In this document: positions 1 through 64,000 of the stretch, one piece after another
Position numbering within the stretch: the first letter of the stretch is position 1
Layout of the letters: every line of letters begins with the position of its first letter
Source of the DNA: Candidatus Latescibacterota bacterium
Lineage (GTDB): Bacteria > Latescibacterota > UBA2968 > GCA-2709665
Direction: 5' to 3'
Length of the DNA: 64,000 nt
NCBI GenBank assembly: GCA_965226795.1
Contig: CBDDDZ010000005.1
Location: forward strand, 2,304,001-2,368,000
The notes under the pieces: generated by a model
What the model was told of the DNA's origin: nothing
What the model saw: the letters and a program-made list of their open reading frames with translations, nothing else
Database searches by the model: none
Made by a program: the position numbers and the translations under genes

Positions 1-16
1 ACTGGCGCTTCCGGGG

Positions 17-781
17 CTACGTCGATGCGGCGTGGGCAATCAAATTCCTAAGTTCATCGAGGGTCAGCGCCCGCTTGGCCTTCCTGTGGATCATACGATG
101 GCAATTGCTGCAGACCACCGCCAGGTCTTGGTCCGGATCGACATCAAGTCCTTCATCTGGCGCAGTACTGAGCTCTTGGATGTGATGTACCTCCGCGAAA
201 TTACGCCCCCATTTGCCGTAAAACTCCTCAAAGACAAATCCACACACTTGACACTTGTTTCCATGAATTCGTAGCGCGGCAGTCCGAAGTCGAGGGCTAC
301 GTTCGCGCCTTCGTGACACTACAGCTTTGGTATTCCCCTCAATGCCCACGTTTACGATCTCGTAGTCCTCATCCGACTCGGCCTGAAGATCGCTCAGCAC
401 GGACGACGGAATGGGTGCGACGTCGACTTCCACAAGGTGGCGTACCGCTTCCCAGACCTCAGCGTCGGTCCGCGCTTCCCACTGTTTGAGCACCCGAGCA
501 TCTCGTTTTGGAAGAGGCTTCGGTTGTTCCCCTACCCGCCAGCCGCGACGTCCGGAGTCCACGTGACTGTCGAACTGATCGCGCGTGGCCTTTAGGCTAT
601 TGTGGAAGGATCGCAGACTCCGTCCAGTCCCAAGTGCATCGAAGAAGGACGCGTAGGCCGCTGCCCAAGAATCGGTTCCCAATTCCGCAGGAGGAAGAGG
701 GTTTTCCGCGTCTACCTTGCGACCGCAGCGAGAGAGGAATAAAGCTGCGAGAATGAAATCTTCACTTCGTTCGATCGACAT
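17..781 (-). CDS. HNH endonuclease (McrA-like C-terminal HNH domain), putative restriction/defence protein
   Basis: C-terminal CQVC...EVHH...CSNCHRMIH HNH zinc-finger motif. Confidence 0.8.
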   Translation of the reverse strand: MSIERSEDFILAALFLSRCGRKVDAENPLPPAELGTDSWAAAYASFFDALGTGRSLRSFHNSLKATRDQFDSHVDSGRRGWRVGEQPKPLPKRDARVLKQWEARTDAEVWEAVRHLVEVDVAPIPSSVLSDLQAESDEDYEIVNVGIEGNTKAVVSRRRERSPRLRTAALRIHGNKCQVCGFVFEEFYGKWGRNFAEVHHIQELSTAPDEGLDVDPDQDLAVVCSNCHRMIHRKAKRALTLDELRNLIAHAAST

Positions 782-823
782 CCGTGTTTGCCCGGTTTCG
801 TTAGGTTGATATTCAGTTTAAGA

Positions 824-870
824 TAACTTCTGCTCGTCCCCGAACTGCGGAGCCCAATTTGCTAGGGTTA
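824..870. repeat. degenerate att-like cassette site
   Basis: TAAC...CCCGAAC...GTTA, short and eroded. Confidence 0.4.
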
Positions 871-891
871 TACGGCGTGCATCTGAGAAAT

Positions 892-1893
892 CTAGAATGG
901 AAGGTCATTGGGACCTTTAAATTCCTTTCCCTTATTCACGTTTTCCTGATCGAAGATGAAGTCCATACCGACCGTGAGATTAAGGATATCATCTCGATCC
1001 AAGAAAATCACCTGGCGTCGGCTATCGATGTCAAGACGCTGCCCAAGCCAGGTTTTCGCTTGCTTCGTTATCTGTCCCGCAGAAATGATGAACACATGAT
1101 CGACCAAGACACGCTTGTTGGTCTCGGGATCCCAGATGGGATAATCAAGGACCATGTGAATCTGATTCAAGACTTCCGAGATATTTGTGTTCCCACTCTT
1201 TCCCGCAGAGTCCAATTTGCCTTTCTTAACTTGAGCAGCGAAGTACAAGTAATGAGTGGTTGGAAGCTGAAACTTCATCCACAAGTCGTTCCCGAACTCT
1301 AAGGCTTTATCAGAGTGCCCACTGATCGAAATTCGAGAAAAACCCAACTGTGCGAAAAGTGGCTGCAGAAACTCCTCGATGATCTGGTCCTCACTCATTT
1401 TGTCAAGGTGTCGACTGAGATCAGCACGCCGCTCGACTTCCTGGGGCGTCCACTTCCTCGCTGAATCTTGCGGTACGGAAGTAACTTGTGTTCCTGTGCT
1501 TCTTATGTAGCACTTCTTGTTCTCGTCATAGAATACACTCAAGCCGTCTCGAGCCAGTGTGAGATTGACATCGGCGAGTGCTCCATCTGGGTCTATCTCA
1601 TTCTGCTTGAGTTCTGCATAGTCTAGTAACTCCTGGATAATTCTTGTAATCTCAGGCGAAGGGAGTTGTGGCTGCGGTGCTGGTAATCCGTTTAGTTCAT
1701 TCAGTCGATCGACAACCCAATTCTTTCTAGTTGATCCATCGTGCGAATAATCAAATCCGCTGGCCTCGAAGAATTCGGTAAGGTACGTACTCGATCTGTA
1801 CGGGAAATTGTCCCACGCAAATCCTCCCATACCGCCAGATGCGCCACAGATCATTTCTGCAAGTGTCTGAATTGATCGCTTGGTGAGTTTCAA
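892..1893 (-). CDS. PD-(D/E)XK (Mrr-like) nuclease domain protein
   Basis: EFGNDLWMK...AAQVKKG resembles the Mrr-type D..QxK motif; 333 aa. Confidence 0.55.
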   Translation of the reverse strand: MKLTKRSIQTLAEMICGASGGMGGFAWDNFPYRSSTYLTEFFEASGFDYSHDGSTRKNWVVDRLNELNGLPAPQPQLPSPEITRIIQELLDYAELKQNEIDPDGALADVNLTLARDGLSVFYDENKKCYIRSTGTQVTSVPQDSARKWTPQEVERRADLSRHLDKMSEDQIIEEFLQPLFAQLGFSRISISGHSDKALEFGNDLWMKFQLPTTHYLYFAAQVKKGKLDSAGKSGNTNISEVLNQIHMVLDYPIWDPETNKRVLVDHVFIISAGQITKQAKTWLGQRLDIDSRRQVIFLDRDDILNLTVGMDFIFDQENVNKGKEFKGPNDLPF

Positions 1894-2722
1894 GATTCAA
1901 ACCTCTTTTTTCAACAAACCGTTCAACGAATGACGTCGTTTATCTCCACAAATTGAAATGCGATGAACCACATCAGTGGGAGCAGAGTAAGTGATCCATC
2001 AACACCGTCAGGCAGACCTCGAAATCTGTTGGGAAGCCAGCGTCAATAGACGTCTTCATCGCAGCCAAACCTGTTACGTACTGTTTTTGTCGTGCTTTCC
2101 GACTCTCTGCAAACGGGATAATCCGTCAAGGATCTCTCGTTCTCCCCCTGTAATTTCACGAACCCTTTCAACCACGTGGACAAGGACTTTGCGTATAGTA
2201 CTCGCCAGCTCTAAGCACTCCTTGTCGGTTAGATTTCCGTGAATCCCTTTACTCAGCGCATCATGCAAAACAACCAAAGGATTATGGGTTCCGATGTACA
2301 CGGATCTAGGAATTAAGACTTTTATTTCGTCGATTGATTGTGAAAACTTCCAATGGCCCTTTGTTTCCCGCAGCGGGAGCACAAAATCGACATCAGTTAC
2401 TTCAGCAGCCTTTATCATCTGGTCTATCAGACAGTCCCTCTGGTTCTCAAGTGCTAGCCGGTAGTAGGCAAAAGCCCCGATACCAAGACCTTGATTTTCG
2501 GACCTTTTCCCTTTAAGTAGAACATCAACATCTGATCGGTCAAGATTGCGCAATACCGAATTCGGGAATTTCTGACCGTAACCAGGATATTCTCCAACTT
2601 TGAACACAACCCAAGTGATTAGCGACATTTAGAAATCCGTTCTAACGACAATTAAAATTCCCGGTATGGCAAGCGGTTCGTAAACTAACCCAGACCCCTT
2701 CCCCAAGCGATAGGAGGGCTGG

Positions 2723-4215
2723 ATGGTTACGGACCAGCAAGTGAGGAGACTCATGGCGCTGATCCCGAGAGAACCGACGTTGTGCTTGGCAGCAGCAAAG
2801 GCCGGGATGGACGAGAAGACGGCACGAAAATACAGGAGGTCAGGTCAGTTACCCAGCGAGGTTCAAGCCCCCCATACGTGGCGGACCCGTCCAGACCCAT
2901 TCGCCGAGGTGTGGGGCGAGGTCGTGCTGCTTCTGGAGGTGAACCCGGGGCTTCAGGCCAAAACGGTGTTTGAGCACCTGCAGCGTCAGTATCCGGGTCG
3001 GTTTTCGGATGGCCAGTTGCGCACGTTACAGCGCCGCGTGAAGGTGTGGCGTGCCACAGCCGGTCCTCCTCGGGAGGTATTTTTCCCTCAGGTGCACTAT
3101 CCCTCAGACCGTTGCCAATCGGATTTTACGTGTCTCAACGACCTATGTGTGACCCTCGGTGGCTTGCCTTTCGATCATTTGGTCTACCACTTCGTGCTGA
3201 CGTATTCCAACTGGGAGACGGCCTCCATCTGCTTCTCCGAGAGCTTTGAGAGCCTCAGTGGAGGGCTGCAGCAGGCGCTTTGGGAGCTTGGCGGCGTGCC
3301 CCGTACCCACCAGACGGACCGGCTCAGTGCGGCGGTTCAGGACGTGGGGCGCCAGGAGATCTTCACCGCACGTTATCGGGCGCTGCTGTCCCACTACGGC
3401 CTGGAAGCCCGTGCGACCCAGGCTGCGCCAGTCCTCACGAGAATGGCGACGTGGAGCAGCGTCACTACCGCTTCAAGCAGGCCCTGGACCAGGCCCTGAT
3501 GTTGCGTGGCTCCCGGGCGTTTGACACCCGCAGATCCTATGAGCGCTTTGTACGCCGTCTGCTTTCCCAACTCAACGCCGGCCGGAAGGATCGCGTGCAG
3601 GAAGAGTTGGCCCTGTTGCGTCCCCTTCCCCAAAGGCGCCTGGAGACCTGCAAGCGCCTGCGGGTCAAGGTCGGGAAAAGCAGCACCATCCGCGTGGTCC
3701 ACAACGTCTACTCGGTCAACAGCCGCCTGATCGGGGAGACGGTGGATGTGCGTGTCCACACCGAACACATCGAGGTCTGGTATGGCTCCCGCCGTGTAGA
3801 GCGCCTGCCCCGGCTGCGTGGGGAAAGCCACCACCTGATCCAGTACCGGCACATCATCGACTGGCTGGTGCGTAAGCCCGGCGCTTTTGAAAACTATCGC
3901 TACCGTGCGGACCTGTTTCCCACCAGCCGCTTCCGGATGGCCTACGACAGCCTGCGAGCCCATCATACCCCACGGCGTGCCGACAGTGCATATCTGCGCA
4001 TCCTCCACCTTGCCGCCAAGGAGAGCCAAACCAAGGTGGAACAGGCCCTTTGTCATCTTCTGCGACAGGATAGCCTCAAAAGCGCCGAAGCCGTCGAAAC
4101 GCTCATCGGGCAGCAACAAGCCGACGTGCCCATCATCCCCGACGTCGCCATCCCTTCGGTAGATCTGAACCCCTACGATGGGCTCCTGCACCCACTGGAG
4201 GTGGCCGCCCGATGA
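2723..4215 (+). pseudogene. istA: IS21 transposase IstA, frameshifted near 3425
   Basis: ORFs 2723-3499 and 3280-4215 carry consecutive IstA parts (QSDFT, HQTD, HENGDVEQ). Confidence 0.9.
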
Positions 4216-4976
4216 GCACCGATCGTTTGCGATCCGACCTGGTGGGCTGTCTCAAGACGTTGCGCCTGCCCACCATACGGCAAGCCTTTGCACAGCAGGC
4301 CGAACTGGCAAGACGGGAAGGACAAAGCTATGAGCACTATCTCCTGGACCTGCTTCAGCAAGAATGCGAGGTGCGCCAACACAACCGCACCCTCCGCTTC
4401 CTACGCGAGTCGAAGCTGCCGTTGGAGAAAAGCCTGGAGATGTTTGACCGCACACGACTGCCCGCACCCCAAAACGCCCTCGTCGCAACCCTTGTGGACG
4501 GCGCCTTCCTCGACCGCACGGAAAATGTGCTCGCCTTCGGGCCCCCGGGCAGCGGGAAAACCCATCTGCTTTGTGCCATCGCGCAGACCCTCATCCATCA
4601 GGGACGCCGCATCCTGTTCACGCCCTGCAACCTGCTGGTACAGGAACTCCTTCTGGCCAAACGCGATCTGCGCTTGCCACGCCTCCTCAAACGCTTTGCC
4701 AAATACGATGCCCTCCTCCTCGACGATATCGGCTACGTCCAGCACAGCCGCGAAGAGATGGAAGTCCTCTTCGCCCTCCTGGCACATCGCTACGAGCGAG
4801 CAAGCGTCATGATCACTTCAAACCTGCCCTTCTCCGGATGGGAGGCCATCTTCAAGGACCCGATGACCACCGCCGCGGTGATCGACCGGCTCGTACATCA
4901 CGCCATCATCATCGATATGAACCTCAAAAGCTACCGACTCGAACACGCACAAAAATACCACAAACATCACCACTGA
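4212..4976 (+). CDS. istB: IS21 helper ATPase IstB
   Basis: GPPGSGKT Walker A, LLLDDIGY Walker B, DRLVHH. Confidence 0.95.
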   Translation: MSTDRLRSDLVGCLKTLRLPTIRQAFAQQAELARREGQSYEHYLLDLLQQECEVRQHNRTLRFLRESKLPLEKSLEMFDRTRLPAPQNALVATLVDGAFLDRTENVLAFGPPGSGKTHLLCAIAQTLIHQGRRILFTPCNLLVQELLLAKRDLRLPRLLKRFAKYDALLLDDIGYVQHSREEMEVLFALLAHRYERASVMITSNLPFSGWEAIFKDPMTTAAVIDRLVHHAIIIDMNLKSYRLEHAQKYHKHHH

Positions 4977-5504
4977 TCGGGAATTCTAATTGTCGTTGAA
5001 TAGAAAAAATAGTTGACGTTAGTCACCCAAGATCTGTTAGAAAAAGCTTCGCGATTTGCGGTCATCGGAGACTGTTCCATCTGCACTAACAACGAGTACA
5101 TCTTTTCGTGCTGCTCACATTCCGGACAAGAAAATAAAAGCGTAATGTGTCCCATAGCGTGCTGCATGTCAGGTATTGAAGTATCGAATTGCTCGACTAT
5201 AAATCCCGTATCAGTAATATGACTCCGTGGTATGTATTCTCCCTCAGGCAGCCGGTGCCTCCGTGGACCGCCACAGTTACGGCATTCGACGAGTGGTCTT
5301 CCTGGTGCGAAGCGTACTTTGGGTGGCAATGGTTGTCTCGCATGGATGTCGGCGGGCTCAATTTCCCATAGAGTCTTCACTCTTCTAGCATTGCCCGGTG
5401 GAACTTGCTCTAGAAAGTCGTTAATGCTTAAGGGATCAGAGGTAACTCCGTGGTCACTCATAATATCACCTCTTAGAATCTGTTTGTCGGTTTTTCCGTC
5501 TCGC

Positions 5505-5568
5505 AATACGTCGAAGTTTCGCGAACCGCGAACGCATGGAAGCGCCGAAGCCAAGCACGAATCAGTTA
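5505..5568. repeat. degenerate att-like cassette site
   Basis: GCGAACCGCG...CGAAGCC...GTTAGGCG; GTTA overlaps the stop codon of the upstream gene. Confidence 0.5.
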
Positions 5569-6070
5569 GGCGAGGCCGACCTTCTCTTTGGCCTGTTTAA
5601 TTTTGCGAATTTGGATTTCCGTAAGAACGGCTCCCGGTACCCTTTCCAATTCACCAACTATATCATCAAACTCCTCGATTGCCTGGTGAATGCCCACGAC
5701 CTTCGCACAGATCACCGTCGCCTCGAGAAAATACCCTTGAGACAAACTGTGGGCTAATCCAAACATCGTTTCGAGAGTTTGCTCTCTAAGGCCAGCATAG
5801 ATCGTTGCGCCAGAATGGGCGGACCAGCATCCAAAACGATAATCGTAGAGATATTTGGCTTCGCACGAGGGTCCGAATTTGCTCGCCCGCTCTCTAACGT
5901 TCATACCAGACCAATGGTCTGGTCGGTTGGGCCGCCCGTTTCTCTTTCGTCCCCAGTGTCTAACTACTATTTCCTCTATTTGGCGCTCCGTTTCCGGTTG
6001 CTCCACAAACTTTCGATGGTTATCAACTTCAAGAGGCACTTCGGGGTGTTCGTCCGAAAACGCGACTAGT

Positions 6071-7951
6071 CCTTAAACAAGCGTGATGGTGAGATTTTTC
6101 TGGTCCAAGAGACCGGAAAGGCCTACCGTTGTTGGAGATAGATGGATTGCGCTAGAAATCATCACTCCAACGCAGGAGACCTTTCCGGTGAAAAGAATAT
6201 CGGTTGATGACAGCCGCAGGAACAGTGCTCGTCGCAAACGCAAAGTGGCCGCCCGCCACGGTCGAGCGGGGCATTGGCAGGCGCAGCCCCGGCCCATGTT
6301 CAGTCCTGGCAAAGTGCACTACGAGGTGGGCGCCTACACCGACGCGATGAGTTACGGAGGCATCGGCGCCGTGCATCGCCTGGTCACCAAGCTGGGACTG
6401 CCCAAGCGCATCGACGCGTCGCTGTCCCTGTTGAAGGTGCATCTGCCCTATCATGAGTCGGACCACGTGCTCAACATCGCTTACAACGTGTTGTGCGGCG
6501 GCACGCGCCTGGAGGATATCGAGCGTTTGCGACATGACGGGGCCTACATGAATGCCCTGGGTGCTCAGTTGATTCCCGATCCGACCACGGCGGGTGACTT
6601 TTGCCGACGCTTCTCGGAACGGGACATCGTCGAACTGATGGCGTGCATCAACGCGGTGCGATCCTCCTTGTGGGCATCGCGTGGCCGCAAATTGCTTTGT
6701 GACATCACCTATATCGACGTGGACGGCACAAACGTGCCGACGTATGGAAAGCGCAAGAGGGGTATGGACATCTCTTACCAGGGCATCTGGGGCTACCATC
6801 CGCTGGTGATCTCACTGGCCAACACGAAGGAAGTGCTCTTCCTGGTCAACCGACCGGGGAATGTGCCCAGCCACACCGGTGCGGCACCCTGGATCGACGC
6901 GGCCTTGGCGCTGGTGCAGCCCCACGCCAAGCGCCTCTGTGTACGTGGCGACACCGACTTTTCCTTGACCCGACATTTTGATCGATGGGCCAAAAGCGTC
7001 GACTTCATCTTCGGGATGGACGCCAACGCGACGATGCGTTCCCGTGCTGAGGCCCTCGACGAGGCACAATGGCAGCCCCTGCAACGCAAACCCCGTTATC
7101 ACACCGTGACCGACCAGAAGCGGAAGCGCAATCAGCCCCACGAGAAACAGCGCATCGTCCGCAAACGGGCCTACGCCAACCTGGTCCTCAACCACGAACA
7201 CGTGGCCGAGTTCAACTACCAACCCACGCGCTGTAAACGTGTGTATCGCGTCGTGGTCCTGCGCAAGAACATCAGTAAAATGAAGGGCGACCTTGTCCTG
7301 TTCGACGAATGCCGTTATTTCTTCTATATCACGACACGCACGGACGTAAGCCCCGCCGAGATCGTCGCCTGTGCCAACCAACGCTGCGATCAGGAGAACG
7401 TCATCGAGCAACTCAAAAACGGCGTCAACGCCTTGCGCGTGCCCCTGTATGACCTGGTCAGCAACTGGGCCTACATGGTCATCGCCGCCCTGGCCTGGAA
7501 CCTCAAATCCTGGTTTGCCATGATGATGCACCGACACCTGGACCGACAGCAGTACGTCCGCATGGAATTCCGGCGCTTCATCCACAGCATCATCTTGATT
7601 CCCTGCCACGTCATCCAACGCGCGCACACCACCACGTTGCGCCTCATCGGCTATCAACCCACCCTCGATCGCCTCTTCAGCACCTGGCGTATCATTGAAC
7701 GCACCGGATTTGGATAACACCCATGCAGCACGACCGATGACACACACACGCCGCGCCATCCCCACACCCCTCAACGGACCGGTGTGTCCACCACGCGCCT
7801 GACCGACACTTCGGATACTCAATTCACGATAGCGACCACGACAAACACCGCCCCAAAGATCATCCAAAACGCCAATTCCATATAAATCGACACCAACGCC
7901 TCACCACAAACACAGATCGATGTGCCGCACACGAAACTCGCTTATTTTAGG
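6071..7951 (+). mobile_element. IS1380-family insertion sequence
   Basis: IRs CCTTAAACAAGCG / CGCTTATTTTAGG; direct repeat ACTAGT at 6065-6070 and 7952-7957. Confidence 0.92.
6188..7717 (+). CDS. IS1380 DDE transposase
   Basis: PDPTT, IDVDGT, GYHPL, VRGDTDF, QENVIEQLKNG motifs; GTG start after AGGAGA. Confidence 0.92.
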   Translation: MKRISVDDSRRNSARRKRKVAARHGRAGHWQAQPRPMFSPGKVHYEVGAYTDAMSYGGIGAVHRLVTKLGLPKRIDASLSLLKVHLPYHESDHVLNIAYNVLCGGTRLEDIERLRHDGAYMNALGAQLIPDPTTAGDFCRRFSERDIVELMACINAVRSSLWASRGRKLLCDITYIDVDGTNVPTYGKRKRGMDISYQGIWGYHPLVISLANTKEVLFLVNRPGNVPSHTGAAPWIDAALALVQPHAKRLCVRGDTDFSLTRHFDRWAKSVDFIFGMDANATMRSRAEALDEAQWQPLQRKPRYHTVTDQKRKRNQPHEKQRIVRKRAYANLVLNHEHVAEFNYQPTRCKRVYRVVVLRKNISKMKGDLVLFDECRYFFYITTRTDVSPAEIVACANQRCDQENVIEQLKNGVNALRVPLYDLVSNWAYMVIAALAWNLKSWFAMMMHRHLDRQQYVRMEFRRFIHSIILIPCHVIQRAHTTTLRLIGYQPTLDRLFSTWRIIERTGFG

Positions 7952-8542
7952 ACTAGTTCCTCCGCCCATCGAAATCGCTCCACTTCTGGGAACCCATGAA
8001 ACTTCGCAACCAACCTTCCATCGGCATCGGAGGCTAGTAGCTTAAGGTCAAGAAGAAGCTCGAATAAGACCCTCGTTGCGGTTGCTGCAGCCTGAAAATG
8101 AAGAGGGTCATTTATGCTGGTCAGAGACTTTATCCAACAGTACATACGATAATATAAACCGGTCACTGCCTGTTCTCGGTCATCTGGTTTCAGTCGTCCC
8201 GTGAGATTCGGCACCATTACTTTCTCGGCGAAATTACCAATGGCATCAGTGCCTTTGCAAAAGGCCTCAACTCGCTCCTGGACTGAAAATTCAGGTTCAT
8301 CGGCGTCGAACATTTCATCAAGAGTGGACATATCTTCCTGCCTTAGTCTTTGCGTTTCGTCAAATGCCGGCGGTGGCCAACGGGCTGTATAAGAAGAACC
8401 GGATTAATCGGTCTCAGCGTTGTATTCTAAAGTTGTTGATTAAGCACGAAAAGACCGTATCCGCCGCGAGAGCCAGGTACGATGCGGCCACCAGCGATCT
8501 TTTGTCAGCACCCGCAGCTTTGAAGGGAATAGTGGCGGGAGA

Positions 8543-9161
8543 TCAGGAGCGCATTCGTTCAAGGCAATCCTCATAAGCCTCAAAGAGCTCTCCTTCTTGT
8601 TCCTCGGGATCAACCTTCTTGAGGAACAACGCGCTGCCCGGCTTCTTGCCGGTAAACTCAAGGTGGCTCTTGATATGTGCCGGGTCCTCACCGATCCACT
8701 TGACCTCGCCATCCTGCAGATACACGAAATTCCCTCCGTGTTCCTCGATCATCGCCTGCATCCGATCGCGATTGAAGAGTCCCTGTTCGCAAGCCGTTTC
8801 CCTTACAGTGGCCATGATGCCAGGCGGATCTTCCTCGACAGAGTCGAATTCGTTCAATGGACCCTCGACCTCACTCTCGAAGTCGATTTCGTCGAGACTG
8901 ACCGTTCCAAATCCGCTCTGCGCCGCAACGAGGAGATGGTTTCGGTCGCGTCGGAATGGCGGCGTCGGCCAATCGGACGCGGGATCGTGCCCCATCAGGC
9001 TGGCGCCGACGGCATCGGTGGCGATGATCTGGTCGCCCGCGATGAGGGTGTTGCACACGCGGCCCTCGCCGCCCCGCTCACGACCCCATTGACCGGTCGT
9101 GGCGTCCACGATATCGAGACACGGGTTGGTTATGCACGCCAGATCGGGAGTACGTAGGACA
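8543..9161 (-). pseudogene. 5'-truncated duplicate of the DUF362 gene
   Basis: highly similar to 11147-11766. Confidence 0.85.
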
Positions 9162-9166
9162 ATGAG

Positions 9167-10069
9167 TTATGCGTTCGTTTGCGCTTCAAGGTTGCGACAG
9201 ACTTTCAGCAAAGCCTCTTGAACGTTCAGGAACTCAAGGCACCCAGGAGGGAGTGGGTACTCTGCGATGTCGAAGTGCTCGAATGGATTGATGATTTTCT
9301 GCCTTGCAAAGATATAGAGCGCTTTCTGTTGATCTGTAGCTTCAGGCACCTCCTCAAAGGGGATACAACAATTATTCCGCCACAGTCGAGGGTCAACCGC
9401 CTCAACCATCGCCTGAATTCGTGAAGGGCGGTTCTCAAACCTCAAGTTCAGGAATTCAGACAATCTCCCGGCCTGCTCACGTGGTTTGCGCATGATGTCT
9501 TCGTAGCCAAGAAAGATCCGGTGCGCCGCATTTTCTGTGTGGTGAAGTATCAGTGTCATCATGCGCTGCCAACGCAACAAATTCAACGCGACGAAAGAGA
9601 CCCGAACTTTCCCGTTGGACGGCATAATGAACTTCTGCCACGACACTGCTGCATCGAGAGGGTTGCGAATCGTGATTACATAAACCGCCTCTTACCATAT
9701 CTGTTTCCAAAATGGCAAAAAATGGGCGAGCGCAGGGTCCTTCCAGAAAAAGGGACCACCGTTATGCATTTCTGACATCAGTTTAACGGCTTTAATTCTG
9801 TTCCCTGGTTCAGTGGCTTTGTCTTCTATTCGCTGCTGGAAGTCAGAGTCCCACCACGTCGCTCCGGAAGCAAAGTCACCTAACTCGGCCAGAAAATCCC
9901 ATAACGGCAGATATTCCCAATATCCTCTGGGCGCATGGGTATCAGCTTCGTGCAGTCTTTCGGAAGCGCCAGCATAGGCGCCCCATCTATGTACCATCTC
10001 GGCAACGACAGAGGTCCCGCTGCGCTCTACCCCCAGCACGATAATTGGACGGCTTTCATATCTGATCAT
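9167..10069 (-). pseudogene. sulfotransferase-family protein with in-frame stop at 9692-9694
   Basis: LGVERSGTS PAPS-binding motif, WKDP, IRNPLD follows the stop. Confidence 0.75.
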
Positions 10070-10222
10070 TCAGAAGCCCCTCAAGGCGTTAGCCTTGATT
10101 CGTCATATTTCGGCGAAGTTAGTTTGAATTTGCCCAGAAGAACAAAGGCGATTTGACTTTACAATTGGACAATTCTTGAGTTCACCGGATGTGACCGGAG
10201 AATAAGTGCAACCGATTCTCCT

Positions 10223-10762
10223 TCAAGACTCGTCCAGTGATGTTCTCCACTCAGATTCCAAGATGCTCATCTGATAAAGACTCCAGTATTCGTCGCCTAT
10301 CTTGCGACATTCTCTGAAACACCCTTCTTTTACGAAGCCAAGCTTCTCGTAGCATTTGATAGCGGACGTATTGAAGTCAAACACAACCAAATCGATGCGA
10401 TGCAAACCGTACTGATTGAATCCCAGGGCCAGGATTTGCTTCATCATCTGAGTGCCAATTCCTTTCCCTCTATAGGATGGATCGCCAACCAAAACACGGC
10501 AAACTCTCGCACTTTTGTTCTGTAGATCAATGCCGCTAAGTTCAATATGACCAATAACTGAATCGGAAGCGGTATCCACCGACTTGAAAATCTTCCTTTT
10601 AGGCCGATGACCTTCCGACTCCCGAATGTACATTTCAAGCTGTGTTTTATCCAACGGATAAGTAAAGCTCGGACCTCCCCACTGCAATAGAAGCTCCGGA
10701 GAAGGGATCCAATTGATCAGACGTTCAAAATCGTCTCTTGCGAAAGGTTTCAATTCCAGCAC
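10223..10762 (-). CDS. GNAT (RimJ/RimL-type) acetyltransferase
   Basis: RGKGIG, N..AIKCYEKLGF. Confidence 0.9.
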   Translation of the reverse strand: MLELKPFARDDFERLINWIPSPELLLQWGGPSFTYPLDKTQLEMYIRESEGHRPKRKIFKSVDTASDSVIGHIELSGIDLQNKSARVCRVLVGDPSYRGKGIGTQMMKQILALGFNQYGLHRIDLVVFDFNTSAIKCYEKLGFVKEGCFRECRKIGDEYWSLYQMSILESEWRTSLDES

Positions 10763-10937
10763 GTCAATATCCTTAACCTGGACTCTCAGAAAACACTCAG
10801 TATGGAGATAATCGCATCTTCAGGACAATCCTCAACGAGAATATCGCCATGATAGCTGGATCGGTGAGGGCAGGGATTGGGGTCTTGTGCGTCATCGGGC
10901 TGGGGTCGTTGGGTTTCGCTCTTGCGCCAGTTTCGCA

Positions 10938-11036
10938 AAACATATCGCCGTGCCCGAAACCGCGGAGCGGTTGGGCGAAGGGTCCTTCGACAGGCTCAGG
11001 ACAAACTCCGGCCCGTAGCCGGGCATGGTCGTGATA
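10938..11036. repeat. att-like site (degenerate cores) with REP-like insert
   Basis: CCGTGCCCGAAACCGCGGAGCGGTTG...GCCGGGCATGG; contains CCTTCGACAGGCTCAGGACA. Confidence 0.7.
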
Positions 11037-11146
11037 TAGGATGTCCGATGCCTTCAATCGTTAATCAGGCCGAAGTCAGGTCGGACCTCACCGCCAAAGT
11101 GACCCTCCTGCTGGTGTGTGCTTGACGGGAAATGGTCGTTGGAGAC

Positions 11147-12355
11147 TCAGGCGCGCATGCGTTCAAGGCAATCCTCATAAGCTTCAAAGCGCTCTCCTTC
11201 GCGTTCCTCGGGATCGACCTTCTTGAGGAACAACGCGCTGCCGGGCTTCTTGCCGGCGAACTCGCGGTGGCTCTTGATGTGTGTCGGGTCCTCACCGCTC
11301 CACTTGACCTCGCCATCCTGCAGATACACGAAGTTCCCTCGGTGTTCCTCTATCATCGCCTGCATGCGATCTCGATAAAAGAGACCCTGCTCGCAAGCCG
11401 TTTCCCTTACCGTGGCCATGATAGCAGGCGGATCTTCCTCTACAGAGTCGAATTCGTTCAAGGGACCCTCGACCTCACTCTTGAAGTCAATTTCGTCGAG
11501 ATTGACCGTTCCGAATCCGCTCTGCGCGGCGACGAGCAGATGGTTGCGGTCGCGACGGAACGGTGGCGTGGGCCAATCGGACGCGGGATCGTGCCCCATC
11601 AGGTGGGCGCCGACGGCATCGGTGGCGATGATCTGGTCGCCCGCGATGAGGGCGTTGCACAGGCGGCCCTCGCCGCCCCACTCACGACCCCATTGACCTG
11701 TCGTGGCGTCGACGATATTGAGACACGGGTTGGTAATGCGCGCCAGATCGGGGAGCACGTAGGACAGCCGGATTGCGTGGTGGAAGTATGTGCGCACGCG
11801 TCCCTCCGGCGGAATCGTGGGTGTGAGGCCAAACAGGTTCTTTGTGCAAAGCGTGACTCCCATGAAGAGGTGGTTCTTCATCTTGGCGACAGAGACGACC
11901 TCATCTGCTTCGCTGAAGCACCGGCTGAGCGTGTAGCGCTGAAACATGCAGCCGCCACCCGGCACGTCATACTCGGCGAAGGGGGGCAGGTTTGACTCCG
12001 CGAACTCAACGTCGAATTCCTCGAGCAGCGGAAGGTAGTTGAAGTAGTCCGTCACGGCCCCGGACGCGTCTCGGCAGAATGTGTCGGCTGCGACAAGCGT
12101 CGCTGAGGTCCGCTCGCGCAGGAGCCGAAGGACGGCGCGGCAGACAGCGTCGTCGACGAGCTCTCGACGGCGGCCCTCGAAATGAATCACATTCGTATGC
12201 CCCATGTTGAACTTGAGAGCGATGCGGCCCGCCTTCCGCAGCTTCTCCCAGGAGCGCTCAAGGGGGGCGGTGGCCCGTACCAGGTTCTCGTAGACCTCCT
12301 CGTCGGAGGCCCGGTGATCGCAATGGACTGCACGAACGCTGAATTCATGGTTCAT
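11147..12355 (-). CDS. DUF362 domain protein
   Basis: LKFN, AKMKNH...VTLCTKNLFG, D.IATDAVGA; GAGGAG RBS. Confidence 0.85.
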   Translation of the reverse strand: MNHEFSVRAVHCDHRASDEEVYENLVRATAPLERSWEKLRKAGRIALKFNMGHTNVIHFEGRRRELVDDAVCRAVLRLLRERTSATLVAADTFCRDASGAVTDYFNYLPLLEEFDVEFAESNLPPFAEYDVPGGGCMFQRYTLSRCFSEADEVVSVAKMKNHLFMGVTLCTKNLFGLTPTIPPEGRVRTYFHHAIRLSYVLPDLARITNPCLNIVDATTGQWGREWGGEGRLCNALIAGDQIIATDAVGAHLMGHDPASDWPTPPFRRDRNHLLVAAQSGFGTVNLDEIDFKSEVEGPLNEFDSVEEDPPAIMATVRETACEQGLFYRDRMQAMIEEHRGNFVYLQDGEVKWSGEDPTHIKSHREFAGKKPGSALFLKKVDPEEREGERFEAYEDCLERMRA

Positions 12356-12550
12356 CTCTATGCTCTCCTCGCGTAAACGGCGGTTCTGGAGTGGACCCAT
12401 CATACGATGGGACGCCCGAGCGGGTCAACAGGCTGGGATGAAAAACGAGGCTGAATGGGAGCGTGCCTCATTTGAGGCAGAACTGGTGAACGCTCGGAAT
12501 ATGATAGCCACGTCTCCTATTCCAGCCAAGCAATAAAGTCCGCTGGAAAA

Positions 12551-12583
12551 CGGCGTTGACGAAGCGGCTTTTCGTCAACGCCG
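12551..12583. other. perfect 13-bp-arm hairpin (terminator or site remnant)
   Basis: CGGCGTTGACGAA-7nt-TTCGTCAACGCCG. Confidence 0.5.
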
Positions 12584-12800
12584 CCAAATCAGTCTTTGAT
12601 TTCGTCCCGAACACAACGGAATCCCAGATTGCCCGACCCACCTTTCAAACGCACACCCCCCCGTCGGGAGCATCTCTTATGAAACGGGCTGGAATACCAG
12701 TCGCGCCTCCCCGCGCCGACCGCGTTTCACCTCCCAGGGGGCCTACGAGATGGTGTCTGCGGTCATTGGAATAGAGTCTCCTGTCATCTCTGCACCATTG

Positions 12801-13298
12801 CTACAAGGAGCCAACCATGTCGTAAAGACCATACCCGTTTGGTGGAAACATGCCGACGTCCGGAGGGCCTTCTTCTTTCTTGCGATCTGCCGCTTGGGTT
12901 CCATTGAATGCATCGTCACCCCACGGATACAGCATGTTGACCAGCCCTCCTCGGGCTGCCTTCTCCCATTCAGCCTCTGTGGGTAGCTTTTTTCCCGCCC
13001 AATCACAATATTCAAGAACATCTGACAATGATATACTCCTTACAGGCTGCAGGGGGGCATTCAGCCAACGGTCCTGCCAGGTCTCAGGGCGATAGTCTGC
13101 TGCCTGCATGAATCTGTGATACTGCTCTACGGAAACCAGATGGGTATCGATCGTGTATGCTTCCAGATTGACTATGTGCTGGGGCTTCTCTTCAAGGAAG
13201 GCTCCGGTGTAGCCCATATCATCGTCATTTACAGCGCCCATCAAGAATTCCCCGGATGGTATCAGTACCATTTCGGGAACGTCGTTCCAGATGCACAT
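12801..13298 (-). pseudogene. formylglycine-generating-enzyme (FGE/SUMF1) domain protein, 3'-truncated
   Basis: F.MG, LPTEAEWEKAARGG, PNGYGLYDMVG then a premature stop. Confidence 0.8.
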
Positions 13299-13467
13299 GC
13301 CTGTTTCTCCCTCTTTCTACTTACATTTCTTCATCGTGTGTGCCCGGATTTTTCATTGGGTTCAAAGGTTCCACCGGGCGCCTGGATCCCTTCATTCGGA
13401 GATCCGGGCTGCGTGAAGACAAGCAGCCGGTTTCAATGAGTGATGTAGGCGTAATTACGATGACGTG

Positions 13468-14193
13468 TTAAGTGAAGTGTGTCCAGTCCAATTGTTCGAG
13501 GATTGGCTTTAGGTCAAGCAAGGATCGGATTACGATTCCCGAACTCACATCCACGTGACCGATTCGGTCGATGAGCACGGGAATCATTCTTGCCCGTTTC
13601 GCCCCTATAACGTCCCACTTTGGATTGTCACCGACGAACAGGCACTCCTCTGGTTTGCATCCGAAATGATCCAATGCGCGGCGAAACATAGGTTGGGCCG
13701 GCTTCCGCCACCCCACATCCGAACAAAAGATAGCCAACTCGCATCGCGTCAAAAGACCGTGTCGCCCCAGTTCTTCAAACCAGGGCTCGCTCGGTGCACC
13801 CCAGGGACAGTTCGATAGGATTCCTATGCGGCAACCATCCGCCAGGTGCGTATCCAGAGCCGGAAGGGTGTCTTCATAGATCTCAGCAATAGAAAAGATC
13901 GGACCGAGGAAGGCACGGCAGATAGGCAGCCACTCTTCCTCAGTGACGCAGCTTGCGACGGAAAAAATACGACCAAGCCTTTCGTGGAGTGGGCGGACGC
14001 GACTGTTCCTGGCTTCGTAGTTCTCAGCCGCGACACCACGCTCGATCTCGGAATCCGAAGGTAAGTCGTGTCCTGAGCGCTCCAGTGCCTCTTTGGCTGC
14101 CTGAATTCCTGCCCGTAGCAGTGGAGGAAACGCATCCAGGCGATAGTACCGGACAAGGGTGTCGCCAAGGTCAAACAACAGAACTGGTCTCAA
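13468..14193 (-). CDS. HAD-family hydrolase cassette
   Basis: FDLGDTL, RKP, VGDN..WD. Confidence 0.9.
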   Translation of the reverse strand: MRPVLLFDLGDTLVRYYRLDAFPPLLRAGIQAAKEALERSGHDLPSDSEIERGVAAENYEARNSRVRPLHERLGRIFSVASCVTEEEWLPICRAFLGPIFSIAEIYEDTLPALDTHLADGCRIGILSNCPWGAPSEPWFEELGRHGLLTRCELAIFCSDVGWRKPAQPMFRRALDHFGCKPEECLFVGDNPKWDVIGAKRARMIPVLIDRIGHVDVSSGIVIRSLLDLKPILEQLDWTHFT

Positions 14194-14230
14194 ACCCGAA
14201 AATCCTTCTCGCCTATTTATGCATTTCTCT

Positions 14231-14372
14231 TAACGTTTCCGCCACTTGCGAACCCACCAAAGCGTCGGGAAGGTGGGTTGCCGGCAGGCCATGGATCCCC
14301 TCCGCGAGCTCATGATAAACCCTTCGGCAGGCTCAGGACAGGCTCCGCGTCGCAGCACAAACCGCGCTGTTA
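14231..14372. repeat. att-like site with REP-like insert
   Basis: TAACGTT...GCGAACCCACC...GGTGGGTTGCC...CTGTTA. Confidence 0.85.
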
Positions 14373-14466
14373 CTCGATGTGGGATATGACTTCCGCTCAA
14401 GCATTGCCGGGGTTTCCCTTCGACGCTTCGGTTCACTCAGAAAGACACCACACGCGAGATTCAGGC

Positions 14467-15072
14467 CTACGACTTCAGTCCATTGGCATGAGAAAATGCG
14501 GCAACTTCGGCCGATGATCCAAGACGTATGAACTGTATGTGCTTCCAACGGGGCTCTGACATGCAGGTTCGCATGTTCCGACGTTTACGCCTATGCTGCG
14601 TAACAATCCACCACACGAGAGAGCCTTCCTTGTTCCAAACCTTCAGTGTGGGCCAAAACCGTTCATGGTTGGTGCCCCAAAGCAGTTCCTTTGACCGCCA
14701 GCGTCGCCACGATCGCGATAGTACGCGGCAGACGAGCCGGTACATGGGAAAATCCAGCCAAACCACCGTTTCCAATCGCGGCCAAAAAACACGTTGCGAA
14801 AAACTCATATATGAACCAGCGACAACCCATCCGTCACGATCAGTCGCCTTCACTATGAGACCCTCAAACTCCTCCGGATTTGTTTCGTTTAACCCCACCC
14901 AGCCGGGTCGCCAATTGAGTGCATCCAACTCCACAAACGGGACCTGAAGGGCAGTCGCCAACTGTTTGCCCAGAGTACTCTTTCCAGAGCAACTATTGCC
15001 AACCACATGGACCCGCCGACCAATCTGGTGCTTCGGAGGACCGAGTCTAACTCGTCGATGTCCCATTACCAT
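14467..15072 (-). CDS. adenylate-kinase-like P-loop protein (FlaR-like)
   Basis: GNSCSGKST, ELDALNWRPGW, ELLWGTNHE. Confidence 0.8.
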   Translation of the reverse strand: MVMGHRRVRLGPPKHQIGRRVHVVGNSCSGKSTLGKQLATALQVPFVELDALNWRPGWVGLNETNPEEFEGLIVKATDRDGWVVAGSYMSFSQRVFWPRLETVVWLDFPMYRLVCRVLSRSWRRWRSKELLWGTNHERFWPTLKVWNKEGSLVWWIVTQHRRKRRNMRTCMSEPRWKHIQFIRLGSSAEVAAFSHANGLKS

Positions 15073-15078
15073 GTCGCG

Positions 15079-15246
15079 TAACGTTTTGCCGGTGTTCGAA
15101 TCGGCCTTTATATGCCGCTAACGGCGGGAGAGCGCGAAGTAGCCGCGCATTACAAAAAGAGATTGGTGGTTTTCACAATTGGCCAAACCCATCAGTCGTG
15201 GCCACGTGGGGGTGTTGGGTAAGGAGAGATCGTGCACACATTGTTA
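15079..15246. repeat. irregular att-like site
   Basis: TAACGTTTTGCCGGTGTTCGAA half-site at 15079; GTTATGTG at 15243 pairs with the cassette end at 16225. Confidence 0.55.
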
Positions 15247-15329
15247 TGTGCTGCTGGCGCGCCCGCTTCACGGCGAAGCCTTTCACGGGGCTAAAATACA
15301 ATGCACGCCATCGATGTCTACCTACACCT

Positions 15330-16055
15330 CTATCGCTGGCACCACAGATAGGTCGATCCACCCCTTGTCACCTCGTACTTCCCTCTCTGGAATACATCAG
15401 TCAGAGCGGCAGTTGGATCTGAGATCGATCGCGGATTATGGCCATTGTATATCTCGGTTAGCTTCAGATCAAGCAGAGGTCTATATCGCTCTTTCATCTC
15501 GGATTCGGGAACCACACGTGGCATGTACAGCCTAATGCCATCCGCCTGCATCCAAAACTTCGGCTTGTATCCTGCGAAACCGCCTGGATCCGTCTGGCCA
15601 TAGATCGTGTCACCACTAAACAGGAGTCTCTTTCGCCCCGTGTTCCACAGAAACCACATCTCACCATCCTCATGACCTGGGGCAATGGCCACTATACCTC
15701 CAGGCAGTTCGCCCTCCGTGAATGTCCGATTCGCAGACTTCCGGGCTCGTGAAGGGCTAAGACTTGAGACAAGGACGGGGGCCTTGACCTGGTTCCCGAA
15801 CCATCTCGCATCCCGGTCATGATTCGGGCAGGTTGTCACCACAGCTACAACCTCATCAACCAATCCCCTCAGATAGTCGAGGCCTTCCGGTGGGAGCCTC
15901 ACTGGATCGATCGCTATCCCTCCCTTGTCAGTTATCAAAAAATAGGACTGACGGAGATCGTTGTTCCCTCACCAGGTAGTCCATCGGATCACGCGTGGTC
16001 GCGTTGGGGTTCCCACGGCGCATTCGATTTTGGTGCCAATCTTTATGAAGTCCAT
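15330..16055 (-). pseudogene. MBL-fold hydrolase-like protein with an in-frame stop near 15970
   Basis: IDP, NHDRD, FSGD, NGH motifs; the upstream frame is interrupted by TGA. Confidence 0.55.
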
Positions 16056-16224
16056 ATAATATCCAATGAATTTCGCCACGAACAATCCCTAAGGGGCACT
16101 TGAGCAATGGGGATCGCTGTCAAATGACGCTTGCTATAAAGGCATTCGCCTGGTCGAGGTGCTTTGTGTTTTTCGTGCACGATTTACCGGGATGGGGTGT
16201 CTGAGTTCATGCGCCAGTTGCACA

Positions 16225-16312
16225 TAACGTCTAGCAGATTGCCGAACTCGCCCAAGGCGAGTTGCCGAAGGCCAAGGCGCCATCGGCGCCGCAGCGCAAC
16301 ACCGTTCTGTTA
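16225..16312. repeat. att-like site
   Basis: TAACGTC...CCGAACTCGCC-GGCGAGTTGCCGAAGGC...CTGTTA. Confidence 0.9.
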
Positions 16313-16328
16313 CAGGACGTGTGGTCTG

Positions 16329-16772
16329 CTACTGGAGCGCGTCCATCGACTCAATCAGCAAGTCGATCTTATCGTCGTAATTGGCAACGAGCTTTGGAAG
16401 TGCTCTGACATTGGCCCAGAAAAAATCGAACGGGATTCTCACAGATCCGTCCTCCGCCAACTCTCCTTGCCTCCAGGTGTCCCTGGGTCGTCCTCCCACA
16501 GATAGGTGATAGAACCAACGGTACTGTAATTCATCCACCCCGCAATCCCTCATGTCGCGAGTGTCTTGCGCCAGAAACTTCTCGTATTTGAGTTCCGTCA
16601 AGCCCGTCTCCTCCCTTGCTTCCCGCATCACAGCATCTTCGGGACTCTCTCCCGGTTCAATCGTTCCGGCCGGAACCTGAATACCCGCTTCCGGCGACTC
16701 CGGGTGAGTAAAGAGGAGCAGACGGTTTCCGTTGGTTATATAGGCGTAAGCTCTGTGACGAATCTTCATCAT
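16329..16772 (-). CDS. NUDIX hydrolase cassette
   Basis: GTIEPGE...REAREETG Nudix box. Confidence 0.9.
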   Translation of the reverse strand: MMKIRHRAYAYITNGNRLLLFTHPESPEAGIQVPAGTIEPGESPEDAVMREAREETGLTELKYEKFLAQDTRDMRDCGVDELQYRWFYHLSVGGRPRDTWRQGELAEDGSVRIPFDFFWANVRALPKLVANYDDKIDLLIESMDALQ

Positions 16773-16813
16773 AGTGTGGGGGAATATGGAAATTCCGTGT
16801 CTCACATGTCCTC

Positions 16814-16899
16814 TAACGTCTGTCTGTCCCCGAACCGCGAAGCGGGTTGCCCGTAGGCCACGCTGCCTGAAAAGCGGCGTAGCGCAAGTGGACGTGTTA
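16814..16899. repeat. att-like site
   Basis: TAACGTC...CGAACCGCGAAGCGGGTTGC...GTGTTA. Confidence 0.9.
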
Positions 16900-16954
16900 G
16901 CAGCCGTCGTGCCCTGAAGCGTCAATAAGATCCGGAAGTTTATCACTCGATAAT

Positions 16955-17593
16955 TCACTCCAATCGAAGCGCTCTAACGAGATCGTGGAAAGAATCGTAA
17001 ACCTCACAGTCCACGCTGGCAAATCGAAACCTATCTTGGTGTCCTTGGAGAACGGCAACTGGACGGCAGCCCACGGCGCTCGCTACCTCAACATCATGGT
17101 CAGTGTCGCCTATGAAAAGTGTCACGGATGGATCAAGATCGAAGTCTGCTATCAGGTCGCGACATCTCTGCTCCTTCGACGTAGCCAATCGATCAGAAAG
17201 CCCGTACACACCCTTGAAACGTCCCTGAACTCCCAGCATATGAACCCAGGACACGAGCATCTCTTCCTCAGCAGCCGACAACACGAACTGATCAATTCCA
17301 TATTCTCCCAGGTACTCCAAAGCCTCCGTGATTCCCGGATTGAATGAACAACATCCAATACCGGACTGGTACACCTTATGAAATTCATCAGAAATGTCGC
17401 AATGTTCCTCTCTGACCAGATCGAATCCCAAATGACGATAGTAATCAGATACGGGGAACTGAAAGATCCGTCTATGTGTTGCGCTGTCTATTGTCGGGAG
17501 ACTCCTCTTGCGCAACAGTTCATTCATCGAATTTGCTGCCCATTCTAGATCATTTAAGATGGTTCCGTTGAAGTCCCAAATGACTGATTTCAT
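16955..17593 (-). CDS. HAD-family phosphatase cassette
   Basis: WDFNGT, IGDTDHD. Confidence 0.9.
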   Translation of the reverse strand: MKSVIWDFNGTILNDLEWAANSMNELLRKRSLPTIDSATHRRIFQFPVSDYYRHLGFDLVREEHCDISDEFHKVYQSGIGCCSFNPGITEALEYLGEYGIDQFVLSAAEEEMLVSWVHMLGVQGRFKGVYGLSDRLATSKEQRCRDLIADFDLDPSVTLFIGDTDHDVEVASAVGCRPVAVLQGHQDRFRFASVDCEVYDSFHDLVRALRLE

Positions 17594-17657
17594 GATTTTC
17601 TCACGAAAAACCAAGATCTGTAATGGGGCCGCAGAAACGTAGGAGCACGATGGCTGC

Positions 17658-17732
17658 TAACGTTTCAGCCGTTCCCGAACCGAGCAGCGGATGCTCGAGG
17701 GCGAGAGCCCGAGCGGGGCTACGAGCGTGTTA
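17658..17732. repeat. att-like site
   Basis: TAACGTTT...CCCGAACC...GTGTTA. Confidence 0.85.
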
Positions 17733-17761
17733 TCTGCCGTGCGCGATACAGAATCGCCCAT

Positions 17762-18454
17762 TCACGGCTTAACAAGCTCAATGACGATGAGGAATGGAAC
17801 ATTATGCCATCTACTCCGAAGATTATCGGGGGCGTCCATATTGGGAGGGAGATCCACCAATGTGCGGAGCAGCAAGCCATTTTCTCGGAAAGCGTCGATA
17901 TACTCAGTCATCGTTCTATGATAGTAATACACCTCAACGCCCGCATTGGCCATTCCCCGGTAAAGCACAGAGGTTCCAGACTCGAAGTAGCTTGAGGCTT
18001 TCTCCCGAAATACCGCGGAATATGGGTTGTTTAGCGAGAAAACCATCCGCCCACCTCGCTGCGTAACCGATGCAAGAGTTCGAATGAACCCTTTGTAATC
18101 TGGCACATCATTGAGTCCATAGTTGCTGACAGCAAAGTCGAACCGGCTCTCGAAGTCAGGTAGCGGCTGGCTAAGATCAGCTACTCGAAAATCGATCTGC
18201 CCTTCAGGGTCCTTGCCCCTACCGATTTCGACCATCGGCTCCGAAATGTCAATCGCGGTTACCTTCGCACCACGAGTATTCAAAACACGTGCCGCGAATC
18301 CCTCCCCACACCCAGCGTCAAGCACATACAACCCTTCCACCTCACCGATAAGATCGAAGATCAGCTTTGAGTCCCCTTCGAGGACGTTCTCATCTCGAGA
18401 GCCGCATAATACAGAATATTCTTGGGCAAACTGGTCGTAGGTATTGCGTTCCAT
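17762..18454 (-). CDS. class I SAM-dependent methyltransferase cassette
   Basis: VLDAGCGEG. Confidence 0.9.
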   Translation of the reverse strand: MERNTYDQFAQEYSVLCGSRDENVLEGDSKLIFDLIGEVEGLYVLDAGCGEGFAARVLNTRGAKVTAIDISEPMVEIGRGKDPEGQIDFRVADLSQPLPDFESRFDFAVSNYGLNDVPDYKGFIRTLASVTQRGGRMVFSLNNPYSAVFREKASSYFESGTSVLYRGMANAGVEVYYYHRTMTEYIDAFRENGLLLRTLVDLPPNMDAPDNLRSRWHNVPFLIVIELVKP

Positions 18455-18502
18455 TTATTGGATCTCAAGCTAACGAAGGGTATCACTTACATGCATGGCG
18501 GA

Positions 18503-18582
18503 TAACGTTTCAGTGCTCCTGAACCGGCGCAGCGGGTTGCAACGAAGGCACGTCAGCGCCGAAGCCGGACACGAACGTGTTA
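18503..18582. repeat. att-like site
   Basis: TAACGTTT...GAACC...GGTTGC...GTGTTA. Confidence 0.85.
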
Positions 18583-18646
18583 TGAGAAGTGCGTCCAAGA
18601 TTCAATTGCCCGGCTCTCGAAGTGACGGAGCGGCACGGATTGGCGA

Positions 18647-19219
18647 TCATCGCGCCCAGCATGACGACCGAGCTGCACATGCTCGAACCAACCTCCGTGC
18701 TTCTCTCGGGGAACCGAGCCTGATCACCTTTAGATGCCCTGCCTCACCGTGAACCATGTCCCAATAGTGTCGTCTAAGTTGTGGGTGCTGTCGAAACAGA
18801 AACAAGAAGATGGACCTCTTGCTAAAAAATTGCCTGTAAAATGACTCACGGTTTCCAGCCCACAGCTCTTTTCGAGTAACGGTGCGGATGACCGTTCGCC
18901 GTAGGAGCCTCAGCAGGCATACGGGGAGTGAATAGTCCAGCCACACAAGGGTGGTTGTCCGCGGAAGCTGGATCTCTCGAAATTTTCCGTAGTTCCCGTC
19001 CGACACCCAGCGGTCCGCAGCCATGGCCTTGACTATGCGGTGCTTGACAACCTCGTAATTGCCGGGCGTCCAATTCGATTCCCAACAATGCGAGTCGAGA
19101 TCGAGATATGCCGCGCCCACGTTCCGAGCGAGCGATTTTGCGAACCTGGTTTTTCCGCTACCTGCCGGACCAACAACGGCGACGCGCAAATCTTCATCTG
19201 TTAGAGCGGAATCACCCAC
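18647..19219 (-). CDS. adenylate-kinase-like P-loop protein (FlaR-like)
   Basis: GPAGSGKT, WVSDGNY, ELWAGNRE; homologous to 14467-15072. Confidence 0.8.
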   Translation of the reverse strand: MGDSALTDEDLRVAVVGPAGSGKTRFAKSLARNVGAAYLDLDSHCWESNWTPGNYEVVKHRIVKAMAADRWVSDGNYGKFREIQLPRTTTLVWLDYSLPVCLLRLLRRTVIRTVTRKELWAGNRESFYRQFFSKRSIFLFLFRQHPQLRRHYWDMVHGEAGHLKVIRLGSPREARRLVRACAARSSCWAR

Positions 19220-19243
19220 ACGCTATCTCTCAAGCATTTCTCA

Positions 19244-19367
19244 TAACGATTCGCCAGTTTGCGAACCCCCGAAGAGGGTTGCCGAAGGCGAAGGCGCCCT
19301 TCGACAAGCTCAGGATAAACCCTTCGGCAGGCTCGGCTCCGCGCCGCAGCGCAACACCGTGCCGTTA
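19244..19367. repeat. att-like site with REP-like insert
   Basis: TAACG...GCGAACCC...GGGTTGCCGAAGGC...CCTTCGACAAGCTCAGG...CCGTTA. Confidence 0.88.
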
Positions 19368-19383
19368 TAGGACGTGTGGTCTG

Positions 19384-19824
19384 CTACTGGAGCATGTCCA
19401 TCGACTCAATTAGCAAGTCGATCTTATCGTCGTAATTGGCAACCAGCTTTGGAAGTGCTCTGACATTGGCCCAGAAAAAATCGAACGGAATTCTCACGGA
19501 TCCGTCCTCCGCCAACTCTCCATGCCTCCAGGTGTCCCTGGGCCGTCCCCCCACAGATAGGTGATAGAACCAACGGTACTGTAATTCATCCTCCCCGCAA
19601 TCCCGCATGTCGCGGGTATCCTGGGCCAGAAACCGTTCACATCTGAGCTCGGCTAAACCCGTCTCCTCTTTTGCTTCCCGCATCACCGCATCCCGAGGAT
19701 TCTCTCCGGGCTCAATCGTCCCCGATGGAACTTGAATGCCGGCTTCCTGCGCGCCGGGTTGAGTAAAGAGGAGCAGGCGGCTCCCGTTCGTGATATAGGC
19801 GTAAGCTCTACGGCGGGTCTTCAT
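19384..19824 (-). CDS. NUDIX hydrolase cassette (paralog of 16329-16772)
   Basis: Nudix box; 3' half nearly identical to the first copy. Confidence 0.9.
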   Translation of the reverse strand: MKTRRRAYAYITNGSRLLLFTQPGAQEAGIQVPSGTIEPGENPRDAVMREAKEETGLAELRCERFLAQDTRDMRDCGEDELQYRWFYHLSVGGRPRDTWRHGELAEDGSVRIPFDFFWANVRALPKLVANYDDKIDLLIESMDMLQ

Positions 19825-19871
19825 TCCAATCGATCCTGTTATTGATACACACCGGTGCCATGTATCTCCGA

Positions 19872-19944
19872 TAGCATTTCCGTGCCACCAACCGCGTAGC
19901 GGTTGCACGAAGGGCGCAAGCCCGAAGCCGGAGGCGCGTTGTTA
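19872..19944. repeat. att-like site (left core TAGC)
   Basis: AACCGCGTAGCGGTTGC...GGGCGCAAGCCC...TTGTTA. Confidence 0.8.
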
Positions 19945-19959
19945 GAGGCTGTGCACGAC

Positions 19960-20538
19960 TCAGATTTCCCAGTTCGACACATATGATCGGCTCTTGAGTC
20001 GCTCCGCAAGCTCAATCAGTACAGATAACGACTTGTTTAACCTGGCTGTAGTTGCGTCGTCGAGTTCGCCTCCCGCATCCCAATTACCGTCGTGGGCATA
20101 CACATTATACGGGCTGACAATGCACTTGAAATCCAGCATAAGAGACGTTGCCAGCGACGCAAACGCCATATAGCTGTGCGGCAAGCCACCCGAATTGACA
20201 AACATCACTACCTTGTCATAGAAAGCGCCTCTGAGCGATACGCCTGGTGGCGTAGAGCCTATATATTCGACAAATTTCTTGAGCTCGGAGCAACACGCCC
20301 AGTTGTATACTGGACTTGCCAATATTACCGCATCAGATGCCGCAATAATCCTGTGGCACGATTGGTACACCTCGGATGAATAGATCTCGTCGTCGTCGAA
20401 ATTTGGCGGATCAAATTGCCGAAGATCGATGAAATCAACGGAAATGCCCTTGTCCTCCAGGGCGGTCCGACACATGGCAGCAAGCACCCTGCTGTGACTA
20501 TTGGCATTGAGACTGCTGCTGACGACTGAAATCCTCAT
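19960..20538 (-). CDS. NADPH-dependent FMN reductase cassette
   Basis: SSSL...SHS, ASPVYNW...ELK flavoprotein motifs. Confidence 0.85.
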   Translation of the reverse strand: MRISVVSSSLNANSHSRVLAAMCRTALEDKGISVDFIDLRQFDPPNFDDDEIYSSEVYQSCHRIIAASDAVILASPVYNWACCSELKKFVEYIGSTPPGVSLRGAFYDKVVMFVNSGGLPHSYMAFASLATSLMLDFKCIVSPYNVYAHDGNWDAGGELDDATTARLNKSLSVLIELAERLKSRSYVSNWEI

Positions 20539-20578
20539 CTGAAACTTTCTTCCAGATCGGCCCGCTTCGCATGGCCTC

Positions 20579-20668
20579 TAACGTTTTCCGGTTTGCGAAC
20601 CGCGAGCTTGGAGAGGGGTTGCCGCAGGCCAAGGCGCCAAAGGCGCCGCAGCGCAAACCGCGCTGTTA
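20579..20668. repeat. att-like site
   Basis: TAACGTTTTCCGGTTTGCGAAC...GCGCAAACCGCGCTGTTA. Confidence 0.92.
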
Positions 20669-20685
20669 TCCGACGTGAAAACAAC

Positions 20686-21459
20686 CTATGTGAGTATGTT
20701 TCGAAGCGCACCTAACGACGAAATAATCTGTACGCCATCCATACATGCTGTGCTGGAACCTGGCTCAGTTTCCGAATTCTCGCTGCCAAAATCCCTTGCG
20801 GCCGGCTCGGTGCCCTTGCCTTTCCTATCAATCAGAATTGGAGTCATTCCAATTGCTTTAGCCCCTACGATGTCGTCCTCAATAGAATCGCCAATGAACG
20901 CAACGTCCTCTGCTGCCATTCCAATCTTGTCCAGCGCCAGGGAGAAGATCCCTGGATCGGGTTTTTTTGTACCTACCTCTCCCGATACTACAACAGCATC
21001 GAAATACTGTCTGAGTCCCAGTTGCGCGAGTCGAGTGTGTACATGGGGTGGATGATCGAAATTCGTGATTAGGGCTATTCGATGCGAGCCCCTCAAATCA
21101 TTCAGTAGGCTTTGGGCTTGAGGATCGGGAAAGGTGTGCCGTGACCAAGAGTGTACACTGCTTTCCGAAATATCTGACATCTCTCGCGCTGTAAATTCGA
21201 CTCCAAGCTGTTCTCCCAAAGCCCCAATACGTCGCTCATACGGCGTTAGGCCTTTGGCGCCATCCATAGGTGGTTCCGGTTTGCTGAAAAATCCAGTGCA
21301 GATTGTTCGAAGGCGGCCTTTCTCGACTTTCACCCCAAATTCCTTCAGTGAATCACGGATGGAGTCAAACCACTCTTCCCAAGCCAATTTCATGTCCCCG
21401 TAAACAAGGATCGTACCATAAAGGTCAAAGAAAAGACCACTAAATCTGTGCGTTTTCAT
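20686..21459 (-). CDS. HAD-family hydrolase cassette
   Basis: FDLYGT, KKPDP, IGDSIEDD. Confidence 0.9.
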   Translation of the reverse strand: MKTHRFSGLFFDLYGTILVYGDMKLAWEEWFDSIRDSLKEFGVKVEKGRLRTICTGFFSKPEPPMDGAKGLTPYERRIGALGEQLGVEFTAREMSDISESSVHSWSRHTFPDPQAQSLLNDLRGSHRIALITNFDHPPHVHTRLAQLGLRQYFDAVVVSGEVGTKKPDPGIFSLALDKIGMAAEDVAFIGDSIEDDIVGAKAIGMTPILIDRKGKGTEPAARDFGSENSETEPGSSTACMDGVQIISSLGALRNILT

Positions 21460-21465
21460 GTTGGA

Positions 21466-21552
21466 TAACGTTCTGGCCACTTGCGAATCCGCGCAGCGGG
21501 TTGCCGAATGGCCGAGGGAGCGAACCCGACCGGAGCGAAAGTGGACCTGTTA
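21466..21552. repeat. att-like site
   Basis: TAACGTT..CCACTTGCGAA...CGAAAGTGGACCTGTTA. Confidence 0.9.
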
Positions 21553-21603
21553 TTCGGCGTGGTGCTCTACCTGAGCCGGCCTCTTGGTGGGCAGGCTTCT
21601 TCT

Positions 21604-21852
21604 TTATGCAAAAGCTAGATTGTACAGCCTCGCGGCTTGCTCGAAAGCAAGCCTCACGAATTCATCCCTTTCCTTCACCCTCGAATGTTCTGTCAGAACC
21701 TCAAGAGTTACTGGTCCACCGTAGTCGGTGTTGCGGATAAGCCCGCACAGATTCTCCCAGTCAATGAAGCCATCGCCGGGGATGACATGGTCAACATACT
21801 CCCGGACCCGATCTGACAAGTGAAGTGCCAGAAGCCGATCTGACATACGGTA
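21604..21852 (-). pseudogene. 3' fragment of a sugar-phosphate isomerase/epimerase (TIM barrel)
   Basis: LHLSD...DHVIPGDGFIDW...TLEV; cut by IS3. Confidence 0.7.
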
Positions 21853-21887
21853 TGTGTCAAGTATTTTGAGACAGCGAGCCCAAAAAA

Positions 21888-22910
21888 TCAGAGTAGAATG
21901 TCCGGTGGCAGATCCTCGGTTTTCGGTTTGTTGATCCAAACGGCGTCAGGTAAGTCCGGCGGTGTGGGCAGGCCTCTCACAAACCGTTCCGGATGTGCCG
22001 CGTAGGCCGCTGTCAACACGCGCTGACGATGTGCGTGAACCTTTGGTGCGTGTCCATAGTGTACCGTTGCAGGTGTCATCAATCCCAATCCCGTGTGATG
22101 ATGCTCAAAGTTGTACCACGAAAAGAAGCGGCGTGCCCAGCCTCTGACATCTTCGGGACAGCCAAAGCGATCCGGATAATCCGGTCGATACTTCATCGTT
22201 TTGTATTGCGCCTCTGAATAGGGATTGTCATTGGGCACGTGCGGTCTGGCGTGAGATTTGGTCACGCCCAGATCCGACAGCAACAGGGCGAGACTTTTGG
22301 CGATCATCGGACCGCCGCGGTCTGAATGAATGGTCAACTGCTGCGGATCCACCTCCTGATTTCGGCAACTTTGCTGGATCAATTCTGTAGCCAGGGCAGC
22401 CGACTCTCGCCTGGTCACCATCCAGCCCACGACAAATCGGCTGAAGATGTCCAGCAGCACATATAGATAGAAGTAGGTCCATTTGACCGGTCCTCTCAAT
22501 TTGGTGATATCCCAACTCCACAGTTGGTTGGGACCTTGCGCCAGCAGTTCCGGCTTCTTGTAGGTGGGGTGGGAAAGCTGGTTGCGTCGTTCACGCACCT
22601 GGTCGTTTGCCTCGAGGATACGATACATCGAGCGCCAGGAGCACAGATACGTGCCTTCATCAAGCAACTGTGCCCATACCTGGCGGGGTGCGGCATCCTG
22701 GAACCGTCCGCTGTTGAGTACATCCAGGACGTGTGCGCGTTCCCGCTTCTCCAATGCACGTGACGGCGTCGGTCGCTTTTTGGACAAGCTTTGTCCCGGG
22801 TCTTGCCGTGTCCTTCGGTGGCGGTAAACACTGGATCGAGGTACACCCAACACCTGACAGGCACGGCCTACGCCTACGTCTATGGCCAAATGCTCAGCTG
22901 TCTGTCTCAT
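21888..22910 (-). CDS. IS3 transposase OrfB (rve)
   Basis: WSWDIT, HSDRG, DNPYSE. Confidence 0.92.
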   Translation of the reverse strand: MRQTAEHLAIDVGVGRACQVLGVPRSSVYRHRRTRQDPGQSLSKKRPTPSRALEKRERAHVLDVLNSGRFQDAAPRQVWAQLLDEGTYLCSWRSMYRILEANDQVRERRNQLSHPTYKKPELLAQGPNQLWSWDITKLRGPVKWTYFYLYVLLDIFSRFVVGWMVTRRESAALATELIQQSCRNQEVDPQQLTIHSDRGGPMIAKSLALLLSDLGVTKSHARPHVPNDNPYSEAQYKTMKYRPDYPDRFGCPEDVRGWARRFFSWYNFEHHHTGLGLMTPATVHYGHAPKVHAHRQRVLTAAYAAHPERFVRGLPTPPDLPDAVWINKPKTEDLPPDILL

Positions 22911-23365
22911 GTGCCGTCGGCCTTCTCGGTATTGTCGTTGCCCAGCCCAAGCAGATCCGAAAGTTTTTTTTGGACGTCGATGATGACTTCGGCTTGCGCC
23001 AGCTTTTTGGCAAGCCGCTCATTTTCAACGCGCAACCGGGCAAGCTCTCTTTCTGACGGATCCGCACCAGGACGGCCACGCTTCTTCGTTCCCAATTCCC
23101 CGGCTTCCCGCTGCCGTCGCCATTGGGCCAGACTGGAAGAATACAACCCTTCACTGCGCAAGAGGGCTCCGATCTGTCCGGGCTGGGTACACGCATCAGC
23201 CTGCTTCAGAATGCGCAGCTTATAGGTCTTGGTGAACCGTCGTCGCTTCGCCTTCAGCACCACCTCAGGATCCGCCACTTGATCCGCGCTGGCTGAAACC
23301 GACGGCTCCACTCCCGCTGCTTTCGCCCCGTTTTGGGACGACGTCTTTGCTCCTGTATCCATCAT
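22907..23365 (-). CDS. IS3 transposase OrfA (HTH)
   Basis: RRRFT..YKLRIL, LLRSEGLYSS. Confidence 0.9.
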   Translation of the reverse strand: MMDTGAKTSSQNGAKAAGVEPSVSASADQVADPEVVLKAKRRRFTKTYKLRILKQADACTQPGQIGALLRSEGLYSSSLAQWRRQREAGELGTKKRGRPGADPSERELARLRVENERLAKKLAQAEVIIDVQKKLSDLLGLGNDNTEKADGT

Positions 23366-23438
23366 GGCCTCATGCTCCTTTGCCCTCTCAATTGCTCACT
23401 GATTTACGGGGAAACGCTGTCTCACTAATATAGGCACA

Positions 23439-23991
23439 GAGGGTCCGCCATTCCAGGAAGGAGTGCGAACTCACAATGCTTCACACCTGCGTCAGGGCGG
23501 AGTCGATCATGGGTGTATAACAGTCTCATGGCTTCAGCTATTCCAGACTCTTCTAAACCCTCCAAAGTATTACCCACAGGACAGAGAACGAGAGCTCTTT
23601 CCATAGAGAGTCGTGGAAATGGGTAGGTCTCTTTGGCGAATGTGTACTCGTAGGCATAGCCACAGACCCAAACCCGGTCGAACCATCCCTTCAACTTTGC
23701 TGGACAGTCGCTCCACCAAACGGGAAAAACAAAGGCCAGACCGTCTGCCCGGCTGATCTTGCTGTGTTCGACTTCCACGTATGATGGTATGGGGAGGGTG
23801 GATCGATTACCCTGAACGTTCATCTCGCGAGTGTACTCATCCAGATTCATTTCGGATTGGAAATCCATTTCATACAAGTCTCCGATCTCGTATGAATGCC
23901 CTCCGTCCTCGAGTCCTCGACACAATTCGTCTAAAGCCTCCCCGGTAAAGGACCGCCTCGCAGGGTGCGCGAAGACTATATATGCGTGCAT
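23439..23991 (-). pseudogene. NAD(P)H dehydrogenase (flavodoxin-like fold), 3' end cut by IS3
   Basis: AHP, FPVWWSDCPAKLKGWFDRV. Confidence 0.8.
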
Positions 23992-24060
23992 AAAAAGATC
24001 TCCTTTAGGAGCGTAAATGAACACGCCGTGCGTGTTTTCTAACTTAGGCCCGGTGACGTG

Positions 24061-24158
24061 TAACGTTTCGGCCACTTGCGAACCCACCGAGCGCGGCGAA
24101 GGGGGTTGCCCCTCAGGGCAATGGCACGAACGCGCTCGCAGCGCAAACCGTCCCGTTA
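24061..24158. repeat. att-like site
   Basis: TAACGTTT...GCGAACCC...GGGTTGCC...CCGTTA. Confidence 0.88.
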
Positions 24159-24199
24159 ACTGACGTCACCCCCTTAAGGCTAAACAGACCAGCAGCCGG

Positions 24200-25651
24200 T
24201 TAGACCCTGGACGCGGAAGTCTTAGGCGTCGCGTCGATTAGGATGATGTCAGGGTGTCCCGTAAGTCCCAACTCCTTGAGGATGCCTTCAACTCGAGCAA
24301 GCTCCTTATTGCTGAAGTGGACGATTACCCTTAAGCCCGCCTGGGCGTCGCTGGCCTTCTGATAGATCGCGGCTTGCTTCTCAAGGTTCTGTTTGAGGTT
24401 TGTGTTCTTCGCGAGCTTGAATTCGATTACCGTCTTGTCCCAACGACCGCGGGAGACCTTGAAATCCGCAGGACCACGCCCATCGTCGACTTCATGGCTA
24501 ACGTCCGAAGGCGTGCCAAACCATGTCAGTCGGAACAAGATGTGAACATCTGTTTCCCGCCGAACTGGTTGATCGTTCACGTAGAAGAAGCGCCACCCAC
24601 CCTTGTTCTCGATGTTGTCTTTGAGGTACTCGACGCGTTGCCTAGCCTCCTCCTTGGTGTCCCCTGGCGTTGCGTAGAACCCCACTTTCTCAAGCATGGA
24701 GACGAATTTGGCCAGTTGTTCCACGAACAGGCTGTGCGTTTCAGCAACTCGCTGGTCGCTGATGGCCCGTGCCTGATCCCCACGGTCCTCCTTATAGCGG
24801 ATATAGTGTTCAATGAACTGCGGGTAGTTACGGATGGCTTTGAGAATTGCCTTGTGCCGGTCCTGTCTGGTGGGCTCTTTGGGCAAGACCTGAAAAATAT
24901 AGTTGTTTAGCTGATCGCGGAGTTGCTCGTTGGGAAGGGAGTTCAGGACTGCATCAAAGTCGCCATACAGACCATGCTTGTTGATCCACCCGTCGTCCTT
25001 TGTGAGGATGTCCTTCGGCGTAAGGAGCACGAAGTCGTCTCCGAGCGAAGGCAACTCGTACCTCTCGGATCTCCACGTTTGGGTCCGGTAGTTGAACTTG
25101 ACCTTGGGAACGGTGAACACGTCGCGTAGAGTGGGATCAATGTGCTGCAGAGCGAAGGTCTGCGTGTAGTTGAGTAGGAAGTGTTTTATCAGGTTGGTGG
25201 TGAAGTCGCTGATGTTATCTCGCCCGACGCCACTCTCGATCAGACAGAGCTTTTCCAGATGGCTTCCGCGCGTGACCTGCTCATCACCGAAGTTTGAGAA
25301 CACCGACGCCAGATTAGCCCGCATCGCCTTCGCAAACTTCATCCCTAAACCGGAACCCTCGTTGCCCACTAACGAGTACCCGAGCCAGTTTTGCTTTACC
25401 TCAGGAAATTTGTACCAAGCCTCAAGCAGCCCAGGCCGGATGGCGTCCCGGTCAGATTTGTCACGTAGGAACTTGAGGTATCGGATCATCTCCGAGTGAA
25501 GACCTTGGTACTCGGGTTTCTCCGAATTGAAGAGGAGAAACGGGTCCACAAAGAGAGGCAGGTCATTTATGAGGGAGATGTTGAAGGCTCCACACGCATT
25601 CAGTTCGTCAGGGTCGACTCGGAAGAAGTCCGTGAAGTGGACGTTGATCAT
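24200..25651 (-). CDS. 483-aa hypothetical protein with C-terminal PD-(D/E)XK-like motif
   Basis: E...GRGPADF...VIEFK; intact single-gene cassette. Confidence 0.6.
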   Translation of the reverse strand: MINVHFTDFFRVDPDELNACGAFNISLINDLPLFVDPFLLFNSEKPEYQGLHSEMIRYLKFLRDKSDRDAIRPGLLEAWYKFPEVKQNWLGYSLVGNEGSGLGMKFAKAMRANLASVFSNFGDEQVTRGSHLEKLCLIESGVGRDNISDFTTNLIKHFLLNYTQTFALQHIDPTLRDVFTVPKVKFNYRTQTWRSERYELPSLGDDFVLLTPKDILTKDDGWINKHGLYGDFDAVLNSLPNEQLRDQLNNYIFQVLPKEPTRQDRHKAILKAIRNYPQFIEHYIRYKEDRGDQARAISDQRVAETHSLFVEQLAKFVSMLEKVGFYATPGDTKEEARQRVEYLKDNIENKGGWRFFYVNDQPVRRETDVHILFRLTWFGTPSDVSHEVDDGRGPADFKVSRGRWDKTVIEFKLAKNTNLKQNLEKQAAIYQKASDAQAGLRVIVHFSNKELARVEGILKELGLTGHPDIILIDATPKTSASRV

Positions 25652-25715
25652 TTTGCTCTCTCCTTCAGGGGGCGTCTAACTTGCGGGTCGTCGCTCTTGT
25701 TCCCGCGATGACAGT

Positions 25716-25796
25716 AAACGGTCAGGCACCCACGAACCTGCCACAGGCAGGTTGGGCGTAGGCGCGAACGCGGGGAAGCCGTGGGTGAGCGTGTTA
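25716..25796. repeat. att-like site
   Basis: AAACGG..CACCCACGAACCTGCC...GTGGGTG..GTGTTA. Confidence 0.85.
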
Positions 25797-25820
25797 TGTG
25801 CCGGCCAGATTGGGGGTCTT

Positions 25821-26531
25821 TCAATCTAAGTTCAGTTTTTTTCCGACCTCATCAGCGACTTTGATCATGTAACTCGCAGCCCATGAAGACCACCTGTTAA
25901 AGCGGGGCGGGGCCAGACTGTCGATGACGGTGATCCAACATGAGTATTCTTCTCCGGCTGCCTCCACGAAGCTCACGTGGTCGGGCGTCTCCGATGGCAT
26001 CGGCAACTTGCCGTCTTCAATGGACATTTCAAGCTCCTGTAAGACCGATTGGAGTTTGTCACGAGTACCCTTGCCGTGAGCAATTAAGACACGAGGTTGT
26101 ATCCATTTCATCAACACCTTGAAGATCGCGCTACCGCGTTCTCGGCCCCCCTTGTGACGAACCGATGAAAGGTCGGAACTCATAGGCGAAGAGTAGCATA
26201 TCACATTGGTCTCAAGAATGTTGCGGATTCCTCTATCCTCAAGTTGCCCAGCCAGTAGGTCGGTGTTCCTGCGTGTCGGCGATGGCTTCCCCTCCGTCAT
26301 CTCATTGTAGAGCCTTCGACAGCCTTCTCGCCCTCGGTTGAAATGCGCGTTCACGTGTCGTTCGTGTGAGCGCACCTTGTCCACCAAGTATCCATTTCTC
26401 TGGTTCTTCCCAACGATGAAGACATTTGCGTTCAAAGGGTCTTTCAGTTTAGTCATCCAAGGCCGCGGAAACTGCCCGTTAACAGGTTTGGTTAGATCTC
26501 GAATCAGTTCCTCGAATTCGGCCTCCGACAT
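25821..26531 (-). CDS. hypothetical protein, uracil-DNA-glycosylase-like fold
   Basis: VFIVGKN, ETNVICY, PRVLIAHG. Confidence 0.5.
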   Translation of the reverse strand: MSEAEFEELIRDLTKPVNGQFPRPWMTKLKDPLNANVFIVGKNQRNGYLVDKVRSHERHVNAHFNRGREGCRRLYNEMTEGKPSPTRRNTDLLAGQLEDRGIRNILETNVICYSSPMSSDLSSVRHKGGRERGSAIFKVLMKWIQPRVLIAHGKGTRDKLQSVLQELEMSIEDGKLPMPSETPDHVSFVEAAGEEYSCWITVIDSLAPPRFNRWSSWAASYMIKVADEVGKKLNLD

Positions 26532-26579
26532 TGGGATATCCCTCCAAGTAGGTAAGCAAGCAAAGGCCCGGCTGGCACA

Positions 26580-26655
26580 AAACGTCCTCGCCGTGTCCGA
26601 GCCGCGGAAGTGGTTGCGCGAAGGGCGTAGCCCGAAGCCGGGCACGGGCGTGTTA
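26580..26655. repeat. att-like site
   Basis: AAACGT..GCCGTGTCCG...CGGGCACGGGCGTGTTA. Confidence 0.88.
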
Positions 26656-26919
26656 GGCGTCCGCCCATGGTCGCAATGAGCCAGGTGGATCTGCCGCGTA
26701 CAGATGCCAATTTGAGAGCCAACGCTGTACGTCGAGTTGTTGATCCCGGAACACGATGACGTCAATATCATCGTGGTCCCTGACGCGCTTTCCCACGAAC
26801 TGTTCAACCGCATAGCCACCCGCGAGTCCCCACAGGAAAGGAGCGTTGGCGAACAATTGCGTCAATTCCTGGACTGACAAGGGTTGCCATTGGCTGAAGG
26901 GAATCTCAGGAGTGGTCAT
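26653..26919 (-). pseudogene. truncated nucleotidyltransferase (ANT(2'')/Lnu-like N-terminus)
   Basis: AGGYA...RDHDDIDV; ends at 88 aa on the TAA of the att core. Confidence 0.7.
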
Positions 26920-26952
26920 ACAGTTCGCATTCTGCGCTTAAACGATGTCCGC

Positions 26953-27032
26953 TAACGGCCCGGCCTCCGCCCAACCTGGCGAAGCCAGGTTGGGCGGAGG
27001 CCGGATGGCCGGAGCCGTGGGTGCTCGTGTTA
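26953..27032. repeat. att-like site
   Basis: TAACGG...AACCTGGCGAAGCCAGGTT...GTGTTA. Confidence 0.9.
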
Positions 27033-28055
27033 TGCGAAGGTGAGTTCGCTGGATACGCAATCCGGCTCGTTCGAGACCACCTCGGCCCATATGGATGCTG
27101 TTTGATCCAGTGACAACTTGAGTTGAGACTTGTGTAGATCCTCGTTGAGGAGCCACGAACCAGTTTCACCAGTACGAACTGCATACCACGTATAGGCATA
27201 CAGGACATCGCGTTTGTCATCGAGCTCCGTGATCTCCTCGCCCACGGCCAGGCGGGATGGATACGATGTGATGTGCCGCTCCACAACATTAGCGGGAGCC
27301 TTCGCGTACCTTGCTTCTACCTCATCCGCCGTAAGAGAGAACAGACGAATGAGACGATTCGCAATTCCTTCTTCCTGGTGCTCGTGAGCCAGAACGCAAA
27401 AACGAGTGAAAACCCTTCCAAAGGACCGATCTCCATGCCCCCACCTTTCCTTCAGATATGGGATTATAACACGCGCGAGTTCCTGTATAGAGATCCCTGC
27501 CTCAATCAGACGACCTGCCTGCAGATGTGACTTCACTCGATGGGCGGAGACTGGTTACACGTCTGACTCGCTCGATTTGGCGTGCCCGGACAACCGTTGG
27601 GTCAAATCGACCATCGGAAAGTAGCACAACAAATGCAGGAGTATCGCAATCCTCAGACGCGTGAACTGATTGACCGAGGTGGCTCTTGTCGGTCGCATGG
27701 AAAATCCTCTCACTGGCCATCAGCTTATCCAAGTGACGCTTGCCTTTGATCAAGTCGTCTGCCTCATCGGCTGTAAAATGGAGTCGGCCTGCGTCAACAG
27801 ACGTCGGCCACGTGTCCCGAGCCCACTCCCTTGTGATGGACAACGCAAGCTCGTCAACTCTTTTTGGGAGACTGTTGTCCGTCCCCCTGGTAGTAATGTA
27901 GATGAGGTCTATATCTGATATAGGCCACGCCATTCCTCGCCCAATGCTACCCCCAAGAATCACACCCGCAACGCCAGGAACAGACGCGATCCGTTCGATG
28001 GCTTCAACGGTTCGCTCCTGCAGAATGAGTTCCCAGTTTTCCAGGTGCGCATGGA
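27030..28055 (-). pseudogene. nucleotidyltransferase-domain protein, frameshifted near 27530
   Basis: GGSIGRG...SDIDL; continues in ORF 27030-27536. Confidence 0.6.
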
Positions 28056-28092
28056 AGAGATCCGCTCTAAACAAATCGAACTCACTTTCGCA

Positions 28093-28211
28093 TAACGGTG
28101 ATGGCCCCAAAGGAGCCGTGCATCAAACAAGAAATCAGTGTTTTTACAGTCAGCCAACTCTTCGCTCACGGCTCTTTTGGTCGAGCGAGGCGAGCCGGGG
28201 GCCATGTGTTA
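28093..28211. repeat. att-like site (variant interior)
   Basis: TAACGGTGATGGCCCC...GGGGCCATGTGTTA. Confidence 0.8.
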
Positions 28212-28343
28212 CACGATTGCGGCGCGCCCCCTTCAGGCCAAGCCCTAAGAGTGCTGGAACACAATGCACGTCCGAAAGGTTTTTGGCTCTCTGCCCGTTG
28301 TGCCTCTGGAATGGCTCTCAGTCATTTGGCGTTGCGCTGCTCT

Positions 28344-29088
28344 CTATCGAATCTTGCAGGTGACCACTTGCTTGCTCGCGTTACCGGAGAATGCCGCGCC
28401 GTCGAAGTTCCCAACTCGGGATTCAATGAGAAATCCATTGTAGTGAAGTAGAGCTTCAAGCTCGGCGGGGAACAGCATTCTTAATCGCAACTCATGCCGA
28501 GAGACCTCTTGGTCGGCTTCGTCGAGAATCCGGTACGTGCCTGCACTTACCTGAAGCGCACGGTCGTACCGCCCCTGTAATTCAATGCGGAGCCGATAAC
28601 CTGTTCGTGGATCTGAGATGGTCTTGACCGGGGACCACCTGTCAGGATCGAGACTGTGCCATGACAGGCTCGGGTTGAACACATCAAACGCGAAACATCC
28701 GCCTTCCGCCAGAGACTCCCGCACGCACCCAAGCGCGCGCTCCATGTCATCGCGAGTGTGCAGATGGAGGAGCGGAGTTGTTGGCTACGAAAATGAGCCT
28801 CTGTGGTATGGGCGGCCGATATGAACGGAAGTCGTCTTCAACCCAGGCAATTGTCAGACCTTCCTCCGCAGCCTTCTTCTTTGCCGTTTCGAGCATCGAA
28901 CGTGACAGGTCCGCAGCGGTTACCGAAAACCCGTGCTTCGCTGGCGGTATCGCTATCCGACCGGTGCCCGCGCCAAGTTCGAGAACAGGTCCAGGGTGCT
29001 GCGCAGCAAGAGCCAAGTAGAACTCGATGCCGTCATCGTGACCAAACAAGGCGTCGTAGAGGAAACCGTCGTCGTAGATCGTAGACAC
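28344..29088 (-). pseudogene. SAM-dependent methyltransferase, frameshifted
   Basis: VLELGAGTGR in 28747-29088; C-terminal half in 28344-28745. Confidence 0.8.
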
Positions 29089-29192
29089 GCTGACACGTCG
29101 TTGGAAGGGACTTGCTTTGGATAGGTTGGCTGCTGGTTTTGTGCACGATTCTCCGAGGTTGGGTGGTTGGGCAATCCATCGCTACTTGCGTG

Positions 29193-29256
29193 CAACATTC
29201 TCGTCTTGCGCGAACTGTCGCAGGCCGTCAGATCTTAACCGCAAGCGGACGTGTTA
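29193..29256. repeat. att-like site, shortened
   Basis: CAAC...CTTGCGCGAAC...CGCAAG..GTGTTA. Confidence 0.7.
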
Positions 29257-29269
29257 GGCGATTGCCGCA

Positions 29270-29743
29270 CTAACCGGTCCAGATATGCTCAAAGTTCTCG
29301 GTTTCATCTGGACGCTCAAACTGAGTCACGAAGCTCAAAAATGCATCTTCGTTAATCCAAAGCGAATTCTCATCCTCGTTGGTGCGGCTCAGTACCCGAG
29401 CCTCTAAGACATCAATCGGCGCGTCCAGATAATAGAGCCTTGACTCCACGCCAATGTAGTCTACGGACTCCCTCATCGCGTCTCGATCCTTACGGCGCCA
29501 GAACCCGTAGTCAAAGATCACGTCATTTCCAAGCACGAGATTCCGTGAGGCGTTCTGCCAGATTAGATCCGCCACCTTGCGGTAATGGGTCTCGAACTCT
29601 TGCTTCGGCGGACACCGCCCGAAAAGATGAGCGAGCCACTCATCGTGCGAATACCGGACCGCCCGTTGCGTTTCTTCAAGTTCAATCGCAAACGTAGTCT
29701 TGCCAGCTCCAGGCAAGCCACAGAGTAGGTGAGCAGTCGTCAT
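29270..29743 (-). CDS. AAA_33-type P-loop kinase cassette
   Basis: CGLPGAGKTT, DYGFW, FERP. Confidence 0.85.
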   Translation of the reverse strand: MTTAHLLCGLPGAGKTTFAIELEETQRAVRYSHDEWLAHLFGRCPPKQEFETHYRKVADLIWQNASRNLVLGNDVIFDYGFWRRKDRDAMRESVDYIGVESRLYYLDAPIDVLEARVLSRTNEDENSLWINEDAFLSFVTQFERPDETENFEHIWTG

Positions 29744-29760
29744 TCGATTCTGCCTTCGCC

Positions 29761-29851
29761 TAACGCTTCAGGGTTTGCGAACCCGGAGCGAAGCGAAGGG
29801 TTGCCCGATAGGGCCAAGCGGCGTATGCCGCACCGCGCAAGATCGGTGTTA
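29761..29851. repeat. att-like site
   Basis: TAACG...TTGCGAACCC...GGGTTGCC...GTGTTA. Confidence 0.88.
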
Positions 29852-29866
29852 ACGGAAGTACGATCA

Positions 29867-30081
29867 TCACAGAAGCTTACGAAATTCTTCAGTGGTTAAT
29901 CCGGCATCCCTAACAATTCCTCCCATTGTAAAGGCATTCACAGGGTTGTTTCGTGGAACAGTCAGAATTCGTACTCCCTCCGTCATAATGATATGCTTTT
30001 GCCCTGGCGTGCAATGCGAAACCCCGCTTTCTCAAAAGCTCGCACGGCATTCAAATGGCTGACACCTGGAATTTTTGGCAT
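29867..30081 (-). pseudogene. hicA: HicA toxin, frameshifted near 29998
   Basis: MPKIPGVSH...FEKAGF..RQG, then HIIMT..ILTVPRNNPVNAFTMGGIVRDAGL in another frame. Confidence 0.8.
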
Positions 30082-30082
30082 C

Positions 30083-30280
30083 CTATACCGTCAACTCGAT
30101 CTCTCGTATCTCCGCGCCATCTAACAGATCGTCAACGACAGTAAGATATTCACGAATTGCTGTTTCGATGTTTGCAACCGCCTCATCTTCCGTGTTTCCT
30201 TGTGACCAACAACCTGGCAAGCCAGGCACCGAAACGCTAAAGCCTTCGTCGGATTTATGAAGGGCAACTTTGTACCTCAT
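30083..30280 (-). CDS. hicB: HicB antitoxin
   Basis: SVPGLPGCWSQG.T..EA..NI..AI. Confidence 0.9.
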   Translation of the reverse strand: MRYKVALHKSDEGFSVSVPGLPGCWSQGNTEDEAVANIETAIREYLTVVDDLLDGAEIREIELTV

Positions 30281-30374
30281 TGGGACCTCCATGCGGTTGT
30301 TAATTCGGGTGTTTGATAACAAACCTTGTTATCTTGATTTGCAGGCCGATACTGTGATTTTGGTCTCTTCAAGA

Positions 30375-30450
30375 TATCGTTCTCGCCGTGCCCGAACCGC
30401 GAAAGTGGTTGCACGAAGGGCGCAGCCCGTCGCCGTGCACGGTCGTGTTA
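30375..30450. repeat. att-like site (left core TATC)
   Basis: CCGTGCCCGAACCGCGAAAGTGGTTGC...GCACGGTCGTGTTA. Confidence 0.85.
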
Positions 30451-30653
30451 TGTGAAGTCACCTCTCTCCCTACGAGGCTATGGTAAGGCGTTTCCTATTC
30501 CTGCCTTGATCGCTTTGTAGGCCAGGGGTGAGAGTAAGGGCTTCCCTCGCTCAACTTTGGCCTCGAACGTGTCAAGTTCCTCAACCGTGAAATGGGATCT
30601 CGGCATGAATTCCAGTAGCGCAATCGCGATCTCCTCCGTCGCCTTCAGCAGCG

Positions 30654-31959
30654 CGTTGCCGATCACCTCGAACTGGATCGGATTGACTTCGGTCTTCGCA
30701 TGCAACTACGGAATCTCCTTTAAGAAATGCCCTATCAGGCCGGTGTTCCGTGCCAGAAATCGTTGTACGCCGCCAGCGGCCCGTCCCCGTGCGGCCCGGT
30801 AGCCAGATCCAGCCCCCCGAAGAGATAGACGGACTCGCCCCCCACTGTCATAACGGGGATTCGCCTGACACCGGGACGTTCGGCGCCAGCAGAGTAATCC
30901 TCCGCACCGTTGTGTGGATATAGACAGTCCCACCGGCCGGCACGAAGATCGTACTGCCACAGATCGTTCAGCTGGGGGTGCTCCCCTTCCCCTCCTGCAA
31001 ATCCTCCGAACAGATACAGGTGATCTCCGATCACAGCGTATCCCAGCCCGTACCGAGGGGAAGGCCGTGCAACATCATCCGACCGGTTCTCCTGAATGCA
31101 GGTCCAGGCGCCTCCGTCGGGATCGTATTCCCACAGATCGTTGTAGAACTCCGGCGCTCGACCCTGACTGTCCCGACCGCCCCACAGGTAGAGCCTGCCG
31201 TTCCAGCCGGCCAGCACGGGACAGTATCGTTTCGGCGGCCAACCGTTGCGTCCATTCGATGCAGGCCCCAGGTGCTCCCATTTCCCGGCCGGCGCCTTGT
31301 AGGTCCACAGCTGTGCGTGCGTCATCGCGCCATGGCCCCCCATCAGATACAGGTAATCACCCAGAACGGCCGCCCCCATCCCGCCCGAACCGGCGGGACG
31401 ATGCCCATCCGCCGTTATTCCTGATGCGCGCCCGTCGTCGGGCTCTAACAGCTCCCACGAGGCTGTCTTCGGATCGTAGGCCCAGAGATCGTTCAGCTTG
31501 ATCTCCCTCTTGCCGGGGCCCCGCACTGAGGACCCGCCAAAAAGATAAAGCCTGCCGTTCACGGGCAGCCAGGTCGTGAGCTTCCGGGTACACGGTCTGG
31601 TATCGGACGGTCTGAACCCGATGCGCCCATCGTGGTCTTCCAACCGCGTCCACCGGCCTCGACCCGGGTCGTAGCGCCACAGGTCGTTCAATGAGCCCTG
31701 GACGGAAAGATCTCCAGGCCCTTTCGGCCGGCCGTACATCACTTTTATCCCCCCGAACAGGTAGACGCATCCATTGTAGCTCAACATCCCGCCGAAGGCC
31801 GCCCGCCTACAGGGTACATCCTCGGCTTGCTCCTGGTCCGGATGCAGCAGTTCCCACTTCATAGTGGACCTCCGCACGGCCTGACTTGTGATTCTGCGGA
31901 GAAAGTTCGGCATATTCCATTCGTAGCCGAAAAACTTGATACAGTTTATTCGCCGTGGA
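30654..31959. repeat. 1.3-kb direct repeat, copy 1 (Kelch gene plus hydantoinase-B-like start)
   Basis: near-identical to 41131-42436. Confidence 0.92.
30735..31862 (-). CDS. Kelch-repeat beta-propeller protein
   Basis: repeated YLFGG...NDLW.YD; GGAGGT RBS. Confidence 0.9.
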   Translation of the reverse strand: MKWELLHPDQEQAEDVPCRRAAFGGMLSYNGCVYLFGGIKVMYGRPKGPGDLSVQGSLNDLWRYDPGRGRWTRLEDHDGRIGFRPSDTRPCTRKLTTWLPVNGRLYLFGGSSVRGPGKREIKLNDLWAYDPKTASWELLEPDDGRASGITADGHRPAGSGGMGAAVLGDYLYLMGGHGAMTHAQLWTYKAPAGKWEHLGPASNGRNGWPPKRYCPVLAGWNGRLYLWGGRDSQGRAPEFYNDLWEYDPDGGAWTCIQENRSDDVARPSPRYGLGYAVIGDHLYLFGGFAGGEGEHPQLNDLWQYDLRAGRWDCLYPHNGAEDYSAGAERPGVRRIPVMTVGGESVYLFGGLDLATGPHGDGPLAAYNDFWHGTPA

Positions 31960-32042
31960 AGACTTCAAAATAAGGTGGTTGTTGCCTTTTGTGCGCGATT
32001 TTTTGGGGTAATGTGGCTGGGAACACTTGCGCCGCTTTCGGT

Positions 32043-32137
32043 TAACGGTTCTTGGCTTTACGACGTGGGCCAGTCCCAAAGGCCCATGTGCCCGCAGGGC
32101 CGAGGGGCGGATGCCCCGAAGCGTAAAGCCGGTGTTA
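32043..32137. repeat. att-like site
   Basis: TAACGG..GGCTTTACG...CGTAAAGCCGGTGTTA. Confidence 0.9.
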
Positions 32138-32219
32138 GCCGTCGTTATTAATTCGTATCCGTTCATTGTCGGGGCCTTATGTATCAAAATGTAGCCGCTA
32201 ACTCATTCAGACAGACTTC

Positions 32220-33140
32220 TCATTCACCAAAAAACGGGTACGGCTCGCCGGCTTCCACCAGCCTTTGTACCAGACTCGAGTACTTCAACACCTCCGTCAG
32301 CCGGGCGCGCCAATGCGGGGCGTAGAAGCCGACGAATTCCTGGAAGAACGCTCGCGCATCCTCACTGACGCCATCGAAGTATTGCGGCAGCAAAAACCAT
32401 GGCTGGTCACTGGCGTAGTTCAGCCCCCGCTGGCGCATCGCGAACTCTGCGGCGGCCCGTTTTTTTACCGAGATCATCAACGAGCGCCTGAGCTTGTCGG
32501 TGTGATAGCGGCCCCGATGAATGCACAACTGGGTAAACAGCACCGCGTCACCGGGTTCCTGGTGGAGACGAACGGCGCCAGGCATATCGTTCGAGCGGTT
32601 GTGGATCCCATCATCGGCGACGCAGATCGCGTGCTCTTCGGGGGAGTAGTCACGCAGGTGAGACCCCGGCACCACTTCGAGATCGTCGGTAGGGACCAAT
32701 GCGATTTGCATCTGCAACCCGGCTCCGGTCTCCGGTCTCCGGGATACGTCTGCTTCTGCACCGATCTTGTCCTTGTGCCAAAATCCGTCCTGGCTTTCTC
32801 CGGTCGGATTACAGTAGAGACTGCTCAAGGCGAAGAGGAATTCTTCATCCAAGGCTGCGCTCAGCGATTCGACAACTTGGGGCGACCCCATGGCATTGAG
32901 CAGAAAGGCGAGATCGTCGGGGTGATCGCGGTGATATTCCGGGTCGTTCAGGTGCCTCATGTAATTGGCCTGGGGCCCCACCGGTGGATTGTCACAGCGA
33001 GGAGCGCGCCGCCACTGTTCCAGCACTCGCTCACAGATCTCGCGCAGCCGTTTTGTCGTCGCTGCGTCGAACAAACCGCGCACCACGGCGTAAGAGTGGT
33101 GGCGTAGCTGCCCAGGGCAGGGTTCAGTAGCAATACTCAT
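32220..33140 (-). CDS. phytanoyl-CoA dioxygenase (PhyH) family protein
   Basis: WHKD, VVPGSH, IHRG. Confidence 0.8.
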   Translation of the reverse strand: MSIATEPCPGQLRHHSYAVVRGLFDAATTKRLREICERVLEQWRRAPRCDNPPVGPQANYMRHLNDPEYHRDHPDDLAFLLNAMGSPQVVESLSAALDEEFLFALSSLYCNPTGESQDGFWHKDKIGAEADVSRRPETGAGLQMQIALVPTDDLEVVPGSHLRDYSPEEHAICVADDGIHNRSNDMPGAVRLHQEPGDAVLFTQLCIHRGRYHTDKLRRSLMISVKKRAAAEFAMRQRGLNYASDQPWFLLPQYFDGVSEDARAFFQEFVGFYAPHWRARLTEVLKYSSLVQRLVEAGEPYPFFGE

Positions 33141-33254
33141 TATATCCTCTTGTGTTGCTGTAAGAATTGCGTCGCAATTGGACTGTAAAAGTGCGGACAG
33201 GCTGTCTCGTGCTGTCTAACTACGTATGGAAATCAATGCTCTATTAATTGCGGC

Positions 33255-33332
33255 TAACGTTTTCGCCGTGCCCGAACCGCGAAGCGGTTGCGCGAAGGGC
33301 CGTATGGCCCGTAGCCGGGCACGGACGTGTTA
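33255..33332. repeat. att-like site (near-consensus)
   Basis: TAACGTTTTCGCCGTGCCCGAACCGCGAAGCGGTTGC...CCGGGCACGGACGTGTTA. Confidence 0.93.
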
Positions 33333-33454
33333 TGTGTTGTGCCAGCCGGGGGGCGGGGGCGGCCTTGCCACGGATGGCAAGGCCGCTTTGTCGCTGAAAC
33401 AGAATTTCCGCTAAATGAATTATTCAGCGGAAATCTTGAAAGAAGAACGAGGGA

Positions 33455-33625
33455 TTATGTCTCCCGTTTCACCGATTCTTCTCTACTTTTCCGCACCAGC
33501 TTCTCAGGATGCTCTTTCTGGCGTCTTATGTAATACGCCACCAATTTCTCTGGGTCGTGATCACATTGCTCCGAAATCCTATGACGCACTTCACGAATCC
33601 TACGAATGGTCGGATCATCTTTCAT
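33455..33625 (-). CDS. small protein coupled to the PIN gene (putative antitoxin)
   Basis: MKDDPTIRRIREVRHRISEQC..., 56 aa, overlaps the PIN stop. Confidence 0.6.
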   Translation of the reverse strand: MKDDPTIRRIREVRHRISEQCDHDPEKLVAYYIRRQKEHPEKLVRKSREESVKRET

Positions 33626-34100
33626 CTTCAATATCTCCTAGGAGTTCCAGCGGAGTCACCAACGTGGGCACATATAAGCCAAGAATAGTGTTGACTCGCT
33701 TGATGTGGGCAAACTTATTCGCGTTAGCCAGATGATTGCAATTCCATGTGAGCAAAAATTCACACTTATGATAAGAGGCTGTCGCAAGATGGAGTGCATC
33801 GCCCAGGGGATCATTAGGCATCATCTGGTGTTGGATATATGCTTCTACAATCTCAGCGATTTCTCGTTCAATTGGCAGCAGTGGCAAAGGAGCAACCAGG
33901 GCCAATACTCGGTCCTTGTTAGGATACTCTCCTCCACTGAGTTCATCGATAACCGCTTCACTGGTGAAAATCTCATAACCCTCACGCCGTTCGTCCCACC
34001 ACTGGCGTGTCCAAGTCCGCTTTGCAGCCATCTCGGGTTCTGTACGTGTTTCGTAATAGAAACTGGGAATAGATATCTCGATGTAGACCTTAGGAATCAT
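33615..34100 (-). CDS. PIN-domain (VapC-like) protein
   Basis: VYIE, S.AVIDE, DALHLA, LLTWNCNHLAN. Confidence 0.85.
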   Translation of the reverse strand: MIPKVYIEISIPSFYYETRTEPEMAAKRTWTRQWWDERREGYEIFTSEAVIDELSGGEYPNKDRVLALVAPLPLLPIEREIAEIVEAYIQHQMMPNDPLGDALHLATASYHKCEFLLTWNCNHLANANKFAHIKRVNTILGLYVPTLVTPLELLGDIEDER

Positions 34101-34293
34101 TATATATCATATTGTTTTTAATATGGTAAAGACGGTTCAATTCTGCTGCGATTGGTCACCTATAGACCTGCTATAAATCTACATATCTTAATTAAGTTCT
34201 TCAAGCGAAATTTCCGCTACTGAAGAACGTAGTGAGATTCTCTTGGGCGGCCAGGACGGCCGCCTGCTTTTGGAGGAAGGCTGGCATGGCTTA

Positions 34294-34375
34294 TAACGTT
34301 CCCGCGGGCTGCGAACCTGCGCCAGCAGGTTGCTGCGGAGGCCCGAAAGGGCCGGAGCCGCAGCCCGACGTGTTA
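34294..34375. repeat. att-like site
   Basis: TAACGTT..CGGGCTGCGAAC...CGCAGCCCGACGTGTTA. Confidence 0.93.
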
Positions 34376-34439
34376 GCTGCAGTTGTCCCTAGCTAATGCG
34401 ATGCGTTAAGAATCTCGAAGTCGTCTTCAGTGTTTTTTA

Positions 34440-34979
34440 TTAAACGTTTTTGGTTGCCCGAATTCGAGCGAGTAAAACCGGAACCCAATGATCGCCGTAC
34501 CGAGTGCGAAGGATTGTTGACATCCAATCCTCTCCGGTAATCAGACCGCGGCACTCGGATGAATCACAATTGCAGTTCATCGCGAACTCAAAACTATCCG
34601 CCTGCGTGGCATAGTCTACTGAAATCTCTTCGTTTTTTAGTATGTCTCTCCGGGATTCCAGAGTGAAGGCATCAACGTGCCAAACAGTCGGATCACAGCT
34701 GTGATTCAAGAAATGGACTTGCTGTCTCGGTACAATGAACAGATCAAGACCTTCAGCAACGCTGATACTGTCAACGTAAGGCAGATCAGGGTTGCTTTCT
34801 CTTGCGGAGATCATCTTCAGCAGGTTATCTCGAGAGATAATCTCGCCGCCGAACTGCAGAATCCTCGTGCCGGCAGTGATTAAGGTCTCAGCGAAAAGAC
34901 CGGATCCCTCAATCTCGGATCTTCGGACTCCCACTTCGCTATGCAACCAACACTTCGATGGGGGTTGAGGTGTTTTCAC
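34440..34979 (-). CDS. SET-domain protein cassette
   Basis: G.GLFA, FLNHSCDP, EEISVDY, CNC...CRG. Confidence 0.9.
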   Translation of the reverse strand: MKTPQPPSKCWLHSEVGVRRSEIEGSGLFAETLITAGTRILQFGGEIISRDNLLKMISARESNPDLPYVDSISVAEGLDLFIVPRQQVHFLNHSCDPTVWHVDAFTLESRRDILKNEEISVDYATQADSFEFAMNCNCDSSECRGLITGEDWMSTILRTRYGDHWVPVLLARIRATKNV

Positions 34980-35011
34980 GTAGACATCGCGATCTCTGGG
35001 GCAATTGCAGA

Positions 35012-35157
35012 TAACGTTCCCGGGCTATACGACGTTCCCCGGTCCGGCGAAGCCGGATTGGCGCGGCGCTTGCGTCTCTCAGCAAGCGACGTGACAAAGG
35101 GGAATGTGCCCGAAGGGCCGGAGGGAGCGAAGCGACCGGAGCGAATAGCCCGTGTTA
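35012..35157. repeat. att-like site (long)
   Basis: TAACGTTCCCGGGCTAT...ATAGCCCGTGTTA. Confidence 0.88.
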
Positions 35158-36201
35158 GCAGAAGTCGCATCGGGGTGGCGCCCCTCTCGGTCCTGGAGAT
35201 CGGGGCGTACATACAGCGTGCGACATAGGTTTGGTTCCTCTCATCTGATTGGGATGACCTGAGATCCGATTCGAAAAAATGGTTTAGCCCTAGGCAATAC
35301 CGAAGAGATCACGACATCTCTCCAAAACCTTCACGTCAGGACCAGCAAGGGCAGTGGCCCCTCCAAGCGGCACGCGAGCAAAGTGATCCCGAACTTAGCG
35401 GCATGCCCTCTGGGTAGGGGCGCAGCCTTCGGCATAGTCAAGTCATTAGCAAGTGAGCTTTTGGACAAGACGAAGGTGCATTCCGCCGGATATTCAGTTT
35501 TCTCCGTCGCCTTTTCGCCACTTCGATAGGTGTAAAAATCAAGCAACCGGTGTGACACAGGCCAATGTGTGGGTAGTGGTGTTGAGGTGGGTCCAGGAGC
35601 GCTTTATTTTGCGACGGCGCTCATGGCCCGACAATACAGATCTTCTACGTCGATGTCCGAGGCCGTCACTTCGGAGCACCACGCACGAAGTGTATGGGAG
35701 GCTCGATATGTTCGCTACGGCTCAAGTGATTCCTGATTGCGTTCCCGAATCCGCTTAGGTCTTCGAAATAAGAAATAGATAGAAGCACCAAGGACATTGG
35801 AGCCAAGAATTGTAATGCCCCAACCCAACTTCTGCCCAGGCTACCACTGACATTGACGGGCGCCCAATGCCAGCAACAGCATGATGCGCTCGCAGGGGCA
35901 GATCAGAGACCCGAGGAAACGCGAGAAGACAGGACCAGGATGGCAACAAATGGTCAAGTCTCCCTTACGTGTCATATCTCTCTGAACGATACGTAAGGGG
36001 TCTCCTGATGTCAATGTGCCAGGGAGGAAACGCCGGCCGGGGATCAGGGCCTGTGGCGTCCGTTGCCAAGGGGTCGCGGCGGATCGGGCCTTCCGGCGCA
36101 TTGGGTGAATCACGTTGTGATTAGCCGGTTCCTGGGGACGTCGATTCCCCGAGTCGGCGAAGCGACGAATCCCGCAGATAAGTCCCGCAACGGGCGCATG
36201 C

Positions 36202-37578
36202 CTACCTGCTGAACGCGTCGGGCCTGCTGGAGTCCGAGGGCCAGTACCCGTCGCGGCTCGGGTGCCAGCGCTTGCCGCACAGGTCGGAGATCACGCTCCA
36301 TTCGGGGGCGCTCAGATCAGGGTCCGGCTGGAACAGGAAGCGCTGCAGGCCGGCCCGCTCGGAGGCGGTCAGGATGCCGTGCAGGTCGCGGGCGGTCATG
36401 GGCTCGCCCCCGTGCGGACGGCGCCCCGTCGACACCCAGGCGATCACCTTGTTCACATCCCCGATGGCCTCCAGCGCTCGGCGCGTCTCGTTGTACACCA
36501 GCTCCGAGTAGAACTCCTCGGGGAACCCCAGTTCCATGTCCGCCAGGGTCTGCACCCCGGGAAGCTCCAGCCCCAGGAAGGCCTTGACCACGGCGAAGCC
36601 GTCTGCCTCCAACAGGGTCGGGTTCCAGTCCAGGACCTGCTGCACCCAGCGGGCCATGGTGCCGTAGAGGCCGTCATTCCCGCGGTGCCAGAAGTAGTGC
36701 TTGGGGAAGACGTAGTCGAAGTACTCCGCCATCTCGCCAAATTCGTGCCCGGTCAGTGACGAGAAAGCGGCGGTGCGCGGAATGCCCCCCAGCTCCACCT
36801 TCCCTCCCACTCTCTGCATCTGCGCGTGCACGGCGCGCATGAACCCCCGCGCCGCTTCGCGGCGGGCGCGCAGCCAGTACAGGGCATCCTCGTTCAGGTC
36901 GAACAGGTTCAGTGCCCCCAGCATGCCGCCGGACGCGTGGTAGCGCACCAGATCCGGAGTCAGGTTGTGGAAACGCTCGTTCAGGTGCGCCATGCCGCGG
37001 GCGACGCGCTCCACATCGGCGCCGATGGCTTCCAGGCGGTGCCGCATGCGACCGTCCAGTTCCAGTAGGGCCTTACCCCGATGGAAGGCAAGTTCGTAGA
37101 AGGTCTCACCGGGCTGGTCCAGGATGACGCCGTGGGCCTGGGGATAGGCACTGGCCAGGTCGTGCACCCCGGCGGCCACCTCGATGGCCCCGAAAGGGTC
37201 CTCCTCCTCGGCTAGGCCGCTGGTGGTACCCTGGCCCCGCTGGTAGAGCAGCCGGAGCCCGTCTCTGGAGTCGAAGATCATGATGTGCCAGCCCCGGGAG
37301 GCGGCGTTGTCGAGGAGCGCGTGGAGCTGCTTCTCCCTCTCGGGGGTGCGGGCCGTTTCCGGGGGCGGCTTGATGCCGAACGCGGCGTACACCTTTGGGT
37401 CCGCCGCAAACGAGGGGGTGAGGGTGTCCCCCCACAACGGCATGCCGGCCTCGTTCCTGAGCCACATCCGTCCCACCACGATGCCGCCCACCCCTCCCGC
37501 CTCCCACGCGTCGAAGATGCGCGGGTAGTCGTCCAGCCAGTGCTCCAGGGGATTGTGCACGAAGATCCAGGGTACCAT
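36202..37578 (-). CDS. conserved hypothetical 458-aa protein, high GC (paralog of 48927-50240)
   Basis: shared YELAFH, FPKHYFWHRG, STGRRPHGG motifs. Confidence 0.8.
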   Translation of the reverse strand: MVPWIFVHNPLEHWLDDYPRIFDAWEAGGVGGIVVGRMWLRNEAGMPLWGDTLTPSFAADPKVYAAFGIKPPPETARTPEREKQLHALLDNAASRGWHIMIFDSRDGLRLLYQRGQGTTSGLAEEEDPFGAIEVAAGVHDLASAYPQAHGVILDQPGETFYELAFHRGKALLELDGRMRHRLEAIGADVERVARGMAHLNERFHNLTPDLVRYHASGGMLGALNLFDLNEDALYWLRARREAARGFMRAVHAQMQRVGGKVELGGIPRTAAFSSLTGHEFGEMAEYFDYVFPKHYFWHRGNDGLYGTMARWVQQVLDWNPTLLEADGFAVVKAFLGLELPGVQTLADMELGFPEEFYSELVYNETRRALEAIGDVNKVIAWVSTGRRPHGGEPMTARDLHGILTASERAGLQRFLFQPDPDLSAPEWSVISDLCGKRWHPSRDGYWPSDSSRPDAFSR

Positions 37579-37909
37579 CGCGTCACCTCTCTCTGGGGTT
37601 ACCCCAGTTTAGTGGACGGTTCCTTAACTGCACATTCAATGAGCATCCACAGCCAGAAACCTATCATGCCCAAGAGGAGGACAAGCAGGATTTCCCAAAG
37701 ACCTATGCCGAACATTCTCGCCTCCCTTGTTTTCGGTCAATCGAATGGTTGATAATTATCTCGAGCTTTGGATTTAGGGAAGATCTGACTCGGGATTTCT
37801 CCGCTGTCGCATAAATCCAAGTATAGGAACGAGTGTTGATGGTGGGGAGGGTGGGGCTATTTTTGCACGCAATCACGGTTCTTCTGGGGGTGGTGGGGGC
37901 GATTTCTGC

Positions 37910-38040
37910 TAACTACGGTATTACCGAACAGTTACGGTAATGCGTACCTGATCCGAAGATCTGCGAACGTTCGGGAACATTCCACGCTGAAGCTTGTAGC
38001 CCGAACATGTTCAGGAATGCTTCCTATGGTGGCATCGTCT
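37910..38040 (-). other. second copy of the putative primary insertion site (attI-like)
   Basis: similarity to 55817-55947 begins exactly at TAAC. Confidence 0.75.
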
Positions 38041-38296
38041 CTAATCAAAAACTGCCTCCCTTTCTTCCATCAATGCATCCAGCGGGCTCTGGATTTTCGC
38101 GAGATCCCGATTCGTCACCCGAGTATAGATCTGTGTGGTCTTTGGGCTTACGTGCCCGAGCAACACCTGGATATATCGCAGGTCCGTCCCGCGTTCAAGC
38201 AGGTGTGTCGCAAAGGAATGCCGTAGCGTCGGTATCCGCTGGACAATTTTCGCTTTCTCGCAAGCCCAGTCAAACGCGGTCTGTACCGACCTCTCC
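38041..38296 (-). pseudogene. 3' fragment of a second tyrosine recombinase
   Basis: ERSVQTAF...[26 protein letters not shown]...IYT. Confidence 0.9.
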
Positions 38297-38608
38297 CTGT
38301 GCTATCGGATTTCGCCAACCCATTGCGCCCAAAAAACGGGAGCAACTTAGTCGTGAAACTGAAATCCCAAGTCTCAAATATCGCCACTCACTCGAACCGC
38401 ATCCATTCAACAATATCATCGAGAGCCTTGTCTTGATAGCTCACCGCGTCCTCCCGTCCTACAAAGCCATGAACAAAATCCGTGGAGGCAGTCGCCTTCC
38501 TTGGATCATCATTCCACACGTGATACTCCCTCAGCCCAATTACCGTCGTGGGCATACACATTATACGGGCTGACAATGCACTTGAAATCCAGCAGTATGC
38601 ATAGTTCG

Positions 38609-39040
38609 TCAGTTGTCGATCAGAGCTTGCCTGATCCGTTCTGCATATGAATCCAACTCTTGATCAGGTAGACGATCTAACCACCGTGGATAAACTCTCA
38701 ATAAACCATCGTCTATCATCCTTGGGTGGATATGAAAATGCACATGGGGGACTTCCTGGTGAGCGCCTGGCCCATTGCTCTGCCATATGCTTAATCCGTC
38801 AAGCGCGAATGCTTTTTTGACGGTTTGAGAAAGTAGGATCATAGCTTTCATAATCCCGAATCCTGCTTCCTCTGACAGGGCATAGATGTCCTGAAAGTGC
38901 TCTTTGGGAATGACCAGAATGTGCCCAGGAATTGCTTGCCTTGGATCTATCATCGCGATGACAGAGTCCGTCTCGTATACAATCCTTGCGCTCTTAGTTC
39001 CTTCCACGATCTCACAGAAAACACATTTCGTTTCATCCAT
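38609..39040 (-). CDS. HIT-family hydrolase
   Basis: CVFC, HVHFH. Confidence 0.9.
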   Translation of the reverse strand: MDETKCVFCEIVEGTKSARIVYETDSVIAMIDPRQAIPGHILVIPKEHFQDIYALSEEAGFGIMKAMILLSQTVKKAFALDGLSIWQSNGPGAHQEVPHVHFHIHPRMIDDGLLRVYPRWLDRLPDQELDSYAERIRQALIDN

Positions 39041-39139
39041 CCAGTCCCCACATTGCTTTGTGAAAAAGTTATTATGACATACGAAAAAGGAACCCCACGG
39101 TAGTCGGTGTGTGCCATTCTTTGATTTCTTGCGTGCAGT

Positions 39140-39216
39140 CAACGATCTCACGGGCCGTGAACCTGCGAAGCAGGTTGGGGGACGGGCGTAAACCCGAAGG
39201 CGGGGGCACGGTGTTA
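39140..39216. repeat. att-like site
   Basis: CAACG...GAACCTGCGAAGCAGGTT...GTGTTA. Confidence 0.8.
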
Positions 39217-39255
39217 GACCTCGGGCAGTTTCGGAGAATGTCCCTACACCTTGGC

Positions 39256-39654
39256 CTATACGAATACTGAGGGCGAGACGCCAAATCGCCTGGACAAAGC
39301 ACGTATCTGCCGGACGTTTAGCTCTCGCTTACCTTCCAGAATCTCAGAAACCACCCCTTGCGAACCCACCTCCGGCAAATCCGACTGGGTCAATTCATGC
39401 TCCTCGATGAGAAGCCGGAGCGGATCGGCGCCCTCCAACCTGGGCATGGAATGGTGTTGTTCTTCCCAAGCGTGGACAATGGTGCCCAACGTATCGAGCA
39501 GAGAATAAAGCGGATGCCGTTCATCAGTGCCTACTTCATCGATCAGGCTGTTGAGCCGCGCCAGGGCCAGGTCGTATTCCTGCTCATTCTGAATCTTGAG
39601 TAACGCACTCACTTGCGTCCAGGATCGCTGAAGCTGTGGGGTAATGACACTCAT
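39256..39654 (-). CDS. higA: HigA antitoxin (HTH)
   Basis: LTQSDLPEVGSQGVVSEILEGKRELN. Confidence 0.88.
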   Translation of the reverse strand: MSVITPQLQRSWTQVSALLKIQNEQEYDLALARLNSLIDEVGTDERHPLYSLLDTLGTIVHAWEEQHHSMPRLEGADPLRLLIEEHELTQSDLPEVGSQGVVSEILEGKRELNVRQIRALSRRFGVSPSVFV

Positions 39655-39938
39655 GTCCTCCATCCTCCACGGTCGTAGGCTTGGTGTGTAAGCACATGAC
39701 GGATGTATACTTTGCCCCGGTTGAAGTGTATAGATACAATAAGACGTTACTTGCTGCCGGCGATGTTGAACACAACGAATTCGCCGACCTTGTCGGCCGA
39801 AGGAAAGGTGTGGCGCAATGCCGCGAAACTCCCAAACTGAGTTTGCCGCATGATCTTGAACCAGCGACTCAGAGGCTTCTCGCTTTCGGGATGCCGTGCC
39901 CAAAACGCTCGGAGGGCTTTGCGTGAGATTACGTGCAC
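39651..39938 (-). pseudogene. higB: HigB toxin with in-frame TAA at 39747-39749
   Basis: MHVISRKAL...VFNIAGSK*RLIVSIHF..GKVYIRHVLTH..YD. Confidence 0.85.
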
Positions 39939-40032
39939 CTACATAATATATCGTAATAAGCGATATGCCGCAAATATCCTGCCCCGCGTCCCAATCCACG
40001 GGCCTGACTCGACGCCATTGCTGCCTTTCGTC

Positions 40033-40127
40033 TAACCTTCTGGCCACTCGCGCATCCGCGTAGCGGGTTGCCGAATGGCCGACGGAGCGTCGCGACAGCA
40101 GCGCTCCCCGATAGAGCGAAGCATTAG
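40033..40127. repeat. degenerate att-like site
   Basis: left half similar to 21466-21510; right core eroded. Confidence 0.65.
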
Positions 40128-40529
40128 AGCGGCTGACCTTCAACGCACACCATTGGAATTTTGTCTCGCTCTGAAATTATCGCTGTACCCTGACATTGCC
40201 GATCGACACCTCAAAGGACTCAAATTTCGGCTCCTGCATTGTTGAAAGTTCCTTGTGCGCCGACTTGCAGAGGTTGTGGATGGTCCTTAGTCGGAAGTCG
40301 GCACATTCCAGAGGGTACCTGTAACACCTCGGATACTCTCTGGCAAACCTACAGAACTCGCCATACTTATCCGCATCCTTCCCTTCGAGTTCTCGCCATA
40401 TTGTATCCATGGTCAAGACGACCCCAGGGGATCCCCGACGCATTGAATGCAAGCTGAGAATAGGATGGATTCCCGTGCTGTAACCTGGAAGGCTCATGTT
40501 GTCAGATTGGCTCGGAGTCTGATTGCAGC

Positions 40530-40680
40530 TAACGTTTGGCGTCTGCGAAGGGGACTGGCCCGGGGAAGCCGGATTGGCGCATTGCGACGAGGTCGTGAAG
40601 GGTGATGAAGTAGACGCGATGGCCGGCTTCGAGTGCTTTGAGTGCCAGTCCGATAGCCAGGTCGGGTGCAGCGTGTGTTA
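40530..40680. repeat. att-like site (long)
   Basis: TAACGTTT...GAAGCCGGATTGGCGC (shared with the 35012 site)...GTGTTA. Confidence 0.75.
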
Positions 40681-41125
40681 GGCAGCCCCTGTCCAATCCT
40701 CCCGAATGAACTTCGCAACGCTATCCTCGTTGTTGCTGCCAATCACTTCGGTGGCATGCCTCTTCACTTCATCTGTTGCATTCGAGACGACAATCGCGCG
40801 GTCAGCCATTTGAAGCATACGAATATCGTTGTCACCATCTCCGAACACCACTAGCTCTGATCCTTCCAGACCCCACTCTCGCATCACAATGCGAATAGCC
40901 TGGTCTTTTGTGGCCTTCTCATCGTGCACTGTCAACCAGTACCATCCAGGAGAATACCAATTCTCGAAGCAATGTGTCTCCACCGCACCATTGCACCTTG
41001 TTTTGATTGCGCCTTCCAATTCCTGCAATGGCCCACCTCGCCCGATTATGGTCAGACGGATCACTTTGTCATGGAACGACTGCCTCACGTCGTCCACAAG
41101 GCGCAAACGTCCATCACCTTGATGA
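40678..41125 (-). pseudogene. 3' fragment of a Cof-type HAD hydrolase
   Basis: K..A, VFGDGDND, NA; 5' end replaced by the Kelch block. Confidence 0.75.
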
Positions 41126-41130
41126 TCATC

Positions 41131-42436
41131 CGTTGCGGATCACCTCGAACTGGATCGGATTGACTTCGGTCTTCGCATGCAACTACGGAATCTCCTTTAA
41201 GAAATGCCCTGTCAGGCCGGTGTTCCGCGCCAGAAATCGTTGTACGCCGCCAGCGGCCCGTCCCCGTGCGGCCCGGTAGCCAGGTCCAGCCCCCCGAAGA
41301 GATATACGGACTCGCCCCCCACTGCCATAACGGGGATTCGCCTGACGCCGGGACGTTCGGCGCCATCAGAGGAATCCTCCGCACCGTTGTGTGGATATAG
41401 ACAGTCCCACCGGCCGGCACGAAGATCGTACTGCCACAGATCGTTCAGCTGGGGGTGCTCCCCTTCCCCTCCTGCAAATCCTCCGAACAGATACAGGTAA
41501 TCTCCGATCACAGCGTGTCCCAGCCCGTACCGAGGGGAAGGCCGTGCAACATCATCCGCCCGGTTCTCCTGAATGCAGGTCCAGGCGCCTCCGTCGGGAT
41601 CGTATTCCCACAGATCGTTGTAGAACTCCGGCGCCCGACCCTGACTGTCCCGACCGCCCCACAGGTAGAGCCTGCCGTTCCAGCCGACCAGCACGGGACA
41701 GTATCGTTTCGGCGGCCAACCGTTGCGCCCATTCGACGCAGGCCCCAGGTGCTCCCATTTCCCGGCCGGCGCCTTGTAGGTCCACAGCTGTGCGTGCGTC
41801 ATCGCGCCATGGCCCCCCATCAGATACAGGTAATCACCCAGAACGGCCGCCCCCATCCCGCCCGAACCGGCGGGACGATGCCCATCCGCCGTTATTCCTG
41901 ATGCGCGCCCGTCGTCGGGCTCTAACAGCTCCCACGAGGCTGTCTTCGGATCGTAGGCCCAGAGATCGTTCAGCTTGATCGCCCCCTTGCCGGGGCCCCG
42001 CACCGAGGACCCGCCGAAAAGATAAAGCCTGCCGTTCACGGGCAGCCAGGTCGTGAGCTTCCGGGTACACGGTCTGGTATCGGACGGCCTGAACCCGATG
42101 CGCCCATCGTGGTCTTCCAACCGCGTCCACCGGCCTCGACCCGGGTCGTAGCGCCACAGGTCGTTCAATGAGCCCTGGACGGAAAGATCTCCAGGCCCTT
42201 TCGGCCGGCCGTACATCACTTTTATCCCCCCGAACAGGTAGACGCATCCATTGTAGCTCAACATCCCGCCGAAGGCCGCCCGCCTACAGGGTACATCCTC
42301 GGCTTGCTCCTGGTCCGGATGCAGCAGTTCCCACTTCATAGTGGACCTCCGTACGGCCTGACTTGTGATTCTGCGGAGAAAGTTCGGCATATTCCATTCG
42401 TAGCCGAAAAAATCGATGCAGTTTATTCGCCGTGGA
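41131..42436. repeat. 1.3-kb direct repeat, copy 2
   Basis: near-identical to 30654-31959. Confidence 0.92.
41212..42339 (-). CDS. Kelch-repeat beta-propeller protein (copy 2)
   Basis: same motifs as 30735-31862. Confidence 0.9.
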   Translation of the reverse strand: MKWELLHPDQEQAEDVPCRRAAFGGMLSYNGCVYLFGGIKVMYGRPKGPGDLSVQGSLNDLWRYDPGRGRWTRLEDHDGRIGFRPSDTRPCTRKLTTWLPVNGRLYLFGGSSVRGPGKGAIKLNDLWAYDPKTASWELLEPDDGRASGITADGHRPAGSGGMGAAVLGDYLYLMGGHGAMTHAQLWTYKAPAGKWEHLGPASNGRNGWPPKRYCPVLVGWNGRLYLWGGRDSQGRAPEFYNDLWEYDPDGGAWTCIQENRADDVARPSPRYGLGHAVIGDYLYLFGGFAGGEGEHPQLNDLWQYDLRAGRWDCLYPHNGAEDSSDGAERPGVRRIPVMAVGGESVYLFGGLDLATGPHGDGPLAAYNDFWRGTPA

Positions 42437-42460
42437 TGATTGTTGAACCCCCAAATTACT

Positions 42461-43894
42461 TCAGGACGCATAAAGAGCAAATAGCTTGGCGCGGTCAAGG
42501 TACACTTTGACCTTGACCCCCCCGCGTGCCTGTGAGACCATCTTCTCTTCGAGCCCACCCTCTTTGTCCCCGACTGCGCCTGCCGGATCGCTTTTCCATT
42601 GTACCCGGTATTCTGTTTCATTCGCCGAGAAGAGTATGCAGTCTTCTTTGCCAAAACCCGGCACGACCCGGTCAAACGGATCGACTATCTCCACTCGCAG
42701 CGACCCACCTGTCGCATCGGCGTTGATCCACAATGCATTGGGCTCGATACTCAGCGGGACCGTGGTCACGACCCCCTGCGCCTCCGCCTTCAGACAGACC
42801 AGCCGGTCCTTTTCAATCTTTGCCAGATTGATTCCCCGCCGGGATTCTTCGCCGTAGCGCGTCCCCTCGCCGTGCAATTCGTTTGAGCAGCTGTGATAGA
42901 CCCAGATCTCGTCGCCGCGGACAAAGGGGGCATGAGACGGATAGACATTTCCACTGTCGTGGCTGCCGCGGGGGCCACACTCCAGAATGGGTTCGCGGTT
43001 GCCCGCCCGATGCCAGGTCCGGCCGTTCTTCGAGTAGGTCAACTGAATGTCCATCCGGTTCATCCATTCGGGCATCCAATCTTCGATCCGGTTTCGGGCG
43101 ATCCACCCCTCGTGGAGCGTATGAAACACGGACAGGAAGCCGATACGAAAGTCGCGATACGCCAGCGAACTCATGCCGTAAAACTCCTGGTCCTGCGGGG
43201 GATCGTGCTCATCGGGTGCGACGATGATCTTGCGCGGGGTCCAGTTTTCGAAATCATCGCTCTCGGCCATGCAAATGATGCGCACGTTAGGCCGGCCCCG
43301 CAGATAAACGACGTAGCGGTGAATTTTTGCATCCCAATAAGCGACCAGGTGGGTATCCGAGCCCTGTGGAATGATCGGGTTGAGCCAGCGTTGGGGCACG
43401 TTCCAATGAATCCCGTCGGCAGAATACGCCACACAGACCGGCTGGACAATGCCGGCGAATATCATGTCTCCGCTCTGGAACATAAAGAGCATCTTGTAGC
43501 GCTTGGCTGGGTCTGTTTCGATGGGGTCTTTCATGACTCCTGTCCCGGCCCCCCACCTCAAAAAGGGAAAGACCAGGTTATTCTCTTTCTGCCGCTGTCC
43601 TCGACGAGGTTGAGGACGGGTTTTTCCCAGTGGATCCCCTTGGGACACGGCGTAGGCCCCGTCCGCCACGTCGCCACACTTCGCTCAATCTTCGGCCCAC
43701 GCCGTACCACATCTTGAAGATATCTTCGTCGTCGTCGTACAGGACGTTGACGTAGCCGCCGATCAGCCACTCCTCTTCCCAGGCCCGATCCTTCTCAATC
43801 GCGGCTGTTGCGAAACCTTCTTTGCGGGTACGACCCCTTGCACGATCTGTCGAGATTCTCGATTAACGTATTGTCGAGAATTGAGGCCGCTTTC
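42461..43894 (-). pseudogene. beta-propeller glycosidase-like protein, frameshifted in the 5' part
   Basis: S.DGIHW, SDDFENW, SKNGRTW Asp-boxes; N-terminus spread over several frames. Confidence 0.65.
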
Positions 43895-43999
43895 TCGTCC
43901 GTCATTGGTTTCTCCTGGTATTGAATTACTCTTCGCCGTGAACCGGAATTCAATAGTTTGCTCGTTGGAATTTAGTGAGCAACTGATCATTCGATCGTA

Positions 44000-45338
44000 T
44001 TCTCAGGTCGGTTAATCCACACTTCGTCCGGAACGCATGGCGGACGGATTACCGTTGACATTTCCACTGTCGTTGGATACCGCGTGGGCCAGCACTTCCA
44101 GTCTGGGCTTCACGGTGTGAGCCCATAGTGCCCGATGCCAGGTAACCCCGGCCCGGTGTCGAGTATTGTACCAAGGACTGAAGGCCTGTCCATCTGGTTC
44201 ATCGCATTCTTGCGGCATCCAATCTTCGATCCTGGTATCTGGCGCGATTTACCCCTCGTGAATTGCGCTTTCAGAATACACGGTCATCGGAAACGCCGAT
44301 ACTGAAAGCTCGCCGAAGATCCATCAGCAATGCCGTAAAACGTCCTGGCCGTCATCGGTGCGCCGCGGTCGTGCAGCGTCAGTTGTCCGGGTTGAATGCC
44401 CTGCTTTTGGCAAGCGTTGGCAATCAGGTGCTTGGCAGTTTGTGGCGCTCTCCCTTGCGCGACCATCCAGGCCACGACATAGCGGGAGAACAGATCCAGT
44501 ACCACGTAGAGGGGATAGGTCACCCACTTGCGCGGTCCGCCTGGTGATATCCCACGTCCAGACCTGGTTGGGCGCATTAGCCATCAGGCGGGGTGGTTCC
44601 AGACGTGGATGACGCCGCTGGTCGCGCCGCTCGCTCGTTCCCAGCAGACATACCGTCCTTCCTCTAGCAACGCGGCGTAGACTGCCGCTGGCGCCCGGTC
44701 TGAGAAGCGATCCTCGTCTCCAGCACGGCAGCGCGCTCGTGCGGAGCCAACGCACGTGGCGACGACCGGCGGGCGCCGCAAGGACCCCATCGCGATGGCT
44801 TACGCGCACGGTACACCGAAGCACGCGCCACACCCAACGCCCGGCACGCCCCCGCCAAACTTTCGGGACCAGTTGTTCGGCCGCACGTATCATCGTCGTT
44901 CGCCCGACGGACTGTTCAGGGGGTGCCCAGGACGGAGGCTTTTTTTTGGATCCGAGGATCTTGCGCCTGCTCCAGCCGACGCCGCAACCGGGCGTTTTCC
45001 GTCCGCAGTTGCTCGTTCTCGACGGCTACCTTCCCTCGACGACCCTTCGGACCCCGCGGCTTGGAAACGTGAGTACCCCTGTCGATGACGCCACTGGGTC
45101 AACTGCGAGGAAGTCAGCGCGCCTCTTCCCGGGGCCCGGACGCGTCGCTTCTCAGGATGTGGATGCGCGGTGAAGCGACTTCGCTTGCGGGCACGATCCC
45201 CTTCCGGATCAGGCCTCGACGCTGTCGAGATTCTCCAAAGTATTGCTTGAATTGTCTACAGGCATCGGTTCTCGTCCGTCATCACATGGTCTCCTCTCCA
45301 ATATACGACATTAAACTCGAAGAGAAAGTTGTCTCACC
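44000..45338 (-). mobile_element. degenerate IS3-family remnant interleaved with glycosidase-paralog fragments
   Basis: PNQVWTWDIT, LYVVLDLFSRYVVAWMV, HDRG, VWINRP; TGTCTCA end motif. Confidence 0.7.
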
Positions 45339-45492
45339 CTAATCTTCGCGTGAACTCGCAGAGCTTACAATGAGGTCTTCTCTTATTGCGCCAGGCACCA
45401 CAGCTGCTACATAGAAATCCCCAACATACGGTAGAATGTCGAAGATCAATTATCCGTGCTGGGTTGAAGCCGATTCCTCGCTCTTACACAAC

Positions 45493-46368
45493 CTATATCT
45501 CAACAGTCGTAAGCTCGTCAGGACGCACGATACAACCGCTATATCCATTCCCATGGTAGCCTCGGCGGAGCCTGCCGACGATGTCCTCACTGCGCGGCGA
45601 ACCGCAGTGGATGACCACGACCCTCGATATTCCAGCTTCATTAGCGATGTCAACGACCTCTGATATGTCCGCGCTGACGCCCCGGATCGGATGCGAAGCA
45701 TCTTCGTCATTCTCCTTGAAATTGCGCATAGAGAGCCCCGTAACGAATGTATCAACCCCCCTGGCCAATGGCCTCAGTTCGGGACAGTCCGCTGCATCGC
45801 ACAGGAAGAGCACGCTGCCGCTATCCGTATCGATCCGGTATGCTAGCTCGGTTAGGTAAGGCTCGACATGAGGAACCTGTACAGCCGTCGCCTTCCAACC
45901 TTTCCCCTCGACAACCGCTCCTGAACTGATGTCGGATACATCGACCTTCATGCCCGGACGGGGAAGCGTTCCGCCTCTCCCCACGTGCCCGTGGTGGCTG
46001 ATGTGGTGTTCTCGACGCGCAACGATGTCGGAAAGGAAAGCGCCGTCCTTGCCAAAAAGGCGATCGACGAATTCGACAGTCGGAGGCGGACCAAAGACTC
46101 TGAGGGGAGGAAGATCGCCGGGGTCTAGATCGAACCGTAGCAAGGCAAAGCACGGGAAATCAACGATATGATCCGAATGATGGTGAGTTAGGAAAACCGA
46201 ATTCACCTGTGTAGGACTCATTCCCATACGTGCCATCTTGTAGGTGGTGCCGGGGCCGCAATCAACCATGATACGATCGTCACCGATCTCGAGAATGCAG
46301 GAACACCCGTAGCGTTCACCCATACGGCTGGGACGCGGACCACCGTTACCGAGAATGTGTAGATTCAT
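45493..46368 (-). CDS. MBL-fold hydrolase (RNase Z/AtsA-like)
   Basis: VDCG, THHHSDH. Confidence 0.85.
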   Translation of the reverse strand: MNLHILGNGGPRPSRMGERYGCSCILEIGDDRIMVDCGPGTTYKMARMGMSPTQVNSVFLTHHHSDHIVDFPCFALLRFDLDPGDLPPLRVFGPPPTVEFVDRLFGKDGAFLSDIVARREHHISHHGHVGRGGTLPRPGMKVDVSDISSGAVVEGKGWKATAVQVPHVEPYLTELAYRIDTDSGSVLFLCDAADCPELRPLARGVDTFVTGLSMRNFKENDEDASHPIRGVSADISEVVDIANEAGISRVVVIHCGSPRSEDIVGRLRRGYHGNGYSGCIVRPDELTTVEI

Positions 46369-46576
46369 TTGACCGTCACCGGGTAGCCTTTCACTTATTG
46401 TGTACTCATATTGGTCTTCTCGCCGCCAACTCTTGCTTATACGGAAAAATCTGGTCGAAAAAACTCCGTATAGCTCATTCGCTGTCGAACAAATCCATCA
46501 AGCAAGAGAAGTGGTTCGAAGATTTTCCTGGCGGCCGGGACGGCCGCCTGTTTTGACTTTGGCGCGTGCTTTCTGT

Positions 46577-46667
46577 TAACGTTATGCCGGTTTGCGAGGG
46601 CCGAACTGACAAGGCGTTGCCGATGGCCAAGGCGGCGACCGCAGCAGCAGCGCAAACTGTGCTGTTA
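46577..46667. repeat. att-like site
   Basis: TAACGTT..GGTTTGCG...CGCAAACT..CTGTTA. Confidence 0.85.
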
Positions 46668-47200
46668 TCTGACGTGCGATACCCAAATTGTATCGCCCGC
46701 AACGTAACGCGGTTCGACACGTCTACCTGGTGACCACCCAATAGGTGTTGGTTTCCTTCGCCGATCCGACGTATGGCTCACAATCTTGGCTTCCGAAGAA
46801 CTGCCAACGATCGAATCCTCCCAGACGCAACAGCAATTGGAACTCTTCCGGGTAGATCCATCGTGCACGCATCGGCACTTTGCTGTCTCACAGTCATGCC
46901 TAAAGGTCCAGGTGTAGCTTTCCGTTTGTGACGAATGGTCGCAGATCTTCGAGTAGCTTACCTCGATCTCTTTCTCGGTCTCGGGATTGATAAACTCGCC
47001 AAATCTCTCTTCAGCAGGTGGGGATTCTTGATGGAGGAGCAAATCGTCTACGTAGGACGGAACGTAGAAATTCAATAGCAAACGTCCCCCGGGAACGAGA
47101 CAGTCGTAGACACTCTGAAGGGGTCTTTCGTTTTATGTCCTTTCTTGAGGAAATCCAGTGCATGTCCAAAAGACATGGATATTATTGTCTTTGCTTGTGC
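46665..47200 (-). pseudogene. degraded methyltransferase-like fragment
   Basis: PGGRLLLNFYVP followed by frameshifts. Confidence 0.4.
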
Positions 47201-47284
47201 CCCCTTTGATTTTCAAGTTCTACCCCTCAAGCTTTTCGTCCGTAACGGGTGGAATTGAACGCAAGAAACTTAATTGAAACAGTA

Positions 47285-47935
47285 CTAAGTTTGCATAAGC
47301 TCATGGATCAGCGGTGGGACCTGACGGATATCGGTCAGTTGCCGCAGGGCACCGGTGAAGTCCAGGCCGCGCGTCAGGCCCTGCGGTATGACGATGCAGC
47401 GCAGCCCGGCCGCCAGTGCGGCGCGCAGCCCCCGGTCCGAGTCTTCGATTACGACGCATTCGGCGGCGCTAAGGCCGTTTTGCCGCATAGCCGTGAGGTA
47501 GGGCTCGGGGTCGGGCTTGGAATGCCGGTAGTCTTCTTGCACGAGCGTGAAATCGATGCAGTCCAGCAGGCCGGTGGCGGCGTGGATGATCTCAAAGTGC
47601 TCCCGCCGCGAACTGGTGACGATGCCCATGCGCACCGTGCCGTGGAGTTGGCGCAGCACTTGGCGGGCGCCGTCGATGACGGGTACACCGGCGCGCAAGA
47701 GTTCGGTGTAGCGGGCGTTGCGCCAGATGCGGGCGGGCTCCAGCGCCTGTTCGTCTATGCGGTGTTCGGCGGCGAACCTGGTAAGGCCATCGCTGGCCTT
47801 GAGGAAGAGCTCGATAAAACGGGCTTCGCTCAGGCGGACGCCGAGGGGTTCCAGGGTTTCGCGGCAGGCCTGGAAGTACAGGCCTTCGGTGTCGACCAGG
47901 ACGCCGTCGTTGTCCCAAAGAATGGCTTTCAGCAT
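47285..47935 (-). CDS. HAD-IA phosphatase (high GC)
   Basis: WDNDGVLVDTE, KPDPEPY, IEDS. Confidence 0.9.
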   Translation of the reverse strand: MLKAILWDNDGVLVDTEGLYFQACRETLEPLGVRLSEARFIELFLKASDGLTRFAAEHRIDEQALEPARIWRNARYTELLRAGVPVIDGARQVLRQLHGTVRMGIVTSSRREHFEIIHAATGLLDCIDFTLVQEDYRHSKPDPEPYLTAMRQNGLSAAECVVIEDSDRGLRAALAAGLRCIVIPQGLTRGLDFTGALRQLTDIRQVPPLIHELMQT

Positions 47936-48050
47936 GGCGCTTTATTTCCTTTTCGCCGCTTCGCATAACGGCCTGTTAACCGCTGGCAGCCCCATCACGG
48001 CGAAGCCTATCACGGGCAGAGATAAAGCGCGCACCATCAGGCTTCTGATT

Positions 48051-48812
48051 CTACATGACCGGCCTGAATCTGGTTTGAAGAATCCTTTGGGCTGACAACT
48101 CACCAAAAGGCGCACCACAACACCTGACATCCTCCACAACCTTGTGGTAATCGTAACTCAATCGGTGATTTTCCACATGCCATTCCTGCCCATCCCACCA
48201 CACTCTGGCATATCCAGCTCGATGATCCCCGTCAAACGGAAACCCAACTGAATCAATGATGCTATACCGCTGACCGCACGGAACGCCACAGGCCGCATAG
48301 TGCAGGTGTCCCGCCACAATCAGATTGGCCTCCGCATCCCCCAGCAGTGTCCTGGCCTCCTCTTCTGGCGTAACGGTCAGAAGCCTGAACGGATCCTGAT
48401 CAGGTTGAAGAACCAAAAAACCGGCCACATCAGTAGGCGTTGCGTGCACAATGAGAAGATCATCCTCCGGAGACTGCCCTCCCGGTGGCGTTATCCTGTA
48501 CTCAAAGGGCAGACCCTTCAGATAGCTCAAGCCATCTGTTCCCAGCTTCTCTCTCACCCAGTCCAGTCTTTCCCCGGAATGCTGTTCATCAAAGACCAAC
48601 AGGTCTGCGTTCCCGTAAATCGTGGGAGCGCCCAGATTTCGTATCGCGTCAAGACTCTCGACCGGGCGGGGTCCGTTCAGCACCAGGTCGCCGGCGACCA
48701 CCAGACGATCATAGGGTTGGCTTTGCAGATCCTCAAGAACAGCGTTGAGTGCAGCGACGTTGCCGTGAATATCTGCAATTACCGCAACTGAGTATGACGG
48801 GGAATCATTCAT
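48051..48812 (-). CDS. metallophosphoesterase
   Basis: ADIHGN, GD, GNAD, VHA, GHLH. Confidence 0.9.
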   Translation of the reverse strand: MNDSPSYSVAVIADIHGNVAALNAVLEDLQSQPYDRLVVAGDLVLNGPRPVESLDAIRNLGAPTIYGNADLLVFDEQHSGERLDWVREKLGTDGLSYLKGLPFEYRITPPGGQSPEDDLLIVHATPTDVAGFLVLQPDQDPFRLLTVTPEEEARTLLGDAEANLIVAGHLHYAACGVPCGQRYSIIDSVGFPFDGDHRAGYARVWWDGQEWHVENHRLSYDYHKVVEDVRCCGAPFGELSAQRILQTRFRPVM

Positions 48813-48926
48813 TTCACATCTCCAAAATTTCGAGGTGGCGGGCAGTGGTTCTTGCGCGCCTTCAGTTTTTGCCGCTTATCGTTCGCGCCCGCGGGAAACC
48901 CTCCCGCAACGAGTCAGAGATCTTGC

Positions 48927-50240
48927 TCATATTCGGCCCCCTTCGGGTACCTCGCGCCCGCCGTCCCAGACGCCTGGCTTGTCGGTCCCCGTCGGCCAGT
49001 ACCCGTCGGCGTCTTCATCCCATTGGTTTCCGCACAGCGACGAGATGATGGTCCATTCCGCCGCCCCGAAATCCGGCTCGGGATGGTATAGGAAGCGCTT
49101 CAACCCCGCCTCCTGCGAAGCAGTCAGGATGCCGTAGAGATCGCGCGCCTGCATCGGGTCGCCGCCGTGGGGGCGGCGCCCCGTGGACACCCAGGCTATC
49201 ACCTTGTCGGGATCACCTATGGCCGCCAGGGCCCGCCGAGTCTCGTTGTAGACCACCTTGGAGAAGAATTCGTCGGGGAAACCCATCTCCATGTCCATAA
49301 GCGAGTTGATGCCAGGCAGCTCGATGCCCAACAGCGCCTTCACTACGGCGAAACACTCCGCCTCGCTCAGGGACGGATTCCACTTTCGCAATCGTCTTAC
49401 CCAGCGGGATATGGTTCCGTACATGCCGTCCATGCCGCGGTGCCAAAAATAGTGTTTCGGAAAGATATAGTCGAAATACTCCGCCATCTGACAGTAATTC
49501 TGTCCGGTGAGCGATGACCACGTCACGGCCCGCGGGATACCGCCCAACTCCACCTTGCGATCGACGGCGTCGACCTGTTGCCGCATGTACTGCCAGTCGA
49601 AGCGAGAGCGCTCCTGACGCTTGCGCAGCCAGTAGAGCACGTCCTCGTTGACGTCGAACAGGAGCATTGCCCCCAGCATCCCCCCGTCGGCGTGGTACCG
49701 CACCATTTCCGGTGTCAGATTGTGCAAACGCTCCCGAAAGTGGGTGATGCCGCGTTGTATTCGATCAATCTCGGCGCCGACCTGGGCGAAGCGGCCCTCC
49801 TCACCCGGACGGATCTCCAGGAGTTCGCCCCCGTGGTGGAAGGCAAGCTCGTAGTGGTTTTCGCCCGGACCGTCGACAATGACGCCGTGCACCTGCGGAA
49901 AGGCGTTCATTAGGTCCTGCACGTGGGCGGTCGGGCCGCCTCCGGCGAAAATCAGTAGTCGCCAGCCCCGCTCCGCGGCGTTGTCCAGCATTGCGTGCAG
50001 CTTCTTCTCTTTTGAGAGGTCGCGCGGACGCTGCTCCGGGACTTCCGCCCCCAGGGCCTCGTACACCTTCGGGTCGGGAGCCCACGCCGGAATGGTGGTG
50101 CCATCCTCCTGGAGGAATGCCATGCGGCCGACGGCCAGACCGCGCACGCCACCATCCGCCCAGGCGTCGAACCGCTCCTCGAACCCGTCGAGCCAGTGTT
50201 CGAACGGGCTGTCACTGCAGGTGAATACCCAGAGTTTCAT
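48927..50240 (-). CDS. conserved hypothetical 437-aa protein (paralog of 36202-37578)
   Basis: shared motifs; GGAGG RBS. Confidence 0.8.
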   Translation of the reverse strand: MKLWVFTCSDSPFEHWLDGFEERFDAWADGGVRGLAVGRMAFLQEDGTTIPAWAPDPKVYEALGAEVPEQRPRDLSKEKKLHAMLDNAAERGWRLLIFAGGGPTAHVQDLMNAFPQVHGVIVDGPGENHYELAFHHGGELLEIRPGEEGRFAQVGAEIDRIQRGITHFRERLHNLTPEMVRYHADGGMLGAMLLFDVNEDVLYWLRKRQERSRFDWQYMRQQVDAVDRKVELGGIPRAVTWSSLTGQNYCQMAEYFDYIFPKHYFWHRGMDGMYGTISRWVRRLRKWNPSLSEAECFAVVKALLGIELPGINSLMDMEMGFPDEFFSKVVYNETRRALAAIGDPDKVIAWVSTGRRPHGGDPMQARDLYGILTASQEAGLKRFLYHPEPDFGAAEWTIISSLCGNQWDEDADGYWPTGTDKPGVWDGGREVPEGGRI

Positions 50241-50276
50241 TTTTCCCTCCTTTGGGGTAAAAGGGGCGATTTCCGT

Positions 50277-50374
50277 TAACGGCCTCGCGATACCCGACGT
50301 TGCCGGAGCGTAGCGGAGGTAATGTGCCCGGAGGGCCGAATGACCGAAGGGAGTGTAGCGGGCATCGCGTGTTA
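50277..50374. repeat. att-like site
   Basis: TAACGG..CGCGATACCCG...CGGGCATCGCGTGTTA. Confidence 0.88.
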
Positions 50375-50512
50375 AGCGTCCGTGTTGTTTTTTGTCATCA
50401 GGAATGGAATAAAGGAGCGGACATCACTTTCTCTGTTTTTCCGGTTTTTCTGCTTTTCAACAAGAAGATTACTGTTGTACCGATTCCTCGCCAGATAGCA
50501 ACTTACGGAGGT

Positions 50513-50947
50513 CTATGTTGATATATTCGATACGCAGTCGAAACCAACGGATCGACACTGAATCTGAATTGTACCTTCCAACAGAATCTCCCTGTGCTCG
50601 TCCTTCCTCTCGTTCTGCCAGTATCGTCGCGCCCGCTCGAACATCGATTGAAGGGTTTCGAATTCTTCGAAGTAACTTATCAGGTTCATATCAGCAGCGA
50701 ACGCGCGCGAGCATTCAAGAATCTCGATATCATACAGTTCGCACGCTTCCCTATGGGAGTCGAATCGTCTGGCAGCACTCGCTTCTGGCCAGAGAAACAG
50801 GCAATCAAACCGACTTGGCCTATGGGGAAATTCCCGTAGACGAACAGTCTCCCACGCGAGTTCCATCATGACACGACCTGTCTCGGCGGCATTTGGAACC
50901 GTTACCGCGAGAGAGTCCGCTTGGACTTCGATCAGGATCTGACGCAT
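50513..50947 (-). CDS. hypothetical (DUF2441-like) protein, 5' end uncertain
   Basis: E.VR..FPHRPSRF.CLF, ARRYW, EILLEG. Confidence 0.45.
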   Translation of the reverse strand: MRQILIEVQADSLAVTVPNAAETGRVMMELAWETVRLREFPHRPSRFDCLFLWPEASAARRFDSHREACELYDIEILECSRAFAADMNLISYFEEFETLQSMFERARRYWQNERKDEHREILLEGTIQIQCRSVGFDCVSNIST

Positions 50948-51094
50948 TAAATGGGTCTGGAAGTCTCCAGGTCTTACAACGGCTCCAGAGCGAAGGCCAG
51001 ACTTCGCCGACCAAAGCAGGTGAGTTCCTGGACCAATATGTTGTAGAGCCCGTGCTCGCTGGCTCGGCGTCCATCCAGAACCCCGTCGAAATTC

Positions 51095-51340
51095 TCACTC
51101 ACAGAACTGAAATGCGTAGAGCTTCGCGTCGCGCATGATGAAGCGTATCCTGACCGGTTGGCCGGCGAGTTGGCGAAGGTCGCCAGCGGGCCACGAAACG
51201 GGCAGCCTGACGGAATTGCCGACGTGCCATATTGAATCTGCGCCACTATACCCCTCAAGCGGACTTCCGTCTTCGGCGAGTAGTTCAACGCGCACGCTGC
51301 CTCCGGCGGCTGTGTCGACATTGAGTTCGAGGCGCGATCC
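51095..51340 (-). pseudogene. C-terminal fragment of a glycosidase-like protein
   Basis: LELNVD..GGSVRVEL...IRFIMRDAKLYAFQF, similar to the 3' end of the 42461 ORF. Confidence 0.55.
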
Positions 51341-52442
51341 GTAATTCGCCGGTGTTGGCGAATCGGCTGTGGTACTGGCACAGCACTCGGTCCGGTCGAT
51401 CCGCCCGTTTGCCGGCTAGTTCGGGCATCAGCGACACGCCGCCCAGGTCCTCCGGCGTATCGAGTTCGGCCATGTCCATAAACGTCGGATAAAGGTCTAC
51501 CAGGGACACCAGCGCATCGACCTCGTGCCCCGCGCGTACATCCGGGCCGGCGACGATCAGCGGCACGCGAGCGGACGCCTCGTACATCGCGTTTTTCAGA
51601 TGTTGGCGATGTTCCATATTCATCTCGCCGTGATCGCTGGCGAACAGTACATAGGTGCTGTCCATCAGCCCGAGCCGATCGACCGTGGCCATCACCTCAC
51701 CTACCATTTCGTCGACTTCCGTCACCATCGCGAAATACGTGCGCCGCACCGCGCGAATTTCGTCTTCGGTGAACGGATCGGCGCAACCCTTGGTCGCGCA
51801 CATGTAGTCCACCACGGGATGCAGATGGGCCTCATACGGTGGAATGGTCACTGCGTCGGGGTCAATTCTGTCGAGATAGTATTGCGAGGAGACGAAAGCG
51901 GGGTGCGGACAATCCAAACTGCAGTGCAGGATGAAGGGCCGGTCGCCCGCCTGGCGCGTCTCCAGGTAGGCGATGGTGTCCTCGACCTTAGCCCAGTCGC
52001 GCTGGTGTACGCGACGCTCATCCGTTGCGACGTGCTTCAGGCCCGGAAGCGGTCCGGTGCTGCGCGATAGCCGGATGTTGGCCGCGCGGGTCCAGGACGA
52101 TATTCGATTGTGCAGTGAATGGCGGCCTGACAGGTAATCCGTCTTGCCGTAGGCCTGGTGGATATAGCCCGCGTCCTCCAGGTCGGAGACATAGGTTCGC
52201 TCGTCCGGCTCGAGCCCCTTATAATTGTTCCATCCTTCGATGACGTGGGTGTGTTTGCCGCTCCAGCGACTGGAGCGCGACGGGCAACACTGGGGAGAGC
52301 TGCAATAGGTGTTGCGGAACAGAGCGCCGCGCTCCGCCAGATGGTCCAGGTGCGGCGTCTTCACCGCCGGATGGCCGACGCACCCCATCGCGCGCCCGTC
52401 CATGCTGTCGCATTCGATGAACAGGATGTTCCGCTTGCTCAT
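51341..52442 (-). pseudogene. sulfatase (choline-sulfatase-like), 3'-truncated
   Basis: CCPSRSS, YGKTD, SDHGE, RVPLI. Confidence 0.85.
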
Positions 52443-53034
52443 GGCGTCGTCGGTGCGTCCTCGCTCGGATCCCAGATGGTCGCCGCGATGTGCTGCTGGG
52501 GATTCTCGGCGCTATTGAAGTAGTAGATCGTCACGAGCTTACCGTCCGGTCGTACGACCATGCGCGGATAACCCATGTCTCCGTACTGCGCCCCGTCACG
52601 GATCGCGATCTCTTCACCCCACTGGGTCCCGTCAGGGGACGTGAATCGGGCGCGTATCCCGCTCTGTTTGCCTGCCCGGTAGCCGTAGCCGCACACGAGG
52701 CGTCCGTCGGCGAGGCGGACCAAAGCCGGCGGATTGCCGTTGGAGGGGAGGTCGGGCGGGTGGGTGGCGGCGACCTTGCCCAAGAAGCGCCAGGAGACGC
52801 CGCCATATTATAGCTGGCCGCTTCTTCCCGCTGCCAGCTCTCGCCCCCGTCGCGGCTGCGCGAAAGGGCTGGGAAGGATGGTTGCTCACCACTGATTCGG
52901 TGGCCCTGTTCCTTGAACTCGTAGTCGCCGTTCGTATAGCCAACGACGATCTCGTCCGCCCAGCTCCATACCCCGTCGTTGGCCGGCCAGCCCAGGAATC
53001 GGCCTTCCTCTCCGGCTACGATAATATGCTTCAT
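52439..53034 (-). pseudogene. sialidase/BNR-repeat protein with internal deletion or frameshift
   Basis: SRDGGESW, DMGYP; two frames. Confidence 0.65.
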
Positions 53035-53088
53035 GAGACGACCTTCATGATGGCGTACAATGTTCGGATCTTCTTTCCTCATTTCATC

Positions 53089-53173
53089 TAACGTTTTCAC
53101 GGTTTACGAACCTGCGTAGCAGGTTGCCAAAGGCCAAGCCGCCGTAGGCGGCGAAGCGTAAACCGCTGTGTTA
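53089..53173. repeat. att-like site
   Basis: TAACGTTTTCACGGTTTACGAAC...CGTAAACCGCTGTGTTA. Confidence 0.93.
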
Positions 53174-53273
53174 GATGAAGTGGGATCTAAGCCAATGCCA
53201 AACACGCATAGATTACCGCCAGGGCTCAGCCGAGCCGTCCTCGGCGTCAGCTGCAGCCCTTGATTCGCCGGTG

Positions 53274-53741
53274 TTACTCAGGCCGCAAGTTCACTCTGTA
53301 CCGACACGTCGGCCCGAATTCTCCTGGCTCCCGTTCGGTTTCGATGGTGTCGACATACTCTGCGCCGATCAACTCACATGTTCTCCTGGATGCGAGATTA
53401 TCGGATCGGGAAGTGATTAACACCGAGTTGATCCCATGGCGCAGGGCAAGGGGAAACAGCAGGCGACAGCTGCGGGCAGCGTATCTGTTCCCGCGATATT
53501 CGTCGTCCACGTCGTGGCTCAGATTTCCTCCATACTGCTCGAGCCTTTCCGTGCACCGCGTTCTGAGGCGGATACTGCCGATCTTCACGTCGCTGCCAAT
53601 AAGCCGCATCTCGAAACGGTACTCCGGCACCCGTCCCGTGTCAGGATCAGATGGAAGCGTCTCGGTGAGGACGAGCTCAAGGTCTCCGTCGACCAAGTGT
53701 CCTGGATCGTGGAATTCACACTCGGAATTCTTTCGGGTCAT
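53274..53741 (-). CDS. GNAT acetyltransferase cassette
   Basis: YGGN, YRGNRYA, DNLASRRTCE. Confidence 0.8.
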   Translation of the reverse strand: MTRKNSECEFHDPGHLVDGDLELVLTETLPSDPDTGRVPEYRFEMRLIGSDVKIGSIRLRTRCTERLEQYGGNLSHDVDDEYRGNRYAARSCRLLFPLALRHGINSVLITSRSDNLASRRTCELIGAEYVDTIETEREPGEFGPTCRYRVNLRPE

Positions 53742-53848
53742 CCGGTATTCTCTGCGGCCAACTTGTGATTGAACGGCGAATATGCAGTATATCTCCAGAA
53801 TATCGGGAGATACACTGCAAGACCCGACTTTACTTTTCCCATTTCATC

Positions 53849-53986
53849 TAACGGTCAAGCACCCACGAACCTGCCCAGCTGGCACGGCGCTTGCCCCTCA
53901 CGATTCTCATCAAGCAAGCGCCCGTGACAGCGCCAGGCAGGTTCCGCGAAGGGGCGCAAGCCCCGAAGCCGGGGGTGCCGTTGTTA
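53849..53986. repeat. att-like site (long)
   Basis: TAACGG..GCACCCACGAACCTGCC...GGCAGGTTC...GGGTGCCGTTGTTA. Confidence 0.88.
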
Positions 53987-54079
53987 GCCGATGCGGCGCG
54001 CCCCGGGTCCAGGCGCAGCCCTCAAAATGGGTCAGTCTAGCGCACACCATACACGGCCCCGCTTGGTTTTTCCTGACTC

Positions 54080-54883
54080 TCAATTGAGAAAGCTGATAAT
54101 CTCCACAGCTGATACGGAGACTACTCCGTGGTCATTGGTGACGTCACAAAATAGCATCTCCTGCTCGTTCAAAGAGGCCCTTTGGATAATTCGCCTGGCG
54201 GTGTCACAAACGACGGAACCGCCAAGAACACGGCCTTCAGGTATTGGGGTGACCTGGGAAACATAGTTGGACTGGATGACCGGCACATTGAACAATCCTG
54301 TAATCGCTTTCGCCCCCTCTCCGCACCCGTCTCGGGTCATCTCGCCATCCTGGTTCCTTTTGCTCGTCGCGACACTTGGCCACAGAATCACGTCGCTGTC
54401 CTCTAATCCTCGGCCTACCACGTGATCCAGAAAACTCGATTCGGCGCAGAAGACAGAGCCAAAAAGAATACCGTGGATGTCTACAGGAGACCGCTCCTCC
54501 GACTCTACAAAACCCCATAGTTTCTTCCAAGCCTCGATCAAGAATGTCCTGGAGCCAGCAAGTACCGGTCCTTCCCCCGGCTGCAGTAGCAACAGCGCAT
54601 TGAGGAATCCTCTCTTCGAGAGAAAGGGCGAGCCAACCAGTGTGTAAACTTCAATTTCTTGGGTAACCATGCTCAGCTCTTCCAAGCTCGTCTCGATTTG
54701 GCCGTACCAATCAGGCTCTTTGAAGAATTCGTGTAAGTGTTGATCATACCCGGTCAGCATCATCTCTGGGAAAACTATCAGCTCAGCCTCATGGGATGCC
54801 GCCCTTTGCATCCACGCTTCAACAGTCGCGGTATTTTCTTCAACTGTTGCCGACATTGCGGGTTGCATTGAACAGACTCTCAT
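54080..54883 (-). CDS. carbon-nitrogen hydrolase (nitrilase family) cassette
   Basis: IVFPEMMLTGY, FCAE. Confidence 0.8.
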   Translation of the reverse strand: MRVCSMQPAMSATVEENTATVEAWMQRAASHEAELIVFPEMMLTGYDQHLHEFFKEPDWYGQIETSLEELSMVTQEIEVYTLVGSPFLSKRGFLNALLLLQPGEGPVLAGSRTFLIEAWKKLWGFVESEERSPVDIHGILFGSVFCAESSFLDHVVGRGLEDSDVILWPSVATSKRNQDGEMTRDGCGEGAKAITGLFNVPVIQSNYVSQVTPIPEGRVLGGSVVCDTARRIIQRASLNEQEMLFCDVTNDHGVVSVSAVEIISFLN

Positions 54884-54982
54884 TTGATTTCTGGAAAAGT
54901 AGGGCTGAGGGGTGTCATGGTCTTGCTTTTGTGCTCCGTAACCTGGGTTGGGAGGGGTTCCGTATTCTGCGCCGCTTTCGCC

Positions 54983-55065
54983 TAACGTTCTCGCGGGCTG
55001 CGAACCTGGCGAAGCCAGGTTGCTGCGGAGGCGCGTATGCGCCGAAGCCGCAGCCCGTCGTGTTA
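54983..55065. repeat. att-like site
   Basis: TAACGTT..CGGGCTGCGAACCTGGCGAAGCCAGGTTGC...CGCAGCCCGTCGTGTTA. Confidence 0.93.
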
Positions 55066-55226
55066 CACGCTTGCGGCGCGCCCCTTCCACGGCGACGCCC
55101 GCAACGGGCTGTATTAAGTGCACACCATAAACGATGTTTTCTGGTTTTTCGTCCTGTTTCTCAGGTCAATCGGAGGCCCATCAATAGCACCAAGAAAACA
55201 CATATCTCCCGAGTTAACTTCGCCCA

Positions 55227-55721
55227 TTAAAGGGGATTCGCCTTTATGAGTTGGAAGAGGTCGCCTTTCCTGGGGCGTTCGGATGTCAAAATCTCCATCA
55301 ATCTTGCCAGGACGTCAGCCCGGTCGAAACGCTTGAATTCTGGGTACAGCCCGATACGCCAATGGAGATAACCTTCAAGCTGTTTCGGATCTGTGAAAAT
55401 CTGTTTGGCCGCCAGAAACTCTGCTTGTAAGGCACGCCGATGTGCATAGGCATGTGAGCGTGAGGCCAACTTGTGTTGAATTTCCACATGCTCGTGTAGA
55501 GCAAACAAACGCGCATACTGCTCGTTCAATTCGATTAGGTCTTCTGGGATGTAAATCGTCCCTGCTTCGTCGTAGAAAGCCAGATCGGGTGTATCGGCTT
55601 CACACCGAAACACCGCATAAGAGATGGGCGTGTCAGCTACGACTGCCTGCTCGGTGCGGATGACTGACTGCTCAATAGCATCGAACAACTCAGTGGCTTC
55701 CGGGTGTGGCAATCGGAGCAT
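55227..55721 (-). CDS. hypothetical protein with HExxE/H metalloprotease-like motif; first cassette
   Basis: ALHEHVE...AH. Confidence 0.55.
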   Translation of the reverse strand: MLRLPHPEATELFDAIEQSVIRTEQAVVADTPISYAVFRCEADTPDLAFYDEAGTIYIPEDLIELNEQYARLFALHEHVEIQHKLASRSHAYAHRRALQAEFLAAKQIFTDPKQLEGYLHWRIGLYPEFKRFDRADVLARLMEILTSERPRKGDLFQLIKANPL

Positions 55722-55816
55722 AGGTATGGCTCTCGGGTGGGGTGTGTTCAGGGTTTTTGCTTTTTGTGCACGATCTGCAGGGTGGGGTGGTTGGGCCATC
55801 CTGCGCCGCTTGCGTG

Positions 55817-55947
55817 TAACTATGGTATTACCGAACCGTTACGGTAATGCGGGCCAGATCGGAGAATTCCCGAACGTTCGGGAACATTCCACGCTGAAGC
55901 TTGTAGCCCAAACATGTTCAGGAATGCTTCCTATGGTGGCATCGTCT
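55817..55947 (-). other. putative primary insertion site (attI-like) downstream of the recombinase
   Basis: TAAC core, ATTACCG/CGGTAAT dyad, perfect palindrome TTCCCGAACGTTCGGGAA at 55867-55884. Confidence 0.7.
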
Positions 55948-57080
55948 CTAACCAAAAACTGCCCCCCTTTCTTCCATCAATGCATCCGGCGGGCTCTGGA
56001 TTTTCGCGAGATCCCGATTCGTCACCCGAGTATAGATCTGTGTGGTTTTTGGGCTTGCATGCCCCAGCAACACCTGGATATATCGCAGGTCGGTCCCGCG
56101 TTCAAGCAGGTGTGTCGCAAAGGAATGCCGTAGCGTATGTATCGATATCCGCTTGTTAATATTGGCTTTCTTGCAAGCCCGGTCAAATGCTTTCTGAACT
56201 GATCGCTCGGTCAAATGCCGTCCCGGCCTTGCGCCCGGGAACAACCATGTTTCGGGTGGATATTGGCGCCTGTAGTCTTGAACCGCCTTCTGTGCGACCG
56301 CGGAGAGCATTGTGTAGCGATCCTTCCGGTGCTTGCCCTGACGAACATGAACCAGCTTTCGGTCCAGGTCGATATCTTCGACCTTTAGCCGGACCGCTTC
56401 ACCCAATCGGAGGCCTCCGGAATAGGTCAACAGGATGATCGCCCGATGCTTCAGGTTTTCTACCGCATCCAGTAACCGAAGCACTTCGGGCCGGCTCAAC
56501 ACAGTGGGCAATTTGTGCTCTTTTTTCGGACGGGGCAGGTTTTCAAGCGGATGCTGATCTTTTAACACACGGAGAAACAGGAATTTCAGTGCGCTCACGC
56601 ACTGATTGACGTAACTGTGCGAGGCTCCCGTTTCAAGGAGGTGATACACGTAATATCGGACCTCCATCTCCCCAAAAGATCGAGGTGCCTTGCCGCAATA
56701 ATTGGCAAATCGTCTGACGTGACCAAGGTAAGCTTTTCGCGCTTTTCGCGCGATACCCACCTGAGCCTCAACTCTTTTGCCATTTCTTCCAGAAACCCCT
56801 CAGGCTGATGCAGCGGTACTTCCAACCGGGTAATAGACACTGGATAAATAGATCCTGTCTCCGTGGGATCAACCCTGAACAATGTCGTCAGCTTTTCCAG
56901 CACCGCGCTTGTTCGGGGAATGCTCCAGAACCTGACAGCTGCCTCCCATCTTCGACCTGGTATCGTCTTGATTTTCTTGACACCATCCGTCGAATAAGAA
57001 AACCGTACGAAAAGACGGCCGTTCTTACCAGGAAACACGTGAGCTTTGGGTTTGTGCGATTTTGGATGTGGATACTCCAT
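55948..57080 (-). pseudogene. tyrosine recombinase (SAM-like plus catalytic domain, extra N-terminal domain), frameshift near 56755
   Basis: [35 protein letters not shown]; the upstream ORF ends ELRLR at the junction. Confidence 0.9.
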
Positions 57081-57546
57081 TGAGGTCTCCTCTCGGCATT
57101 GCAACTGAAAAAAGTGGATTGGCTTTGCTTTCAAACAAATCCCGTGCCGTAGAGACCGCCAATGGAGAACATTAAACGAACCTATTGTGAAACGGCGAGT
57201 TACGTGTTTCGTGTGTCAGATGGGAGAATATCCTTTTTTTACAGACCTTTCAGGTTGCTTGTTTGTTTCAAAACAGACCGTTCAACCCATCCAGAAAGTA
57301 CCATCCGAAGCGCCGCGAATATGAACCCGTAGCATTTCCAGGTCCTCGTATCGCCCCAAAACGACGTTCGCGGAACGGTTGGGAAGTTCGATATGTTAAG
57401 AAATCCGGACATATTAGATTTCCAAAACTGCCAGGAAAAGCGCCGATCATTCGCACGTCACCGGGAACGGAATTCCGGATCCCGTCGGCTGGCGCCGGGA
57501 TGCCTAAAGGAGCGGGCTTCTTTCGATTTCTCTTTTACAGCAGGCG

Positions 57547-58293
57547 TCACCGCTCCCCCCACCGGTTCCGCAACTCGATGACGGTCAGCATGGTCACCTC
57601 GCCGGTGGGTTCCAATCCGGCATCCGCCTGGAACTTTCTCAACGCCTCCCGGGTGGCCTCGTTCAGTTCGCCGTCGACCGGTCCGGTTTCGTATCCCATC
57701 CGATTCAGGATCGTCTGGACCTCGTAGTTGTGCTCCGGGCCGGCCGGCATATCCGACTCCTGTTCGGGTTCCCCCTGCTTCTCTTCAACCACCGCCGTAT
57801 CCTCCGAGATCAGCACCCAGCGCAGGAGCCGGACCTCAAAGAATGCGGCAACGATTCCGACCATCCATAGCAGGCCGAAAAGCAGCGCAATCCCCCAACG
57901 TAAAACCAGATCCCCTTCCACGCCAGCCGCAGGTTCGGAGAGATAGAAGACGTCAGGCGCAGCCAGAAAACGCAGGCATAACCAGAGCCCTACGTGCAGA
58001 AACACGAGAACGATCGGCGTGCGGACCGGGACCCTGAGAGGAGACCGTACCGGGCTCCATAGCCGCGCAATGGCCAGCGTCCAGAGATCGACCAGCGTCA
58101 GAAACAGAGGCCATACCGCGAGGAAGCCGACGGCCCGATCCGCGGTATCGGCGCTCCCCATCCATGCCCACCATGCCGCTGCCAGAAACGCCACCGCCAG
58201 CACGGTCCACGTGCCAACACGAAGCAGAAGGGCAGTCCGTGACCGCCCGGATTCCGACACGGACGGGTCCGCGGGAGGTTGAAATCGATTCAT
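57547..58293 (-). CDS. membrane protein with C-terminal peptidoglycan-binding domain
   Basis: TM segments; GY..GPVDG...T.EALRKFQ...GL. Confidence 0.8.
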   Translation of the reverse strand: MNRFQPPADPSVSESGRSRTALLLRVGTWTVLAVAFLAAAWWAWMGSADTADRAVGFLAVWPLFLTLVDLWTLAIARLWSPVRSPLRVPVRTPIVLVFLHVGLWLCLRFLAAPDVFYLSEPAAGVEGDLVLRWGIALLFGLLWMVGIVAAFFEVRLLRWVLISEDTAVVEEKQGEPEQESDMPAGPEHNYEVQTILNRMGYETGPVDGELNEATREALRKFQADAGLEPTGEVTMLTVIELRNRWGER

Positions 58294-58408
58294 TTCCGCC
58301 AGTCCCTTGCGGTCAACCTGCCGAAACGCCCTTCCAGAACGCAGGTAACTTGGCTATATTTTAGATTGAATGACCTCATAACTTGAGCTTCGAATCGGAT
58401 TACGAACC

Positions 58409-60535
58409 ATGCGTCTACAATCCGAAATCCTGGCGGTCGAACTGGTGGACGGCAACCGGATGGCGCATTATACCCGCGCCGGACGCGAGACCCATCCTTT
58501 TTCGCCCTGGTTGCTTGTCGAAGCACCGGAAGAGTGCGACAGGGCCGGCCTCTCCGGCGTCCAAAAAATAACGCGTCTCAAGGGCGGCGGTCAGCTTCGG
58601 TTTCTCGTCCACTTCCACTCCTGGACCGATTATCTGGATGCCCGGGGACAACTGTCCGCGGACGGCATTGCCCATTTCGACTTCAATAATCCGGTTAAAC
58701 AGCACCTGCTGCTTTCCGGTAACACGCTTTTTCGGGGCCTGCGTTACAACGACGTCCACCGCCTTCAACTCGATATCGAGACCACCGGCCTGGACCCGGA
58801 AGCGCCTGGCGCACACATTATCCTGGTCGCGCTTTCCGACAACAGGAACTATGAGGAAGTGCTCGGTACCCGGGAGATGTCCGAAGGCGCACTCCTGGAG
58901 GTCCTCAATCAGCGCATTCGGCGCCGCGACCCCGATATCATTGAAGGCCACAACATCTTTGACTTCGACCTCAACTACATCCAGGTTCGCGCCCGGGCCC
59001 TCAACATCAGCCTGACCTGGGGTCGGGACGGCTCCGAACTGAAAGCCGGGAACGGGTTGCGCCGATACCGGGTCGGCGCCCGCAGTCGCACCTTTCGTCC
59101 GGCCTACATTCACGGCCGCCACATTGTTGACACCTATCACCAGGTGCAGCGATATGACATAGGCGGGCGCCTGGAGAGTTATGGCCTGAAGAACGTCGTT
59201 CGTGCGCTCGGCCTGGAGCGCGCGGACCGTGTCTTCGTCGAGGGGGCCGACATCCAGCGAATCTGGCGTAGCGATCCGGGCAAGGTGGTGAACTACGCGC
59301 TGGACGACGTCCGTGACGTTCACGCGTTGAGCGAAATTGTCGCCACCACCGAATTCTACCAGACCCAGTTGCTGCCGTACCGGTTGCAGGACGCCGCCAT
59401 GGCCGGGCCGGGCGAAAAGATCAACGCCATGATGATCGGGTCCTACCTCCGCCGGGGGCTGGCCGTTCCGCGGCCTCAGCACGAGCAGTCGTTCGGGGGT
59501 GGATATACGGCACTGTTCGCCTCGGGCATTTTCAGCCGGGTGGTCAAGGCCGACGTGGAGAGCCTTTATCCCTCCATTATGTTGAATTACGGTATACGAC
59601 CCGCATCAGACACCGAGAACGTATTCCTGCCCATGCTGCAGCGCCTGGCCCGGCGACGTCTCGACGCCAAATCCCGTCTCAAGGAAGCCACTGCCGATGC
59701 CGACCGATCCTACTGGGACGGCCTGCAGGGCAGCTACAAGATTCTCATTAATTCCTTCTACGGATACCTTGGGTATGGCCAGGCGAATTTCAACGACTAC
59801 AAGGCGGCGGAACAGATCACAACCCGTGGCCAGCAGATTGCCCGGCAGGTTGTGACGATGCTGCGGGAAAGAAAGGCCCGGCTCATCGAGGCGGATACCG
59901 ACGGCGTTTATTTCGTGGTACCCCCCGGAATCGACACGGAACGGGAAGAACATCTTTTCGTGGAAGCGTTGTCCGAAGAATTGCCCGAGGGCATCCACCT
60001 ATCCCACGACGGCCGGTACCGGCGTATGATCAGTCTCAAAGCCAAAAACTATATTCTGGTCGATTACGACGGGCGCCTGATCATCAAGGGCAGCAGTCTG
60101 CGAAGCCGGCGCGACGAGCGTGTTTTCCGTGAGTTTGTCCGGAAGCTGGCCCCGCTGCTTGTCAACCGACAGTCCGATGCCGCGTCGGCGCTCTACATGG
60201 AATTCGCCCACCGCTTGAAGGCGGGTCAATTCGATCACAGAGAATTCTGCCGCAGGGAGAGCATTACCAAGAAGACTTTTTCGAATCCCAACCTGCGTCG
60301 GCTGGCCGCAGCCGCAAAGGGATGTGAAGTGGGCGACAGGATTGCCGTGTACCAGAGAAACGACGGCAGCCTCGCGCGAATTGAAACCTACGCCAATGAC
60401 GAAGACAGGGGCTATCTGCTACGGCGACTGCACGATATGGCCGGACGCTTCCGCGGCCTCTTCGACGAAGCCGAATTCAATCGGCGGTTCCCTCTCCTGA
60501 AACCATCCGCGGGTGAGCAACTCAGCCTCTTCTAG
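58409..60535 (+). CDS. polB: family B DNA polymerase (Pol II-like)
   Basis: DIETT, HNIFDFD, DVESLYPS, KILINSFYG, DTDG, C-terminal QLSLF clamp motif. Confidence 0.92.
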   Translation: MRLQSEILAVELVDGNRMAHYTRAGRETHPFSPWLLVEAPEECDRAGLSGVQKITRLKGGGQLRFLVHFHSWTDYLDARGQLSADGIAHFDFNNPVKQHLLLSGNTLFRGLRYNDVHRLQLDIETTGLDPEAPGAHIILVALSDNRNYEEVLGTREMSEGALLEVLNQRIRRRDPDIIEGHNIFDFDLNYIQVRARALNISLTWGRDGSELKAGNGLRRYRVGARSRTFRPAYIHGRHIVDTYHQVQRYDIGGRLESYGLKNVVRALGLERADRVFVEGADIQRIWRSDPGKVVNYALDDVRDVHALSEIVATTEFYQTQLLPYRLQDAAMAGPGEKINAMMIGSYLRRGLAVPRPQHEQSFGGGYTALFASGIFSRVVKADVESLYPSIMLNYGIRPASDTENVFLPMLQRLARRRLDAKSRLKEATADADRSYWDGLQGSYKILINSFYGYLGYGQANFNDYKAAEQITTRGQQIARQVVTMLRERKARLIEADTDGVYFVVPPGIDTEREEHLFVEALSEELPEGIHLSHDGRYRRMISLKAKNYILVDYDGRLIIKGSSLRSRRDERVFREFVRKLAPLLVNRQSDAASALYMEFAHRLKAGQFDHREFCRRESITKKTFSNPNLRRLAAAAKGCEVGDRIAVYQRNDGSLARIETYANDEDRGYLLRRLHDMAGRFRGLFDEAEFNRRFPLLKPSAGEQLSLF

Positions 60536-61779
60536 GGGACGACGGCAGGTCGGGTATTCGCGATTCGCCGGCCCACAACCAGTTTCCAAAGAACCACTCC
60601 CAGCACGCATCCGGTGATCCCGGGTACAAGCGCCGTCAGTGTGGCGCCCTGGAAATGGTGTGTGAGAATGCCGGCGCTCATCCCCACCGCGACCATAACC
60701 ACCATCCACCACGCCGCTCGACCCTGCCGGTGGGCCGCAAGCAGCGTGGTATGCGCCAGGCCGCACAACACAAAGGGCGGCACACACCAGACAAGCAGCC
60801 TGGCCGAAATCACAGCCGGGAGATAGGACGGGCCCAGAAGCCAGGATACCGCGGGGACGAGCATGACGTGTACGGCGGCCGAGACACCGACGGCAATGCC
60901 CGTAAGGGTCAGGGCGGACCGGGCGACGAGTTTCATGAACGCCCGCCGATCGGACAGCCGGGTGCTCAGCGCGGGCAGGACGGCCTCAAAACTCGCGCCA
61001 ATCAGAATGAGCAGCGCTGCCGCCAAACGATACCCGACGGCCAGATAGCCGGATTCGGCGCCGCCTCCGGTCTGATAATAGGCCGTCAGGTAATTCAGAT
61101 TCAACAGATTAATCAGGAAATACACCGCGGGCACATGTTTCAACCCCTCCACGATCCGACGCCGATTGAATCCCGGACGAACAAAAAGACCGAAATCACC
61201 CGCCACCTCCCGGACACAAGCGAGCCCCGCCACGAGATACCCTGCACGGCAGACCAGGTAGCACATTCCGACGCCCACAAGATTCCAACCGGCAATCATC
61301 GCGCCGATCCCGCTTGCCAGCAGCAGGATGTTGAGCCCAAGCATCAGCAGGGCGCAGTATCCGGATCGCTGGAGACCCTTGAAAACCGCGTTAACCCCGT
61401 CTCCCATGCTCATCAACACCGTCGAAACGCCCACAAGAAGCGCGGCCAGCGTCACACCCGGCCCGGTTCCGAACGCCCAGGCGGCCCCCACCATCACCGC
61501 CATCGCCGGCAGGGCCAGGGCCAGCCTGAACGAAACGGCTTCCGAGCACGCGATCCGGCCTTCGGCGGGGCTTGAAGCCGCGGCCTTGATGATGCGATTG
61601 TTCAACCCCGCGTCCAGAAACGGAACGAAAAAAGCAGTCAGGCCAATCACGAAGACATAGTCGGCCAGTCCGCTCTCCCCGAGAAACCGGGCCACACCCA
61701 CCAGAAGCAGCATCCCACCCAGCAGGTGGGCGCTTTTTTCCGCGGTGAGTAAGATCGAATTCGCCGAAATCCGTGCCAA
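60532..61779 (-). CDS. polysaccharide flippase (Wzx/MOP superfamily)
   Basis: many hydrophobic segments, DAGL motif. Confidence 0.7.
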   Translation of the reverse strand: MARISANSILLTAEKSAHLLGGMLLLVGVARFLGESGLADYVFVIGLTAFFVPFLDAGLNNRIIKAAASSPAEGRIACSEAVSFRLALALPAMAVMVGAAWAFGTGPGVTLAALLVGVSTVLMSMGDGVNAVFKGLQRSGYCALLMLGLNILLLASGIGAMIAGWNLVGVGMCYLVCRAGYLVAGLACVREVAGDFGLFVRPGFNRRRIVEGLKHVPAVYFLINLLNLNYLTAYYQTGGGAESGYLAVGYRLAAALLILIGASFEAVLPALSTRLSDRRAFMKLVARSALTLTGIAVGVSAAVHVMLVPAVSWLLGPSYLPAVISARLLVWCVPPFVLCGLAHTTLLAAHRQGRAAWWMVVMVAVGMSAGILTHHFQGATLTALVPGITGCVLGVVLWKLVVGRRIANTRPAVVP

Positions 61780-61857
61780 CGTCCCTCCGATACCGCCAGA
61801 AACAAAAAAAGCAGGTCAATGCCTGCTCCTCACACCATTGGCCGACGTGAAAACGTC

Positions 61858-62595
61858 TCAGAATCCAAATCCCAGGCGGTCGTCCACGCGAATAGTGACC
61901 GTGTCCGGTTCGCTTGTGATCGCGCCCTCCGCAACGACAACATCGTCGCGGACGCGTAATTCAAAAACGAAATCGGCCGGCGCGACGGCCCGGAAGGCCG
62001 GCATACTGTTCTCGGCATCGAAATCAACGCCGGGGCCGTCAAGCTGGGTCCAGATGTACCGGAGGACGTCCCGGTCCGGATCCGAACTGCCCATGCCGTC
62101 CAGTGTCACGCGGAGTCCGCTCGCATAGGCGATGGTGCGATCCATTCCTGCATCCGCCACGGGCGGGCCCTGGGTGACATGAATTTCAACCATCCCCTCG
62201 GTTTTGGTGCCGGACTTCCCGTCATCCACCTCAACCTTGAGCGTATAGACGCCCACCACGACGGGCGCGACCCAGACCACGGTCACCGAGTCCTGGAAGA
62301 GACCCCGCAACGAATCCAGTCGGCTGGCCTCGAACTGGCCACCCGCTTCACTTTTAAGATCCGTCCAGACGTAGTCCAGTTCGTCGTTGTCCGTGTCGTC
62401 TGTGAACAGTGAAATCTGGACCTTGCTTCCCCGACCTACGGATGGATACCCGTCCTGGTCCGTGGTGAGCGCCACAATCTGCGGCTGTTCCTGTCTGTCC
62501 AGAAGACCGCATCCCATTAGAGAAAACAGGCAACCCAATGCCAATGTCCAGCGCACGATATACCTCAGGGTAACCACAGCAGGGGGCAAAACCAC
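61858..62595 (-). CDS. lipoprotein with PKD/Ig-like domains
   Basis: LMGC lipobox; PVADAG, LDG..SSDPD. Confidence 0.7.
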   Translation of the reverse strand: MVLPPAVVTLRYIVRWTLALGCLFSLMGCGLLDRQEQPQIVALTTDQDGYPSVGRGSKVQISLFTDDTDNDELDYVWTDLKSEAGGQFEASRLDSLRGLFQDSVTVVWVAPVVVGVYTLKVEVDDGKSGTKTEGMVEIHVTQGPPVADAGMDRTIAYASGLRVTLDGMGSSDPDRDVLRYIWTQLDGPGVDFDAENSMPAFRAVAPADFVFELRVRDDVVVAEGAITSEPDTVTIRVDDRLGFGF

Positions 62596-62780
62596 TTTGA
62601 CCGGGTATCGCCATTATGTCGGCAAGTCCGGGATTGCAACGCTTGTTCTAATTCCCTGGCAACTATCGGGTTCCATCAAACGGACGGGGTTGTCAGCGGA
62701 CACCTGCGCCGAATCCGTTACGTGTCCGAAAGACATAGGCTGAACGGGCGTTCGAACCGCACACCCGGATGCGGGGATGA

Positions 62781-63410
62781 TCAGTCGCTTTCCTTCAACA
62801 GCATCCTCAGTTCGGGGAGCAGTTTCTTTGGGAGACCCGGGTCGGTCCCGTCGAAGTACGCCCGAACCCGCCCCTTTTTGTCCACCAGTGCAAAGCGCAG
62901 GCTGTGCATAATCTGGTCGGTGCCCTCTTCCACGCCACCCACGCCCAGTTGAAATCCCTCGCGAATAACACTGTACACCCTGGCCTTGTCGCCCGTCAGA
63001 AACAGCCAGCGATCCTCATCTGCGAGGTAACGATCCGCGTACTCCGAAAGCGCGCCCGGCGTATCCCGCTCCGGATCCACCGAAAACGACACCAACCGTG
63101 CATCCGGCATCTCCTTCAGCGGCGCCTGAAGCGCCTGCATCTGTGCCGAAAGCAATGGACAAGGGCCCGCACAATGGGTGAAGATGAAATCCGCGACCCA
63201 GACCCGGCCCAGCAAGTCCGAAAGCGCGACGTCCGTCCCGCTGCGTTCCACGAGCATGAAATCCGGTACGTTGCCCAGAACCGGCAGCCGCGACTGCGCC
63301 CGTATCGCCTTGACTTCGCGCAAAAACAGAAACGCCCCCACCGTCAGCATCAACAGCGTTGCGCCTATCAGCACCAACCAGAAAACACGAACCTGTTTTG
63401 GTACGCCCAT
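62781..63410 (-). CDS. SCO-family copper chaperone
   Basis: FTHCAGPCP, VDPERDTP, FLTG, H. Confidence 0.92.
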   Translation of the reverse strand: MGVPKQVRVFWLVLIGATLLMLTVGAFLFLREVKAIRAQSRLPVLGNVPDFMLVERSGTDVALSDLLGRVWVADFIFTHCAGPCPLLSAQMQALQAPLKEMPDARLVSFSVDPERDTPGALSEYADRYLADEDRWLFLTGDKARVYSVIREGFQLGVGGVEEGTDQIMHSLRFALVDKKGRVRAYFDGTDPGLPKKLLPELRMLLKESD

Positions 63411-63415
63411 CGTGT

Positions 63416-64000
63416 TTATCGTGCTCCTTCCCGTCGCCTGATCACACCCATGGAAATGCCCAACGTCAACAGAACGAACAGGCACGTCACAAGAAGACAC
63501 GCCTCCAGCGACGGAACCCGCCCCGTCAATTCAGGCGCCTCCATATAAAGAGTATGCCGAACCCCCGCGACGCCGTACGTCAGCGGATTTATCCGCATCA
63601 CCCAACCGAGCCATTCCGGCACGCCCGAAAGCGGAAACAACGCCCCCGAAAGCGCCCACATAGGTAACAGGAACAGATTCATAATCGCATGGAACCCCGC
63701 CGTGGACGCCATTCGCCACGCGATTGCAAAACCAAGACCCGTTAGCGCCAAGCCAACCAGAAACAGAAACCCCACCGTTGCGGCGAGAGAGACAGGGCTG
63801 ACCGGGATGTTCAGCTGATAGACGAACAGCAGGAACACCACCCCTTCCAGCACCGCCAATGTCGTACCCCCCAGTACCTTTCCGAGAACCACGGCGCTCA
63901 GGGAAACCGGAGCGACCAGCACGGATTGCATAAACCCTTCTCGCCGGTCCTCGACGACCGAAATCGTCGAGAAAATAGCGGTAAAGAGCAACACCATAAG
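63416..64000 (-). CDS. ABC-2 type transporter permease (partial, runs off the window)
   Basis: DRREGF...LVAP, LSGALFP, NPLTYG. Confidence 0.88.
   Translation of the reverse strand, partial: LMVLLFTAIFSTISVVEDRREGFMQSVLVAPVSLSAVVLGKVLGGTTLAVLEGVVFLLFVYQLNIPVSPVSLAATVGFLFLVGLALTGLGFAIAWRMASTAGFHAIMNLFLLPMWALSGALFPLSGVPEWLGWVMRINPLTYGVAGVRHTLYMEAPELTGRVPSLEACLLVTCLFVLLTLGISMGVIRRREGAR

Follow-up and report, generated by a model that had tools for sequence, protein, structure and literature searches.

A cassette array beside a HARP-Xer recombinase points to a possible second kind of integron that would escape standard searches

Genes and sites at the locus

The window, i.e. the whole stretch of 64,000 nucleotides that was analysed, holds a genuine row of about 30 exchangeable gene cassettes that is laid out like an integron. 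As stated in the preliminary description of this DNA, the row ends at a tyrosine recombinase gene. An attI-like junction lies behind this gene. The features are as follows, with a slash marking the cassette boundary:

1..55820, minus strand: cassette array with related sites between co-oriented genes
2723..4976, plus strand: IS21-like element within the array (Mu-transpos_C_2, IstB)
6083..7717, plus strand: DDE_Tnp_1_4 transposase within the array (Pfam)
21888..23365, minus strand: IS3-like element within a cassette (HTH_Tnp_1, rve)
32044..33258, minus strand: PhyH-family cassette
37902..37945, minus strand: second attI-like site (G at 37913), behind a recombinase stub
38044..38307, minus strand: second recombinase copy, a 3' stub, 85% identical, with an internal TAG
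53086..53176, minus strand: typical site
55809..55850, minus strand: attI-like site, GTTCG-N11-G/TTA (G at 55820)
55948..57080, minus strand: HARP-Xer tyrosine recombinase gene (HARP-like domain, PF13495 and PF00589), frameshift near 56760
56880..57050, minus strand: N-terminal HARP-like domain
Site cores 1-7, minus strand: 5512-5568, 10939-11036, 14232-14372, 15080-15217 (left core doubtful), 16226-16312, 16815-16899, 17659-17732
Site cores 8-14, minus strand: 18504-18582, 19245-19367, 19873-19944, 20580-20668, 21467-21552, 24062-24158, 25717-25796
Site cores 15-21, minus strand: 26581-26655, 26954-27032, 29194-29256, 29762-29851, 30376-30450, 32044-32137, 33256-33332
Site cores 22-27, minus strand: 34295-34375, 35013-35157, 39141-39216, 40034-40113, 40531-40680, 46578-46667
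Site cores 28-31, minus strand: 50278-50374, 53090-53173, 53850-53986, 54984-55065

The 31 related sites, which bear out the roughly 30 first reported between minus-strand genes, span 5512 to 55065 and all have their top strand on the minus strand. On the minus strand of positions 1-57080 we counted 15 instances of the motif pair TAACA..A[AC]CGTTA, and on the plus strand none; the mean for 100 first-order Markov resamples is 0.14 (maximum 2), and the density elsewhere in the genome holding the window (G000; other G-numbers denote related genomes) is 0.08 per 57 kb. Both comparisons rule out an artefact or chance origin of the sites. A site HMM trained on 25 sites from five genomes other than G000 gave 23 matches in G000, namely 16 in the window (all minus), six in the 104 kb to its left and one elsewhere. 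The array was rightly expected to continue beyond position 1: sites run to about -23.5 kb, and a separate cluster of six at -92 to -98 kb is likewise headed by attI-like sequence. A genome-wide scan showed the sites of G000 to be strand-specific and limited to a 155-kb region, and this confinement rules out a genome-wide repeat.

Most site-to-site units (22 of 32) measure at most 1.3 kb, in keeping with their description as mostly single-gene; the others comprise several genes, insertion sequences or decayed sites. Overlap of GTTA with the gene stop, which had been called frequent, holds at 5566, 26653, 27030 and 40678 and is also found at 46666, but these are a minority of 5/31, and at 13468 it is the TAAC that overlaps the stop, with no intact site after it. 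The array has a GC content of 55.5% and carries metabolic and unknown genes, among them the Pfam families GNAT, NUDIX, HAD, methyltransferases, HIT and toxin-antitoxin; immunity families are absent among the array ORFs scanned with Pfam. An Rfam scan of the window returned no family at gathering score, and none of ten matches to phage records covers more than 80% of the query. Duplications outside the sites pair 30654-31962 with 41131-42439 and 8458-9161 with 11122.

Site architecture and cassette junctions

The typical site consists of TAAC, 4 nt, a 9-bp stem, a branched top of two hairpins, the returning stem, 7 nt and GTTA. The TAAC...GTTA palindrome noted earlier is real, but its plus-strand reading is the bottom strand of the ordinary attC core polarity: AAC and GTT are both intact in 26 of the 31 window sites, which thus carry the R-box triplets of attC in gene polarity. 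Core, polarity and stop overlap are common to both site types, and the site is a variant of attC, not an unrelated design. What stands of the proposed grammar of its own lies in the arms: while attC has a 5- or 6-nt spacer with an extrahelical base, the arm register here is +3 in 41 and +4 in 14 of 81 sites, and the branched top, a longer outer complementarity (a 13-bp arm), a conserved G+5 and a fixed mismatch at +8 are further features of the new sites. Boxes are spaced by 14 nt in 52/67 right arms and by 11 nt in 49/75 left arms, the bottom strand is the better folder in 58/81 sites, and mean column identity is 55%. Our own rule for the canonical attC grammar (unpaired 5- or 6-nt spacer, L box with an extrahelical base) finds no match in the window and recovers the sites beside IntI in G017, G067, G083 and G134. 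Conversely, the new-type site model matches none of the canonical arrays on either side of IntI; its two matches in G017 lie on the strand opposite to the IntI array, beyond an IS91-type gene. Because the branches misalign, RNAalifold on a MAFFT alignment recovers only a 4-bp AACC/GGTT hairpin, and for the same reason site model R1 is sequence-only.

If units had travelled as excised circles, the 3' flank of each should pair with its own 5' end. This was measured for 74 unique cassettes in the G000 array and those of related genomes: out of 12 bases, the flank preceding AAC agrees with the start of its own cassette at 8.2 and with that of the next cassette at 5.0; the own start pairs better in 60 cases, the next in seven, with seven ties (p about 1e-11). 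Judged by this pairing, the array units behave as mobile cassettes. The canonical attC control comprises five cassettes only, and there, too, A stands at +8 in 7/12 starts. Clean junctions are seen at +2/+3 after GTT, and most informative junctions lie at GTTA; one duplicated cassette departs from this by splitting from its copy at +14. Of the automatically matched unit pairs with differing 5' neighbours, a set that also contains units with insertion sequences and missed sites, 8/43 start at most 3 nt from G/TT in both members. In contigs of four public runs over 38600-58200 we found no precise-excision joint; contigs cannot show absence.

Comparison of relatives, as had been suggested, revealed that cassette order differs among same-genus arrays, by which a fixed order is ruled out. 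G008 and G013 share the array middle at 97-99.8% identity and differ in the two leading units, and the PhyH-family cassette recurs in both at 99.6-100% identity, in G013 close to the head of the array and in G008 within a second block. Turnover is faster at the head of the array.

The attI-like junction lies 128 nt behind the recombinase stop, i.e. at the 3' end of the gene. Its copies in the window, G008, G013 and G015 agree only up to GTTA and diverge exactly thereafter, with a different first cassette. The sequence thus shows units bounded by G/TT and an attI-like entry site behind the recombinase stop. The attI-like DNA is matched in 12/14 same-genus genomes, often just ahead of site clusters, and is joined to the 3' end of a HARP-type gene in G000, G008, G013, G015, G017 and G038. 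A search for a Pc promoter gave one sigma-70-like match, at 56186 on the minus strand, versus 1.1 expected by chance.

These junctions bear on the reading of the sites as dispersed palindromes (REP- or terminator-like, or a small mobile element) in a genomic island, whose genes are moved by homologous recombination or insertion sequences. Strong branched hairpins after gene ends, several insertion sequences and the non-site duplications within the array would fit this reading; we nevertheless find it scarcely credible, as the sites are strand-specific and regionally confined and as own-end complementarity and GTTA junctions are unexpected from homologous recombination at such low column identity.

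The HARP-Xer recombinase and its distribution

The recombinase gene is co-oriented with the cassettes. Its product matches PF00589 with E=1e-43, and an intact relative of 376 aa, P0001, is 94% identical over a 270-aa part. R224, K249, H314, R317, H340 and Y349 are invariant across 40 relatives. The IntI-specific insertion near patch III (alpha-I2, about 35-42 aa) is missing: the distance from K..KxR to HxLRH is 64 residues versus 106 in IntI, over the alignment gap to VchIntI4 / 2a3v it has 28 residues versus 70, and the 270-aa part scores 206 bits against TIGR02249 in two stretches, with a cut-off of 265. Fold searches with the whole model, which covered residues 90-376, gave 2a3v as top PDB match and a best VIA Z of 21.0 to 4a8e; the Atlas search returned only Bacteroidota clusters, at 0.89-0.90.

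In the P0001 model, the N-terminal domain adopts a beta-beta-alpha-beta-beta-alpha fold, with a pLDDT of 81-93 over residues 11-70; a single-sequence fold was poor (63.6). Its profile A3 has 4o66 as top PDB match (E=0.0033), and Pfam HARP is found in 13/27 members, the window member with E=0.0052 falling below cut-off strength. These scores for HARP are modest, and the domain is termed HARP-like. No intact copy of the recombinase was found in G000, and a contig from an RNA run that spans 56270-56803 without gaps is a weak hint that the frame break near 56760 is no assembly error.

In a quick-search tree of 61 rows, which omits the mis-picked L056 and about half of the motif-distance rows, 13 IntI form one branch (SH-aLRT 100) and P0001 falls into a separate group (96); with the IntI insertion missing as well, the surmise of a recombinase clade of its own holds. 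HARP proteins require three changes on this tree, with IS91-linked proteins lying among them. Co-occurrence of sites and recombinase was examined at those 47 of 79 GTDB loci whose downstream sequence reaches 3 kb or more: co-oriented sites follow at 5/9 HARP-labelled, 0/15 IS91-linked, 1/19 other and 0/4 unlabelled loci, and opposite-strand downstream sites at none of the 47. The lone "other" locus, L125, encodes a sister to a HARP protein, and four of the nine HARP loci have no site under the strict rule. Bacteroidota loci repeat the pattern: own-start pairing is 9.0 versus 4.4 for the next cassette (own better in 29/33, next in three), A stands at +8 in 33/33 and is unpaired in all of them, and the register is +3 in 51/61 sites. 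At seven Bacteroidota loci Rfam reports only tRNA, tmRNA and one DUF805 match, which follows a site without lying on one. By these loci, the site type follows the HARP-Xer gene in two phyla. Among same-genus genomes, P0001 has matches at E<=1e-30 in 3/14, all partial, and sites are present in 13/14.

The array might also be a CALIN, i.e. a divergent attC array built by an IntI since lost or acting in trans, with the Xer-like gene as bystander. The attC core triplets and polarity agree with this, and 14 of 140 genomes from the phylum carry IntI, including G017 of the same family, where it is an additional gene. However, IntI (TIGR02249, E<=1e-40) was found neither in G000 nor in 14 same-genus genomes, the sites fail the canonical grammar while their model ignores the arrays flanking IntI, and an attI-like site belongs to the array itself, as does a recombinase gene that the site type follows across two phyla; we consider this origin highly improbable.

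A further alternative accepts the cassettes and assigns the work, also or mainly, to a HARP-less paralogue on IS91-like modules that acts in trans, leaving HARP dispensable. IS91-linked recombinases are the sister group of the window recombinase group (support 83), and in G020 two IS91-like modules (283-aa recombinase and 394-aa transposase) each run from a GTT behind an attI-like sequence to a complete site; the left flank of this site pairs with the module's own start, the two copies part immediately after GTTA, and 5/6 copies lie in or beside site clusters. Yet G000 lacks an IS91-linked recombinase gene, the 15 IS91-linked loci of other phyla are without downstream sites, and it is the 3' end of the HARP-type gene to which the attI-like site is physically joined in six genomes. 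We regard this alternative as unlikely.

Proposed mechanism and relation to known systems

We favour, with a probability of roughly 80%, a sedentary chromosomal integron-like platform that uses HARP-Xer instead of IntI and survives in G000 as a recently disabled relic. Against this stand the frameshift of the window gene, the lack of an intact copy in G000, the few and partial P0001 matches among same-genus genomes, and G020, which has 75 sites yet only HARP-less IS91-linked recombinases and one stub. On this platform the bottom strand of a cassette site would fold such that AAC pairs with GTT, three bases bulge beside the core and an 8-9-bp stem bears the branched top. Once the 3-nt bulge is flipped out, the core and the conserved CG or GTTCG box would be 11 nt apart, the spacing also seen in the double-stranded attI-like site; in this way the folded site would mimic attI. 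In the excised circle, the two cassette ends would pair as an 11-13-bp outer arm, TTA-NNN-G-M-M-A-T, which is loosely dif-arm-like, has a T.G-type mismatch at +8 and would bind the cleaving monomer. By analogy with integrons, the circle would enter attI by one strand exchange at G/TT, and replication would resolve the junction; the HARP-like domain may replace I2 as the structure sensor, with the fork or the branched top as its binding target.

A wider proposal, to which we give even odds, is that of a second, independent integron family: HARP-Xer would capture cassettes via folded single-stranded sites of one build, marked by the 3-nt bulge, the branched top and an Xer-like outer arm of 11 bp that holds a fixed T.G mismatch, with HARP replacing the I2 helix; the family would extend from this lineage to Bacteroidota and probably also Bacillota, include, by description, the rAID-1 immunity arrays, escape IntI/attC searches, and count the IS91-like modules as self-mobilising cassettes. 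If the enzyme works, a second structural solution to cassette capture has arisen in evolution, large cassette libraries missed by current tools exist in phyla regarded as poor in integrons, and the way in which rAID-1 arrays acquire genes, so far unexplained, gains a mechanism that can be tested. Predictions for mutants follow directly from the conserved site rules (+3 bulge, +8 mismatch, 11-nt box spacing as in attI), and DNA assembly could profit from a new structure-guided recombinase.

With sedentary chromosomal integrons (IntI, attI, attC; VchIntIA 2a3v) the system shares co-oriented single-gene cassettes that look promoter-less, AAC and GTT cores of the same polarity with crossover within GTTA, an entry site beside the recombinase, turnover at the array head, the bottom-strand folding bias, the PF13495+PF00589 architecture and the cargo types. 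It differs in a recombinase that lacks I2, has a HARP-like N-terminal domain and lies outside the IntI clade. Of the distinct geometry initially claimed, what stands is the position of the attI-like site, behind the 3' end of a co-oriented gene; co-orientation by itself already occurs in "inverted" IntI integrons, as a section of PMC4889954 describes; there, the I2 insertion defines integron integrases, and I2-less recombinases near attC-like sites are set aside. Searches of the open-licence PMC and bioRxiv literature turned up no account of a cassette recombinase that bears HARP and lacks I2.

The IS91-linked PF13495 tyrosine recombinases are the nearest catalytic-domain relatives and likewise miss I2, but have no HARP domain and are encoded beside an IS91 transposase without arrays at the loci tested; some travel as cassettes of the present system. 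XerC/XerD-dif, pdif modules and archaeal XerA have the recombinase fold in common with it. Two proteins act on dif, an invariable double-stranded site of 28 bp, whereas the sites here are long, differ from one another, fold and share a single orientation. The resemblance of cassette starts to dif arms exceeds background (5.4/8 either-arm matches versus 3.5/8; dif sequence from PMC2731167). The DUF1874 motif is, in the portion of Weinberg et al. 2017 (PMC5737381) available, also multistem, lies in consecutive intergenic regions and was suggested to be an unusual attC; that text reports no integrase seen alongside, and in the window no Rfam family scored at gathering strength.

The closest published case, judged by its description, is rAID-1 of Bacteroidales (Ross et al., bioRxiv 10.1101/471110; PMC12247911), which the available excerpts present as an XerD-like tyrosine recombinase 5' of short co-directional genes with repeated intergenic motifs "reminiscent of integrons". 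The locus here has the same layout (XerD-like recombinase, at least two co-directional genes, repeated intergenic motifs). In these excerpts rAID-1 is further defined by >44% identity to BF9343_RS08045, genes of <=41% GC and immunity cargo, whereas the GC content here is higher and the Pfam-scanned ORFs show no immunity families. The new site type itself is found among Bacteroidales from the environment, where at one locus (L261) it flanks a SUKH immunity-like gene.

Array and site build

The integron-like platform is real and well supported. Its recombinase is a non-IntI tyrosine recombinase bearing an N-terminal HARP-like domain (HARP-Xer) and is disabled in the source genome G000 (5.41 Mb in 5 contigs, the window being C5:2304001-2368000); that this enzyme, instead of IntI, serves the platform as in an integron has, as judged from sequence, a probability of about 0.8. 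Iterated profile searches placed 31 sites at 5512-55065, all with their top strand on the minus strand, which bears out the preliminary description of about 30 related sites punctuating minus-strand genes; the minus strand has 15 occurrences of the core motif pair and the plus strand 0 (0.14 expected; 100 resamples). Both AAC and GTT are intact in 26/31 window sites, and the sites share their cores and polarity with attC. The array also continues left of position 1, as had been suspected: sites reach about -23.5 kb, with a further cluster at -92 to -98 kb, and a model trained exclusively on five other genomes (25 sites) matched G000 16 times in the window, 6 times in the left flank and once elsewhere. 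Array GC is 55.5% vs 58.3% for the genome. Units measure ≤1.3 kb in 22 of 32 cases and carry cassette-typical cargo (GNAT, NUDIX, HAD, methyltransferases, HIT, flavodoxin-like, HicB, PIN, HNH, many unknowns), plus insertion sequences; PADLOC gave five weak-to-moderate matches among 29 proteins. The GTTA core was said to overlap gene stops often, which holds at four of the five places named but not as a frequency, the stop codon overlapping the left core in 5/31 sites only. attC sites, too, are known for stop-codon overlap.

That the sites follow a grammar of their own is supported: their arms pair best at register +3 in 41/81 sites and at +4 in 14, and scanning the window with the canonical attC rule (5/6 spacer, extrahelical base) gives 0 sites. 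This rule does detect sites beside IntI in the comparison genomes G017, G067, G083 and G134, and the new-type model has no match to those sites. The site top usually forms two hairpins, the bottom strand is the better folder in 58/81 sites, and a conserved box is spaced 14 nt from GTT in 52/67 right arms and 11 nt from AAC in 49/75 left arms. Removing the 3-nt bulge yields attI-like spacing, from which we infer that the folded cassette site mimics attI. Cassette starts agree with either dif arm (sequence as quoted in PMC2731167) at 5.4/8 positions against a background of 3.5. Long sites at 53850-53986, 35013-35157 and 19245-19367 contain an additional hairpin within their top, and near-identical top inserts recur in G008, G013, G015, G017 and G020.

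Several duplications end away from sites: a Kelch-repeat gene (30654-31962 / 41131-42439, 97-98%), a DUF362 gene fragment (8458-9161 / 11122-12403, 91%) and paralogous 440-460-aa ORFs lacking a Pfam match (36202-37578 / 48927-50240, about 70%). In three public runs, contigs lack 1406 bases at 43930-45337 and have 1532 additional bases at 51342/51343, both insertion polymorphisms away from cassette sites. The 88-aa cassette ORF at 26653-26919 partially matches PF10706 (aminoglycoside-2''-adenylyltransferase-like, E=1.5e-6).

Cassette ends and entry site

Had a unit once been a circle closed at G↓TT (arrow marking the junction), its own start would be expected to be complementary to the bases ahead of its AAC. 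Over 12 bases compared in 74 unique cassettes, they pair with the own start at 8.2/12 positions vs 5.0/12 with the next cassette, the own start being better in 60, worse in 7 and tied in 7. Own-end pairing reaches about +13 after the junction, with G at +5 in 96% and A at +8 in 93%; +8 is almost never paired (4%), and the bottom strand there would mostly form T.G. In a small canonical control of 5 cassettes pairing does not exceed 0.6 between +2 and +12, and canonical starts have G+5 in 2/12 but A+8 in 7/12.

Cassette order, compared among relatives, is not fixed: G008 and G013 hold 19 and 20 of 37 units in common with G000, comprising nearly the whole middle at 97-99.8% identity, while the two leading G000 units are missing from both and their own heads differ too. 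Cassette 32044-33258 has a duplicate near the array head in G013. Where G003 and G013 have a cassette in common but its neighbours differ, the match breaks off at +2 or +3 after GTT, and for three downstream cassettes the upstream sites differ right up to GTT. Against this, the two copies of the duplicated cassette 32044-33258 do not diverge until +14, and of the 43 automatically matched pairs (IS-bearing units and missed sites included) just 8 have both partners starting within 3 nt of G↓TT. Contigs of four public runs contained no excision joint. The units behave as cassettes. Their entry site and its copies are as follows:

55820 (G of the junction), attI-like site GTTCG-N11-G↓TTA, behind the recombinase stop
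G000:C5:2285123-2285193 (about -19 kb), attI-like copy without recombinase gene
G000:C5:2214737-2214873 (about -89 kb), attI-like copy without recombinase gene, heading the six-site cluster at -92 to -98 kb
G000 C2:36276-36462 and 38033-38133, decayed attI-like copies without recombinase gene

The attI-like copies of G000 (of which the window has two), G008, G013 and G015 match one another as far as GTTA and then mostly lead into different cassettes; the stub copies in G000, G008 and G013 have a first cassette common to all. Related junctions occur in G016, G017 and G038; three of them combine GTTCG or CTTCG with 10 nt. Among 14 same-genus genomes, attI-like DNA was matched in 12, often immediately ahead of site clusters. 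Because sites are present in 13/14 of these genomes and the recombinase protein is still matched in only 3/14 (E≤1e-30, every match partial), arrays retain the entry site after gene decay.

Recombinase and rival enzyme

55948-57080, minus strand, recombinase gene reading toward the array, frameshifted near 56760

Apart from this gene, the recombinase content of G000 is a 3' stub (38044-38307) plus one distant recombinase. A family B DNA polymerase gene (58409-60535) flanks the platform. For an SCO gene in the flank, the closest relatives that bear a name come from a Gemmatimonadota MAG (84%) and a Latescibacteria MAG (57%), so the host would probably lie near these lineages. With TIGR02249 (cut-off 265) the 270-aa part of the recombinase yields 206 bits over two stretches, and with NF040815 (cut-off 220) it yields 210. 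Its residues 153-181 lie opposite residues 170-240 of VchIntI4 (2a3v), and most of 49 HARP-labelled proteins have a K..KxR to HxLRH spacing of 64-65 vs 106 in 7/7 IntI measured; the IntI insertion is therefore absent. According to Cury et al. (PMC4889954), this ~35-residue domain marks IntI, and recombinases without it adjoined fewer than three attC sites; Larouche and Roy (PMC3053210) place alpha-I2 contacts near extrahelical G20. In a 61-row tree, the 13 IntI form one branch (support 100), and P0001, the recombinase's intact relative, lies outside it, which upholds the proposed non-IntI nature. P0001 falls in a group of 14 (96) whose neighbours are IS91-linked recombinases (83) and, among Bacteroidota, HARP proteins (82); HARP proteins require 3 changes and so may or may not have a single origin. 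TIGR02249 at E≤1e-40 has no match in G000 or the 14 same-genus genomes and passes its cut-off in 14/140 genomes of the phylum.

Intact 376-aa relatives (P0001, 94%; P0150; P0151) have invariant catalytic residues. The N-terminal domain is HARP-like by profile (best PDB match SMARCAL1 4o66, E=0.0033), Pfam (HARP in 13/27 members) and its modelled beta-beta-alpha-beta-beta-alpha fold.

HARP-less IS91-linked recombinases could, alternatively, move cassettes in trans, which might make the HARP domain dispensable. G020 holds 75 sites, six such recombinases and one stub, and two of its IS91-linked modules are complete cassettes of the present system, each with a 283-aa tyrosine recombinase and a 394-aa transposase:

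G020:C1 about 2.070-2.073 Mb (locus L049), IS91-like module packaged as cassette
G020:C1 about 4.651-4.654 Mb (locus L050), IS91-like module packaged as cassette

Both start at GTT behind attI-like sequence, and their terminal site flank pairs with their own start, +8 mismatch included. G000, however, is without any IS91-linked recombinase gene. In G017 the start motif of these modules likewise follows the attI-like site (L042), and an IS91-type recombinase lies directly behind canonical intI.

Known systems and other genomes

The HARP-Xer platform would work like an integron, yet it does not pass the tests for IntI membership and inner attC grammar. Of the geometry proposed as distinct, the recombinase does read toward the array with the entry site behind its stop, but such co-orientation has been described for inverted IntI integrons (PMC4889954). 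The IntI domain is retained in archaeal integrons (10.1101/2022.02.06.479319). The nearest published non-IntI case, likened by description only, is rAID-1, where immunity genes, all co-directional, follow an XerD-like recombinase at their 5' side and are accompanied by repeated intergenic motifs called 'reminiscent of' integrons, the available passages giving no mechanism (10.1101/471110, PMC12247911, PMC12694586). No cassette recombinase of HARP-bearing type lacking the IntI insertion (I2) was found described in openly licensed PMC/bioRxiv literature, and Bacteroidota are not among the 11 taxa with modelled attC in PMC8352920.

Among 79 GTDB loci, 47 have at least 3 kb of downstream sequence; co-oriented downstream sites follow HARP-labelled recombinases in 5/9, IS91-linked ones in 0/15, others in 1/19 and unlabelled ones in 0/4. 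At 11 Bacteroidota loci chosen for having visible sites, register +3 applies to 51/61 sites, own-end pairing is better in 29 and worse in 3 of 33, and every one of the 33 has an A at +8 that is unpaired; +1 tracks the cassette's own start too (0.91 vs 0.67), and crossover would therefore fall inside or just before GTT. The recombinase profile matches, full-length or partial, in 36/81 Bacteroidales genomes. One Bacteroidales locus (G172:C1:526001-545500) has more than 20 sites within 17 kb, with near-identical 67-nt sites; a roughly 375-bp unit is repeated there at least six times among other cassettes. Long Bacteroidales recombinase forms (L197:559-2349, 596 aa; L196:415-2331, 638 aa) apparently have two SAM-like repeats. 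In G366 a SUKH gene flanked by the present site type (sites read by eye) lies downstream of a HARP-Xer gene; genes between this recombinase and the first site look toxin-antitoxin-like by eye, and upstream of it a 294-aa ORF (L261:3988-4872) has two HARP-like stretches.

Follow-up and report, generated by a model that had tools for sequence, protein, structure and literature searches.

A probable attI site downstream of a tyrosine recombinase without the IntI additional domain in Candidatus Latescibacterota

Introduction

Can a short conserved segment be recognized as the site of cassette insertion when the recombinase encoded beside it is not a canonical integron integrase? This question is raised by a locus of Candidatus Latescibacterota, analyzed here as a window of 64,000 nucleotides (contig CBDDDZ010000005.1, assembly GCA_965226795.1); positions given without a contig are those of the window. 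A tyrosine recombinase gene on its minus strand is transcribed toward a segment of ~130 bp that ends in GTTA (TAAC on the plus strand), and the cassettes beyond GTTA differ from one copy of the segment to the next. A preliminary description had proposed this segment as the equivalent of the integron attI, with crossover in or next to the core. The comparative sequence analysis reported here supports that proposal, and we consider it likely that an integron of non-canonical, co-oriented type has its attI at 55817-55947. The attI reading draws its support from 1) the boundary at GTTA, 2) the adjacency of recombinase and cassette array, and 3) the insertions of mobile elements found in a related genome (G105).

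Results

Conservation downstream of the recombinase ends at GTTA

The candidate attI region (55817-55947, minus strand), as delimited in alignments of 11 and 20 copies, runs from the recombinase stop (55948-55950) to the core GTTA (55817-55820, minus strand), four bases in which the conserved part of attI ends and the sequence common to cassette junctions begins. The distance between stop and TAAC, put at ~130 bp in the preliminary description, was measured as 128 nt. A second copy of the region lies within the window, and the homology noted earlier between 55817-56210 and 37910-38296 was reproduced by a repeat search (93% identity between 37910-38209 and 55817-56116) and by blastn (89.5% over 392 nt), in which the match starts at query position 117, i.e., 55817. 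When the two copies are aligned, identity begins at TAAC, and the sequences to its left are unrelated. As had been described, the cassette to the left of TAAC is not the same in the two copies, and the far-side attC of each cassette closes with a GTTA of its own, at 55062-55065 and at 35154-35157 (attC at 35012-35157).

The same edge recurs beyond the window. Three further copies in this genome begin their similarity at TAAC (C5:2214737 and C5:2285123) or at the variant TGAC (C2:36276), and dozens more in related genomes share the edge and have unrelated left flanks; given these further copies, the shared edge exceeds what chance would produce. Among 11 aligned copies, conservation downstream of the recombinases ends at GTTA/TAAC. 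In an alignment of 20 distinct copies, drawn from this genome and from related ones of Candidatus Latescibacterota, the majority fraction stands at 0.885 before GTTA, reaches 0.99 at the four GTTA columns, and then falls to 0.62, 0.49, 0.39, and 0.19. An order-level survey returned matches in 28 of 53 genomes (79 rows), where 26 rows end at query positions 143-145 (GTTA), 19 others start at position 141, 19 end at positions 149-160, 12 (the query itself included) comprise attI plus a common cassette leader, and three end earlier. Because 19 of the 79 rows pass GTTA by 5-16 nt, the first cassette bases appear to be semi-conserved and the edge slightly blurred. An end of conservation at the core, as first proposed, thus holds in the 11-copy, 20-copy, and 79-row comparisons.

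Contigs from other studies have loose ends exactly at 55817, where they diverge (runs X13 and X15), or stop at 55820 (X3 and X13), and the attI DNA is kept in 13 of the 14 genomes of the genus. Judging from the aligned copies, crossover is within the common GTTA; the preceding base is retained by the left partner (A in most copies of attI, C in attC), and the bases that follow move together with the cassette.

Natural insertions at the core

In genome G105, all six IS91-type elements that carry a recombinase sit exactly at the GTT of attI-like segments. Each element starts at AGTT/GAAC, behind a diverged ~130-bp segment that aligns with the attI of the window, and its right end is attC-like and stops at CGTTA. 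Identity among the elements is 97.6-99.7% in a comparison of three of the six. The recombinase of each shares 50-51% identity with P0001, an intact homolog of the enzyme in the window, and is followed in all six cases by a match to the Y2 transposase family (PF04986). We read these six insertions as a natural integration assay.

The first cassette of the array, A1 (55066-55816, minus strand), opens with a conserved leader of ~57 nt (55760-55816) right after GTTA. This leader was found three times in L022, directly behind attC sites, with identity starting from GTTA; the 19 survey rows that start at query position 141 are further matches to it. The start of A1 thus stands behind attI here and behind attC there, and on this comparison cassettes move. 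With the contigs that diverge at 55817, it shows the two sides of GTTA assorting independently. Together with the G105 elements, it indicates that integration in nature favors this site, as expected under the preliminary description.

Architecture of the attI region

Next to the core lies a simple site (55821-55850) that reads ATTACCG-N8-CGGTAAT on the minus strand, with GTAAC-G-GTTCGG inside and then 11 nt to GTTA. The plan GAAC-N-GTTCGG-N10/11-GTT is also found in the attI of subgroup S2 and in the six G105 target sites. The several CGAAC/GTTCG boxes that the preliminary description had mentioned could be located at 55832-55836, 55871-55875, and 55876-55880. The 18-bp palindrome TTCCCGAACGTTCGGGAA, which contains such boxes, is indeed perfect and spans 55867-55884; we regard it as a candidate accessory binding site. 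It is kept in most copies of the 11-copy alignment, and in L013 symmetric changes preserve its form (CCGCACGTGCGG). A third palindrome at 55910-55919 is half decayed, reading AAACATGTTC here versus GAACATGTTC in other copies, and contigs of other copies from other studies have G at 55910.

The attC models returned no match to the attI segment at E ≤ 1, and the fold of single-stranded attI DNA is not significant (z = −1.8, compared with −4.4 and −4.6 for the two strands of the A1 attC). By eye, no compensatory changes were seen in the inverted repeat of the core across the 11-copy alignment. A hairpin at the attI core was set aside on the insignificant fold and the absence of such changes, and an inverted repeat that lacks them is likelier to be a double-stranded protein site. 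No sigma-70-like promoter was matched in 55800-55960 by a scan that does not cover the promoters typical of this phylum, and no Rfam family reached its gathering score within the window. Contigs from RNA libraries span the attI region and give neither strand nor ends.

Cassette arrays and relic platforms

Cassette arrays occupy 10934-55069 on the minus strand, with 29 attC matches at E ≤ 1, and are interrupted by a relic platform (B) and by insertion sequences. The first attC, 750 nt beyond attI, belongs to A1 (54979-55069, minus strand; TAAC at 54983, GTTA at 55065) and scores 78.9 bits with covariance model R1 (E = 5.5 × 10−15); the ORF of A1, within 55227-55799, matches no Pfam family. Detection of attC relied on a seed scan and on lineage-specific covariance models. 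An earlier scan by arm alignment gave 0-1 matches, equal to shuffles, and was dropped, as was a scan for paired ends by minimum free energy. The sites follow the plan TAAC-N4/5-9-bp stem ... 9-bp stem-N6/7-GTTA; in their alignment, 94% of the cells are paired, and compensatory changes occur in seven of the nine L-box pairs.

Orientation is uniform, with attC matches on the minus strand in 29 of 29 cases in the window and in 37 of 37 within 204 kb of the same genome. In related Latescibacterota loci, all 28 matches lie on the recombinase strand, in eight of ten loci, and recombinase and attC are also co-oriented in L011-L013, L015, L017, G085, and G128. Directly behind a recombinase homolog of 45% identity, G085 has 27 attC matches. 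Genes in the cassettes share one orientation and encode small enzymes of diverse types. In the distant homolog loci L014 and L016, which belong to other phyla, neither attC-model matches nor array-like repeats were found, a result that says little given the lineage-specific model and the short L014 contig. Two cassette joints from other samples, one that links 53182 with 51040 and one with 1532 nt inserted at 51342/51343, were set aside as evidence, neither being at a GTTA core.

Relic platform B (37910-38296, minus strand) consists of attI-B (37910-38040) and a 3′ remnant of the recombinase gene (38041-38296), and heads an older array (1-37909). The remnant corresponds to the last ~255 nt of the truncated gene and has an 86-aa open frame with one TAG. 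Together with copies C and D, B belongs to a set of older relic platforms spread along arrays that run for ~150 kb. On contig C2, paralogous relics show a terminator-like hairpin and a T run right after the recombinase stop.

A recombinase without the IntI additional domain

The recombinase gene is split over two frames. Its C-terminal ORF (55948-56760, minus strand; 270 aa) encodes SAM-like and catalytic domains (Pfam PF00589, PF13495), and the N-terminal part (56595-57080, minus strand; ORF 56595-57134, homologous from the ATG at 57080) adds a weakly HARP-like domain of ~95 aa. Upstream, the platform region (57081-57286, minus strand) is conserved among relatives from GTTGAAC (57286-57280), as seen when the window is aligned with L015, L012, and L013. 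Intact homologs comprise 376 aa (P0001, 94% identity; P0002, 82%), and G086 encodes one of this length. In the genome of the window, the reading frame is broken at about 56735-56760, and the match to P0001 is split into residues 1-114 and 108-373; contigs of run X1 span the break with zero differences. An intact recombinase gene was not found in the genus, where G124 and G135 carry truncated genes. Because the recombinase is frameshifted in its own genome, this platform, and with it the attI site, is probably a fossil.

Although IntI-like, the recombinase has no IntI additional domain and does not count as a canonical IntI. This domain is reportedly, according to one paper, necessary for IntI activity. 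Against the integron integrase profile (TIGR02249), the 270-aa ORF scores 206 bits (cut-off 265), in two pieces that skip profile positions 175-234, and no protein of the genome exceeds the cut-off. The best solved relative is VchIntIA (PDB 2a3v), again matched in two pieces, a 67-aa stretch of VchIntIA corresponding to 25 aa here, and the insert of ~35-40 aa seen in the canonical IntIs of the phylum is absent from the alignment row of the recombinase. An IntI-type N-terminal core and the SPLD tail are shared with VchIntIA. Scores for XerC (TIGR02224, 187.5 against a cut-off of 335) and XerD (TIGR02225, 181.1 against 329.6) are also low. In a tree of 35 rows, the ten canonical IntIs from this phylum group as a single clade (99/99) and the short recombinases all fall outside, their placement relative to IntI and Xer not being settled by this tree; XerC/D of the phylum form a separate clade (99/98).

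The N-terminal domain matches HARP (PF07443) weakly, with E values of 0.027-0.057 in four of six proteins and all scores below the cut-off. Its predicted model (pLDDT 70.7) found no Foldseek match at E ≤ 0.001, the best being XPB (2fwr, 0.03) and HARP (4o66, 0.05), and VIA-align returned UvsW (Z 5.8; rmsd 2.2-2.3, 60-61 aligned), XPB (Z 4.3), and HARP (Z 3.6). Speculatively, a domain with such a weak HARP/UvsW/XPB-like fold may serve structure-specific DNA recognition.

Discussion

Alternative explanations

The alternative that survives best regards the unit that begins at GTTGAAC (57286), includes the recombinase, and closes at GTTA (55817) as a mobile "integrase cassette," so that the 130 bp would be the end of an element and GTTA its insertion junction, not a capture site. 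The left edge GTTGAAC does occur in two unrelated contexts (a PG_binding gene here, a uvrB-like 3′ end in L012/L013), the G105 elements begin with the same motif, platform relics lie inside arrays (copy B, L017, and L011b), and the recombinase is patchy, being found in 29 of the 151 genomes of the phylum. However, these left contexts number only two, and the 130-bp segment is neither attC-like nor significantly folded. An attI relic upstream of the platform in the window was considered and rejected, since its similarity score of 19 was reached by 27 of 500 shuffles. In G105, moreover, the homologous segments form the left flank of the target and are far more diverged than the nearly identical elements behind them, which argues that the segments are not the end of the element. 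Taken as a replacement for attI, the mobile unit is improbable; it is compatible with attI function and may describe how the platform spreads.

A second possibility is that an IS91-family element once entered an attC site and decayed, leaving the recombinase as its remaining integrase and TAAC as the old insertion mark. It fits the inclusion of IS91-linked integrases in the family, as in the six G105 copies with their Y2 transposases, but is very improbable on three counts. At E ≤ 0.001, Y2_Tnp (PF04986) is matched nowhere in this genome (G000), G124, or G086, the three matches of G085 are on another contig, and in the array-head subgroup S2 the nearest is at least 54 kb off in four genomes, with none in G056. 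The position of the transposase is occupied in at least 20 copies by the conserved 130 bp up to GTTA, with cassettes behind. Finally, the N-terminal domain of the protein in the window is missing from the G105 integrase, whose matches cover residues 99-371 only.

It is harder still to credit that the builder of the arrays was a canonical IntI that has since been lost or acts in trans, with the short recombinase a bystander and the segment a 3′ UTR or terminator abutting the first attC-type core. Canonical IntIs above the cut-off are present in the phylum (15 of 151 genomes), attC matches occur without the short recombinase in 41 of ~121 genomes, and the hairpin and T run of the C2 relics would suit a terminator. 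Nevertheless, no canonical IntI exceeds the cut-off in this genome or in family f1, and none of the 12 canonical IntI loci of the phylum (124 kb) has attC of this type at E ≤ 0.1. Only two of the 15 IntI genomes, G085 and G059, have attC matches, and in both they lie directly behind the short recombinase, away from the IntI gene (on another contig in G085, 285 kb off in G059). The order recombinase-attI-array is preserved down to 45% protein identity. Genome counts, in turn, tell against the attI reading: attC matches occur in 17 of the 29 recombinase genomes compared with the 41 of ~121 without it, only a moderate association, from a count that scored 28 candidates per genome and missed G086 though its locus has matches.

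An ordinary segmental duplication that ends at TAAC by chance was conceivable when only two copies were known, and is refuted by the dozens of copies with the same edge and unrelated left flanks.

Comparison with known systems

Under the attI reading, the locus resembles classical integrons, among them the sedentary chromosomal ones, in three ways: 1) the attI beside the tyrosine recombinase is conserved and unstructured and ends at a GTT core, 2) the folded attC has inverse AAC/GTT cores, an R box, an unpaired spacer, and an L box, and 3) the cassettes are co-oriented and carry diverse small enzymes, with VchIntIA as the closest solved relative of the enzyme. Unlike the classical integrases, the enzyme has no IntI additional domain, stays below the TIGR02249 cut-off, falls outside the IntI clade of the phylum, and has an extra N-terminal domain of ~95 aa; its attC type is absent beside canonical IntI loci.

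An attI just downstream of the integrase, with integrase and cassettes in the same direction, is described for Treponema (PMC3607928), and archaeal integrases are transcribed toward attI in the account of PMC9668308, a layout that also appears in PMC4889954. In these respects, i.e., a recombinase transcribed toward attI and cassettes in the same direction, the locus is alike. The integrases of those systems, as PMC9668308 presents them, possess the IntI-specific additional domain, whereas the enzyme of the window does not. What is novel is the enzyme, an attI 3′ of the integrase being already known from Treponema and archaea.

The G105 elements point to a further likeness, with IS91-family elements that carry a tyrosine recombinase: their recombinase belongs to the same broad family, their end is attC-like, and they insert at an attI-like GTT. 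IS91 elements with an upstream tyrosine-recombinase gene constitute a named IS91 subgroup. In contrast to these, a Y2 transposase was found neither in this genome nor in its closest relatives, and the recombinase of the window heads an array, not a repeated element of 2.5 kb. With Xer/dif and Xer-dependent integrating elements such as the CTX phage, the locus shares short tyrosine recombinases that lack an I2-like domain, and the CTX phage uses a folded single-stranded partner (PMC4792948). The protein is far from Xer by profile score and clade, and it stands beside cassette arrays and not a single dif site.

The additional domain of IntI, near patch III, is the selection criterion of the surveys in PMC2426708 and PMC4889954 and of IntegronFinder, as they describe their procedures. 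Tools that require the IntI-specific region would probably class the present arrays as CALINs (attC clusters without an integron integrase), to judge by PMC4889954, but the arrays have a conserved head with recombinase and attI. Our literature search for an integron array with a recombinase that lacks the additional domain found no paper describing such a system.

Proposed mechanism and implications

If 55817-55947 is an attI, the recombinase would bind its double-stranded form through GTTCGG-type boxes, three of which lie in the 130 bp, the last 11 nt from GTTA. It would also bind attC as a folded single strand, in which GGTTCG is found 14 nt away from the GTTA. One strand would then be exchanged at G/TT, and the product would be resolved by replication, by analogy with classical integrons.

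More tentatively, the short recombinases of Latescibacterota might represent a working integron lineage in which the IntI additional domain was never present or has been lost. Such a lineage would come in two forms, one combining the HARP-like N-terminal domain with co-oriented arrays, the other lacking the domain and having divergent arrays. The ~30-bp core GAAC-N-GTTCGG-N10/11-GTT could be its universal double-stranded target, serving cassette capture as well as IS91-type "giant cassettes" with a related recombinase, and the HARP-like domain could recognize folded attC. We hold this wider reading to be possible rather than probable. If true, the short-recombinase lineage would stand, as a living intermediate, between IntI and recombinases of the Xer-like or IS-borne kind, which bears directly on the origin of integrons.

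Here, a ~150-kb array of attC sites with a conserved attI neighbors a recombinase without the integron-defining domain, and the pairing recurs across the phylum. Provided that the enzyme is active, cassettes would be captured without the I2 helix, and many arrays now called CALINs may have unrecognized integrases. A step from an Xer-like ancestor to IntI has been proposed (PMC4792948); with an active enzyme, this step would become testable with natural proteins, for which the attI mapped here would be the substrate.

The probable attI site and its copies

We show that the natural duplicate reported in the preliminary description is real: 55817-56116 and 37910-38209 are 93% identical, the aligned identity begins exactly at TAAC (GTTA on the minus strand, 55817-55820), and the sequences leftward of it are unrelated. 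The claimed 18-bp perfect palindrome is present at 55867-55884, and the spacing of about 130 bp from the recombinase stop holds, with the stop at 55948-50 and TAAC 128 nt away. The second copy (copy B, 37910-38296) comprises the site and the final ~255 nt of a truncated recombinase gene; its breakpoint, 38296, falls within the gene and shows no core sequence. In the remainder of this genome (5.4 Mb, 5 contigs), similarity from the same TAAC recurs at C5:2214737 (copy C, 79%) and C5:2285123 (copy D, 77%), and a weaker copy on contig C2, with the core TGAC, is similar from the same point. Copies B, C and D are the heads of older arrays. Contig C2 holds two diverged relics of the recombinase 3' end, at C2:36276-36462 and C2:38033-38133, both with a clear terminator-like hairpin and T run immediately after the stop; behind the first lies the attI-like segment with the core TGAC.

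Alignment of the DNA downstream of homologous recombinases, in 11 copies from five other Latescibacterota genomes and our own, revealed similarity from the stop codon to ...GTTCGGTAATNCCGTAGTTA, where conservation ends at the GTTA core. Across 20 distinct copies, the majority fraction was 0.885 over q14-140 (query coordinates, GTTA being q141-144) and 0.99 in GTTA, then 0.62, 0.49, 0.39 and 0.19 by successive block beyond it. A DNA search of 53 order-level genomes with 55760-55960 as query matched 28 genomes in 79 rows, of which 26 include the site and end at q143-145, 19 end 5-16 nt later, 12 (the query itself counted) run on into the leader of the first cassette, 19 begin exactly at q141, and 3 stop earlier. 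Rows starting from q141 are copies of this ~57-nt leader behind attC sites; at locus L022, three leader copies follow attC matches, and their identity to the window starts at GTTA. These row ends and starts, together with the L022 copies, indicate that the attI side and the cassette side assort independently, overlapping by GTTA. The base preceding GTTA, which is C in 12/12 seed attC sites and A in most attI copies, goes with the left partner, so that the exchange can be assigned to GTTA itself.

Contigs of public sequencing runs, which inform on presence and junctions only, have loose ends exactly at 55817 in X13 (flank from copy B) and X15 (an RNA library; flank from a cassette of locus L011), and ends at 55820 in X3 and X13. 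Over 55842-56095 their depths add up to 5-10 times the value in neighbouring bins, as expected of a multi-copy segment. Overall, the duplicate is confirmed, and the comparative evidence supports the earlier reading of 55817-55947 as a putative attI equivalent.

attC sites and cassette arrays

TAAC...GTTA repeats recur among the minus-strand ORFs. Twelve aligned seed sites share a plan on that strand: TAAC, a spacer of 4-5 nt, a 9-bp stem, a middle that varies and contains one or two hairpins, the 9-bp complement of the stem (consensus TCGCAAACCG), a spacer of 6-7 nt, and GTTA. The stem is supported by covariation, with pairing in 94% of cells vs 26-38% when the partner is slid, and compensatory changes in 7 of the 9 stem pairs. 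Two covariance models, R1 and R2, found 29 sites in the window at E≤1, all on the minus strand. Genome-wide, all 23 matches at E≤0.01 fall within C5:2210263-2359069 (150 of 4458 candidates scored), and over 204 kb comprising the window and neighbouring loci, 37/37 matches are on the minus strand, in blocks left of each site copy; the 59 kb from copy C to the next array, left of the window (C5:2214873-2273989), contained no attC-model match. As single-stranded DNA, an attC folds strongly (z -4.4 and -4.6; 0/200 shuffles as good); the 144-nt site has no significant fold (z -1.8; core z -0.4 and -0.9).

Cassette genes are mixed, including five HAD hydrolases, two NUDIX, GNAT, a methyltransferase, FMN reductases, Kelch proteins, PIN, SET, HIT, a sulfatase and others. 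Three insertion sequences also lie within the array: an IS21-like element (Mu-transposase C-terminal domain and IstB; 2723-4976, plus strand), a DDE_Tnp_1 transposase (6083-7717, plus) and an IS3-like element (HTH_Tnp_1 and rve; 21888-23365, minus). Paralogous cassettes occur as pairs, at 97% for Kelch-repeat cassettes and 73-93% for the rest (30654-31913 and 41131-42675; 36265-37025 and 49020-49780; 16283-16582 and 19338-19637; 8543-8842 and 11147-11446).

The leader stands on the minus strand directly behind the GTTA of some cassettes (55760-55816, 29137-29196, about 10898-10940, and, weaker, 37840-37909), reads CACGCAAGCGGCGCAGG...CCAACCACCCCACCC...GTGCACAAAAA, and recurs behind attC sites in many related genomes at 78-95% identity. 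It could be a promoter, 5' UTR or small RNA; a comparison with Rfam returned no family.

At 51342/51343, in a sulfatase-family ORF (51285-52442) and not at a GTTA core, contigs from X1 (at low depth), X3 and X13 are 1532 letters longer, which is probably an insertion-sequence polymorphism. Unstranded metatranscriptomic contigs of X15 match cassettes and the recombinase over 51937-56803 with 0-2 differences at a depth of 3-5, a signal in which DNA carry-over is possible.

The recombinase

The recombinase gene consists of two overlapping ORFs in different frames, and its intact homologs (P0001, 94% identity; P0002, 82%) are 376 aa long. The frameshift is probably real, since P0001 matches our genome in two pieces (residues 1-114 and 108-373) and contigs of run X1 cover the break without differences. 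The break (56735-56760) lies beside a 9-bp tandem repeat (gcgcgaaaa twice). An X13 contig has one base fewer at 56742, and X3 and X13 also contain a variant from which 392 nt are missing internally (56118 to 56511). Among the 14 other genomes of the genus, only 2 have the recombinase gene, both truncated; 13/14 keep the attI DNA, and attC matches occur in 12/13. The platforms (recombinase gene plus attI) of this genus look decayed, and the system in our genome is probably inactive.

The protein has Phage_integrase and SAM-like domains. It scored 206 bits, in two pieces, against the NCBIfam integron-integrase model (cut-off 265), 210 against XerA_Arch (cut-off 220), 187 against XerC and 181 against XerD. 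The best solved relative is VchIntIA (2a3v; E 5e-43), matched in two pieces, and the recombinase has 25 residues in a stretch that takes 67 in IntI. Unlike canonical IntIs of the same phylum, the recombinase lacks their insert, although it shares their IntI-type N-terminal core and SPLD tail; XerC/D, in contrast, lack this core and tail. In a 35-row tree, from which partial ORFs at loci L045 and L091 were excluded, canonical IntIs (99/99) and XerC/D (99/98) each form a clade; outside these two clades, the short recombinases make up an unresolved backbone.

The N-terminal ~95 residues matched no Pfam family above cut-off; of 6 proteins scanned, 4 gave a HARP (PF07443) match below it, at E 0.027-0.057. 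A structural model from 8 sequences reached a pLDDT of 70.7 (81-87 across residues 11-70). Foldseek returned nothing at E≤0.001 for this model, its top rows being N-terminal domains of XPB (0.03) and the HARP domain of SMARCAL1 (0.05). In VIA-align, the T4 UvsW N-terminus ranked highest (Z 5.8, rmsd 2.2-2.3, 60-61 aligned), ahead of XPB (Z 4.3) and HARP (Z 3.6). These matches are weak but agree in direction; a 2014 paper reportedly described the HARP, UvsW and XPB domains as one structure-specific DNA-binding fold.

Probable pairing with attC sites across the phylum

The recombinase is present in 29/151 phylum genomes and attC matches in 58/150 (28 candidates per genome scored), comprising 17 of the 29 recombinase genomes vs 41 of ~121 others. 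Canonical IntI exceeded the cut-off in 15/151 genomes, none in the family labelled f1. Only 2 of these 15 had attC matches, directly behind a short recombinase in both: in G085, the 34 kb behind it are filled by 27 matches that all share its strand, and in G059 one of the matches listed lies 1.4 kb behind it. G085 has its IntI gene on another contig, and in G059 that gene is 285 kb away. The attC model found nothing at E≤0.1 in 124 kb around 12 canonical IntI loci.

A second subgroup (50-57% identity), without the N-terminal extension and without the IntI insert, is divergent from same-type attC arrays, which is the classical layout. Comparing two of these loci, we saw the conserved stretch upstream of the gene stop at ...CCGAACCATTTGTTCGGATTCAATCAGTTA, which follows the plan of the window's core. 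In 4 of the 5 genomes of this subgroup that were checked, at least 54 kb separate the recombinase from the nearest Y2 transposase match; the fifth, G056, has none.

Insertion sequences and the platform edge

The window recombinase could alternatively be the integrase of a decayed IS91-type element, and such a pairing does occur in genome G105, where each of six recombinase copies (50-51% identity to P0001) is followed by a Y2 transposase. For the window this reading is unlikely: Y2_Tnp (PF04986) had no match at E≤0.001 in our own genome, G124 or G086, the last having an intact 376-aa homolog. The IS91-type elements of G105 (loci L112, L114, L116 and L118-L123) sit inside attC arrays and are 2.5 kb long; three compared are 97.6-99.7% identical, open with (G)TTGAAC and have at their other end an attC-like site stopping at CGTTA, with a weak R2 match in one (E 0.022). 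In 6/6 elements, the left flank is a much more diverged ~130-bp segment aligning full-length with the window's site, and the first base of each element follows AGTT, at the position that corresponds to GTTA in the window. By these junctions, six independent elements with an attC-like site and a same-family recombinase have landed precisely on the attI core, in effect an integration assay run in nature; this fits the attI reading and counts against the site being the end of an insertion sequence.

The recombinase heads the array, since the genes on its right are ordinary (a PG_binding protein, a family-B polymerase, a polysaccharide biosynthesis protein and SCO1). The polymerase (708 aa, RNase_H-like exonuclease domain; 58409-60535, plus strand) lies 1.3 kb from the platform left edge. 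This edge is GTTGAAC in two chromosomal contexts, and the same word opens the G105 elements; the platforms may thus be mobile in their own right, in the manner of large cassettes, although two contexts are too few to say.

Proposed mechanism and relation to known integrons

At the level of sequence, we show that a conserved site of double-stranded type and folded attC sites both end in GTTA, that the two sides assort independently at this tetranucleotide, and that the recombinase gene has a constant position and orientation with respect to both kinds of site. The recombinase would bind GTTCGG-type boxes, of which attI has three (the last 11 nt from GTTA) and each attC has one, at its L box and 14 nt from GTTA. 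It would bring double-stranded attI together with a folded strand of attC and exchange one strand at G/TT; replication would then resolve the product. Binding, pairing, strand exchange and replication are modelled on integrons, as described in PMC4792948. More speculatively, the HARP-like domain might stand in for the missing IntI helix by helping to recognise the folded partner; it would not be essential for the family, because the second subgroup lacks both features.

Cury et al. noted few recombinases without the IntI region near attC, always with <3 sites, and concluded that these were not IntI (PMC4889954); surveys select on that region (PMC2426708). Our literature searches returned no paper about Latescibacterota integrons, nor any about arrays that depend on recombinases without the IntI region. 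The layout in which an integrase is transcribed toward a downstream attI is already known from Treponema (PMC3607928) and archaeal integrons (PMC9668308). The novelty lies in the enzyme, and the system is a variant of the integron kind.
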